From: Mytilus trossulus
Taxonomy: Eukaryota
Assembly: GCF_036588685.1 (NCBI RefSeq)
Contig: NC_086376.1
Span: 87,957,630 to 88,021,629 of the forward strand
DNA: 64,000 nt
Direction: 5' to 3'
Of this stretch, positions 1 to 64,000 are shown one piece after another. Position numbers and translations under genes: made by a program. The notes beneath the pieces were generated by a model. That model was not told the origin of the DNA, did not search any database, and saw nothing but the letters and a program-made list of their open reading frames with translations. The number at the start of each line of letters is the position of its first letter. Position 1 is the stretch's first letter.

Positions 1-120
1 AGTTGGTCAGCACATCAACAGACTCCCAACGGATAACAATTTTGTCAACCTTACGGACAACTTTTATTTTCATCCGTTAGTCGTCCGTTCGTCTTATCCG
101 GTAAGGTGTGACCGAAGCTT
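1..120 (-). mobile_element. End of a non-autonomous TIR element (Harbinger-like), same family as 54982-55891, cut by the window edge
   Basis: 1-120 is nearly the reverse complement of 54981-55076 (aagcctcggtcacaccttaccgga...gggagtc..tgatgt.ctgaccaact), with a ~25-bp internal addition. Confidence 0.8.
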
Positions 121-590
121 GAGTCACATCAATAACCTCTAGAAAAAATGAGTTTAATCCTATATTACAAAGGGGTATTGATTAAAAAGCAAAAGTTTGA
201 AACTGCAACATGTTTACCAGAACAGATATTTGCCACAACATAATACTGTGAAACTACGCGTATGTTTGTAATACAACCGAAGACCAACACTGCCACAGTT
301 AAGTATCAGTGCGGTATCAATGACGACATTTATATTAATACCAATTACACATTATATCAACCAAGCACACATTTCGACAAACATATATTTCATTGGTGAT
401 ACTCTTGTTTATAGATCAACGATACAAACATATGTTTCAATTTACAAATATCAATATTCAAACAATTGCTTTATAGAATGTTTGATTTATAAGTTATATT
501 TATATTGAAAATTCTATGGTCCTTCGTTAAAAGAATTCAACAGGTTTGTTTATCTTTGATATAATCACATAATATGTCATGTATACTTAC

Positions 591-872
591 AAATGATATT
601 AAGTATGTGATCAACCGTTTGCATATAATTGTTTGTGTTATGGGATGCCGAACATGTACACACCATCCCATGGTTAAGCTTAGTAACGGGTGACTCGATA
701 TAAGTTATAGCAGTTGTCTCCGACGAGTTTGTGGTAACGTTTCCAGTACAGTTCCATGTCAGTGATGCCAACGGATTGCCTCCTTTTAGTGTACAAATAA
801 ATGACACAAGGCTGCCGGTTAAGACTGGGCCATCTGGTATTTGTCTTATAACAGGAAATTCTTTTGGGGGAA
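591..872 (-). CDS. Ig-superfamily gene 1, coding exon 5 (C2-type Ig domain); gene continues left of the window
   Basis: ttttcag| acceptor, |gtaagt donor, 282 nt, phase 1-1. PPKEFPVIRQIPDGPV..VSFICTLKGGNPLASLTWNC..HGMVCTCSASH; paralogous to exon 1116-1397. Confidence 0.9.
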
Positions 873-1115
873 CTGAAAATTAAAGAAGGCATCAAGAAGC
901 TGTAACGTATTTTTTTGGTGTTTACAAATTTAAAAAGAAAAACAGTTTACATCATATTCACTATAGTTATAATACAATTAATAAAATATGAAAAGACTAC
1001 CAATCATTACGATAAGGTTTACAATTTATATGGACAAACTGTGACGATAAATAAGTTTTTAAAGCATAGCACCATATCTAAATTGAACCATGAACAATGT
1101 TTTACTAAAACTTAC

Positions 1116-1397
1116 AGTATACGTTGATCATAATGTGAACCTGAGGTCTGTATGCCGCAACAGGGTGGGTAGCTGAACAAGTACAAGTTTTGCCGTTGTC
1201 TTGCGAAACAAGCGTAAAACCAACCGAGTAGTAGACAGTATTCCCGGAAGTGTTGTTAGTGGTGTTACCAGAACAGTTCCAGGTCAAAACAGCAAGAGGA
1301 AAACCACCGGAAACCGAACATGTAAGTACAACAGCTTCGCTGATGTTGATTGGTCCGTTAGGTATCTGTTGTATAACTGGATCGTTTAGCGGCGGGT
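1116..1397 (-). CDS. Ig-superfamily gene 1, coding exon 4 (C2-type Ig domain)
   Basis: ttctag| acceptor, |gtaag donor, 282 nt, phase 1-1. VVLTCSVSGGFPLAVLTWNC...DNGKTCTCSATHP. Confidence 0.9.
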
Positions 1398-1905
1398 CTA
1401 GAACGTAAATGTATCTTTTATAAATAGAGAATAATTGTATACAATATATATTTGACATTTGATCAGGAGTGTTCTGTCTTTGTGAGACAAAAACAATTAG
1501 CATAATTCGATATAAAAAGATGTGATTTATTATAAACAGTTCGTTACGTTGCTGTATCAAAATGATAATGAAGTACACGCTCCGATGTTAAATGATCGAC
1601 ATGAATAAGCATCAGTAGATATAGTACTTTGAGTCTGTTTTCAGTGACTGCCAGCATTATTTTTATGGTTATAATTCGTTATTTGTTTTGTGTTTTGTTA
1701 TATATACTACCGTTATTTGTTCATCGCGTAGTCATTGTGTTTCACATGTTCTCTCTTATATGTACAAAAATGTCATAACTTTCATGTACGTCTACTGATC
1801 GAGATGGAAAGGTTTAGCTCTCTAACGCTTATTTAACCACGCAACATTTGCATTTGCCTGTCAGAAGATTGGAATATGTTTAGTTGTTACGAGTTTTATT
1901 ACTTC

Positions 1906-2198
1906 CACTGGATCGATGCCTCTGCTGGTGGACTATAAGTCCCCGAGGGTATTAACAGCCCAGTAGCCAGTACTTTTGTACTGGCATGAAAATACGGATT
2001 TTGTGTGTTATTTAAATTTGCTGTTTCAAAATGTTAGAAATTATTATAAATTGGCTATCCTTTTTGGAACTTTTGGATTATAGCTCTTCATCTTTCATGT
2101 AAGCTTTGGATTTCAAATATTTTGGCCACGAGCATCACTGAAGAGACATGTATTGTCGAAATGCGCATCTGGTGCAAGAAAATTGGTACCGTTAATTT
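1906..2198 (+). mobile_element. Retrozyme-like non-autonomous repeat, family B, ending in a hammerhead ribozyme
   Basis: 5' gtccccgagggtat..cagtag block and hairpin shared with 53000-53300; hammerhead at the 3' end; a fragment recurs inverted at 63690-63730. Confidence 0.75.
2132..2175 (+). ncRNA. Type I minimal hammerhead ribozyme, intact core, predicted cleavage after AUC (C2169)
   Basis: gcatca-CTGAAGA-gaca(tgtat)tgtc-GAAA-t(gcgc)a-TC-tggtgc; helices I, II and III all pair. Confidence 0.85.
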
Positions 2199-2789
2199 TT
2201 TTATATCATAATTATGTTTTCCTTATTTTTTATAAATAAAAATGGGTGTTTATGGTAGAAATTTGGTATTTCCTAAAAAAAGAATCTTAAAATCTTATAG
2301 ATTATAGATATGCGTTTCTTTTATATATCTTTATAATTATACATAAGAAAATACCTGTTCCAATTCAGGAATATGACAGGTGTTGTCCATTCGTTTGGTA
2401 TGCTTGTGCCTTTGATTTTGTCACTTGATTAGGAGTTTACCTTTTTGAATTTCTTTGGAGTATTTTTGTGATTTAATTTTTTGATTATTTTTGTGTCTCT
2501 AGGTAACTGTGTCATTCCCGTTTACGACACCTCCCTTTATTCACATACTTACACTTAATTCAATACAAGGGGATAAGTTGAATAATTAAGGAAGTTTATG
2601 TCCCATAACACATTTGCCATGTTTAATCATAATTCATATTAACATATTATTGTTGCAGTAATATATTGTTGTAGGTAGTTATTTTTTATCAAGATGAATA
2701 CAACCCGCAACGTTTAACAATTAATAAAGGAATGTATGTAACTTTTAATTTAATTTTACTTTTAAATTTTAATGCGTATTATATGCGTT

Positions 2790-3127
2790 AACTTTTCTAC
2801 ATTGGTTAGAGGTATAGGGGAGGGTTGAGATCTCACAAACATGTTTAACCCCGCCGCATTTTTGCGCCTGTTCCAACTCAGGAGCCTCTGGCCTTTGTTA
2901 GTCTTGTATTATTTGAATTTTAGTTTCTTGTGTACAATTTGGAAATTAGTATGGCGTTCATTATCACTGGACTAGTATATATTTGTAACGGGGCCAGCTG
3001 AAGGACGCCTCCGGGTGCGGGAATTACTCGCTTCATTGAAAACCTGTTGGTGACCTTCTACTGTTGTTTTTTATTTGGTCGAGTTGTTGTCTCTTTGACA
3101 CATTCCCCATTTCCATTCTCAATTTTA
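2790..3127 (+). mobile_element. SINE-like dispersed repeat
   Basis: Core gtttaaccccgccgcatttttgcgcctgttccaactcaggagcc has relatives at 1810-1875, 31520-31570, 36960-37040 and 61790-61870. The 3' tail gacctgtt.gtgaccttc...ttccattctcaatttta recurs at 53650-53745. Confidence 0.6.
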
Positions 3128-3588
3128 ACTATTGATTGAAAGAGCAAAAGTTTAACAAACCATTTCTCATAAAAACTAAAGATTGAACAATGCTAACCGG
3201 ACCAAATTCCGGGGGTAGCTAGTTCGCGTTCCACTTGTGCGCCCGTCGTATTATTCTTTTTGAACACGTTAACGATGCATGTCTATTAAAATCAATTTAA
3301 TTAAATTGAACAGAAGTGAAACGCTGTAACGATTCAGTAGTGCTTTGTTTCAACCCCCCGGTTTTATTTTTGTACTTCACTTGGCTTAAATATATATTTC
3401 ATTCTTGAGTGTGAATGTATAAATGCCGAAAGAAAGGGAAAGGTGAAACATATATTACCCTGTTGTAGTTTTTAAATCATAAAAATATGTAATAAGAATG
3501 CAACATGGGTTTAAAGGACAGGTGTTGTTCTCTGTCGTGGGTTGCTACAGTAACTGGTATTTGCAATATCATGTATCCAGGTACTTAC

Positions 3589-3903
3589 AATATATAGTTA
3601 GACTAACACGAGAAGAATTTCTTGAAGTAAAGTTGTTATCAGCAGAACAATATAAAAACGCGCCATTGTCTGATGCTTTAAACCGGTATGTAAGTTGACT
3701 GGTCAGTGTTATTATTCCTGATACATCACTGGAAATAGTGGTTGAAGACTTTAAAGTTACATTTTGTATGGCTCCCTCTGGGTTAATGATAACCCAAGAA
3801 ATCGATGCAGCTGGTCTACTTGTGACTGTACAATATACTGTTATGTCACGTGTCACATCGCTTGTTATGCTGGTATTCGAGATAAGTATATCAGTTATTG
3901 GAA
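3589..3903 (-). CDS. Ig-superfamily gene 1, coding exon 3 (C2/CD80-like Ig domain)
   Basis: ttttcag| acceptor, |gtaagt donor, 315 nt, phase 1-1. VYCTVTSRPAASISW...SQLTYRFKASDNGAFLYCSADN. Confidence 0.9.
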
Positions 3904-5986
3904 CTGAAAAAGGGAAAAGAAAGATATCACAATTATTTTCATGGTTTGTTTAGTGTGCACGTGTGACCATTGAGACACAGTTTCAATCAAATGATTTCTA
4001 AATAACATATCTGATATAGAGAAAAGAATTGAAGTATGACAAATACATCTGAAACTTAATACAAAGCGGTATAGTAATAATGGAAGATAAAATAAAATAT
4101 AGATTTTTTTAATGTACTTTTTCACGAAATTATAATTCAAAATGAGAAACTAGTTTAATCAATTTAGGTTTTAATCAATATACATTGTAGCAATTTATTA
4201 ATTAATCATAACTTGTCACTGATCATATGATGTTAACAATAAATATGCAAGGATTCATCTTACTATGCTGATCGACATGATATTAAGAAATGTATATGTT
4301 GCTCATATCAATTGTAAGCATGTATGTTTTATTAACTAAAATATAGTGGGGTTTTATGATTGAAATTTGTGTCATCGATGATATAAAATCTCAAAATTAA
4401 TCACGCCAAAATGAAACAAAGATCGTTAATCAAAGTATCGTTTTATATTTTATAAAACAAAATATTTTTTAATTTGTATTGAAAAAAGAGGTCATATCAA
4501 TCTTTTGTTGTTCATTTGTAAAACAAATGACATCCTTTAACAAATATTTTCAAAACAAATTGTTTAGATTTTCTACACCCCACTGACCACCAACGCAATA
4601 ATGAGGTTAAAAAAACTTTTCGAAAATACAATTATTTACCGTGTATAAAATTATCTAGTCAATCTAGTTCATTGACAAAAAAATAGGTACATATGTATGT
4701 GTGCGTGTTTTTGTTATTCTTTTGTCTGTCTATCATTGTATAAGCTTTGTCCTCTAGTTCACTAGCAAATAAATTAGTCAAATTATCAATATCCGTTCTT
4801 ATGTACTCATCAGTCTGTTTATAAAGTGTTGCTTTCATTATTCACAGCACTTTGTCAATGACAATTAAGGTTTCACACCCTTGATTTCCATTTCCTTTAT
4901 TCCTTGGTACTTAAAGAATATTTAACTCATATAGTATGCGTAAAGAATTTCTCAAGTAATTGCGGTTATTCTGAATTAAAACAATGTATTAATGTTGTCC
5001 TCCTACATTTGTTTAGAGAAAAGAAATAATTGTTCGGTGAGAAAAAAATAAATAAAGTATTTCGTAAGCTGAATAATTTCCCCCGTCAAAGCTTATGGGT
5101 TGGTTGTCAAGATTCTTAAACATGTAACTAGCTTTATGAAGATTTAGGTTTAACGCCCACATTCCAACCTTCAGTTTTGCATCTTGATGTTATGCAAGTT
5201 ACCCACGAAACATTAACAGAATTGGTTGGTATTCGTCATACGTCACAATAAAGTCCTTTTCAGACCACTAAGAGAGATGTGATGGATAGAAAATTCTTTC
5301 GGTTTTTTTCTCTCTTTTTATTGGCATTTAAGGCATTTTTCAGTTTCAATATGGAATTACATTGATCATCAGGTCCGATATTTAAAATACCATCATGTTA
5401 TAAATACCAATTTTGTGTCGCCAAAATTTTCATAATAAAAGAGATGATTTCTTCCTTGTAGATTAGATATCAAAAGCGGAATGATATTAACAATAAGTTA
5501 ATCCTTTTAAAAAATTTCCGGTAGTAAAAGTATTACAGAAAAACACCCGTATTGTAAATCTTTTATACTTCCTCAAAATTGTATTGAAGAGAAAAAAAAT
5601 GGCTCAATAATTATACCATTAATAAAGTCATTGTATAAATACATAAGTATGCAGAGTTAAACTTTGTTGTATAATTATTGCATTTCATTGGTTGACCTTA
5701 GTTTCAGTAGATTTGTCCCTTTGATATTTGTAATACTTACTTCATGTTATTCATTAAAAAAAAAGCTTGTGGTTAACTTGTGATATTTACACATTTTTAA
5801 CCCAATCAAGTAATGAAACTATAATAGCATTAAATGAACTCGTTGTATTAAGTTATAGATAGATAACTTCTAAAAAGATGAATATAACCACCTCAATTGT
5901 ACAAATAAAGTCACGTAATGAACCATACATAGAGGAGACGAAGTCTCAAAAATGGAATGAAACTAACAAAATTTATATGTGTTTAC

Positions 5987-6355
5987 CTCTGACGAAAATG
6001 ACTGTGCTGGTACTGGCAAACACGTCAGATGAGGATCCGTCTCCATATTGAACTTGGCAGCGGATGAATTTATTGTGATAATTTTCACCAACATATAGAA
6101 TTGTTAAATTATATTCCCCCTTTGAAGAATCACAGGATGCGTTATATTTGGTGGATGAAACAGCACTTATTTGACAACCAGTGGAACCTCTGTAAAACAG
6201 GCCTACACTGGGAAGACCACCACTGTTCGTCTCGTCATAGAATGAGGTACTTCTCCAATTGTTTTGTACTGTTGTCTTGCACATAAACGTGCGTTGCTGG
6301 TTTATATCCACATATGCTGGTTCGGGGGGATACATTGTTGCAGTTAGTGCATCAA
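5987..6355 (-). CDS. Ig-superfamily gene 1, coding exon 2 (N-terminal V-like Ig domain with an extra Cys pair)
   Basis: ctactattag| acceptor, |gtaaac donor, 369 nt, phase 1-1. TFMCK..GCQ..ASCD..YNLTI..IRCQVQY. Confidence 0.85.
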
Positions 6356-6888
6356 CTAATAGTAGATAAAATGTATGAAAGGTTATTTAAAAATGAGATG
6401 TTTAAAACCGTTATTGTTTGGAACTTTTCGGCAGTGTCACACCAAGGCTTAAAGAATATAATGCAACACATAAAACATATCGGAGGAAAAAAAATAAAGA
6501 CGTCGATTTATCGTGAATTTAAAAGTACCAGAATCTGTTTCATTCCAGGTATGTTTAAATATGATATCGGAAAGCGAATCATTCTATGTTCAACACCATT
6601 GTATTAAGGACGATTTTTAATGTGCTATCGTACAAAGTAACAGTTTTCGAGAAAACATATTACAATCCCTTCACACATTTTTCGGACTCCGAGACGTCTT
6701 TGTGACACTGCTGTTAATGGAATTCATACCCGGCTTCTAAACATTTAAAAAAAAAGTTGAATAAAACCACATTTTTATCATTAAAATATCAGAATTGTAC
6801 ATATGTACCAGCTCAGTATGCTACACAACAAAATACAAGTGTAAAAAAATTTCTTCAGAAATCAAAACTATATTTCACTATAACATAC

Positions 6889-6973
6889 CTTGCCAATAAA
6901 TCATTAATTGCGTCGCAAATATTATTCTGGCATAAAAACACAGTACATTCCGATAAGATGCTGACACGTGCAT
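6889..6973 (-). CDS. Ig gene 1, signal-peptide exon copy a (MHVSASYRNVLCFYARIIFATQLMIYWQ)
   Basis: ATG plus 28 codons and G|gtatgt phase-1 donor; joins in frame to exon 5987-6355; hydrophobic core. Confidence 0.7.
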
Positions 6974-8072
6974 ATTCAAATGTGTTCAACAGTGATCGCA
7001 TAACACTGTTATAGTGAGAGTTAAATCTATTCTTACAGTTTTTCTCTGCCTATTCTTTTGATTTACTTTTCCTATTTATTAAAATGTTTGACAGCTTCTA
7101 AATATTTCCGGTTTCCAACTACTTTCAGGTGTTTTTGAGAGGTTAGGTGTTAATTTTATGGTTAAGTTAATCGTCTTTTTTGAATAAAATATCTTATATT
7201 GTTTTCGAAAAACTGATATCACTCTGAAGTCTATATTTGTTTAAACCTTTTTTTGTAAATACAATTGATGGAAACAAGGATGTGTTGTTAAACTATTATA
7301 ATTATGAATTCTTGCGTTATCTGCAATGTGAAAAAATATATACATTTACCATTTGAAACTAGAACTCCGAAAAGCAAATATATACTTAAAGGTTAAAGAA
7401 ATGATCACTCTTTAATTTGCAAACTAAACAATTTTTTAGGTACAAAAAAATCGAATATGCTTAAATAGTAGAACAAACAAGCAATTGTATGGATTAATAA
7501 GCCAACATAATCATCTTAGTGCAAGGACATGTAAATGAGATATCGGAAAACGAATCCTGCTCTGTACAACACCATTACAATGAACAGGATTTTTAATGTG
7601 CTACTTTACAAAGTAACAGTTAGCAAGAAGACATGTTACCATTCCTTCACACATTTTTTCGGACTCCAAGACGTCTTTATTCTTACTCCGATATGTCTTA
7701 TATTTTGCATACATTTTTTTGGTGTGTCACAGCCAATTATAGAATTCTGTACCTCCTGCATTCACGGTGAGCAACCTACGAAATTACCAGTAAACGCTGT
7801 CTTACGTGTGCCATATAGTGATTAAATAGGCGGTATATCAATTGAATTAAAAAAAGTTAAATGAAAGTTTGCAAAAAGGTATTGATGTTGACCACTGTAC
7901 TATTAATATATTTAATACATATCTATCATTTTGTAAACAAAACATCATATAACATTAAACTTATACTATCAACATAATATTAAAATTGTACATGTGTACT
8001 AGCTCAGTTCGCTACACAACAAACCAAGGAAAGTTCTTAAGAAAATAAAAACTACATTTTACTTTATCATAC

Positions 8073-8157
8073 CTCGCCAATAAATCATTAACTGCATCGC
8101 AAATATCATGCTCACATAAAACCATGGTTCATTTCGTTTTCTTGCTGGCACATGCAT
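8073..8157 (-). CDS. Ig gene 1, signal-peptide exon copy b (MHVPARKRNEPWFYVSMIFAMQLMIYWR)
   Basis: Duplicate of 6889-6973 at +1184 nt; same 85-nt length, ATG and G|gtatga donor intact. Confidence 0.65.
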
Positions 8158-10529
8158 ATCCAAATGTGTCTAACAGTGATCGCATAACAGTCTAACTATG
8201 ATAATTGGGAGAATTAAGTCAAGCTTTTAGTTTTCCTCTGCCTTTTTCTTTTAAATTACTTTCCTATTTAAAAAAAGTTTGAAAGCTTCTAAATATTTCC
8301 GGTTTCTAACTACTTTCATGTGTTGTTTAGAGGTTACGTCTTAATTTTATGGTTTAGTAAATCGTCCTTTTTTAAATAAATATCTTATATTGATTTCGAA
8401 AAACTGATATCACCCAGGAGTCTATATTTATTTAAACCTTTATTTGTAACTACAATTGATGGAAACAAGGATGTTTTGTTAAACTATTATAATTATGTAT
8501 TCTTGCGTTATCGGCAATGTAAAACAAAATATATATATTTACCTTCTGAAAATAGAGAACCAAACCGTGGATATATACTTCAGGTTTGAAGAAATGATCA
8601 CTAGTACATTTTTAAACCGAACATTTTCGTAGGTTCAAATACATCGTGCATTTTATATTAATAGTAGAAATTCAAACTAATCTATGGATTATGAAGCTGA
8701 CAAAACTATTTTCATAGATTCTTGCTATGGCATATCTCAAAATTATCTAGAAATTTAAGAAATTGGACGGGACAAAAGTTTTTGAAAATCCTAATAATGT
8801 TTATATAATAATATGATTTTTTAATTAAAATCAGACATCTGAAAGTGCTTGGTTTTGCCATCATGGTACATTAATTTAAAGATTGACAGTTGAACTTTCT
8901 TTGTTGTGTTGTGACACACACTGTTATTGACGACATCACATTTAACATGAATTTACTTAACAGAGGGCTCTTATCGCAGCTGCATGTGGGTATCTATTTG
9001 GACAAAATAACGTAATAAATCTGAATAACAATTTATTCAGATACTTAACGTTATTTTGATCAACCGAATATTTTTGTAGTTACAGACATGTTAGCGGATT
9101 ATAAAGCTGACAGAATTATTTGCATGTCTTTCGGTTACAGCATTTCAAAACAGCTCATGGACTAGACCAGCAATAAATAGTAAAAGGTACTGCACATTCT
9201 ACTTACAAATACCTTCAATGGAAAAAAAATCCCAGGGCACAGAAAAAACGTAATCAACTCTAAACCTGCATCGATAAATAAACAATAAGAATTTAATTGC
9301 AAATTTTTAAACATTAATCTTTAAGTATGTTTTGAGTCTTTTGCATGAAATTTGTGTCTAAACTAAAATACACCAGAAGTGCTGATACATATTATCGAAC
9401 CCATGCATCGTAAATTGTTTAAGAATTTTTTTAAATTATAATTTGATTTTAAGTATATTATGTTATTAATTTTATTTATTTTTGGCAAGATCAAGTGATG
9501 CTATTGTTGTAAAATTTTCATTGTAATTTTATGTTAGATGAAAGTAGAACTTATGGTATGGCAGAAATTGTCAACGGATAATAATATATTATGTTCTGTA
9601 TATGAACACAATGATTATAATTAAATATATTCATATTGTTATGGCTTAACGTGAGATAATAATCGTGACTCAAGTTTAAAAGTATTGATCGTTGTAAATC
9701 TTTAAAATTTTATGATGTATATTTATACATACCTATAGGCACAGATAAAGGAATTAACTGTTCCGGGTAAGGAAAAATGTAATGTGTATATTACAATTTG
9801 AGATTTTGATATGTTTAACTCAAGATAAGGTCTAAACCTAATGTTATTCTATAGATGTACATTTGAAGATTGTTCATTAGTTTAACTTTTCCCTTACACA
9901 TGTATCTTCAGTAATGAGATCAAGGTTGGTACAGAAATGGACATAGGCATAGAAAACATAGAAAATGATATTACAATGATATAGTCTGTTTTTAGGAAGT
10001 TTGGTTTTCAAAGAGTGAAGTAATCCGTAATCGATAAGTCTTTTTTTTTTTTATAAAACCTGATTTAAAGACTCTGACAACACTCTGTTGTACTTTCTGT
10101 TTAAACAAGATATGTAAACCCCAATACTTCATAAAATTGTGGGAAACATTTAATAGAGAGAAAACTTTGTATTTTTCAGTTAAACAACATGATGATGTGT
10201 ATTTAAAGATAGCATGACTAAAGAATCATATACTAAGGAAATGCCTTTAAATAAATTACATGTTTTCATGGCCATGCAAACAAGAATTAAATGAAAATTT
10301 ATCCAATTGTGCGATTTTGAACGATTTTAGTGTAACTTTGTTATTGTAACAACTGATTCTGCTTTTTTCTATAATGATCGTTTGTATATTGCATACACTT
10401 TTGTTGATTTATTGCTAAATACTTAAAAAATTTACAGAAAATCCTAAGCTTTCATATTTCAAATAGGCAGTAAAAAAATAAAACAAACAGAAAGGAAAAA
10501 GGAGAACGCGTCAGACATGTAATAGCTTG

Positions 10530-11310
10530 ATAACGACTCCTTTATTTAACCAATAACTTAAATCTTACAGAATAATCGTAAGCCATTTGGCTAAACGAGA
10601 AGAAGTTGAACTGGACACTTTGTCAAAATGGGTTACAACAATTAGGTTTCTGATAAAATGTCGCATTCATAATTTGAAAAAAAAACCAGTGTGAATTATC
10701 GACCATTAGATTGACAAAAATGCTGTCCTCAGTAAAAACTGTCTTCAGAAATACTGTGAAACTATTTACTCCCGTACTGTTATCAAATATATGTGGATTC
10801 TAAAAATAAATTCTAAAGAACGTCTGGATAGTTTTAAATCTCGATCTTCTTCTGAAATTAGTTCTATCAAAGCTTTAGATTTTTCAACCCTTTAAACCAC
10901 CATTCCCTATGTTGAAAAATCGACAAAGCTGTCCAACATATTTCATTAACTTCTCTGATTGGGTTCCATTAATACAACCTCCAGAACAAGAAATTAAAGA
11001 AATTACAGACATGACTTCCTCCGACATATTTTTAGAGTGATGCCTCTAAAATGACATACATAGTCAATTCAGTACCAGAATCTTCATAAACGAGACGATT
11101 TAGAATTTTGAAATTATCAATTTCACACACGTCAGTAGCAATATACATATATCAATTTCACCTGCATATTGATTATACATTTCCCAACTTATTCGGTAAT
11201 CAAGAGGTTGCAGCTCCTTATCAGACTGTGAAACATCAACAGTGTCTGATCAGAAAGTTGATCAATAAGTGGTATGTCAAAGGATGTCTCGTCATTTTTT
11301 TCTAAAAATT
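10530..11310 (+). mobile_element. Degraded Penelope-like retroelement RT relic
   Basis: Frameshifted remnants: WAKREEVELDTLSKWV, DFSTL*TTIP, EIKEITD, KRDDF..EIINF, DYTFPNLFG/YISQL region; homologous to 38115-39200. Confidence 0.7.
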
Positions 11311-11487
11311 CAATTCATCGAAATTATCAGCCATTTGCTCAGACACTGGTGACGTTTTACAAAGTCTGCGTAGCAGCTGCAAGCGCTTGAATAGTGCATA
11401 AGTCGGGAAATATATATCCTATATTTAGGTGAGATTGACAAATTGTTACTAAGGTGGGGATAATTTAAAAATCAAAATCGTCTCGTT

Positions 11488-11785
11488 AGCCTAGTAGTAA
11501 ACACTTCGGTGTTGACATGAATATCAGAAATGTGGTCATTTTTATAAATTTTCTGTTCACAAAACTTTGATTTTTTCGAAAAACTAAGGATTTTCTTATC
11601 GCAGGCATAGATTACCTTAGCCGAATTTGGCACAACTTTTTGGAATTTTGGTTCCTCAATGCTCTTCAACTTTTTACTTGTTTGGGTTTATGAATATTTT
11701 GATATGAGCGTCACTGATGAGTCTTATGTAGACGAAACGCGCGACTGGCGTACTAATTTATAATCCTAGTACCTTTGATAACTAT
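11488..11785 (+). mobile_element. Retrozyme-like repeat, family A (most complete copy here)
   Basis: Closely matches 19672-19895; UUCG hairpin at the 5' end and hammerhead motif near the 3' end. Confidence 0.8.
11708..11751 (+). ncRNA. Type I hammerhead motif with mutated cleavage triplet (GAC instead of GUC), probably inactive
   Basis: gcgtca-CTGATGA-gtc(ttatgta)gac-GAAA-c(gcgc)g-AC-tggcgt. Confidence 0.75.
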
Positions 11786-12534
11786 TGTCATAGATTGTGG
11801 TACTGAAATGACAGCTTATATAAAAATTCTAATATTTAGTCTAATATGAGACAGAGCAAGCCGTTTGTTGTTTCTTTACATTCTTGTTATGTGAATATTT
11901 ATAAGGAACCCAATCAGAAACGTTTTGATAATTAGTTTAAAAATCATCAATATATTCGATTGTTAAATTGAATAATCTGGCTTTTTTATATTCTTGTTTT
12001 TATTAATGTCCTCCGACTAATATGAAAATAAGTAGCGGTCGGAAGATAGAGGCACAGATATTTCGGCCTGTTATACGTTAACATAGGAACTTAAACGAGT
12101 GTTGTCTGATTGTAAAGATAGTTATGTAACTTTTGTAAACAATAAACAGAAGCATTAACATACAAATAAGTAATCTATGTTTATAATGTCTAAACAAAAA
12201 TTCCAGTAATGCGGTCTTTGTGTTTTCATCCACACCCTACCTTGATTTGCAACATAATTCAATTGTTTTTATTAAATACAATACAAAAATTAATTTTATA
12301 TTTGTGGACGATAATATTTAGTTTTTTTTTCTACTGGTTCCATATTATAATATATGTTATTAATTGATTCAGATTATTATTATCTCGTTTGATGGATTAA
12401 AGATCTGACCTGCTGACAATTAGGAAAATAGGACTCGACTTTTGCAATGAATATAAGTACTTAATGAATAGACGATAACAATGCAATCACAGTGTGCTGT
12501 AGTGGTGCAGTAAATGTTTTAATTAAAATTTCAG

Positions 12535-12839
12535 GTGAACTTGTTATCACTACCACCTGCAACGAACAAGGGAGCTCTTCTTCAATTTCATGTTCCATTC
12601 CTATTTATACGAACCTTGCATCATGGAGTAGAAATGGAAAAAGTATGACAACTTGTACTGTTAGCAAAAATAGCATGTTCTGTACAGTAGAGTCAACCCC
12701 GACATATAATGTTACCGCAAACCATTTAGGAATACGTGTATTCATCGAGTCATTACCTTTAACAGAAATGGGACAAACTGGACGTGCTCGCATGGAGAGG
12801 ATATACCCATATTTATTTCTATATCCATTTTAGAAAAAG
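12535..12839 (+). pseudogene. Ig gene 2, Ig-domain exon with a 1-nt deletion (pseudogene allele or sequencing error)
   Basis: tttcag| acceptor and G|gtaagg donor. Length 305 nt where 306 is expected for phase 1-1. Adding one A at acagaaatggg (~12765) restores ENGTNWTCSHG, the second Ig cysteine. Confidence 0.75.
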
Positions 12840-15800
12840 GTAAGGTACAAATAAAGTTTAATAACGTCGTCTTGTTTTGCCACGGATAAGATTAACTTCA
12901 ATGACACATGCTTAAAATATATGGTGTTATGTAATGAAGATTTGGATTTATATTTACAAAAATAATATTTCGATCGTATATGTTTTAGTATAGTGATTTG
13001 AGTAACGTTTCACACAAACAGAATTGAGAAAAACTATATTGTTTGTAACGCATACATGTTGTATTGAAAGATTTATAATAACCTTTTGTAATTCAACATA
13101 CTCGAGATGGTTCGCAAATGTTTGAGGACAAAGAGTCCTTAAATTTAAAATATAGTGTTAACATTTTTGCATATACCTACTGATCGCGTGAAAATCTTGA
13201 AATACGCTAAGGAAACTACTTCTTCCGATTGCAGGGGCAGGTGAAATTAAAAATCGAAAATAATCGTCAAATTCCGAATTTTGTCAGAAATGAACGTATT
13301 TAGACTGCTTTGTCAAGACAATATTTTCTCCAACCTTAACAATTCGATAGTTGATGTGTTCATTAGAATGCAGTCTATATGCAGACTCCAGTTTTATCTA
13401 ATACCTCTTAATCTTCATAAATACATTTCCTTATTTGTATTAGCAAACCCTTCAGAAATGTATAGTCCTCAATACTCTTCAATTTCGTAACTTATTTGGC
13501 TTTTAAAACTTGTTTAATTCGAGTGCCTTGGTGAGTCTTTTGTAGACGAAACACGAGACAAAATTTCAATCCTGCTATCTATGATTTATTTCCATGTTAA
13601 ATAATAGGACGAAAAGCGTCAAAATTAAAACCCCACTTATCTGACAGTTCCGTTTTATAAACAAATTTGGGTGAGCAACTCAAAAAAACACGGTTAGATA
13701 AAGTGAAATAATTCAGATTCAGCAGCAACACAGACATACAAAATGTCAAACACAACTGAATTCAAGGTAAATCAAACAGTCATAAAAAAGTAACAAAAAC
13801 ACACTGTTTTGTGTATTTTTTTCTACATACAGTCAAGATAGATATAATGCCTTATGCAGATTAAGTACAAATTAAGTAATTTTATATACAAAAAAAAAGA
13901 AAACATATAACACTGCGTGCGTCTGATTCGCACCTCTAAACTCCTGTGTCAGGAACACAAAAAGCCAAATAAAACCTAAAGCTTGGGTGCACAAATACTG
14001 ACCCTCAACCAGAGTCATACAATGAAAAGAAACGTATTAGTATAATGCAATGAAAATCGTATATCAATAGTACGCAATGTCAGCATATGTTATCTATAAC
14101 TCTGGATCATCCTGTATTTTGTAATATAGAACAAAATGAATGATTATCCATAACGTCTAAGTAGTGTCCGATGAATGTTTTGAGAAAAAGAACGAACTGT
14201 TTTTTGAAAAAATATTTACTCAAATTTTTTTTTCCGACAAGGATTGTTTTGTACAAAGTTTGATAAGCATCTGCTCTTGATTATTATATGAATCGATAAA
14301 TGTAAACCCAAGACGCGGTTACGTTTGAATATTTCTGCGAAGGTCACCAAAATTTATAATTTAAAAATCAAAATGGTTTCGTATGACATAGACTCAGACT
14401 CTGGTACTGATACAAATCATTTGTTACCAAACATGTTTGCAGTGCTCTCAAGTAAGCTTATCGAAACATGCTGATTACAAAGCATACCTTCCTACACTTA
14501 ATATCATTGTGTTCTGTGGGTCATAGAAAATTTTATAGTTTTAAACTTTACTAGAATACTCGATATTGTGCTATGCTTTAATCAAACAAAAGAGAGAAAA
14601 AAAAACAAAATATACAGTTATTGATTTAAATTTCAAATTGTGTTGAAATGTATTCTGCATGTACCATGCAGGGAGTGAACACAAGTTATCAATATGCCCA
14701 TAAATAAAACAAATTTCAAATAAATGTATCAAAAATGTTAATCGTCAGTACTTGTTTGCATTCTTTGATAAAGTTTTGCTCATTCTTATCTCGTCTGTTA
14801 AACCTATATTTGTCATAACTGTCCCTTTGGTATCTTTCGTCCCTCTTTTATCATAAGGAGGACAATGCTATTTCTTAACTTATTTGTAGGTAATTGACGC
14901 TAGCTTGTCTTGCCTTTGTAGGAATGGGAGTGTTGGTTAAAACATTTAACCTGTTATGTATGGCTGTTCATTTCCAAGTTTAACAAAAAGATTTAACAAC
15001 TAACCGATCGTTTTAACGTGCTTTTGTATGTTTCTTGTTCTTTAAACCTTGTAATACTAATTAACAAATTGTTGGTAATCACAAAATTTATTACAGCCTG
15101 TCAAGCTTGGAGACATTTAGATTTTGACATAAGCAATTCACTCTATTACCGACGAATGTTTTGCCTAGGTTGATTTGTTTTTTTGTTTCTGATATAATTT
15201 AGGATTCCTTACAATGACATCCAGTTAAAAAAAACGAATAATTGGATTTAAACTTCTTGGTGATTCTTTTGTAGACGAAACGCGCTCATGTCCAATATAT
15301 TATAAACCTGGTATCTCTGATGATTATTTTTATGTTAATTCTTTCCATAAAACTTACTAATACCTTTCTATAAATCACCATATGGTAGATGTATGCAATA
15401 TTCGAAATATGTACGTTGTTATTTTCATGAGTTATTATTCACGTTCTTATTCATCCCGTCATTGTATAATTGTGCTATGGTACATTTTTTTTTATTGTAT
15501 TTTACTTTTACTGACGTGCTTTGTCTATATGCCGTTCTGTTGTCTTTGTTGACATATTTGCTTGTTTTATAAAAATTTAGATTATAACACAAGTTTGACT
15601 GCCGAACCCCTATTTTTGATATTTACCTATAATGCCTATTTGTTTTGTTCACATATCAGCGTCAATATAAAGGAATGTTAGCGACTGTCATTTATGAGAG
15701 AGGTTTATAGAGTTACACAACTAGGTTAAATTCATAATTTTATATATATGAAAATGTGTGTACCAAGAATGAAATTTATGAGTTGATATCTATTCGATTG

Positions 15801-16166
15801 ATGCGTTTAAACTTTTGATTCTGCTATTTGCTTTTGTATATTTAGAGAATTTCCGTTTAGTAATTGCTGGTTTTCGGCTGTTATCTGCCTTTTGTGTAGG
15901 TTGTTGTCTCTTTGACATATTTCCAAATACAACTCTATCATTAATAATCAAACATGTTAGAGTTTTCAAAGTTGCCATACTTAAATTAAAACTATCATAA
16001 CAATTTACATAATATACAAATGAGATATCACGATAAAAAGATTAAAAATATTTATTAAAAAATTTCTGAAATTATTTTACATATTCAGTGGAATCTAAAC
16101 TAATATAATTCGTCATAACTAAGATACCTTATCTTATAAACCGTTAAAGCATCTTTCTGTTTACAG

Positions 16167-16184
16167 GAGTGACCGTCAAATCAG
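16167..16184 (+). CDS. Ig gene 2, 18-nt stalk microexon (GVTVKS)
   Basis: ctttctgtttacag|GAGTGACCGTCAAATCAG|gtatgt; strong sites, phase 1-1. Confidence 0.6.
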
Positions 16185-17274
16185 GTATGTATTATTTGTA
16201 ATGTCTACAGTCATTCTTCTAACTTTGGTAAAATTATGTTTATCGGACATTTACTGCAGTATACAATTGCTTCAGATATTTATTCATTTTATGAGATAAT
16301 TCAAACTGGAAGATTGTTTGCTTATTTTTATTTAAAAGTAAATACCAAGATTTAATGAAGTTCGTTACTCGGTTTTAGAATAACAAGCTTTTCATTTCAC
16401 TAGTACATATTTATTAGGGTTAATAAAGGCACCAAAAATGCCATAAAAAATATAACAAAGATTTTATGAGACTTATAAAGATGGCGCTTATAATTATACA
16501 TATACTAGATTTATAAAAAGAAAAATGGGGATCAAGGGCAACACTTTATTAGCCATTTAAAGGATAAAACTAGAGGATTCCGAAAATCTGACAAGAATTT
16601 CATTACATGAAAACGAACTTCCTTAAAAATATTTTTGTCACTCTATGATTCAGTTTATACAGGTTACGGTTTAAACTACTCCAAGGGAGTTATGAGGAAG
16701 AACGACTGAACTCAACACAATATACGTCTTACGGCTACAATTATTTATATGTTTACCGTTGATATTTCTCATAAGCGACATGAGTTTGCAGTCTTACATA
16801 GTCGTGCGATCTTTAATTACATAAATTGTGTCCTATTCTTGATTGTAACATTTTGAATGAGTATAAAATCGCATGGCACGTAATGCATGGATAAAGCAGA
16901 AAAGTCTTGTTTCCTTAGTATTTTGATCGTACCTTCAATTGTCTTTTCTAAAGCATACGTTTACTGAAATTTCAGCATCGGCAAAGTACTGCCTCATTAA
17001 TTGGTAACTACTCGACTTTTAGCCACTTGATTTAAACATAAAAGAAGAGAAATTTTATTGATTGTACTTATACATATACACACCTTAGTTCGTCATATCG
17101 AAAAGTACCGACATCATTTTATTATTACTTTATTATTAGCACAAATTCAACCCATAACAATTACATGTTATAACAATAATATAATGATGACGGTTACATT
17201 TACATAAAAAAACACACACAAAAAAACAATACAAAAAAACTAAACAAATTATTCCTTTTATGTTTATATTGCAG

Positions 17275-17378
17275 GCACATCTAAAGATCATTTAACTGGA
17301 ATGATGATAGGTGTTTTGGCACCAATTATCTTTGTGATAGTTCTAGTAATATGCCTTGTCAAGGACCAATGCAAATAA
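17275..17378 (+). CDS. Ig gene 2, transmembrane exon with stop
   Basis: tttatattgcag| acceptor, phase 1: TSKDHLTGMMIGVLAPIIFVIVLVICLVKDQCK*. Confidence 0.7.
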
Positions 17379-17599
17379 ACCTTCAATTTCCGCTTACATT
17401 TACCTCATAAGGATCCCTTATTATTCATTCAATTCATCTTGCATATATTAAATGGTTTGGGGCAGCATAGCTTGTCTAGAGCTTATCCATCACAAGGCAT
17501 ACGAACATTCTCATATGATATGGGGATTACCCCTGGGGATTTTATTTTTTTTAAATATTTATTTTTTCTTTTCGTGTCAAACCAGAAAATATATTGCCT

Positions 17600-18040
17600 A
17601 GGGTGGGGGGTCATAACAACTTACAAGATATGGGAACATACTTAAATGAGACGGGCATGGGTATGACGACTAGGGACTAACCCTGTATAGTATTCAAATC
17701 ATATCTTTATAAAATGACAAATCAGAATGTAGAAAGTTTAGGGTAACAATCTCGCCATTTACAATATTAAATCATTGAGCTGGGGAGAAATCCTTGTGGA
17801 CTGACCCTATATATCATTCAAATCTTCGTGACATAACGAACAAAAAATAGACTTGGGTATTTCAACCATTTACAAGATATTTAAAGATACTCAAATGTGA
17901 CAACGTTTTGGTGACCCCTGTGTTCATTGAAAGCATTTTGGCATATATATGATTTGTGGGTGTGGATTTTGACAACGTACACGGTATTAAAACTTTCTCA
18001 AATGACAGAAGGTATGGTGACTCTTGAAGACTAACACATT
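17600..18040. repeat. Degenerate tandem repeat, ~115-130 bp unit, about 4 copies
   Basis: Recurrent ttacaagata/ttacaatatt, ctcaaatg and gact.accct.tat...attcaaatc motifs near 17620, 17757, 17868 and 17975. Confidence 0.5.
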
Positions 18041-18529
18041 ATTTCATTTGACTTCTGAGGACTCACACGTGTAGAAAATTTTCATTATAAAGACTTTGAA
18101 TAGCTGTTTTCATGTTATAATTATTTGAAAATGAAAATGAAAGTCATGTAGGGCTCTATAGTAAACCCTTTCGTTGATGTCTTCCCCTCAAAGTACCCCT
18201 TTTTAAACCCCATTTCACAAACAAAACTTGGATTACACCACCATGCATGTAACTATAACATATGAAGTATCATCAGTTATTCTAACTATCAGGTGTTTAG
18301 AAGGGATGCGGATATAGATCATATTTGAAAGCGGTGAAAAGGGCACAGGAATGATATAGGAATAATACAGAGCAATACCGATAAGTCTCCCAAACTCTCC
18401 AACTTTGTTTGGTAGACGTTATATAAAAAGTGGATTGATTCCCAATGAGACAAAAAAGGGCGAAAGATACCAAAAGGACATTCAACTGTCCACCTGAGTT
18501 CAATTAATGTCAGCAATTATAAACAAAAG

Positions 18530-19040
18530 GCCTCAAACAATGAAAGAAACCCTATACCGTATGATCGACTTTAAAAAGCCCTAACATAAATATAGACGGC
18601 CTGGTGTATAACAAAACATTTTACGAAAAACAAATATGCCAAACATGAACCAAAGACATCTACTGAACTATAGGCACACGACTTCGGACGGACACATAAA
18701 GAATGTGATGGTTGTATAGATATTGGAGGATGTGGTGTGAATGCCAATGAGACAACTCTCCATCCAAATAACAATTTAAAAATAAGTAAACCATTATAGG
18801 TCAATGTACGGCCTTCAACACGGAGCCTTGGATCACATCGAACAACAAGCTATAAAGGGCCCCAAAATTACACAAGTGTAAAACCATTCAGACGGGAAAA
18901 CCAACGTTCAAATCTATAGAATAAAACGAGAAACGAGAAACACGTATAAATTACATAAACAAACGACAACTACTGTACATCAGATTCCTGACTTAGGGCA
19001 GGTGCAAACATTTGCAGCGGGATTAAACGTTTTAACGGAT
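18530..19040 (-). mobile_element. SINE-like dispersed repeats (composite)
   Basis: gatgtggtgtgaatgccaatgagacaactctccatcca... is the reverse complement of 27402-27585; relatives at 51340-51590, 61850-62130 and 63255-63380. Confidence 0.65.
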
Positions 19041-19671
19041 CCAAACCTTCTCCCTTTTTCTGAAACAATAGCATAGCATCACAACATAGAAAAACACACG
19101 ATAAAATATCAATTGGCAGAATTAACTCAATCAAAAAATGTAAATTAATACACAATGAACGAAGAAATTTGATCTGCGATATATGTTTGTGAGCGCCCAA
19201 GCATCTTCTTACCTGAAACAGTACAACACAAGAACAAACTAAATTTTTAAAATCAGTTGAAACATGCTTAACTCATCAGATGGATAAAAATAGAAATACA
19301 TCTAACAAACAAAAACCAGAATGAACATGGACGAGTACTTATACATCCCCGAACAAAAAGGTAATAAATACAGATATGAGAGCTGACGCAGTTACTGACA
19401 GCTACTTATCTTTTAACCGTCTATTTTAGTCAAATTATATGCACTTCACATTCAATTATGTCACCTCAGATACGAACACTATAATGGACTGAGGTGGACA
19501 AAGTATGAAAAACAGTAAACAGTTTACATGAACTTGAGAGATACATATGACTTAATTTTGAATACTTCTCTTCTTTGCATATAGGTTATCTGGCTTTCAA
19601 TGAAGACAGCCATTTCAAAAAAGATGATAAATGCCACTCAAATAAATATGCCCATGTTTTCAAGTTTTTGA

Positions 19672-19895
19672 TACAAAACTTTGAATTTATCGAAAAACTA
19701 AGGATTTTCTTATCCCATGAATAGAATAGATTACCTTAGCCGTATTTTTTGGAATTTTGGATCCTCAATGCTCGTCAACTTTGTTATTGTGTGGCTTTAT
19801 AACTATTTTGATATGAGCGTCACTGATGAGTCTTATGTAGACGAAACGCGCGTCTGGTGTACTTAATTATAATCCTGATACCTTTGATAACTATT
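19672..19895 (+). mobile_element. Retrozyme-like repeat, family A, 5'-truncated
   Basis: Aligns to 11560-11785. Confidence 0.8.
19817..19860 (+). ncRNA. Type I minimal hammerhead ribozyme, intact core, predicted cleavage after GUC (C19854)
   Basis: gcgtca-CTGATGA-gtc(ttatgta)gac-GAAA-c(gcgc)g-TC-tggtgt; helix I has three G-U pairs. Confidence 0.85.
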
Positions 19896-21137
19896 TTGTC
19901 TTCAGTCAGTTCAAATACACATCAACGTGTTCTCCTATATGAAGTTAAATCATGAAAATTATCGAAATGTATCGAAATACTTTTATATCCTGCACGAAAA
20001 ATACACGGTTGATGTGTTTCAGCGTTTGATGTTGCCATTGGATTAAGGACTCGGAGTTAATTATGTTGTGATTTAAATTTTTAATGTTGTTATGTTAGAA
20101 CACTTTCAATATTTTCAGTTTGACAATCGGAAACGTAACCATAGTATTATTTATCTATGAATTAACCCATATATTCATAAAAAAGGCAGATTCAAAATAA
20201 AACAACAGATCCTAAACTTCGATAATATTCATGATGGGTATGCAAATAGGAAAACACCTTGGAGTTTCAAATATTTAGGTCAAATATGTTTATCTCATCT
20301 TTGTCTGGACTTTTCTTGGTAAAATAAAATAAATTAAAACATGATGATGTCATGTTTCCTTGTGAGATAATATTCTAATTTTAAGCATTGTCCTCTTACA
20401 GAAGATGTTTGAAAATATCAACCAAAAAGGTTTTCAATGACATGTTATTTTAGATCCTGCACGAAAAAATACTAGCTTATCTCCTTATTCTGTAAACCTA
20501 CAGGTAAGGGAGGCAATTCAATAAAAAGGCTATTCACGTGATGGAACTTAAAAACAACATGATATCCAATGAAAAATAGAATAGTGCGTTAAACGATTAC
20601 CAAGTGGTTAACGCATTCAATTGCCAATGTTCACTAATAACTTACTAATAAGCCAAAGCAGGCATGAACACTGGAGATATACGGAAATTGTCAAAATTAA
20701 AAAAGTGCGCTTGTTGATGATATTTCTGTCATTTAGATTGATTAAGATGTGTGCTGGCAAATCAAACGTAGTATATCTGATCTGGGGACACATTTTAAAA
20801 AATTCCTTCAGATAAAGAGCTTATTATAACATGTTTCTTTTGTCTCTAGTTGGTGACTTCCATATTGTGAGGGAAAGGCTTCTGAGTAACCGAAAACAAA
20901 GAAAGGGTAAGAGAAACACCCACTATTTTGAAAAGCCACATCGAGTATGCATTATTGTCATAATTTTATTAATCTAAGCTGTATATTTTAAAGTTTTATT
21001 TATAAATACATGTTATAATCCCCTGACTATTGTCTGTCGAATTCAAATATGAAAAGACCGTTAGCTTTGGTATAAAAAACATATACAATTTTTTTTTCGA
21101 CATTAATCTCTAAAACAAAACAGAGGTAAATTCCGTC

Positions 21138-21236
21138 TTAGCATTGGTTCAAAGCAGGGTTGTTGGTCAAATAGATGTGCATCGTAGATAATGTTACAGC
21201 GGTTAACAAACAGTCTGGTACTGGATCGATGAAAGC
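21138..21236 (-). CDS. Uncharacterised invertebrate protein, last exon (AFIDPVPDCLLTAVTLSTMHIYLTNNPALNQC*)
   Basis: tattacag| acceptor, phase 0, TAA stop. Confidence 0.85.
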   Translation of the reverse strand, partial: AFIDPVPDCLLTAVTLSTMHIYLTNNPALNQC

Positions 21237-21629
21237 CTGTAATATAATAAGATGCTTTATGTCAATTGTTTGGCTTTTTAAAATTTTGAGAAGAGAACAA
21301 AAATGGCATAAAATATTTAAGTATACAGAATAGTTTCAGTTTCGTTTTAAAAATGCTAAATTAATACACTCATGATAATGAAAAGAAACAAAAAAGCAAC
21401 AATTTACTTTTTGAGCTTTAAAGTGCACTTTTGACTCGTCAGTAAAGTAAGTTACGCAATTTAAAAGAGGAACCAGTTTTAAAGAACATGAAGAAACTTT
21501 AAATGCTATGTCAAACAGGCAATCCCAGTTTATACTTTAAATACGCGATATCTTGTCATTTCTAAAGCGTTTCATAGGAGTAATTGAAACATGAATTTCA
21601 ATAAAACATTGTACATCAAAAGTACTCAC

Positions 21630-21790
21630 AGATAATGCTGCAATTGGTGGATGTTCTAATCTAGACGAATTGAAGTCTCCGTTGAAAGCCCAACCAAAAG
21701 CATTTAGTTTGCCGTCATTATACAACAAGAACATTGGATAAAATTCATCACAACTCATATCTTTTCTTATGTTGTACCAGTAATGGAGCC
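21630..21790 (-). CDS. Uncharacterised protein exon (GLHYWYNIRKDMSCDEFYPMFLLYNDGKLNAFGW...)
   Basis: ttcgtag| and |gtgagt; 161 nt, phase 1-0. Confidence 0.9.
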
Positions 21791-22275
21791 CTACGAAACA
21801 AGCAAAAATATTTAATAATATGCTAAGGGAACGACCATTTATCTTCAAGGGGAATTATGGTTTTTTCCTTAAAAGATGTTCTGATCCCCAATTTGAAGAG
21901 AAAAAATATTTTGTTACAGCTAGAGTTAAATTTTGAGAAACAAAATATTTTGATTAATATAGCTTTGAAAAAATTCATGATAGTTTTCGCACGAATGTTA
22001 GTGGTTTCTTCGGGCATTCCGGCTCCCTCCAACAATAACAACTGATCACAATAGTCTTGAAAGTGGCGTTAAAACACCAATCCATCAATTTATATTATTT
22101 TCATTTCGAAATCGCACAGTTGCGATGCGCAATGAGACTCATTGGACACTTATCTTTTCATTTTAGTCATACAGAGTAATGTATTCAACCTAAAGTAAAT
22201 ATGTTTTATAATTCCGACACCAGATCACACAAGAAAGTGTGCTTTTCTCTTTTGATTCATATAGAAATATCGTAC

Positions 22276-22449
22276 CCATTGTTGGAAAACATTTTCCTTT
22301 TGTCCATTGAGTAGATGTTATTTCACTCTGGAGACGTGGTATTTTGATGGAGTCATCAACCGGATCTGTTCCGTTCTGAATGTATAGATCCGTTCCTACA
22401 CCCTGTTGCTGGAAAAGGGTTGCCGATCTCCCACAGAAACAAATAATTG
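22276..22449 (-). CDS. Uncharacterised protein exon (IICFCGRS...QWTKGKCFPTM)
   Basis: tttttag| and G|gtacg; 174 nt, phase 1-1, open frame. Confidence 0.9.
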
Positions 22450-23251
22450 CTAAAAATATAATAAATATGTGATAGCATGATAAATAAACAATAATGAAAA
22501 TATGCGTAATGTATTTTTAAACAAGCTAGCGACAATTCAACTTTACCACGAAAGATATGTCCACCTAGATAACCGCGCTGAATTTAGATATTGCTAGGCT
22601 GACAACCAAAAAAAATATCTCCAGAGATGAATCAAATAACTGAGAAATAATTGTCATTCATTTAAGTTTTATACAGAATAGTATTAGGATACATCGAATT
22701 ACAAACTATATTGAAAATGTCGCAAATAAAAGCTTTTCTTATCAAAAACAACTCATTATTCTTACTTTAATGCATAGTTATATGAAATTACGCTGTCAAA
22801 TTAGTCTCTATGAATTGCAATACGTTTAAAAAATACATGAAATGCTCTAAAAGATAGTTTTGTTATTGGTTACATCGGTAACATATATGCAACTAACAAA
22901 CGAATACAATCCCTTGCAATTATTATATTGTAGATTTATTTCATTTGACAACTACTGAATTGTTATCCTTAGCTTCTTTGTTTTTGTATTTTTCACCCTT
23001 GCAATTTTTGTTTACTAGTGATTTAAATGTAGGTGCTGCAATCATTGGTAAACGCTTAATAATAATCTACATTAAATACATCATAATTTATTCCTAGTTC
23101 CCTTCACCTTATAGATAAACGACAGCCGATAGTGGTTTTTTTCATGCTTTGATAAGATACTTTTAACCAAATAAAGAATTGAAAGTATTTTAAAAGATCA
23201 GAACTTAGAAAGCATTTTCCAATGAAGTAATTTTCAACAATATTGACTCTG

Positions 23252-24311
23252 AAGCCCTGGTCACAACGAACCTACTACACATCTAAATAGCGCCACGACA
23301 TAAAATTTGGTAAAATCGCGGGTCATCTGTGGTCGTCGTACGAAAATCGCACGATACTTTGAGCATCGTAGCGTTGTCGTGTGCCTCGGGATGAAAATTG
23401 GACATGCACCTTTTTTTTTTGCTCTACGATTTTTTTCTCGAGTAACTGTCTTGTGGCTGTCGTGAAAGTGTAATAAAATCTTCGTGCGACTGCGATAAGC
23501 ACATAGTCGTGGGTATCAGCATAATGCATTTTAATCAAGACACTCTTGATGGAGTCGCACGATTGTCTCACGAATACCAAATTTCGTATGATGATTGCTC
23601 AACATTGATTGTCTGTCGTTGGAAAAAAACATACCGTCTATCGTTTATATAGGATGGCTATTTAATTACAACGATGATGCTTGGTCCTGATTAAAAGGCG
23701 CCTTGGCGGACTACAACAAGAGCAAAATGTGGTCATGTTAGCGATGATTCGAGCCCGTGAACAGTATAGGAATCAACGAAAGGCCCGACGTTGGTGAGTT
23801 ATGCCATGGATCATACGGTGCCTGATGGTTGGGCAGTATAAAACACTGATGTGAGATTTGGAGTGGGAATCTGCCGGTGATTTTGTTGAGTTCATGCTGA
23901 TGGAGCCTGGCATGTTTCAAGAGCTTTTCTTGAGAGTCTCAGTGGCACAACAGTCATATGCCAGTGGTACGACAGTCGTATGACAGTGGCACGACAGCGG
24001 CAAGAGAGTGACACGACAGTAACACCTGCATTTCATGATATGAAAAACCAGCAAAATAGCCCCAAACAACTCACGATTGTCGTACGATTTTTGCACGGCT
24101 GTCGCACGCATGACTGTCAGACGACCTACTTGCGACAAATTCACGATAGAAAATTACACGTCTTTTTTCTGGCTTGTACCCATCGTGGACATGTCGTAGC
24201 TGATGTGACCACTCGAAATATGTTTTTGACATTTTGCAAGACAGCGCCACGACAACTATTTTATTCATATTCCACGACAAAAAATCGTACGATCTGTTGT
24301 GAACGTGGCTT
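23252..24311. mobile_element. Degenerate non-autonomous TIR element (PIF/Harbinger-like)
   Basis: Termini aagccctggtcacaacga / tgttgtgaacgtggctt(aa); CpG-rich interior dense in CACGA/ACGAC/TCGT motifs; abrupt composition change from the flanks. Confidence 0.65.
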
Positions 24312-24383
24312 AATATAGTAAAAAGACATGGTTCATGCTATAAATTAAGGTTTTCACTTTTTTATGCACATTAATGTACATAC

Positions 24384-24489
24384 CAGGATCAACAAAATAT
24401 GCAGAAATATGATAGTAATTGCCAGACTTGATAAACGGATGTCCCTTCAGAAAATCAGATGGAAATCCATTTGCAAGATTTGTTGGAAT
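24384..24489 (-). CDS. Uncharacterised protein exon (IPTNLANGFP...YYHISAYFVDP)
   Basis: tttttcag| and G|gtatg; 106 nt, phase 0-1. Confidence 0.9.
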
Positions 24490-25206
24490 CTGAAAAATCA
24501 GGGGGAAAAAGACATAAGCAAAACATGGACAGAACTTGCGTGTGCTCCATGAACAACGAACAAGTCGAAAACAAAAATTAAAGCTTGAATTGCACAAGTT
24601 CATGCTTTTCTGACTCTATGTAGGACGTATTTACACTAAATTAGTTAGGTATGGTGTACTAATTAAAATTATTATCGGAAAAATAACGTTTATCTATTAT
24701 TTGAATTGCTGTCAACTAGATTTTCGTAACTACAAATAATCTTAAATCGATACTTTGTACATTTTGTTTCGTTTTTCACTTCCTGCCGATATGATAAATT
24801 AATAACTTTCCAACTGGTTTTTACATGACTTTTTGTATGGTTTCAACCCGCCACATTCTGTTTCTGTTTGTTCAAAATCGGAAACCTGTAATTCAGTTGT
24901 TGTTGTTGGTTGTTTACTGCTATTTTTGTGCTTCCTATATTCTTGTTAGCGTAAATCAAGCCGTTGGTGTTTATATTTTAAATTGTTTCGCAAAAAGTCA
25001 TGCCGGGGCCCTGTATAGCTTGCCATCCTGTATATAATGTTGGATATTAGTGAAAAATTCTACAGAAAAATGAAAAATGTTATCTAGCCTGATTTTGAAT
25101 ATAAAAACAAAAATAAGAATATGCATACAATGTTTGCGACCAGAACTTTAACAGCAGTCACCTATTATTATTTAAAAGAGAAAAATGGTTAAAGTATCAT
25201 ACTAAC

Positions 25207-25307
25207 TGCAGCAGAAATTCCAGCAATATGTCCTAGCACATCATATATCAAAATGAGATTCATATCGTTGTCTTTAACATACCGGATGCCATGTAATCCA
25301 CTGGAAT
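25207..25307 (-). CDS. Uncharacterised protein exon (SSGLHGIRYVKDNDMNLILIYDVLGHIAGISAA)
   Basis: aaacag| and |gttagt; 101 nt, phase 1-0. Confidence 0.85.
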
Positions 25308-25823
25308 CTGTTTAATTAAAACTTTAATCTTTATTAAAGTAAAATAAGTAAAAACTAAAGGAAATGCAAGTTATTTAAAGAACTTTCTTTAGTAATAATC
25401 ACAATTTGTCTTCAAAGTATAATACATGATTACCATTATTTTTAAATATTTATACTCTTAAAATAATTTAAAAGATAATGTCAATTTTTATTGAAATTAC
25501 AATTTTATTTGGTAATTTTTAAATGATTTTCATAAAGAAATATTAAGTGTAAAACATACTATGTTTATAGACTATTATGAATTCAACCTCAAATGAATTT
25601 GTTTCTCTTTTCTGGGACTGTTAAGATTGATTTTTTTTATGGGACAAAAATATAAACAAGAAATGATGAACCATACAAAAATATTGCAATTTTCCGAGAG
25701 AAAGTGTGCACAAAAAGGTTGACTTTAATTGTTAACTTTTAAAACAATAGAAATGTTTCGTTTTACGGAACTTCCATGCAATAAATAATTAACTTTCTAT
25801 ATCGTCAACTATGTTTCAATATA

Positions 25824-26042
25824 ATTGTACGCTTTGGATTTTTATTTAAAAAATAATTGATGCAAGCTATAATACTTTATTGTAGTTCTAACACGGGTAG
25901 GAGCTATATTCGTGTTTATTTTTTCCCGAGCGATAGTGAGGGCTAAAATTACACGAATATAATGCCTATCCGTGTTAAAATTACAATAAAGTATTATAGC
26001 TTGCATCAATTATTTTTTAAATAAAAATCCAAAGCGTACAAT
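25824..26042. mobile_element. Foldback (palindromic) MITE, 219 bp
   Basis: About 61-bp perfect outer arms attgtacgctttgg...ttattgta, imperfect inner arms, loop cccgagcgatagtgaggg. Confidence 0.85.
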
Positions 26043-26689
26043 AGGACAATTTAGATAATTTCTATGTCCGATAAGTGTAAGCGTAAAAGAGTTTGTGTAG
26101 GCTCTTCCATGAACCTGCCTTTTTTGTTTGTTAAGAAGCAAATGCCTGGCACTGTGAATTTTCAGAGGGAGGAGTTTGAACAGCCAGCATGAACAGTTGT
26201 CGTATCTAGGTCAAATATGTCAATTTCGAAATGCAACACATTACAGTCATAATATTTAAATCAATTAGTAACATCATGTGCACCATTTAAGAGTTTGAAA
26301 GTGTTTTAAAGTTAAGGAAATATTTGCAGTGCATGATAATATGATCAAACTCAATATTCTGAAGAAGACAATATACGCATGTGCAAGTAAATTTTATTGG
26401 ATTTAGAGCATGTATACCAATCAATAGAAGCACGTCATATTAGAATCGGCATATACATTTTGATGTTACACATCTTTCTCCGTAACATGTTGAGCGTTAT
26501 GGTTTTTTTTTAAGAATACTAATATGAATCAATAACAATTGTAATTTTCATGAAAAATGTAATTAACCTTACATTGTACTATCGCTTTTTTTAAATTGTT
26601 TCGAAAGACGCTATTGCAAGACTTATATTTCTCTAGTCTTTCAAAGACTGAACTAAATATTGATTGGTGTTTTCTTGCATTTGAAACTA

Positions 26690-26875
26690 CAGTGGAACCC
26701 GTATTAACCGGATGTTGCATAAACCGAAAACCTCTCTAAACTGTAAATGTGCTTATCAATAAGTCAACTTGTATTAATTATCAAACGTTAATGAACATCA
26801 ATAAACTTAAAATCTGCAAAAACCGAACACAATCGTAAGTCCCAAAAATTTTCTATTTTAACTTGTTTTCACTGT
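26690..26875. mobile_element. Degraded Tc1/mariner- or pogo-type MITE
   Basis: ta|cagtggaacc ... gttttcactg termini; internal aaaccga repeats. Confidence 0.45.
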
Positions 26876-26975
26876 TCGTGAATTATATTGGAGAAACTTA
26901 TCTTTTATTAATTATATTGTATGTGTTGCCATAGTATAACTGTATGGAAAACAAGATGTTATATATCATACGTAT

Positions 26976-27860
26976 ATGATGAACTACTACAAAATAAAGT
27001 GCATAAGATCCTATCTATCGAAAGAAGCAACTGAAACTTTGGTCTTATCTTTGGTTATATCACATTTAGATTATTGCAATGTTATACTTTTTGGAATTTC
27101 ACAAACTGATTTATATAAATTGCAACGTATACATAATGTGTGTGCCAAACTTATGTTAAACCGTTCTAAGTATGATAGTGCTAAGCAGGCATTGTTTGAC
27201 TTACACTGGCTTCCGATCAAAGCCAGAATTACATTCAAAATCTTAACCTATATGTACAACTGTCATGTAAGTAATGCACCGTCATATTTGATCAATTTGT
27301 TAAATCCTCAAGTGTCGAAACGTTCATTAAGGTCGTCAGAGTCATCTATTGGTTGTTATGCAGTCCCATATAACAAAAAGAAAACTTTTTCAGATATAAG
27401 CTTTCATTTCCGTTTGAATGGTTTTACACTATTAATTTTGGGGCCCTTTATAGCTTGTTGTTCGGAGTGAGCCAAGGCTCCGTGTTGAAGGCCGTACTTT
27501 AACCTGTAATGGTTTACTTTTTAAATTGTTATTTGGATGGAGAGTTGTCTCATTGGCACTCACACCACATCTTCCTATATCTATTTAGTACTATTGGGCC
27601 AAAATTGTGGAATTAACTAGGTACAAATGTAAGAAACTCTGAATCTTTGGATACTTTCAAATGTCGGTTGAAAACATTGTATTTCGAAAATTATTTTGAA
27701 CTTTTCTGACTTTTTTCTTGTGTATCACAGTATATATTTTCATTTTTTGGTATAGTACATACATATTGTATTTTTGTATAGTATTTTTGTATTTTATATG
27801 TCATTTATGTACAACGCCATTGCATACATATTGTATATGTAGAAATAGGCGTTTAATTAA
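26976..27860 (+). mobile_element. 5'-truncated LINE (L2/CR1 group) ORF2 C-terminus and 3' UTR, interrupted by an insertion at 27402-27585
   Basis: LVISHLDYCN..KLQRIHN..LHWLPIKARITFK..APSYL..RSLRS..SF, resuming after the insert as STIGPKLWN*L..FKCRLKT; 3' stem-loop acaacgcc...ggcgttt. Confidence 0.85.
27402..27585 (+). mobile_element. SINE-like 3' fragment nested in the LINE
   Basis: Reverse-complement match to 18715-18900; the LINE frame is continuous across it; flanked by ttt on both sides. Confidence 0.75.
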
Positions 27861-27891
27861 GTTTTCACGTTTCATGTTATATGTTTCATAC

Positions 27892-27996
27892 CTCCGCAAT
27901 CTGAGATCTTTTGAAATCCCTGAGACTTTGCATCAGTCTCTGTCAGTGGCATAGCTACAAAACTGGTACTGCTCATTGGATCTGGTCCCCATGTTA
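27892..27996 (-). CDS. Uncharacterised protein exon (TWGPDPMSSTSFVAMPLTETDAKSQGFQKISDCG)
   Basis: ttcttcag| and G|gtatg; 105 nt, phase 1-1. Confidence 0.85.
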
Positions 27997-28295
27997 CTGA
28001 AGAATAATTGTTAAAGACATCACTACTGCCAACTTGAATCAAGTTTTACATCTTGAAAATGTTAATGGCAAGAAAGAAGCTTTGAATAGCAAAACAATAT
28101 CAACAAGCTCAATGAATAGACAGTGGAAACATCTATCAACGTTTTACAGGAGCTTTTGCCCTGAAATTACGATTTTTTTTCGTTTTTACGTTTCTTGTGT
28201 CTTCGGCTTGTAATAAGTCGATGTTTAGTGTCCTACATTTTTTTTTTAATATGACTTGATACTTGTTTTACAAGACATAAACTAATATTACGTAC

Positions 28296-28319
28296 CTCTT
28301 AGGTTATTCCATTCTTCGC
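28296..28319 (-). CDS. Uncharacterised protein, 24-nt microexon (GEEWNNLR); upstream start/signal exon not identified
   Basis: tttttag| and G|gtacg; phase 1-1. Confidence 0.7.
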
Positions 28320-29535
28320 CTAAAAAAATAAAAATAAAATACTTTACTGTTTCAGTTATGTTTCAATCTATAATTTCTGTTTTAGTGAGACAATTTCTCT
28401 TAATAAAAAAAATGTTTTAAAACTGGTTTAAATTATTAACAGCACCCGAAACGTAGTTTGTGTGTATGATAGTCCTACTTAATACGTTCACGAGCTTACT
28501 TGGACATAGAAATGAATGGTACTCATTGTTTCTAACACGTGAAGCTGATATTGCACATACCCTTCTTGAATACTCGTGTCTATAACATAGCGAGTCTCGT
28601 GTTACTCGTCGTAGTAAACATTTATTTTGAGAATAATGTTTCTGTTCTATTTTTTTATCTACATTTTGTGTCGCTCTCACTCGAAATTCGATGGTTGTTT
28701 GACCTTTTGTGACTTTATTCTTCTTAATTTAAATTAAGTCGTCATGCATTTGAGTCGAAAAACTTATTTTCTATTAATCAATATGAGCAGGAGAACACAT
28801 GTGATATTGGTCGTTTATTTATTTGCATTAACTGTTTAATTTGTCAATTTGAAAAATGAAAACGAAACGTTCGAATTGTATTGTTACATTATTTATATAC
28901 AAGCTACAATGTAGTTTTTTGAAATGACAATGATCTTCAAGAGCGGTTCTAATATCATAGCCGATGTCTTGATGTAAAAACCCGGACATAAACACATCAA
29001 TGACATACCAGATTGAATTAAAAATAGTAATTTGAACGGTCAGTTTAATTTGCTATTTTGAATTGTAAAGCTTAATTTCCATAGCTTGCTTTTCAGTATT
29101 GTGATTTCTTACTGTCGACTTCAACGTCATTCGACATTTGATTGAGCGTTGTGATTCTGTTGCTCAGTTGTTTTCCTCTTATAATTGACGTGTTGAACAG
29201 TGGTATACTAATACTGTTGTCTTTATGTATCATTAGCAATCCTGCCACATCTTCTTATTTTTTTCTTTAATTTCCACTGTCATTCAGTTTAATGTCATTT
29301 TATGTTTTATCATAAACCAAGCCGTTATTTGTTGTACAATTTCTTCATGTCCGGGTCTTTTATACCTCAATTGTTCACATGGGTATTGTTTCATTCTTGA
29401 AGGCCGTATTGTGGCCTTTAATTGCTTAAAATCACGTAATTTTGTCTCTGGTAGATACATCATACTTGAATATTCAACCAGTAAAATTGGAACAATGAAA
29501 TATAAATGATTAAAAAAGAACCAGATTTCGAGATT

Positions 29536-29707
29536 TTATTTATTATTTATTATACCGGGGCCCAGTGCGCTCTTCAAGAAAGCACACTGTGTTTCCCTCA
29601 GTCCCTGACCATCTTGAGGACAATCATTGTCAATAATAAGGTAGGTTCTGTCCCGGCTGTCATATGGATTCCATTTGTTACACTTGTCTTTACAGAAGTT
29701 TGGATTT
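29536..29707 (-). CDS. Carboxylesterase/cholinesterase-like A, exon 3 (last)
   Basis: ttttgtag| phase 2: GNPNFCKDKCNKWNPY...GLRETQCAFLKSALGPGIINNK*. Confidence 0.9.
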
Positions 29708-30300
29708 CTACAAAATTAATTCATAATATCAATAATTTTTATAAACCTTTTTTAAAGAAAAGAAAAAATTGTATGAAATAATCCAGTGAATATACATTGT
29801 GATGGAACATCTTGAAAACCAGTTACTTATGTACGTAGGAACAAAACAAACAATGTCAAAAATGTAAATAAGGAAACAATTGCATCATGCATGTTTTGTT
29901 CAAATTTAAAACTGTAGATTAAGGAACAAATCTATGTTTAAAAAACTGTTCAATAATGTTGTATTTGTATTCTTAATATTATCTAAATGTCATTAACACC
30001 GGCTCTTGTATTAGGGATGCAATGTTTCTTTTCATGACTAAATAAGGTAACATAAACGCCACACATTTTTTACATACAATAAGCATTCTGGATTTTCAAA
30101 GTTGTTATTTGTAACAAAAATCGAATTGCGATATTTTTGGATTACGTAAACAAGGAATATATAAATAAATGATTTTACATATTTAGATTCTGAAACGACG
30201 AATCAAGAAATAAATTATTAACTAAAGAAACTTTTACGTTTAGTTTCCAAAAGATTGATATTGACCGACTGTGAAAGATATTCAAAGGAAGGATTAATAC

Positions 30301-30562
30301 CCTGTTTTAGCAAATGTGGTCCAGTATTTCATCATTCTCATGCTGACGTATCTATCTGTGTCGGAATAGTTGATGCTCTCTATCAAAGGTGTACCGAAGA
30401 CAAATTCATTTTCAGCTGCGTGTCGAACCCCAAACCATGGAGGTACGGGTGGAAATAATGCTGGATATTCAAAGGAATACATGTAGACGGTATTATTAGG
30501 GTTCACTGTGGACAAGGCCTGTGCAACCCCTATCACAGGACATTTGAAACTAACGTCAGAAC
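30301..30562 (-). CDS. Carboxylesterase-like A, exon 2 (catalytic His: WFGVRHAAENEFVFG)
   Basis: tttgtag| and GG|gtatt; 262 nt, phase 1-2; SDVSFKCP, YWTTFAKTG. Confidence 0.93.
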
Positions 30563-31889
30563 CTACAAATATCATATTTGAACAATTATCATAACACATA
30601 AAAGTTGTATAAAGAAAAATAAATATACGATAATACGCATGACATTCATAACGAGTTACTGTTATCATTTACAGTTTTTTTTTTACACTATCGCGATATT
30701 CTTATTTACCTTGCAATTCAGAATAAAATGAGATTCATCTTCGATGCTTTCGCATGTTTAGCTCAGACTTTGCTAAATTGGTCTCGATGAGCAGGCAATA
30801 CTTATCCTGTATATGCATATGACATCGCATCTTAAAGACTTTATGTGAATCCCTCATGGTTCGTTTGGTTACCTTGATTTGTCTCGCCTTGATCGATGTT
30901 CGAGAATTTTATATCGATGAAACTCAAGCTATTAAGAGAATCTGTTTGGCTGTTTTGCTGTAATTTCGAAACCTTTCTGATTGAAGACAATACATCTGAT
31001 GTCTCCTATAAGGAGATTGTCTAGCGCGCTACACTCTGAGACCTCTTTGGTAGTTTCGTAAGTAGTCTTTATCATAGTTAATACTCTGCAGAATTTACCT
31101 ATTTCTTTTTTTTCATTAATTTGTGTTCATACTATACATGTATATGCTTTGCTACATGTTTGCTACTGATCGAAAGCAAATAACAATCAATCAATCGAAA
31201 ACATTTGATTCGTTTCCTCTGTTTTAAAATACACATATCCTTATTTTTATTAAGATGTTCATTAAAAAAATGTGTTTTCAATTTTATTATTTTGTTACAA
31301 TGATTTCTCGTCATAACAAGAAGATTCTTAAATTAATATTAAAAATACAGTTTGAGCACATACCTACCGTTCATTTGAAGCAGTTGTTTTCACACAAAAA
31401 AGATCGTATTATACTAACACATACTTTTGTAGTTGGTATTTGAAAATAAACTTAATTTTAAAAAAACATTGTTTTCTTAAAAATAATAATTTTTGATTTC
31501 GGTCGTATGTATCTATTTAACAAGGTTCAACCCGCCTTTTTTCTTAAAATGTTCTGTACCAAGTCAGGAAAATGGCCATTATTATACTCAGTTCATTTTT
31601 GTGTGTGTTACATATTAATGTTGTGTTTCTGTTGTGTCATAGTTATCCTCTTATAGTTGATGTGTTTACCTAAGTTTTAGTTTGTAATCCGGATTTGTTT
31701 TGTTTTTTTTCTCAATCGATTTATGCATTTCGAACAGCCGTATACTACTGATGCCTTTCATTTCTATTGTAACTTGAAACTTATCAAAAAAGTTAATAAA
31801 TAACAGAAATAGAAAGTTTAACAAAAGTGACGATTATTGTATTAACAGTGGTATACTACTGTGGCCTTTATTTAACGTAAACAACTAAC

Positions 31890-33093
31890 CTATATCTATG
31901 GTCACATCTAGGTACGACTGCGGTTCATCTGGCAAGAATGGACGAAGATAGTATCCACCTATGTTAGCATACGTTGCATTACTCGCCACAAAGAGCAGTG
32001 GGAGAAGTCTGAAGTACTCATCCCTTGTTATAACTCCATCACTGATGTCTATAGGTATCTTTAACAAATCAACGTAAAAGGCAATGAAGAGGGATACTTC
32101 ATCTTTTACAACCCCTAACATGACGGAAATATGCTTGGGAAGAGGCTGTTTCATGAGCTCTGCTGGTGATTTGGAAATGAAACCATTTTTGTCGATTGTA
32201 GGTAAATGAGCCCTGATAAACAAAGGAGGGATCGGTATAGGAGGAATTTGTATTGCCGATACTACTGATGCTGGTAATGATCGTAGACATTCAATCTTAT
32301 CCTCTACTGAGGCCTGGTTACAACCAAGCTGCGTAGCAAAAGCATTGGCAGTAAAAAGTGCAACAGAAGGAGAATGAAAGGTAAATTTCGTATCAGCTGC
32401 TCCACTTTGAATGATTGCTTTTTGAAAATATGGGCGCGTAAAGTCGGATAGCATGTGATAATTTACACTAGCACCACCAGCACTTTGTCCAAATAAAGTA
32501 ATTTTATGCTTGCTTCCTCCAAATCTTCTCACGTTGCTATATATCCATTTGATTGCTAGTGATTGATCAAGCAGTCCCATATTACCAGGTGCATCTTTGT
32601 GGTCAAAATATAGAAAACCTAATGGTCCAGTTCTATAACTTATTGTAAAAACAATAGTATTTGTAAATGCAGCAATCACTTTAGGATCACTGCTGACTAC
32701 ATCCTCAGTAATGAATCCTCCTCCTACAATCCATATCATTGAGTGTTTGTGTCTACATCCTCCTTGAGGAATCCATGCATTTAGATACAAACAGTCTTCT
32801 CCTTGATTGGCAGCTGAAATATTAGAGGTAAAGAAAGCAGGCTGGGAACACGATTTAGCAAACTTCTGAGTGTATCTTGTTCCTCTCCATGGCCTTTTTG
32901 GAACAGGTTCCTTAAATCTTAAGACTCCAACTGGAGGTTCGGCAAATGGTATTCCTAAGAATGTATCTAACCTTTTACCAAGCACAATCTGAGTAAACCC
33001 TTTAATTGTTCCTGTTTTCGTATATATTTTTGTGTTATATGATGCACAATTGGTCACGAAAAAAAAGATCAAAGGAAAGCACGTTACCAACAT
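31890..33093 (-). CDS. Type-B carboxylesterase/cholinesterase-like A, exon 1 (signal peptide, GGG oxyanion hole, GQSAG, GVVKDE); protein about 545 aa
   Basis: FLGIPFAEPPVG.LRF, EDCLYLN, GNMGLLDQ motifs; ATG at 33093; G|gttagt donor. Confidence 0.95.
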
Positions 33094-34299
33094 TCTCAAA
33101 AACTTAATGATGATTGATGTGGTTGAACCGAGTCCTAGGTTGAAAGTGAATAATGTGGACTAGTCTGAAAAGCAAACACATATACTTAATAACTCCTGTT
33201 ACATTCCTTTAAAACATGTTTTGTAATTAACAGTTGGTTTTTTTTCACATTTTATATAAAACGCTGAATTTAAATGGGAATGAGAAACTCGTACCAAAAC
33301 CTTTTTAAGCAAGATGTACACTCATTAGGAAAAATAATGATATAGGACATTTGAAAAAAATATCATTCATCTTAATTACAATTTCTAGAAAATTATTTCA
33401 TTGAAGGTAAAATGATTCATTTCACCGATGCTTAGCATTGTCACCAAGACTGACGATCAAAGTCATACACGCTTTCGGTCAGATCATTTACATTTGTCCT
33501 AGTCAAATAAGTCATATACTGTTTACGTGTTGCTATTCTAGTCTAAATATTCTACTTTCTTTCATGTACATGTAGTACTCTTATAACCTGACCGGAGTTT
33601 CACTAACATAAGGGGTGTTTTCACCATTTACATTATCTTTCTTTTTATTTACATCATTTCACTGCTGTTTTGAGGGGCATTACTTATATTAATAAGTAAA
33701 ATAAAAAAAACATTTGACAAAACTCAAAAGTATCGGTGATAAAAATGGGGAAATAAACCAATTTATTTGATATGATTGATAGTAATAAAAAAAGACTTGA
33801 AAATGACATTCAATGCAGTGCTATGCACCATCTCAACCTCTCAATATTTTACTTTTACATTAAGCTCTGTATTGAAAACCTTTCTGTATCTTAGAGACGA
33901 AGAATAGCAATAAAAGCGCGTTTTCTTTGCTTTTTGTGCGTTTTTGCTGTACATGTTCTGATTTTGTATGATTTTTTTTTTTATTTACTGTTGTTTAAAA
34001 GGGACTTGAAAACGTGGAATGGTGATTATTGTTAGATAAATGTAACAATAACCACCATTTGAAACATTTTATTCGTAGCCAGTGAATCTTTTACCTAATT
34101 AATATAATGTTTATTGTCTGTAATTTGTCATGTCGGAAAATTTGTCAAATCTGATTACCAAAACAAGTATCTCGATTGTACGGATTTCAACCATCTTTCA
34201 CAGGTAACTACTATCTCATATTGTTCATAAACACGTTTTGGTCGTGATATGCATTTAAAATACATGATTATAAGCACCAATGCATCTTCAACATCATAA

Positions 34300-34500
34300 A
34301 ATTATAAAAAAGAAACTTAAGCTGTGCATGCTGATCTGTGATCAATGATAATTTTCAGTGGTATATGTAAACGCCGTTTACCTATGAAAGTTGAACCCAA
34401 CATCAACTTTGAAAAAAAATAAAAACGTAGGTCAAATGATTGAGACATATGTTACGGATTAAATCAAATGGAGGTTTTTTCAGGTTCATCCGGTCAAAAT
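34300..34500 (-). promoter_or_regulatory. Conserved upstream block, candidate 5' non-coding exon/promoter of esterase A
   Basis: Homologous to 60740-60950 upstream of esterase C; both carry a minus-strand |gtaaac donor (about 34380 and 60820). Esterase A has an acceptor cttttcag at about 33165. Confidence 0.45.
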
Positions 34501-35044
34501 AAATACACAGTATTCGGACAATTATGGAACATATGAATAGTATTTAAACGAGCTTTACAAAGAAGAAAAAATGCCGATCTTTTTCCTTATTCGTAATTTG
34601 TACAAGTACAATATATCTTTTCTTGAAATGTACAAATGATTTTTTGGGTCCTGAAATGTAACATTCTAATGCAATTAGTTTGTAACGACAATTTTCATTG
34701 GACGTTGATAAATATTTTGAGGGGTTAGATTCCACGTTCTACCAGTCCGTAACTAAGAAAGCCACCATTTTGAATTATGGGATATGTAATTTCTCAAAAA
34801 ATAAACAAGATATTCACATTTTGAGCCTCAAAATCTTCTTTTAGTCTATATTGAAACCATTCTGAAGCGTACGAAAAGTAAAAATATGTTTAGTATTCAT
34901 GTTTGACATCCAGAGTAAACACATGACGTCACATTGTTTAGATGCTAAAGACAATGCAACAGTTTCGCGGACTTTTTCATTTATGCCATTTTTAAGCCAA
35001 AATATTTATTAAATGACATTTATTTTAATATGTTGCATTAGAAT

Positions 35045-35212
35045 GGAGATAACTGTATTGTATTTTAAGCTTGGCCTTCGTAAAACGTAGATTTTACTGT
35101 CGCAAATATCCGTTTACCTATCTCCGCTCCGCGTCGCTAGGTAAACTCAATTTGCGACAGTAAAATCTACGTTTTACGAAGGCCAAGCTTAAAATACAAT
35201 ACAGTTATCTCC
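35045..35212. mobile_element. Foldback (palindromic) MITE, 168 bp
   Basis: 63-bp perfect arms ggagataactg...gtcgcaaat; inner stem gtttaccta/taggtaaac; loop tctccgctccgcgtcgc. Confidence 0.9.
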
Positions 35213-35552
35213 TAAATTATGACATTGACAAAGCCACCAATTTAAACTGACAATGTGACGTAACCAATACTTTGAATGGAACCGGTCGCTCGCAACAGAA
35301 GAAGGACAGCAATGGACTGGGTACGTATGTTTTACGTCGTCTTTTATGTACACCTAAATAATATAGTTAAAAATGTCGATAGGGTAAATGCATGTACTCT
35401 TCCACATGATGAAATTAGAATCTGAAGCTGATACTATCATCTTCTCTGTCAACGTTTCAATGTTGTTTTCGTCTTGCTTTATTAAAATCTTTTGTACATA
35501 ATAAAGGATCTGGTCAACAAACTCGTAATAGGTTCCAGAAGTACAACTGTAT

Positions 35553-35596
35553 ACGAAAGACGCGCGTTTCGTCAAGAAAAGATTCATCAGTGATGC
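35553..35596 (-). ncRNA. Degenerate hammerhead motif, family A repeat (35525-35655)
   Basis: gcatca-CTGATGA-atc(ttttctt)gac-GAAA-c(gcgc)g-TC-tttcgt; core intact, helices I and II damaged. Confidence 0.6.
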
Positions 35597-37616
35597 TCGA
35601 ATCGAAAAGTTTAAAAGAACAAATAACGTACGAAGTTTGATTGCATTAAGGACCCCAACATTTTATTGAGGACCCCAACAATTATCACTAATGCAGTTTA
35701 AGACATTCGTTGTTACCGAATGAGCAATTTGAAACTAAGGTTTAAGGGAACCGGATCTAGCAAGGACGTAACAATGTACCGTGAAATAACAATGTTTTTA
35801 TTCTCAATACATGTTAATAGATCTTTTCGGCTTTCTATTTCAAATTCACAGGCAGCTGGTGATTTTTTTCAGTTAATACAGCTAGCATCCTAGTTTTATT
35901 TATTGATAATAAGTGCGAAATCATATAAACTAACGTTCTTCAACCTGGCCTTTGGGTTTTCAGTTATATTAAACGAAGAAGAACCGGGCTTTTATGTCAT
36001 TGTTTTCCATGTGAGCAGCAATCTTTTATCACGGAATTAATTACAAGAAAATGCAATCTTTAGAATAGCGTATCAACAGTGAAATATGTACTCAAAAGGT
36101 AGACACTGCAGGTATGTTAGTTAAGTGAAATAAAACATTCATAATTGGCTAGCTGAAATCATTCCTTAATCGTAAATAAAGGCATTAGACTGACATATTT
36201 TTTTTTATTAGGTTCGATAGGATAGGTACGTTTGACATAGTCACAAAGTTTGGCTTGTTTTGTGAAAGATAATCATCTATTTTGATTAAAGCGTAAGGTA
36301 CATTTAAAGGATAATGCTAGCTTCTTCTCATACTTCATGAGAAGCCCATGTATACAGTCTGTCTAATGAGAGTACAATAACAAGAGTGTCGCAAAGTTTT
36401 TCCAATGGGAATGCCGATTGATTGTTGAAAATTAACAAATATCCTGTCAATTATAAAAAGACAAGCAATGATTTCATTTCCAGAGATGGGTTTAGTTTGA
36501 ATCAGAAGTGGTTTTACGAAGAATTATGTCGAGTTATCATTTTGATCTTTGAGTTTGAATGTCCCTCTGGTATCTTTCGCTCCTCCTCCTTAAGCTTATT
36601 ATCAAGGTATGGTTAATTTTTTGTATTCTTTTCTTTCATTTTTGTTTTAATGTCGTTTGTCTATATGCCTTATTTTTGTTTCATTGTTACATTTGACGTG
36701 GCTCTGTACTTCATATACATCCCGTCATTGTGTTATTGTAAATTTGTATATTCTTGATTTTCCTTTTGTGTGCTTTGTTTTATGTCCCTTTATGTGTTTC
36801 TTTGTTACGTTTTGGTTTTTTTTTATAGAGATTAAAGTTGTAACACAATATTGACTGTTGTACCCCAATGTTTTTAAAATTCTTACCTATTGTGTCTGTT
36901 TGTTTTGTTCACACATCGTTGTCAATATAAAATAATTTAAGGTGACTGTCATTTAAGTGAAAGGTTTAGCTAGCTTTAAAACCTTGTTTAATCCACTATT
37001 GTTTACATAGGAAAATGCCTGTACCAAGTCAGAAATATAACATTTGTTATCCATTCGTTTGTTGTGTTGTAACTTTTGATTTTATTATTTGATAAGAGAT
37101 TCTCCGTTTTGAATTTTCCTCGGTATGTTTGTCTTTTTACTTTTATTCTTTCCCTCATAAAACAAATATTGGTATCACTATTGGGTACTTTTTTGGGGGG
37201 GTAATCAAACTATGGCTAGTTCTTTCAATTTTTCTGTAGTTTAAAACGAGGTATATGAAAGTATCAGACTTTTACCGATGATCAAATCTCGTAAATCGGT
37301 TAGAAAGAGACAAATATTGTTGACAAAAAAAATCGAAGAAGTGGCAGAAACTCCAATTGAACGCAGGCCGGACAGGAGGTAAGGGACGCAATAGGTAAAA
37401 TTAAAAATCAGACGACTATATTGGTATCTAAAGTTTAGGACCGCAAAACATTCTAGTAGTAAGATATGACACTGACATATCGTATTTATCAACTTATACT
37501 TTTTTATATAACTAGTACTGTTTTTGGTTTAAATTATAACATATTATTTACAAAAGTTGTATGTACTCTAACATATCTTTCAAATTTTTAACTATCTACA
37601 TATTTATCATTGACAG

Positions 37617-38050
37617 GATTGGTTGATAAGAAACAAGTGATTGTTGGCAAGACTTCAATTGTTAGTGGTCAAGACTTTAATTGATTAATAATAAACAATA
37701 GGTTGTAAACATTGTAATTGGTTGATAAAACATGTAGTTGTGGTGAAGCCTGAGATTGATTGATAAAAAACAATTGGTTGTGATCAATACTACAATAATT
37801 TATTGATAAGAAACAAATTATTGTGGTCAAATCTGCAATTGAATAAGAAATAATTGGTTGTAATGAAGATTATCATTTGTTTGTACAAAAAAAGTGATTG
37901 TTGTCAATATAAAAAAAGAAGATGTGGTATGATTGTCATTGGTTGATAATAAACAATTGGTTGTGTTGACTACTAAGATTAGTTGATAAAAAGCAAGTGG
38001 TTGTGGTCACTACTATAATTGCTTGATAAGAAATTCGTGTTAGTGGTCAA
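37617..38050. repeat. Degenerate minisatellite, ~40-bp unit, about 11 copies
   Basis: Recurrent attggttgataagaaacaa.tggttgtggtcaagact. Confidence 0.8.
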
Positions 38051-38587
38051 TTGACTGATCACTTTTAAAACTTCCAGATTCTCCACGAATTCAAACATCT
38101 CTCTAAATTATTAAAATCTATTTTATCAGTAATCAAAGCCGGGCTTCACAGTTATTTTGAAACTGCCTATTCTAGAGGTGGCGTGAATCAGATGTGGATA
38201 TTTTTAAAAATCCAAAGATCTTTTAGAGTACATACAAACTAACTCTCATCTTGCAATAGTATTAAAACATTTGTATTTTTTACACTTTTCACAAGTATTC
38301 CACATTCAATTTAAAGACAAATTTAAAGAGTTGGTATTGCTTTGTATTATAAAAAGGAATGACCAACGTATTTACACGTATCTTGTCTTAGGGAGGGATA
38401 AATCCTACTTTGTACAGGATAACTCTGATTCAAACAAAAAACAAAAAATTATGTGAAACTGACATTATCAACAGGCATAATTTTTTGATTGACAACATAT
38501 TTGTTACGTTCGGAGGATAGATGTTAATAATTTAGAGAGAGGTTTGAGTTCGTGGAGAATCTGGAAGTTTTAAAAGTGATCAGTCAA
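38051..38587. repeat. 64-bp inverted repeat pair (38051-38114 and 38524-38587)
   Basis: 62 of 64 identical as reverse complements. Confidence 0.9.
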
Positions 38588-39200
38588 CAGACTGTCGGCA
38601 TGCCAATGGGAACCAATTGTGCCCCTCTTCTTGCCCACTTGAGAAATATAAGAATTAAGAAATCTCCTTTAACTTTACTTTCGGCTATAAAGATGATATT
38701 CTCACTAAATAATTCTAAATGTGGTGACTATGTTGAACACATCTATTCCATCGAACTAGAGATAAAGGATACAACATATACATTTAAGTCGGCCTCATAT
38801 CTTGACTTACATTCAGCTTTCCAATTGTGAACTTTCCATTTGTAGGTAGCAACATTCCAGCAGCACCTGCATACGGGGTATATATCTCCCAATTGATACG
38901 ATATTTCCGTGCTTGTATTTCCTATCATGATTTTCTTGATAGAGGGTTGCTGCTCACAACGAAGTTATTTAACCAAGAGTTTCAAATGGAAAGGTTGTAA
39001 TTATCCCTCCGTAAATTTTGAAAGTTGATTGATTACTGTTTCACAGATAATATCGGATATGTCCCTTCTGTCGTAACTACAATATTTTTCCCTTTTACCG
39101 AATGTGAACTACCGAATTTGAAATTACATAAGCAACACGACGGGTAGCACAAGGATCGGCTTATCCTTCCGGAGCACATGATATCACCCGTAGTTTTTGG
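38115..39200 (+). mobile_element. Penelope-like retroelement RT relic with 3' region
   Basis: ETAYSRGGVNQMWI, FLIDNIFVTFGG, QQTVGMPMGTNCAPLLA, ELEIKDTT..SASYLDLH, FPIVNFPF..SNIPAAPAYGVYISQLIRY; multiple frameshifts and deletions. Confidence 0.85.
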
Positions 39201-42200
39201 TGGGGTACGTGTTGCTTATTCTTTCGTTTTCTATGTTGTTTCATGTGTACTATTGTTTGGCTGTTAGTCTTTGTCATTTTTAGTCATGGTGTTGTCAGTT
39301 TATTTTCCATTTATGTGTTTGACTGTCCCTCTGGTATCTTTCGTCCCTCTTTTAATGAATAACTGTTTGAGTCCAAATTAAGATTAACTGGTATTGAACT
39401 TATGCTTGAACCTAATATATGATTGGTCGATAAGTATAAAACACTTAACATATACTTGATAATATAATGGCAAAAACAGTGATAAGTTTGTTTCATTTTT
39501 TACCATCTTAAAAGTTCGTTTAAATGACTGCTTATGTTTTATTTTGTCATAAGTCTGCCCTAATGTCATATACAATTCTTAAAGTTCCAGCATTAATATA
39601 ATACAGCATTTGAGGTTGACATATATTATCATAAAACTGTCAATTAAAAACACTTATCATTGGGATTGTCAGAAAGTAGACAAAAAATGAAGGATGTGCG
39701 AGGTATTCTCCATGAACCTACAACGTATCAATGTTAACAGTAATGTAAATATCGCAATATTTCTGAGATAACATATAAAGTTATATACAATGAAGTGTAA
39801 ACTACTATTATTTTTCGTAGGACTTATATCGTTTCTATAAAATGATAATAGTAATCTTAACATCTTGATTAAGTTTCAAAGATGAGTAAAGCCATATTAT
39901 TATATTATTGCTGGACCCTTTCGTCAAACATCCATAAGTTTGCTGTACTATATATAATCATATACGTACAATCGGTTTGCATGACATACCTTGAAACGAA
40001 AACAACAATGTTAGAACGCTTAAACCAAATTTTGAACATCCAGTAGACATAGACATTAAGTGTTAACAGTTTTTAGCTGTGTATATACGAGGCTAAGTAA
40101 CATCTGTCATACGAGCTTCAGTGAATTTTATTCTATTGTGTTTCGAACCGAGCACACATACTGCTAAATAGATTTTCTTTTTATCCTGTCACTTATTTTT
40201 AACATTGTTTTTCTTTGCTTTCGACGACAGAAAAGCTCACATTTATTGCTTTTGTTTTCGATCTGAAATCCATTAATATCCACGACACAGTATTCACACA
40301 TTCAGCTGATGACGAATGAGCAGAACAGAATCTCGCATGGTCAACAATTATGCATTGCTCAAATTTAATAGTTACTCATTAAAACATAACAACTGTTTTC
40401 AACAGTGTGTAATTATATAGCATATAATCTATTGCAATAAAAATTCATAATTTCAAATAAAATTTGTAGATTTAGCTAACTAAGTCCTTATATTTGTATA
40501 AAATAACATTCGTTTATAGTGGAACATTGTTTTAACAATGAATTAGCTGCAACCAAAATTTCCTTGCTAGTCCCTCTCTGTGATCACAAATAGATAACTC
40601 TGGCTCATTTCCCAATCAATCTATCATGAAAGGAAGTAAAATTTATTCATAGTCTATTTCAAAATTATAAAAAGTTCTTTATATTGGTATGTAAAAATTT
40701 TAAACATTTCAAATTTATGAAATTATATTCGTACATCAATTGTTCTGATACATCAATAACAAAAACTGAAATATATTGCATTGATTCATTTTGTAATTAT
40801 TCAAAATTATATCAGAAAGCTAAACATAATTATAAAAAAAATGAACCTGTTAAGGGGAGACAATTCTCGTATAACTTTTTCGAATTGGCACATAATACCA
40901 CGGAATGTCACTCATCATACAAATGGCACATCCATATAATTAATTAACTGCGCAATCGCGCTCCACCTTCAATGATGATTCTGAATTATAAATATAACCA
41001 AAATTTGTTAATCTATAGATAGTGAAGACTAATGAAAGCTAACCCACTGTAAAAATATTTTTTTGCACTTTTTTAAAACTTCCTCAGGAAAAATTCTCTA
41101 CCCACTTGACTTTCAAAGCTCAAAATTAACGTTTTTACAGAATATTTGAATAAAGTAGTTACAGATTATTCGCTTCTCAAAGTGTAAGACGCAATAAAAA
41201 TCGTATACTTGCACAATCTTACCGAAATACGGATTTAATTAAGTCCTAAACATTTTGACATTTCTTCGTATATCTTTATCGAAAACCGGTTTAAACAAAT
41301 CACACGTACGTGTTAAGATCCGACTAAATACCTATTTCCCGATATGGTCAGGTAAAATTGCTAAATTATAACAAAACATTGTCCGATATAAGGCAAAAAG
41401 GTTTGATTTGTCTGACGCTTCAGAGGTTCGAACTGTCCGTACATTCAGTGATTATTGACATTGTTGCTTTGATGATTTTGTAATTTTTACCTTCAAATTT
41501 TAAACTTGAAGATTGACGCAAAAGAACATGGAGTTAATTTTAATGTTCATGTTTGTCAATGAGCAAAAAAATGGGTCGATGATCGGAGACTAGAACTTAC
41601 AAAGACACAGAAATACGTGATTGGAATGCGATTTCAGTGCACATTCTTATGGCAAGTAAGTTCGTACAACACTCGTCGGCAGCAATACACAAATACAGAC
41701 CGGCAGTGGGCGGAGTTTAAAACAATACCTATATAGTATACAAATACAGGCTAGCAATATATGTTAAGATGTTCATGTTTGATAAGTCAATCAATTGTAG
41801 GATAAACAATAATCTTCAAACCAAACTACTAACAACTTTGCCTGAGTTTGGACGTTACTTTTCTAAATAATGTATGAACTTATTAATAGAGAATTAAAAA
41901 AAACAATTTGTACAAATTCATGATTAATGTACCTGCAACAGGAACATTTAAATTCAAATGTTTGAAATCTCCAATGGTGTATAACACTTGAACACGTGCA
42001 TAACTATATGACTAAAAGCAAATTACAAATACAGCCAAACCTATCAAACTGTAGGTCCATTTTGACTAAGGGAGTTAGAACCTAAGTTTCCTGCTAATTT
42101 ATAAATTCATCAAAAACTAAAAACAACACAATGTTCTCAAAAAACACAGATTAGGAATATTTTCATTAACAATATTCAAATATTTGAATTTTCATAATAA

Positions 42201-43289
42201 TTCACTTAAAAAGATCATGTCTCATCTCATGAAATTCCAGCAAAATCTCTAAAAATAAATTCTTTGACGGTAAAATTGTGAATTTGATAGTGTTTGAACG
42301 GACAGTTAAATGAATTTCTTTGAATTGTAAACTTTACGAAAAATATTTCTAAGTGATGCAGTCGTTAATGTTACATTCTATATTTTTGGCGTCGATTGTA
42401 TAATATGCCAGCTATGCTGGCACTTATGGTAGAAGCATCGTTTTGGGACAAAGAACGATAACTCTTTCTAGACGACCCATCTGAAAAATTTCGTCACTCT
42501 CGTTAAATCTCGTACGATTTGGTTTTTTTTAATGGCTGCCAAAATTCTCGTTTAATCGCGATCTTGTAAAAACGGGACAGATCGGAATAATTTCGATGTT
42601 AAATACGACATGATTTTTAATTTGTTTGCAAAACCAAGAATTCAGAAATTTTGGCTACTTGTGTAGCTTATTTAAATTTTATTGTACCACGGAAATTACC
42701 GAAGTTATGACAACAACATCTGACGCCATGTTTCGTCTGCTTCAACATTCAATTATCAGTGAGGTCAAAACAAATGTCCTAAAAAATCACAGGTACTTCA
42801 TTCAAAAGTCACAGAATCATAGTTAACGATAACATATTTAAAGTAAAAGTTCCGTCCAGCCATGGGAACACAGAAAAAAACTCTGCAAGCAATACATTTC
42901 GCATTTCTTTTTACAAATTGGCCATGCCAGGCATGCGGGGTAAACTCCGGTGCACTGGTGGACCATGACTCCTTATGTTCATCTGCCACATATCATTATT
43001 CCCCACACCAAGGAATAGTGATAATTATACAGTTGAATGTGATCACGGTTATTCATGTAGTCAAAGGCGAAAATAGCATTTTTCATAAAAGGGGGGAGGG
43101 GGCTGACGGGGCGCTCCTGTCAAGCTTCAGTTATTCCCTATATAATCATCATTTTTTTCCCTAGAAAAGGGTCTCCCTCTGGATCCTATGGTACCCCACA
43201 GACTAATTCAAAACTTAACAAAAGTAAAAACATTCAAATAATTCACAATCGTCTAATTCTGTACTTCTTAAATGGGCAAACTCTCAACA

Positions 43290-43585
43290 AATCTTTTCAT
43301 TGATTATGTCACACCTTATATTGGTTGACTGTTATGGAATAACCGTTTCACAAATGATATCGGATATGTTCCTTACGTCGTAACTACAATCCCCTTCCAT
43401 TTCATGAATTTGACCTACCGAATTAGACTATTTACCGGATTTGTAATCACATAAGCAACACGACGGGTGCCGCATGTGGAGCTATTGTTTTTCTGTTTGT
43501 CTTTTTCATTTTTAGCCGTGGCGTTGTCAGTTTGTTTTAGATTTACGAGTTTGACTGTCCCTTTGGTGTCTTTCGTCCCTCTTTT
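43290..43585 (+). mobile_element. 3' fragment of the same Penelope-like family as 38115-39350
   Basis: tttcaca.atgatatcggatatgt...gtcgtaactacaat...agcaacacgacgggt and tail tttgactgtccct.tggt.tctttcgtccctctttt shared with 39036-39352. Confidence 0.75.
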
Positions 43586-46500
43586 ATACAGTCCCATGAA
43601 ATGGAAACTGTTTTGTTTTCTCTCTCTTAGTTTAATCATAAAAGGAGACTTGAGTATGAGTAGTACATTTAGAACTGACTAATGTATATATTGTATGCTT
43701 CACTATTGTCCAAAATTGGATTTTATGGGAAGATGGAGTTATTATGATAACCCATGTCATGATGAGAATAAACAGTCATAGGTATATAAAGGGCATGTTA
43801 CTTGGAAGAATGTGGGCTACATCCTTTAAAATTCAAGCTGTAGCAGTCGCCTTCATATTTTATGCATCAGTTTATCCCTGATCAAAACATTTTCACACTA
43901 CCAAGTACTTTATCACTATATCACTATCAGGTTCTCATTTCCACCTATTTAGCAATACACACTTATGATATGACATCACAGTACCAAAATTGTACTCAGT
44001 AACAAAATTGCACCTATTCAACAACAAAAAAACTGCAAAAATCTTACAAGTTTTGTTTCACCATGTGAAATTTTCTTATTATCATCTTTTTACTCTGGTA
44101 GATTAATTAATGAGTGATAGATTTCTCTTAGGAGAAATTTAAAGGTCTGAGTGACTATAAACTATACAGAGAACAATACCTGTTGTATTTGTTCAATGGG
44201 ACAAAAGAACTGCAAAAAGTTTAAATGGACAGGTAACTATCAGGTGAATCTATGGAAAGGTTCAATTGGGTTCCAATAAAATGAGCAAATTAAATGTGTT
44301 ACCATGAACATCTTTTTCTTCCAAAAATAATAGTTACAGCATGAAATAAAACAAAATCTCTGTTTATATCCCAGTTTTAAGGATTTGAAATTAACCATAC
44401 ATGTAATGATGTATGGAATTTGGGTACTGGCCTCATTACAGGATCATGGATTGTTTGGATGTATTTTAAAACTCATTTTTCAATGACTCTACATGGACTC
44501 AAATTATATTGGTGTAACTCTATTGTAAACAAGGAAAGTCTACAAAATAAGCACAGAATAAACTTATGTCTGGTACACGAACATAAAAAAGTTGGGTAAA
44601 AAAAAATGACAATTTAGTTAAAATTAGGGTATTATCATGTTAGCACTTCACAACAGACTTACAAATTTATTTTCATGACCAAAACCAAAAAAAAGTACAA
44701 ACCTAAAGGCAAAAAAATGCTTTGCCATGCACAGCCTGATACGACCGCAGATGTATATTGAGCATATAGATAACACCATTTTTTTTTATGTCAGTTGAAA
44801 TCAAACATATATTTTATTTTGGATCCTTTAAACTAATTTGAGAACAGGTATTAGGTAGACCCACATATTTCTATTCAGCAGAAGTCTCGAACTACATATA
44901 CATATCTCCTTATTAATTTCATATGATAGTAAGTCCTACAAAATATTTAAAATGTGTACATTTAATTTTTTTTCTAGCTCCTCTCATGTGAAAGCAGTAC
45001 CTTTTTGGTCACTATTTATGTGTTGCGTCTAAATAAGAATTGTAACACTTTATAGTAACTGAACAGGTTAAACAAATACTTCTTAAGAAACAGAAAAAGA
45101 AGACAGCTTGAAACAGCACAGCCATGCCAGTATATGTACATGTATGTATAAAACTCAGATCAGAATAGCATGGACAATGTGTTAGTTCTATGTCCTTGTG
45201 AATTTATTGTGAGGAAAGTTATCAATGATTATGCAGATAATGCAATTTTATCAAGTATTTTGTACATTGCTGTTAAAATTTTCACACAATCAGTGAAACA
45301 TTTAAACAAGCTAAACTAATTTTTTATTACTGAAAGTTTCAAACATTGACAAATGTTTCATTTACCAAATAACTTGTGTTTCTGTGAAAAAAAATCATGT
45401 GCATTTTTGGAAATAAAGGGAAAGAAGATTCTTTTCCTGCTCTGGTGCATGTCAATTGTGAATATATACTTACAGTTACCAAATATATTTTCTTTATCAT
45501 GATACTCACATCAACATTATCATGATTATCAAGAAGTACAAATCATAGGAAAAATGCACAAACTACAGATAAAATATCTAAAACACCCTATTTTGAGTGC
45601 ATCTCCTGCCAAATCAGTATTTGTTGAATCTATATATACAAGATGAGTATAATCAATGTAATTTTTGGAAAAAAAGACCACCCCAATAATGTTGTACCAC
45701 AACCCCAAAATCAATTCTAATCTTCCTTTTGTGTATTGAGTCTTCTAGTAAAATTTCATAGAGATCCACTCACTTATACTCAAGTTATTGTCTGGAAACC
45801 AAATGTGTCTTCTTGAAAACAACTATATGACATGATTCAGTAAATTTTTTACATGCTTGTTTGTCCGATTTCCATTCTCAATTCTATTTTGCTGTCATAT
45901 AAAAACTTGAAAAGTAAGCTACATCATGTGCATGTAATACAATTGTTTTTTATTTGAGTCCGATTTTTTTTACTGAAGACCTTCAACTAAAATTATATAT
46001 ATATTTAGTCAAAATTTAACACTAGTATTAAAGTTTATCATAACAAATTAGCAAAAACGGCCTAATTATTATACAGCCTTTATTATCACCTAAAAAACTA
46101 CTGTGTACAGACTTACATGTGCGGTTTGGGAAATTTTTATGTTTTAAGATATATATAAAAATTAAATTTAATTTTCATATATATCTGAAAGATAAAATCA
46201 TTTTTGGTGAAGATCTGGATTAAAAACATTTTTTTTGTCCTATGCTTGAACAGATTTTTTTTTCATCAATTTATGAACCAGAATATTTTTTCAGGAAAAA
46301 TACCATAACCCCTCATGCCTTTTCAAGTTCAATGTTCGTTACCTAAACACTTTCTATCTGAACTTATAATTTTATTAGACATAAACAACACGTTAATGTA
46401 GCCTAGGACATTTGTTCTAAACATGCATGAAATATTTGCCACTGGACGTTAACCAACAAACAACTAATCAAAACATAGGACATTGTCTTAGTATAAAGCT

Positions 46501-47157
46501 GGCATTTAAGGTAGCGCCTTCCTCATATTAATCGTACAATCGGGGTTTTTGTCATTAGATTTGTGTAACATTTGTCATTTAAGAACTTCATATATATTGC
46601 TTTTTTGTATTGATATTTCTTACTGTGAACCTCGAACTTCAACGTCCTTTGATTTTTGTTCGAAAGATGTGTTTCCGTTATTCTATTCTTTCATTATTTT
46701 CCTCTAAAATTTGATGTACTTTTCCTAGTACCAGTTTTTTTAATTTTTTTTTTGCTTAATCGAATCATGACTGTTGTACAGTGGTATACGACTGTTGCCT
46801 GTATGTATCTATGGCCATCATACCACATCCTTTTTTTGGTTTAATTTGTACTGTACTTCAGTGGATGTCGTTCATTGCTATGGGTCATATTTGTTTTTAA
46901 ATTTTTGTACTATCATTTATCTAGCTGTTATTTTTCTGGTTTCAATAGTTATACAATTTGTCCAAATCGGGGCCTGTACTACCTTAATATTTCACATCGA
47001 TTTTGTCTCATTCTCAAAGATCGTAATGTTTAACAAGCACATAGTGTGTCTTTGGTAATTAAATATTTCATTGGACTTCATACTTGACAATTCATTTATA
47101 ATGAAATGAAAATAATTAAAATAGAACATATTTTATAATTCTATTTATTAATTACTA

Positions 47158-47311
47158 TCACGGGGCCAGTACTTTCTTCAAGAAAGCACACTGTGTTTCC
47201 CTTAGCCCTTGGCCATTTTTAGGACAGTCACTGTCGATCATCAAGTACTTCCTCTCACGACTGTCATAGCGATTCCAATCGTTACACGCGTCTTTACAGA
47301 AGTTTGGATTT
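47158..47311 (-). CDS. Carboxylesterase-like B, exon 3 (last)
   Basis: tttttag| phase 2: GNPNFCKDACNDWNRY...RETQCAFLKKVLAP*. Confidence 0.9.
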
Positions 47312-48412
47312 CTAAAAAAGAATAATCATATATAGGGACTCATTATTGTATTTTTTAAGAAAAGAAAATTTGTATTAAAATAATCCATTAAATACACATT
47401 GGGATTGAAAATAATGAAAACTAGATTACCAAAAAAACATTGACAAAACTGTTCAGCAAGAAATCATGTTTTATTTTAAATCGAAAATTAATAATCATAT
47501 ATTTTACCGGAAATGAATTGGAGTAGTTACCTAACACCATTGTTCGGTATTGCATCGAACTTTTAATTTTTCTGAGAAAGTAAAATATCTTATTTGATGT
47601 ATACCATTCTCTATGGAACATACTAGCATTTAAAACTCGGTCATATTGACGCATTAAGTATAGATTCGTAGTAAGTTTTTACCCTACTCGTCTTTTGTTA
47701 TATTGTTTTTATTCTTAAATGTTTTTTGATGGTTAATTTGTGTGTTTAATCTCATTTTTATTCCGATAGTAAACATTATAAACTCAATAGATCTACCAAG
47801 AAGTTGAAAATGTATGCATGTTTTTTTGTTATTGTTGGTTTTTTTAATTGATAAACTACTTGAAAAATATTCAGATCTTTCTGTTATGTCCGCACGAAAG
47901 ATCAGTGTACTTTGAATGGCCAATCTTACAAAATATGTAAATGTAACGAGTAAAGGTTATTTAATCTTGAAAATTCTATTCAAATTATTGTCTGAATGTC
48001 ATTTATATTGGCTGTTTAATTATATAAACAATGTTATACTATAAATCTTGCAAGAATGAAGTAGTAATTCTTCTCATTTTTTTAGTCTATAATGTATTAT
48101 TGGTCAAAAAATTTAAAGCGTACATAACACATTGTTATTGGTTACAAATTTCCAAAATAAAAATTCATACGATGGCAATATTTTCAACATTTGGTAGGGA
48201 CAAGGAAATTATTTATGATTTTTTTTATTTTCAATTCTTTAACGACAAATCGGTAAAAATATTCCTAACTTCGGAAAATTTTATGTTAAGCTCAAAACAA
48301 TTAGTCAACTCAAATCAAATCAAATATGTATTGTCATATAACCTCTGAACAATAAGTTGGTATTACCATGATAAATTGACTAGTGATAATATTAAAAACA
48401 AAGATCAAATAC

Positions 48413-48674
48413 CCTGTTTTAGCAAATGTTGTCCAGTATTTCATCATTCTCATGCTGACGTATCTATCTGTGTCGGAGTAGTTGACGCGGTCTATCAATG
48501 GTGCACCAAATACAAAGGCCAGTTCAGCTGTATGTCTTACCCCAAACCATTGAGGTACGGGTGGAAATAATGACCTATATTCGTAGGAATACATGTAAAC
48601 AGGATTACCAGGGTTCACTGTGGAAAGAGCCTGTGCAACTTCTATGACTGGGCATTTGAAATTAATGTCTGAAC
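48413..48674 (-). CDS. Carboxylesterase-like B, exon 2 (WFGVRHTAELAFVFG)
   Basis: ttgcag| and GG|gtatt; 262 nt. Confidence 0.93.
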
Positions 48675-49039
48675 CTGCAATTATCATATTTAAACATTTA
48701 TCAAACAACAAAACTTTTAATATACTATTTACATTTTTAAAGCGTTATTTTTATCATTAAATGTGTTTCACTATCGTTATAATGAATAAATGTTATTGCT
48801 ATTCAAGATGCACAGTATGTTTGTGGCAAAACACAATTTACAATAAATTATTTCACAAAATGCCTAAATCACGATATTAACATACAGAAAGAATAGATTT
48901 CATTCGAGTTTTGAATAACAATTTGTTTTATAACAGTAAAGGTTAGGCATATTGTAAATATGGTTCAATGATTTGCAAAATAACCATCATTTTGCATTAT
49001 CAATTGAATCGTAGCAATTTGTTCTTTACTAAGAACTTT

Positions 49040-49175
49040 TATAAATTTTGGATCATGAACTCTCTTCAACTTCGTGGCTTTTTTAACTTTTTTATCGAGC
49101 GTCACTAATGAGAAGTTTGTAAATGAAACACGAGTTTGGCGTTCAAAATGTTAATCCTGGAAACAATGACGAGTT
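49040..49175 (+). mobile_element. Decayed family A retrozyme-like fragment (similar ones at 13470-13590 and 15250-15325)
   Basis: ctcttcaacttcgt..gagcgtcactaatgag..gaaacacgagtttggcgt; hammerhead core mutated. Confidence 0.6.
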
Positions 49176-49350
49176 AATTGGTACTTGACAATAGAAATGG
49201 AATGCAGTATAAAGAAATAACCGACTGAATTTATTTAAAAAAAAAATATCAGTATAGTTTAAAAATGTAAAACTAAAGTTAAATGACAGAAATAAAACAT
49301 TGTGCAAAACTGGACATTATTTCATAAATATCTTAATGTTAACGACTAAC

Positions 49351-50554
49351 CTATGTTTATGGCGACATCTAAGTATGACCGCGGTTCATCTGGTAGGAAT
49401 GGACGAAGATAGTGTCCAGCGATTTTAGCATAAGTTGCATTGTTCGCAGCGACGGCAAGTGGGAGAAGTCTGAAGTACTCATCCCTGGTTATAACTCCAT
49501 CATTGATGTCTATAGGTATCTTCAGCAAATTAACGTAAAAAGCCATAAAGAACGATACCTCATCTTTTACAACCCCTAACAAAACTGGTATATGTTTGGG
49601 AAGAGGCTGTTCCCCGAGCTCTATTGGTGATTTAGAAATGAATCCACATTTGTCAATTGTAGGTAAATGAAACCTGATAAACAACGGAGGGTTCGGAATA
49701 GGAGGAATTTGTATTGCCGACACTGCTGATGCTGGTAATGATCGAAGACATTCAATCTTATCCTCTACTGAGGCCATGTTACAACCAAGCTGCTCGGCAA
49801 AATCATTAGCAGTTTTAAATGCTACAGAAGGGGAATGATAGCCAAATTTCGTATCAGCTGCTCCACTTTGTATGATTGCTTTTTGAAAATATGGGCGCGT
49901 AAATTTGGAGTGCATGTGATAATTCACACTAGCTCCGCCAGCACTTTGTCCAAATAAAGTTATTTTATGCTTACTTCCTCCAAATCTTCTCACGTTGTCA
50001 TATATCCATTTGATTGCTAGTGATTGATCAAACAGTCCCATATTACCAGGAGCATCGTAGTGGTCAAAATATAGAAAACCTAACGGTCCAGTTCTGTAAC
50101 TTATTGTGAAAACAATAGTATCTGTATATGCAGCAAAAGCTTTCGGATCAATACCAATAACATTCATAGTAAGGAACCCTCCTCCAACAATCCATACCAT
50201 TGTATGTTTGCGTTTACGTCCTCCTTGAGGAATCCACGCGTTTAGGTATAAACAGTCTTCACCTTGGTTGGCTGCAGGAATATTAGTGGTAAAGAAAGTA
50301 GGCTGGGAACACGATTTAGCGAACTTCAGAGTTTTTCTTGTTCCTCTCCATGGCCGTTTTGGAATAGGTTTTTTAAATCTTAAATTTCCGACTGGAGGTT
50401 CGGCAAATGGGATTCCTAAGCATGTAATCAACTTTTTACCAAGTACAATCTGAGTAAACCCTTCAATTTTTCCTATTTTCGTTCTTATTTTTGTATTTAC
50501 TGATGTGCAATTGGTTACTAGAAAAACAATTAAAAGAAAGCACGGTGCAAACAT
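49351..50554 (-). CDS. Type-B carboxylesterase/cholinesterase-like B, exon 1 (GQSAG, GVVKDE)
   Basis: Same motifs and 1204-nt length as A; G|gttagt donor. Confidence 0.95.
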
Positions 50555-52140
50555 TCTCCAAAGTATAAATGAGGATTATTGTTGTCGAACCGAGTCAAAG
50601 ATTCAAACTGAAAAATATTGACAACTATTCTAGAAAGTCAAAACATTTACCTAATAACTCTTGTAACATTTGTTTAAACATGCATTTTAAAAAGTGTTTT
50701 GCTCTTTTTAGTAATTTATTCACGATACTAAATATCCATTTGGCCGATGCATGTACATGTACGTGCCACTCCTGACGTTTCAAGATTTCAAGGATTGTTA
50801 GCAAGATGTTACATAGTAAATTAAAAATGTATTGTACAGCAGAATATACAATGAAATCATATATAATATAAACATTTTTAAGAATGAACACTAATCTGAA
50901 TAATAGTTTCTGAGTGAAAAATTTAAGAAGATAGATTTTTTTCAATGGATGCAAACATTCTTAAAAAATTAGGATTGGTATTGTCAAACCGAGTCCAAGG
51001 TTAAAACTGAATAATATGGAAAACTAGTCTTGAAAGTAAAAAATCCTGTAACATTTGTTTAAAACATGTATTTTTAACATGTATTTTGCCATTTTATCAT
51101 AAATTGTACTAAATATTTAATTTGAATATGTGAATGTTGTTTACAGATTTCAAGGTACCTACACCTATGTAACCAAGTGTACAATCATAAGCAATTAAGC
51201 TTCACCTATTGAAAATCAAAACGATATCATATATGATATAAGACAATTTAATTTTTTTTTATCAAAGATGGGATTTTCAGTAATGAAAAAAACGTGAGGA
51301 TTCCATTCAAGCCAGTGCTAGGAGCCGTCTCGACTTTAGAATAAAAAAGATGATATTGTATTATTGCCAATAAGACAACTCTTTAGATGAGACCAAATGA
51401 CACAGGAATTAAGAGCTGTATTTCAATGTGATGCCTTTCAACAATGAGCAAAGCCTATACCGCAAAGTCAGTTATAAAAGGCACAGAAGTGACAAATGTA
51501 AAACAATTCAAACGAGAAAATATATTTACAAAAAATAAACGGAAAACCAATATGTAACATATCAATACACGACAATCATTGAATAACAGGCTTCTGTCTT
51601 TATTTTAGCTTGCCATGAGGACAAAGTTGTATTCTTATTTTTGTGTTCAAAGTCGAAAGCCTCTTTAAAACTGTGAGATGAAGATCTACACAAAACACTG
51701 CTGTTCCTCTGCCTTTCCTGTGTTTTTGCTGTGTGTGTACTTATTTTGTGTGATTGATGGCTAACACATATTCTTTTGATTTTTTTCTATTGTTTCAATT
51801 GTACTTTCAAACGACGAACAGTTACAGTAGAAATGTGTAAATAGTTACTTACCAATATCTTCATTGGAAGATTTCATTCGTATCCAGTCAGACAATCGTG
51901 TCTTTAATTCAGTAAACTTTTATTGTTTTTTTATTCGTCATTTCGATAAATTTGTATTAATCTACCTAACAAAACAAGTATCTCGAAATGAATACGGATG
52001 TTATTATCTTTCACAGGTAACTCATGTAATGTAGTACTGTTGCCTTAATGCTCATATCATCCAATAGCATGTTGTCGTTCTGATATGCACATACAATACT
52101 TGAAGCAAAGCACCAATGCATCAGCAGCATCATAGAGGTA

Positions 52141-52341
52141 CTGTGGATTCATGTTTTTTTCTTTTAATATCAAAATTCACTGATTTTGTTAGGACAGGTG
52201 AACCACGAAATTAAAAATCAACGAATGACAAATTCTTATGGACCTGTATGTAGTCAAAACCACGAAATTTAACATCCAAGAACATGTTGGTTTTCTTTAA
52301 TCGACAAAAATTAGTACCGATGAAAATAACTAAATCCACAG
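52141..52341. mobile_element. Tc1/mariner-type MITE
   Basis: ta|ctgtggatt ... aatccacag|ta; TA target duplication; internal ccacgaaatt repeats. Confidence 0.75.
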
Positions 52342-52999
52342 TATTTGAAAATGTATCGGTAAACATGTTTTTGTGTGTTTATGTGATAAAACTAGGGGCA
52401 TAATTCTTTTAAAATAACAGTAGATCACCTTCCCTTATTATATATATGTTCTGAGATATTGCTGATATCGGGCCATAACTCTTTTTATAAAAGACGACCG
52501 TCCACCATTATAGAACGTGTCCAATATATTGTATTTAGTAAAGCATAGTAAAGTTTTATAAAAATGTGTCAAGAAGCCAGTGAGAGCACCAACGGATAAA
52601 TTTTCCATATACGTTATATTTCCCAGGGGAGTAACTTTTTCAAACAGAACATATCACACTAAAAATGAGAGTCGGCTATACAAATTCCTCGATCGACAAA
52701 TACCGACTTTACTCAAATTTTCATATTAAATTCATTTCATTCCAAATCATAATAAGTCTAAAATAATTATTTTACAATGTATAGGCTCGTAACAATGTTT
52801 AAACATTTTGTGTGTATTTCAGTCTAGATGCCATCTAGTAAATCACAGAGGTTACACACGATATAAACATATATATATAGAGATACAAACACGATAAATT
52901 TAAAACTGCCAACTAGACATTCTATTTTTTTTTAATAATAATCACTCCTTATCCATGCGTTACCCATTTTCATCTCTAGCTAAAATATTGAAAACAACA

Positions 53000-53300
53000 C
53001 GTTATTACTTTCTTGCGTCCGAAGCGCTTTTCTGGATTTACCTTCATCAGGAACGCTCAAAGCCAAACATTTGAAATCCGAAGAAGCATAAGTACCGAAA
53101 CCGTTGAAGAGCTGTATGTCAAAAATACCTAAAATAAATAGCCAAATTCATCTAAAGCCAACTTTGCCTGAGGGAGTTGAAACCTTAGTTTCTTAATAAT
53201 TTATAAATTTATAAACGGACAAATTTTGGTAAAGTTTGTTAAATCATGTCAGTACCGAAATACTGACTACTGAGCTGATGATACCCTCGGGGACTGATAA
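53000..53300 (-). mobile_element. Retrozyme-like repeat, family C
   Basis: Same layout as families A and B: gtccccgagggtatc block, UUCG hairpin, gctcttcaac, then hammerhead. Confidence 0.75.
53015..53056 (-). ncRNA. Type I hammerhead variant with atypical helix II, predicted cleavage after UUC
   Basis: gcgttc-CTGATGA-a-gg(taaat)cc-a-GAAA-a(gcgc)t-TC-ggacgc. Confidence 0.7.
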
Positions 53301-53579
53301 GGGTTTAAATTAAAAGTCACTAGCAAGTTAACATTTTTTAGAGATGTTTCTTAGCCTTATAATATGATATAATTGAACCAAACTTGCTTCTCATAGAGAA
53401 TTATTTTTCTATTTAATGCTTTCATTAATGATTTTAAAAAAGTATTATATTTTGTTATTTTTTTTAAATCTCGTAGATAATATCCCTAAAATACTAGTAT
53501 TAATACATTTTTTTATCTTCTCAAAACCAATGCACTTAATTTGTTCTGAATTTTTATCTTTTATGATTGATTGAGCAAT

Positions 53580-54520
53580 GCTCATTCAACTGACACTGAC
53601 CTTGTTTTCATGGTCTGTTTGGTTTATGTTAATTTTTTGGACACAGGTTACATTGAAGACCTGTTGATGACCTTCCGCTGGGTTTTTGCTATGGTCGGGT
53701 TGTTGTCTCTTTGATACATTTCCAATTTCCATTCTCAATTTTATTTTACATTATATTACAACGCTTCCGTCTGTCTAAATGAGAGATTTAAGTTATGTTG
53801 TCAAGTCCGTATCATAGATATCAAAACATCAATTGTATTTAGTATATGAAATTGTTTTACTCTGGCAGATTTCATTTTAACTTGACCTTAGTGTCAAAAT
53901 TCATTTTACAATGTTTAAAAGAGGAAACAGTGGGACATTCAAACAACTCACAAGGCGGAAACAAACTGACAATGCCATGGTTGAAAAAGACAAGCATATA
54001 AACAATATTAAACAAATGATAATTAACTGTGAGCCCCTTTTATAATTAGCGGATGAAATTATTACACAGTGTACATGTCTGTCTTGTAGATTTCATCTGA
54101 CCATGACATCATTTAAATGGTCCATTGGACAATGTTAAGTGTTTGTGGTTAAGTTTATTTTATCATATCTGATAAGCTAAAATTCAAAACTGTTTATGTA
54201 TGGAACGACTGTAAAAAGTACATGTCTGTCCGGTAGGGTAAATATGACCTTGATCCAATTTTCATGGTTCATTGGTGAACGATCATTTTTCGATTTTTTA
54301 CCAATAAAAATATATCTTATAAAGATTCAACGAGCAACAGTTCTTTTTTTTGAAATTCCGTTGATGGAATGATCGTAAGGTGAACATGTCTATCTATCAG
54401 GATTCATATGATCTTGATCTTATTTTCATTGTTTAATGTTTAAATTTTGAGGAGCGATTTGTTTCTTGGTTACTATAAGCGCTAGGAACACTATGATTGT
54501 AAAATGAACATGTCTGTCTA
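53580..54520. repeat. Degenerate ~150-165 bp tandem units, interrupted by other repeats
   Basis: catgtctgtc...tgaccttga...tttcatggt at about 53590, 53860, 54073, 54221, 54385 and 54509. Confidence 0.55.
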
Positions 54521-54757
54521 TGGACAATCAGTTAATCGATTGATCGTGAAGGCTGTAATAGTTATCAAAGGTACCAGGATTATAATTTAGTGAAGTGACC
54601 TATAGTTGATTACAACGCCATTTTGTTTTGTTCGATAGTTTGATCGGTGTACTATATATCTCCACTTGTTTAAATTGAACTAGTCTAATTGCAACTAATG
54701 AAAACCCATAAAATAAAATAATTATAATAGAACTGGTTTTTAGATTTTAATCATGTA

Positions 54758-54920
54758 TCAATCAGGCTTGGGCGCCAATACTTTCTTTAAGAAAGCACAC
54801 TGTGTCTCCCTCAGTCCTCTGCCATATTTAGGACAATCACTGTCAATAATCAGGTATTTCCTGTCTCGGCAATCATATCGATTCCAATCATCACAAGTGT
54901 CTTGGCAGAAATTTGGATTT
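54758..54920 (-). CDS. Carboxylesterase-like C, exon 3 (last)
   Basis: ttgtag| phase 2: GNPNFCQDTCDDWNRY...RETQCAFLKKVLAPKPD*. Confidence 0.9.
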
Positions 54921-54981
54921 CTACAACAAATATGAAATTATTTCCTTAAGTATAACTTTAGATATGTATTTGTTTTATTTA

Positions 54982-55891
54982 AGCCTCGGTCACACCTTAC
55001 CGGATTAGACGAACGGACGTCTAACGGATGAAAATAATTGTTATCCGTTGGGAGTCCATTGATGTACTGACCAACTAAAACGGGCGCCTAACGAATGCAT
55101 CACGGACATGCAGCGGATATGCAACGGACGAGAAACGGCGACGTACCGGACAGAACGGATGTCAAACGTACATCCAACGGACGAGTACCGCATAAACCGG
55201 ACACCTAACGGAAGCGTACCGGATAAAACGGATAAACAAGATATACGAAAAAATTAAAGGCGTAAATCGCATTAATATTGAAAATGTTCTGTGTAACTGG
55301 TTTTGGTTTGTTCTTCAAAATGACGCTAAAGGGCAGTGCCTGACCTGAATAACATCTGCTTGATTGTGAAGATGTGCTTTTATTCTAAGATCGATTATAT
55401 AAATAATAAGAATTCATGAACCTTAAGAAATCTAATTGGCTTTTCTGACGAGAAATTTTCAATTGGCATTTATCCGTTTGATCCGTTATACGTCCGGTAG
55501 AAGTCCGTTTCACATTCGTTCAACATCCGTTTCATCCGTTAGACGTCCGTTGGTGAATTTATCTGCCAGACCTCCAACGGATGTATAACGGACACGTAAC
55601 GGATACAAAACGGAAACGAAACGGACGAGTACCATACAAAACGGACGTCTAACGGACGTCCAATGGACATTTTATCCGTTGGACGTCCGTTCAAAGTTTT
55701 GAACATGCTCAAATTTTTCCATCGGACAGAACGGACGTCGACGGATAAAACGTACGCTTAACGGACATGCAACGGATATGGACGGACGCCTAACGGATAA
55801 GAACGGATGTCTAACGGACATGAACGGATTGAAAAAAAAAGTTATCCGTTAGTCGTCCGTTCGAGTTGTCCGGTAAAGTGTGACTGAGGCT
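54982..55891. mobile_element. Complete non-autonomous TIR element (PIF/Harbinger-like) in the last intron of esterase C
   Basis: TIRs agcctcggtcacaccttaccgga..cgaacggacg.ctaacggat / atccgttagtcgtccgttcg..tccggtaaagtgtgactgaggct; flanks tta/ata; about 30 AACGG/CCGTT motifs. Confidence 0.85.
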
Positions 55892-56964
55892 ATATAAAGA
55901 TAACGAAAATTAGATAACGATAAATAGAAACATACATTGAGATTGAATATTTTTAAAATCGGTAACTTGATGTATACGGATAGTTTTTGAAAAATAATTT
56001 ATCGAAACGTAGGTTAATTGAGAACCAATTCACTCATGTTTTGTTAAAATGCAGTTAAAGAAAATGTCTTTTTTTGAAATAAAATAATCAGGAAATGAAT
56101 TTGCGGATATCTGACTCACATCGGTGTTCTCTTTTGCAGCAAAACTATTTTCCGAAAAGAAATAATAAACCCGTTTTTATGTATGATACCTTTCGACATG
56201 AAAGATATGGTATGCACTGTATGACAGGTTGATTTATTGAATAGATATGAAGCCAGGGTTTAACTCTACACGTCTTTTTGGTTTATTGCTGCCTAAGTGA
56301 TATGAACCCCACCAATCCTTTTATCCTTTATTAAGCAAATTATACATTTTTTTTTCAATTTTATTTAAATATTTGGGTTGTTTTTCATTTGCAAAAGCGT
56401 AAATAATATGTGCACGGATTTTTTAAAATATCATTGTTATTCTGTTTATCAAACAGTACTGTGATAAGATATTCGTTGGAACTACTCATATATTTCGTTT
56501 GCCAAACATTCGGAACTTTCTGTTGTGCCTAAAGGAGAGTGCAGTGCCCATTTGAAAGACCATTCGTGCTGATTTAATATGTTGAATTTTAAGGGTCATT
56601 TGACGATTTTAATTCAAATTTGCTATGAATGTCATTAACACCGGCTGTTCCGTTTAATATGATAATCTATTGAAGCATTACTGTATTATAAAACATGCTG
56701 TAAGGTAGCAGTACTGCTTTAATTTTGTTATAAGAACATAATGCATTCTAGGTGATAGCGTCAACAAAACGTTGTTATTTGTTTTAAAGCCGCCATCACA
56801 ATGGAAATTCGAGCAGATTCGGGTACGTTCGAAGAATTAAATTATACATAGTTCTTTAAATTCTGATATGACGAATTGAGAATTAAAATGAAAGTTACTT
56901 TTAAGTTTAGTGTACGAAAATTATTTTACCAGACATTGAAAAATATTTAAAGAAAGATAAATAC

Positions 56965-57226
56965 CCTGTTTTAGCAAATGTTGTCCAGTAGTTCATGATT
57001 CTTTTACTGACAATTCTGTCTGTGTCGGAGTAGTTGCCGCTGTCTATCAAAGGCATACCAAAGATAAAGTCATTTTCAGATGTGTGTGGAACTCCGAACC
57101 ATGGCGGTATAGATGAAAATGACGCCCTGTAGTCGAAGGAATACATGTAGACTGGATTACCAGGGTTAACTGAGGTGAGAGTCTGTGCAAGTTCTATCAC
57201 ACCACATTTGAAATTGATATCTGAAC
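56965..57226 (-). CDS. Carboxylesterase-like C, exon 2 (WFGVPHTSENDFIFG)
   Basis: ttgtag| and GG|gtatt; 262 nt. Confidence 0.93.
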
Positions 57227-57865
57227 CTACAAGTATCATATTAGAAACATCTATTATAAAACATTTCAAGAACGCAATTACAAACATACTTATACATAAA
57301 CTTTTAACTTTATGCTGTATTTCTCAGCTGATATTTGAAAAATAAACTTAGTTTTACCGAAACAAAAGTTTGTTTTCTCTTTGAAAAAGTATTGGGTTAT
57401 ATGTATCTTAGTATCATTTTTATACAAATGACCTACTTGTTTCTTTTTTATTTCAATACTTATTACTATTTTTGTTCAATTTATATATATACCTTTCAAG
57501 GTTAGCATTTGATAAATTGTCTGAAAATTTAATTACATTACAAACTGTCTGTTTCATAGATGGAGATACAAAAATACACACTATGTTATTACTTATAAGA
57601 TACGCATGTTGTTATTACTTATGGGATACACATGTTGTTATTACATATGGGATACACATGTTGTTTTACTTCTGGGATTCACACGTTATTATTATTACGT
57701 TTTGTAAATTTCTAAAACGAAGTAATTGGGTAATTTTAAATAGAGTCTTGATTCCTTAATGGTTGTAGTATATTGAAAATATAAGTGATACTCCCACAAT
57801 TATATATTGCAAAAGTTATTAAATAATGAATATATATATAAGAAATCTGAATGTTATTTTATATA

Positions 57866-58060
57866 CTGTAAATTCAGAAATTATATTGCGATTTTGTCAT
57901 TTTAGACTCAAATGCGATTTTTATTTTTAAGATTTTGAAAAAAAAACTCTGTTTAATTCATATAAAAAATATTTCAAAATGCAAGTTTAAGTTATTGCGT
58001 TTACAACTCGGACGCACTTTCGCAATAATAGAAATCTCGACATAATTTCTGGATTAACAG
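57866..58060. mobile_element. Tc1/mariner-type MITE
   Basis: ta|ctgtaaattcagaaatta ... taatttctggattaacag|ta. Confidence 0.75.
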
Positions 58061-58085
58061 TAGTATCTTAACATTAAACACTAAC

Positions 58086-59265
58086 CTATGTCTATTGAGA
58101 CGTCTAGGTAGGACTCCGGTGCTTCTGGTTGGGTTGGTCGAAGATAAAATTGACCAATGTTATTTATAGTTGCATGGTCTGCAACGACGTAAAATGAAAT
58201 AAATCTGAAGTAGTTTTCCCTCGTTATATTTCCACCATTGACGTCTATTAACTCAAGGAAGAACGATATCTCATCCTTTACAACCCCTAACAAAACTGGT
58301 ATATGCTTGGGAAGAGGCTGTTTCATGAGCTCTGTTGGTGATTTACAAATGAATCCAGTTTTATCAGTTGTAGGCAAATGAACTCTAAAAAACAACGGAG
58401 GGACTGGCATAGAAGGAGCCTGTAATTCCGTCAATGATGGTGCTGGTAATGATCGTAGACATTTAATCTTTTCCTCTACTGAGGCCTTGTTACAACCAAG
58501 CTGTGTAGCAAAGGCATTGGCAGTATTAAGTGCTTCAGAAGGGGGATGAAAAAACTTCTTCGAATCAGCTTCTCCACTTTGTATGATTGCTTTTTGAAAA
58601 TATGGGCGTGTAAACTCGGATAGCATGTGATAATTCACACTAGCACCACCAGCACTGTTTCCAAATAAAGTAATTTTATGTTTGCTTCCTCCAAATCTTC
58701 TCACGTTATCATGTATCCATTTAATTGCTAGTGATTGATCAAGCAGTCCCATATTACCAGGAGCATCTTTGTGGTCAAAATATAGAAAACCTAATGGTCC
58801 AACTCGGTAATTAATTGTAAACACAATAGTATCTGTAAAAGCAGCAATCACCTTTGGATTACTACGAGTCCCATCGGCAATAACGAATCCTCCTCCTTCA
58901 ATCCATATCATTGTGTGTTTGCGTTTACATCCTCCTTGGGGGATCCATGCATTTAGGTATAAACAGTCTTCACCTTGGTTGGCTGCTGGAATATTAGAGG
59001 TAAAGAAAACAGGCTGTGTACACGATTTGGCAAACTTCTGAGTGAGTCTTGTTCCTTTCCATGGCCTCTTTGGAACAGGTTCTCTAAACCTTAAATTTCC
59101 GACTGGAAGTTCGGCATATGGTATTCCTAAATGTGTATCAATCTTTTTACCAAGAACAATCTGAGTATAACCTTCAATCCTTCCTAACTTCGTTTTTATT
59201 TTTGTTTTTACTGATGTGCAATCGGTTACTAAAAAAACAATTAAAAGAAAACACGGTACAAACAT
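58086..59265 (-). CDS. Type-B carboxylesterase/cholinesterase-like C, exon 1 (GNSAG, GVVKDE)
   Basis: ATG at 59265, 1180 nt, G|gttagt donor; 8 aa shorter than A and B just after the catalytic Glu. Confidence 0.95.
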
Positions 59266-62132
59266 TCTCAAAGATAAATGAGGATGATGTTGTCGAACCG
59301 AGTCTAAGATTGAAAATGAAAAAACATTAACAACTATTTTGGAAAGTCCAGAAATTTACTTAATAACTCTTGTAACATTTGTTAAAAGATGCGTTTTAAA
59401 CATGTGTTTTACCATTTTCGTAATTGATTCAAAATACTGAATTTCCATAAGCTGATGCGTGTTCATGAACATGCCAGTGCTGACGTTTACAAATTTCAAG
59501 GTCCTTTGTTAGTGACAAGGACAGTCTTGAGTAAATTTAAAATGTCTTATACAACAGAGCATAACAATGTTATTATATATGATGTACATATTTAAAAAGA
59601 TCAACCAAGTTCATTTTAACGGATTCAAATCAATGTTTGCAAACAAACGATAGATGTCATGCGAGTTTTTAGTCAGATCAGCTGACCTTTTACATTGCTC
59701 CTACTTTATGGGGTCATATAATGTTTGCGTGCTGCTATTCACGTCCAAAGTGGAAACGGTATACTTTGTTCTACTTTCTTAATTTTAGTACTGTGGTAAA
59801 ATCGGGAATATGACAGTTGTTATCTTTTCGCTTGATGAGTATGAGCTTTTGATATTGTCATTTGGTTAGGGACTTTCCGTTTTGAATTTCTCTGGAAACT
59901 CTGTTTTTATGTTATATTTTTGGTAACTTGTTCGAAGTTTATCTCACATTAAATCGGTTGTTTCAAATACATTATATTTGCATTTATGGACATCGCCATA
60001 TATTTCACTTCTCTCTTGAGGGACATTAATTGATTGGTTGGTATTAAATAGAAAACTAAGACATAGACTTGATTATCAATATTATTGAACCGCCAGTTTA
60101 ATTTAAACACAAAGTTATGATTTTTTTTCAGATTATTAGAAGCAGATTGGATAATTAACCAAATCATTTCAAATGTTCTATAGTAATATTTCAGGCTTTC
60201 AACATTACATTTCCATAAGGAACCGTTATATTATTAATATATAAATGAACAAGGTTGGTGTAAGCAATTTTCGTTCGATTTACGGCCTTCAAAGTGACAA
60301 AACATGGTTCATAGAGGACAAAATCCCCATAACATGAAAAAAGATCAGTATTTTTTTTTTACAAAAATCAATTTACTAGCGAATCTAAAAATCAACTACT
60401 GGTGTCTTAAACTTTTCATTTGAGCAATCATGCTATTAACGGCGGTTGTATTATTGTAAATCCAACAGATTCATGCACATTTTTTTACAGTTTTAATGAA
60501 GACGTTATTAAGTTGTAAAACTTGTCTCTAATTCATTTGTCATTTTGAACAATCAAGTATGTTTTTTAAACTATCAGTTTACATCTGATTAGCGAAAGTA
60601 TCTTGAAAATAAACAGGATTTCATCTTATTTCTCAAGTTATCTCTGTCTTCTAATACTATCCATAACACCTTATCATGTTTTCGTCTTCACAAGCATGCA
60701 AAATAGTCACTTGATGTTAAACCAAAATACTGCATCAATCATCGCCATTGTCTTAAAATGTTATACATACTGATCTGTATTTCAATGACAAAGTCCTGGT
60801 GGTATTTTAAACGTTGTTTACTCATATAAGCGGGACGCTCTTCAACCTTGAAAAAGATCAATGCTTGAGGGACAAGTCTGAGACATATATTACGGACGTC
60901 ATCAAGGTTGTTCATGTTCGTACGTTCAACTTATATATACAATATTCGTACATTTGAACGGGATTACGATACAAGAAGACATGAATGAATCGCCAAGCTA
61001 ACTTTCAGGTTTCGTAGTGGGAACAAATGGATTTAAACTGTTTCCTTTAAATATATGTAATTTTGTTGGTTTTTGTCTTGCAATTTTTTACTTATTGGTT
61101 TACATTATTAAAAGCATTAACTCCGTAGCTAAATGACAAACTATCAGTAAAACATTTACAATGATATAACGTGATAAAAATCTCACCAGCAACCTTACCT
61201 ATGATAACGTCTCAGTCACTATAGATGAATGAATGCTAAAAGACACGTTGTCTCACTTGGTATTGTGTTCATAAATATATATGTCCTCAGGTGTATGTCA
61301 TTGACAGAAGATGTCTGTTGTTGTTCTGTTGTTTACATGTTGTGTCAAATATTATATTACTAGTATTTGTTTGTGTGTTTCTTTGTGATGAGTGGTCTTG
61401 CATGTTTTTGTGTTAAGTATTAAGTTAAGTTTTCTTGAAACGTCTTGTACCGAGTGATGAATATGGCAGTTATTATCAAATATGTCATTTCTATGAGTCT
61501 TTGCGTTTGTTTTTGTTGCACTGCAGTGTTCCTACTAGTCCTTTGTTTTTGTGTTTCTCTCAGAATAAGTTTGCTACCCGGATTTGTATTTTTTTTTTCA
61601 AGTGTTTTATAACTTTTAAATAGCGGTATACTACTGTTGCCTTTAATTGCCCTTTTTTCACTTCTAATGTTGACATTATTTTCCTTTAAATAAATTAGCA
61701 AGCCTACTTCATGCATAACCCATCTCTAGCTAATGGGTTAAATTGAAGGTCATATGATTAATCATACACGTATATACCCGACCACGTCTACTAAGGGGAG
61801 GTTGGGGTAAGGGTTGGTATCTCGTTAACTTTATTCATGTATGTGTCTGTCCCAAGACAGGAGCCTGTAATTCAGTGGTTGCCGTTTTTTAATGTTTTAC
61901 ATATTTGTTTTTCGTTCTTTTTTTATATATATAAATTAGGCAGTTAGTTTTCTCGTTTAAATTGTTTTACATTGTCATATCGGTTCCTTTTATAGTTGAC
62001 TATGCGGTATGGGCTTTGCTCATTGTTGAAGACCGTACGGTGACCTATAGTTGTTTTAATGTTTGTGTCAATTTTGTCTTTTGTGGATAGTTGTCTCATT
62101 GGCAATCATACTACATCTTCTTTTTTATATGT

Positions 62133-62399
62133 ACACCTTACAATCATTCCATACAACAAATATAGTAGATCTATTGCATAAAGTATGAGAAAAACAGTGG
62201 TCACTGAACCATGACAATGAGGTCAAGGACTGACGGAAACTTCGTAACATGAGGCATCTATATACAAAGTATGAAGCATCCAGGTCTTCCACCTTCTAAA
62301 ATATAAAGCTTTTAAAAAGTTAACTAACGCCACCACCGCCGCCGGATGACTATCCCTATGTCGAGCTTTCTGCAACAAAAGTTGCAGGCTCGACAAAAA
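62133..62399 (-). mobile_element. Helentron-associated / pearl-like non-autonomous element end
   Basis: Minus strand reads ttttt-gtcgagc-ctgcaac(tttt)gttgcag-aaa-gctcgac, then a (GGC/GGT)n microsatellite, then a ccttgacctcatt unit related to 53580-54520. Confidence 0.6.
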
Positions 62400-64000
62400 T
62401 CACAAATACGGTTGTTGGGTACGAAATGACAAAGGTTTGAAAAAAGCAAGACACGTAATAAATAGATTCCGATCGAAACACTTATTACTGAATCGGTGAT
62501 ATGATCAGGAACTTAAAAATACTGTTAACGAGCCGTGATAATACATTATATGTGTGGCATACAAAAGCTAATTAATGAATATCAAATACATCCGTATTCT
62601 AGGATTTAGCTTCACGGGGTACGCTCTTGAAAACCGAAGGCTGTACTACAAGAAATAAACAAACACGCCGAGGTAAATGACAAAAAGAACTTGAAAAATA
62701 ACAAAATTCATATAACTCAAGGTCATTTTTGCTTGAGAAATTTTGAACCTTGATTTCTTATTTATTTCTCAATAGATCAATGTGCTTTATGACAAAAACA
62801 TATTAAAATACAGTTGTGTTAACCATATGTTACTTAACATTGAATATACATGTTTTCCAAACTACCATAACAAACTTTAACGTGTCAAAACCGTCACGAT
62901 TTACATATCACCGTTGGCGCATGTAAACATGTGCATGTTATTCTTCGAAAAATGAAATATGATTTAAATAAATGTAGGTTGGTAAATTTGTATAAATGTT
63001 CATAACAACTCGTCATTCTTAACAAAACAAATTCTAGAAAATTGATGTAAACCATAAATTATCGTTGTGCTTTATCATAACGTCTTTGACAATTAATAAA
63101 GTTAGAATGTGAGATGCATGGTTATAACCCATAGTTAGATATTTAACCAAAAAGTCATGTTTGTTTATGATAAAGGATAAAACCCATTTTGTCTACAAGT
63201 TTGTATGTGTATACTGCTTAAACTTAATTCTGAATTTTATGTAAGATATAAAAAAAGAAGACGTGATATGATTGCCAATGAGACAAGAGGCCAAAATGAC
63301 ACAGAAATTAACAACTAAATGTCACCGTTTTGCCTTCAACAATGAGCAAAGCTCATACCGCATAGTCAGCTATAAAAGGTTTGTTAGCCATCGACCCAGA
63401 ATACACTTCAATAAAAAATGTGATAAATCATAATAAATCCTAACCCGACTCTTTCCAATTTTTGTTTAACATATTTTTTAACATTGGCTGCTATTAACCA
63501 TCAACTGTACAATGGAAATTCTGCACCTAAGAAGTATTCCGCCGTATTGACTTTCTGTGATTCGTTTCTGTTTAGTTAGTGCAATAGACACTTATTATCT
63601 AAAATTCAACTAAAAATATACCTCAAAAACTTCATTTCAATGAGATATTATCCAAATTTGAGGCATACAAAAAACATTTTGTTACGGAAAATTTTAATAA
63701 CACAAAAAATCCGTATTTTCATGCCGGTACCTCATAGATATTTCTTAATTTAATAGGTAATGAAAAGAAACACACTGATTCCGACAAAATATATATACGG
63801 AAGATTTTATCATCAAAATGCTGGAATTTTTATATCGACAACATATTTTTCTAGTTAAGTGGATGAACATTTAAGTGATAGTAGGTATACTTTGGTATTT
63901 ATTGCGCACCCCAACTTGTCGAACTATTTTTGTTATCCCTTGAAACATACTGCATACAGATTTGTTTTGTTTTTTGTTCTTTTGTTTTTATTATTGATAG

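Follow-up and report, generated by a model that had tools for sequence, protein, structure and literature searches.

The hammerhead motifs scattered through a 64,000-nucleotide stretch of the Mytilus trossulus genome (contig NC_086376.1, positions 87,957,630 to 88,021,629; hereafter, the window) are very probably copies of three sister lineages of a mussel non-LTR hammerhead retrozyme, a non-coding, non-autonomous element of about 350 nt for which a mechanism involving RNA circles and reverse transcription is proposed. The lineages are designated A, B and C. A first-pass annotation of the window had suggested that B and C may be less described than A. C does look undescribed, but the published family is B, and A and C both seem to be undescribed sister lineages of it.

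The copies, fragments and hammerheads found are listed below in window coordinates. Real array copies served as references in place of consensus sequences.

1894..2202, + strand: family A copy of about one unit, monomer 27 to 33 of the next unit, 80% identical to an array copy
1906..1990, + strand: stem-loop domain of this A copy, with a long imperfect hairpin and, after it, a second one
2132..2175, + strand: A hammerhead, core intact, 12/12 pairs, AUC, predicted cut after 2169, 68.3 bits
9874..9917, − strand: possible ninth hammerhead, decayed and A-like, CTGAAGATACATGT..., weak (14.7 bits, E 0.06)
11488..11786, + strand: family B copy, 5′-truncated, monomer 98 to 41, 93% identical to an array copy
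11708-11751, + strand: B hammerhead of the 11488..11786 copy, U16.1 to A (GAC), predicted dead
13466..13585, + strand: old family B fragment, 73%, with a hammerhead remnant at 13522-13559 mutated in core and loop
15258..15329, + strand: family B 3′ fragment, 78%, 5′-truncated inside the hammerhead core
19671..19896, + strand: family B copy, 5′-truncated, monomer 167 to 42, 87% identical to an array copy
19817-19860, + strand: B hammerhead of the 19671..19896 copy, intact, GUC, predicted cut after 19854
35530..35658, − strand: old family B fragment, 75%, with a hammerhead at 35553-35596 carrying G10.1 to A and lacking the 3′ strand of helix I
41927..42113, − strand: old C-like body fragment, 68%, no hammerhead remaining
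49034..49160, + strand: old family B fragment, 72%, with a hammerhead at 49099-49142 carrying G5 to A and a mutated GCGC loop
52981..53299, − strand: young family C copy, 99%, monomer 72 to 40
53015-53056, − strand: C hammerhead of the 52981..53299 copy, family-intact, UUC, A.A at 10.1/11.1, predicted cut between 53021 and 53020
54557..54591, − strand: family B 3′-terminal mini-insertion of 35 bp, monomer 7 to 41, 100%, ending at the fixed 3′ terminus of B
63675..63731, − strand: family A body fragment, 86%

Hammerhead-type sequence or a remnant of it was read at all eight positions where CTGAnGA...GAAA motifs had been annotated. The literal motif is present at five of these (2138, 11714, 19823, and 35567-35590 and 53029-53050 on the reverse strand), and the core is complete at three (A at 2132, B at 19817 and C at 53015 on the reverse strand) and broken at the other five, as scored against the type I core (C3 U4 G5 A6 N7 G8 A9, G12 A13 A14, A15.1-U16.1 and H17). 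The core at 13522 reads CTTGGTGA, the core at 49099 reads CTAATGA and the site at 15255 is 5′-truncated within the core. The claim that the motifs lie at the 3′ ends of repeats or their fragments holds, each being located 33–41 nt from the 3′ end of its repeat copy. The search for CTGAnGA...GAAA returned 10 matches in the window compared to 3.56 ± 1.77 in shuffles, and in none of the 100 shuffles were as many obtained.

All eight sites are recovered by a covariance model derived from families A, B and C. After the A site at 2132, the best scores belong to 19817 (62.1 bits), 11708 (59.8 bits) and 53015 on the reverse strand (59.8 bits), followed by the decayed sites 35555 on the reverse strand (30.2 bits), 49099 (17.0 bits), 13532 (9.2 bits) and 15261 (7.9 bits). 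At gathering thresholds, Rfam reported no hammerhead in the window, and at E ≤ 10 it gave B copies only, all below the cut-off, with A and C absent. The best match, the B hammerhead at 19817 (Hammerhead_1, RF00163), scored 31.1 bits, short of the 34-bit cut-off. The short helix III lowers the score; 34 bits is a database threshold and not a biochemical criterion. The copies in the window are solo insertions or fragments, fossils rather than active loci.

Genome-wide, exact matches to the cores number 17,626 for B, 5,088 for A and 895 for C, and a looser hammerhead motif occurs 33,941 times, compared to zero for a reversed-pattern control. On many chromosomes, the repeats form head-to-tail arrays with one motif per unit and periods of 352 bp (A), 356 bp (B) and 350 bp (C). 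The units abut directly and have a GC-content of 36.6–38.9%. The A, B and C monomers are collinear homologues, about 70–72% identical over some 300 nt. No ORF of at least 130 aa was found in or beside the units at about 90 sampled loci with flanks of 1–1.5 kb each. The repeats thus display the features of animal non-LTR retrozymes: head-to-tail units in the range of 170–400 bp, one type I hammerhead in each, a non-coding sequence, low GC-content and no LTR, primer-binding site or polypurine tract. A loose core pattern applied to metagenome and viral contigs gave 215 loci, 214 of which lack the helices and are chance matches; the remaining one is a B-like fragment in a metagenome, probably bivalve DNA.

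The cleavage triplets had been annotated correctly and are AUC in A, GUC in B and UUC in C, with copy 11708 reading GAC instead of GUC owing to the U16.1 to A change. The annotated sequences of helices I and III were also correct on reading, as were those of helix II, except that this helix in B comprises 4 bp (GUCU/AGAC) rather than 3. Core nucleotides are invariant across 37 distinct genomic rows, and the three helices surround the core in the type I arrangement, open at helix I. As had been claimed, the helices differ between the families and stay paired, with compensatory changes across the three lineages: 95.6% of helix cells are paired, compared to 79.6% in shuffles (0/500 as high) and 19–40% with slid partners, and both sides have changed at six pairs, distributed over helices I, II and III. 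Two inner pairs of helix II were read by eye and stand outside the computed count, because the model failed to re-align the shorter helix II of family C. The covariation is based on only three independent lineages, and the variation within families is uncompensated decay. The first-pass annotation had spoken of at least three selected lineages; three do co-exist, but the word “selected” rests on the comparison of these three, given the decay within each. A search for a fourth lineage covered motifs whose helix II starts differently (322 and 621 matches) as well as diverged copies, and it was rejected since both proved to derive from A, B or C by single uncompensated mutations.

The exception to the pairing is an A.A combination at 10.1/11.1, at the base of helix II, in family C. 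A G10.1-C11.1 pair is present in nearly all hammerheads, and the activity of the C-type ribozyme is consequently uncertain. The 5′ end of the unit contains an 85-nt stem-loop domain that is 83–90% identical between families, compared to 48–57% for the body, and is more conserved than the ribozyme itself. Its hairpins recur in the centroid folds of all three families. The loop of the second hairpin reads UUCG in the array copies and UUUU in the A copy at 1906..1990, and the UUCG hairpin shows compensated changes.

These two features are what would be expected if the hammerheads of A, and especially those of C, were no longer needed, with the elements spreading via the domain recognised by reverse transcriptase alone and the motif owing its intact look chiefly to the youth of the copies. 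Among the C copies sampled, most are indeed 97–99% identical, and the insertion of a Penelope-like element was reported to need no hammerhead cleavage in vitro (PMC11167929). However, the ribozyme core is fully invariant between lineages even though the bodies have diverged as far as stated above, and substitutions in the helices are compensated. Moreover, helix II is unchanged in a C-like copy that shares only 69% identity with the modern C unit, which indicates that the C-type motif has persisted over a long history. A dispensable ribozyme is, hence, unlikely. In the A copy at 1894..2202, the 3′ 150 bp are 97% identical to a dispersed A subfamily.

The retrozyme interpretation is also supported by the anatomy of the insertions. 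Across a sample of about 70 insertions, the 3′ end lies at a fixed monomer position, 33 in A, 41 in B and 40 in C, that is, 33–41 nt beyond the cleavage site, whereas the 5′ ends fall anywhere and sizes range from 35 bp to multimers. The 85-nt domain adjoins this boundary, directly 3′ of it. A fixed 3′ terminus combined with arbitrary 5′ truncation is the signature of target-primed reverse transcription and not of recombination; the copies, dispersed and sharing these termini, bear the hallmarks of mobilisation by reverse transcription. The position of the fixed boundary beside the conserved domain matches internal initiation by a Penelope-like reverse transcriptase. An excess of insertion 5′ ends at the cleavage site would be a genomic trace of cleavage in vivo; the raw counts were 88 compared to 28, but the excess shrinks to only about 1.7-fold once the differing chance of a flank mismatch is corrected for.

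Ordinary satellite DNA, expanded by unequal crossing-over with no RNA intermediate and bearing a hammerhead that is incidental or serves transcript processing only, could account for the long homogeneous arrays (e.g., about 26 units at C14:37.00 Mb). It would also agree with the lack of target-site duplications, none of which were found above the control (mean longest shared word 5.3 in both). This origin is nevertheless highly improbable, in view of thousands of dispersed solo copies and fragments across all chromosomes and of a single precise 3′ terminus shared by pieces truncated at arbitrary 5′ points, down to 35 bp. Equally hard to credit is the origin of the repeats as solo pseudo-LTRs or other pieces of autonomous Penelope-like elements rather than as an independent non-autonomous family: Penelope-like elements do carry a hammerhead near the 3′ end and tandem copies, and vertebrate retrozymes were derived from pseudo-LTRs according to a 2026 preprint, but the arrays contain 350-bp units only and no reverse transcriptase or GIY-YIG frame adjoins the repeats in the window or at any of the approximately 90 sampled loci (1–1.5 kb flanks). 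Elsewhere in the genome, there are many GIY-YIG ORFs, with open frames of up to 1056 aa, some of them paired about 4.28 kb apart; these resident ORFs are a possible partner of the retrozymes.

Among the closest known systems is the retrozyme of M. galloprovincialis (Cervera & de la Peña 2020, PMC7229834). Type I hammerhead non-LTR retrozymes of mussels yield abundant circRNAs; those of the B-type ribozyme make up as much as about 1% of mussel RNA, and the consensus published for cloned M. galloprovincialis circRNAs ends in the family B ribozyme (PMC7229834). The annotated statement that retrozymes giving circular RNAs had been reported in mussels is sound for family B. The published ribozyme is the same as that of family B, GAGCGTCACTGATGAGTCTTTTGTAGACGAAACGCGCGTC, except for one base of loop 2, and both variants occur in M. 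trossulus; as here, the units measure 350–390 bp and form tandem arrays of low GC-content. The M. galloprovincialis paper describes two near-identical ribozyme variants and 4,561 motifs in a draft assembly, compared to about 34,000 in the chromosome-scale assembly used here. Families A (AUC) and C (UUC) go beyond the published family, having other helices and units only about 70% identical to B. The motif had been annotated as the minimal type I hammerhead; type I and the short palindromic helix III are shared with that form, but the mussel motif was assigned by its describers to canonical type I and not to the “minimal” Penelope variant (PMC7229834).

Satellite 2 of newts and salamanders and the axolotl retrozymes similarly comprise tandem units of about 330–350 bp with type I hammerheads that act as double hammerheads, where the short helix III works through dimers, and give monomer RNAs in both linear and circular form. 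They are unrelated in sequence to the mussel repeats, whose helix III forms a perfect 8-nt palindrome in each of the three lineages and for which dependence on dimers is predicted from modelling. Penelope-like elements likewise have a hammerhead near the 3′ end, tandem or partly tandem insertions, 30–40 nt between the ribozyme and the insertion end, a reverse transcription start beside a stem-loop and no clear target-site duplications (PMC4209133, PMC8557442, PMC11167929), whereas the retrozymes described here have a 350-nt unit without an ORF. Schistosome Sm-alpha and other SINE-like hammerhead repeats are also short and non-autonomous, with a type I hammerhead, a defined 3′ end and 5′ truncation; in contrast to these, the mussel units are joined precisely head to tail into multimers and lack an A-rich or simple-repeat tail.

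In folding predictions for A and B, the dimer reaches its minimum energy as a double hammerhead whose intermolecular helix III spans 8 bp. For isolated segments, the fold of lowest energy is not the single-motif hammerhead. Whole monomers fold no better than shuffles (z from −0.3 to −1.2), so a rod-like, highly self-paired circle is unsupported for these units.

According to the proposed mechanism, the arrays would be transcribed into multimeric RNA, in which adjacent hammerheads would pair via the 8-nt palindrome of helix III (AUGCGCAU, ACGCGCGU or AAGCGCUU), and the paired double hammerhead would cut after AUC, GUC or UUC. The B-type ribozyme self-cleaves at about 0.1 per min and its RNA is ligated by RtcB (PMC7229834); this host ligase, a step published for family B only, would close the monomers into circles. 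A Penelope-like reverse transcriptase would then bind the conserved stem-loop domain and start the cDNA at the nucleotide just 5′ of it. Penelope-like reverse transcriptase is known to initiate internally in a stem-loop and to leave a tail of 30–40 bp (PMC11167929), and hammerheads have been located close to the 3′ termini of such elements (PMC8557442). An internal start on a circular or tandem template would give copies that are complete or multimeric and share a fixed 3′ end; the variable 5′ ends would arise from synthesis that stopped early. It is tentatively suggested that the 85-nt domain may be the cis signal for the internal cDNA start by a resident Penelope-like reverse transcriptase, that circles or tandem RNAs may exist because an internally initiating enzyme then copies the whole unit, and that family C may represent a naturally propagating A.A hammerhead.

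Retrozymes are a major natural source of circRNAs in animals. Three diverged natural versions in one genome reveal which parts of the element are constrained: the ribozyme core in its sequence, the ribozyme helices in their pairing only and the stem-loop domain as an almost invariant sequence at the insertion boundary. Combined with the fixed 3′ terminus of the insertions, this pattern leads to a testable model of Penelope-like internal initiation on a circular or tandem template. The long-read assembly holds about seven times more motifs than the draft genome behind the published count, and families A and C supply natural variant ribozymes, the A.A variant included.

Hammerhead-type sequence was found by direct reading at all eight positions listed in the first-pass annotation of the window. 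The sites, together with a weak ninth candidate, are the following:

2132, family A, intact, 68.3 bits with the covariance model
11708, U16.1 replaced by A (triplet GAC), 59.8 bits
13522, mutated core, reads CTTGGTGA
15255, truncation within the core
19817, family B, intact, 62.1 bits
35553 (-), hammerhead-type sequence
49099, mutated core, reads CTAATGA
53015 (-), family C, intact, 59.8 bits
9874-9917 (-), weak ninth hammerhead candidate, covariance model

Only the three copies marked as intact match the pattern of their own family. At 11708, the replacement abolishes the A15.1-U16.1 pair and breaks the NUH rule. A literal search of the window for CTGAnGA...GAAA, the form in which the motif had been annotated, gave 10 matches versus 3.56 ± 1.77 in shuffles, none of which reached 10; five of the eight sites are among these matches, while the mutated or truncated cores at 13522, 15255 and 49099 do not conform to it. 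Rfam at gathering thresholds reported zero hammerheads in the window, and at E ≤ 10 family B copies only, the best being 19817-19860 (Hammerhead_1, 31.1 bits, below the cut-off of 34). A covariance model made from genomic copies of families A, B and C, three lineages of hammerhead retrozymes, recovered all eight sites, the decayed ones with 30.2, 17.0, 9.2 and 7.9 bits. The observation of eight sites is genuine and lies far above chance expectation.

The annotated helix sequences and cleavage triplets (AUC, GUC and UUC in A, B and C) were correct on re-reading.

Base pairs of the hammerhead helices in the three families (helix I from the outside inwards; the helix II loop is 5 nt in each)
A: helix I G-C, C-G, A-U, U-G, C-G, A-U; helix II GACA/UGUC; helix III inner pair U-A
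B: helix I G-U, C-G, G-C, U-G, C-G, A-U; helix II GUCU/AGAC; helix III inner pair C-G
C: helix I G-C, C-G, G-C, U-A, U-G, C-G; helix II (A)GG/CC(A); helix III inner pair A-U

The claim that pairing is kept between families was borne out: over ten pairs, 95.6% of cells are standard pairs versus 79.6% in shuffles (0 of 500 as high), and slid partners, used as a control, pair in 19–40% of cells. Six pairs are changed on both sides yet still paired, and the core nucleotides are invariant in 37 distinct genomic rows. Within each family the rows are closely related, so the covariation effectively reflects three independent lineages; changes inside a family represent decay rather than covariation. 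By lineage, pairing fails only in C, with A.A at 10.1/11.1, a position where hammerheads usually have G-C. A C-like copy with 69% identity to the modern unit also carries A.A, which is therefore old in the C lineage.

The assembly measures 1.30 Gb, with 14 large chromosomes and 32% GC, and the window lies on contig C4. Genome searches with the window copies revealed head-to-tail arrays on many chromosomes, whose units repeat every 356 bp in B, about 352 bp in A and 350 bp in C, beside numerous dispersed copies. The pattern CTGANGA-N9-22-GAAA-N-GCGC-N-TH has 33,941 matches genome-wide and 0 in the reversed control; exact family cores number 17,626 for B, 5,088 for A and 895 for C. No fourth lineage was found among the remaining genomic matches, all of which are single uncompensated mutants of A, B or C. 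Real array copies, excised between successive cleavage sites, are homologous and collinear, with 70–72% identity over about 300 nt and a GC-content of 37–39%. No reverse-transcriptase or endonuclease reading frame adjoins the repeats in the window or at about 90 loci. The window A copy (1894-2202) has only 80% identity to array units, while over its final 150 bp it shares 97% identity with many dispersed copies (e.g., G000:C10:3995948-3996147); hence, family A has at least two sub-lineages differing in the body. A B-like fragment with an intact hammerhead core also occupies the end of ENA metagenome contig ERZ887851 NODE-36222 (L144; 2015-2203), where it probably represents bivalve DNA within an environmental or host-associated sample.

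Elements of exactly this type have been described in Mytilus galloprovincialis, with type I hammerheads numbering about 5,000, placed in 350–390 bp tandem repeats, self-cleavage at about 0.1 per min, circularisation by RtcB and circular RNAs that make up as much as about 1% of the total RNA (Cervera and de la Peña, NAR 2020, PMC7229834). The two ribozyme 'families' published there (2,880 and 1,681 motifs) are described as essentially one sequence. The published cloned-circle consensus ends in the family B ribozyme, so B is the family already described. A and C differ from it in helices II and III, N7 and triplets, and a literature search found no description of either. Thus, the element kind and one of its three families are known, and A and C appear undescribed, which corrects the earlier suggestion that B and C may be less described than A. 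In each of the three lineages, helix III is formed by a perfect 8-nt palindrome. For A and B, the minimum-energy structure predicted for two strands pairs them as a double hammerhead through an intermolecular helix III of 8 bp; a hammerhead fold of the single motif is not the predicted minimum. Published evidence of cleavage and circles exists for B alone (PMC7229834), and we infer both for A and C.

About 70 solo copies, fragments and array ends were mapped onto reference units. Every mapped insertion has a single family-specific 3′ end, at position 33 past the cleavage site in A (...GTTAATTTTATT), 41 in B (...TTTGATAACTATT) and 40 in C (...TTTTCAATATTT). At their 5′ side the insertions begin at any point of the unit, and they measure between 35 bp and many units. 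The window holds 11 such segments, including the following:

54557-54591 (-), 35-bp B terminus

Neither an A-rich tail nor a detectable target-site duplication was found at the insertions. Such a combination of one fixed 3′ end with 5′ truncation at arbitrary points is characteristic of target-primed reverse transcription and speaks against satellite amplification at the DNA level alone.

When the three families are aligned, conservation peaks outside the ribozyme, in a block of about 85 nt that starts directly past the insertion terminus. Between-family identity is 83–90% in this domain, versus 48–57% in the body, 47–52% in the tail and 46–69% in the ribozyme region. The domain folds into a long imperfect hairpin and a second hairpin with a UUCG loop and three compensated pairs, both present in the centroid folds of A, B and C; complete units do not fold better than their shuffled counterparts. 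The domain start (monomer start, e.g., window 1906-1925), CACTGGGTCGATGCC, resembles a polymerase III box B (GGTTCGANNCC), and the domain might thus double as an internal promoter.

Penelope-like elements carry hammerheads near their 3′ ends, and among them the Naiad clade is the dominant one in bivalve genomes (Craig et al. 2021, PMC8557442); vertebrate retrozymes have been traced to pseudo-LTRs of such elements in a 2026 preprint. For a Penelope-like reverse transcriptase, internal initiation of cDNA has been shown within a stem-loop that lies downstream of the hammerhead of the element; the start site shares no homology with the nicked DNA, and this accounts for the 30–40 bp 'tail' of these elements (Frangieh et al. 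2024, PMC11167929). The insertion anatomy of the mussel retrozymes fits this scheme, and we infer that they are copied by an internal start from the conserved domain. The Penelope-like enzyme would bind the domain and begin copying at the nucleotide directly preceding it, and a circular or tandem RNA template would allow a whole unit or several to be copied. The genome holds many GIY-YIG frames, open up to 1056 aa. Some endonuclease matches, set within 1056-aa frames, form recurrent pairs with a spacing of about 4.28 kb:

G000:C10:30946589 and 30950866, GIY-YIG frame pair
C45:94529 and 98805, GIY-YIG frame pair
C9:66826679 and 66830955, GIY-YIG frame pair

These pairs look like young tandem Penelope-like elements and are a candidate enzyme source for the retrozymes.

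Other features of the window are as follows:

1105-1578 (-), 157-aa open frame with immunoglobulin-type domains (C2-set_2, Ig_2)
31885-33099 (-), 49346-50554 (-) and 58081-59271 (-), carboxylesterase-family frames (Pfam COesterase)
35079-35178, near-perfect 100-nt inverted repeat, both strands matching the mir-368 model (33 bits, below the cut-off of 58)

The three open esterase frames (about 400 aa, E 1e-92 to 1e-95) form a tandem cluster of paralogues with several retrozyme fragments between them. The family A copy at 1894-2202 adjoins the immunoglobulin-domain frame on the opposite strand. The inverted repeat is more likely a foldback or MITE-like element than a microRNA gene.

What is new for these mussel retrozymes is two sister lineages, A and C; a motif count roughly seven-fold higher in a long-read assembly; a hammerhead variant of long standing whose helix II has A.A at its base; and a fixed insertion terminus adjoining a nearly invariant stem-loop domain.
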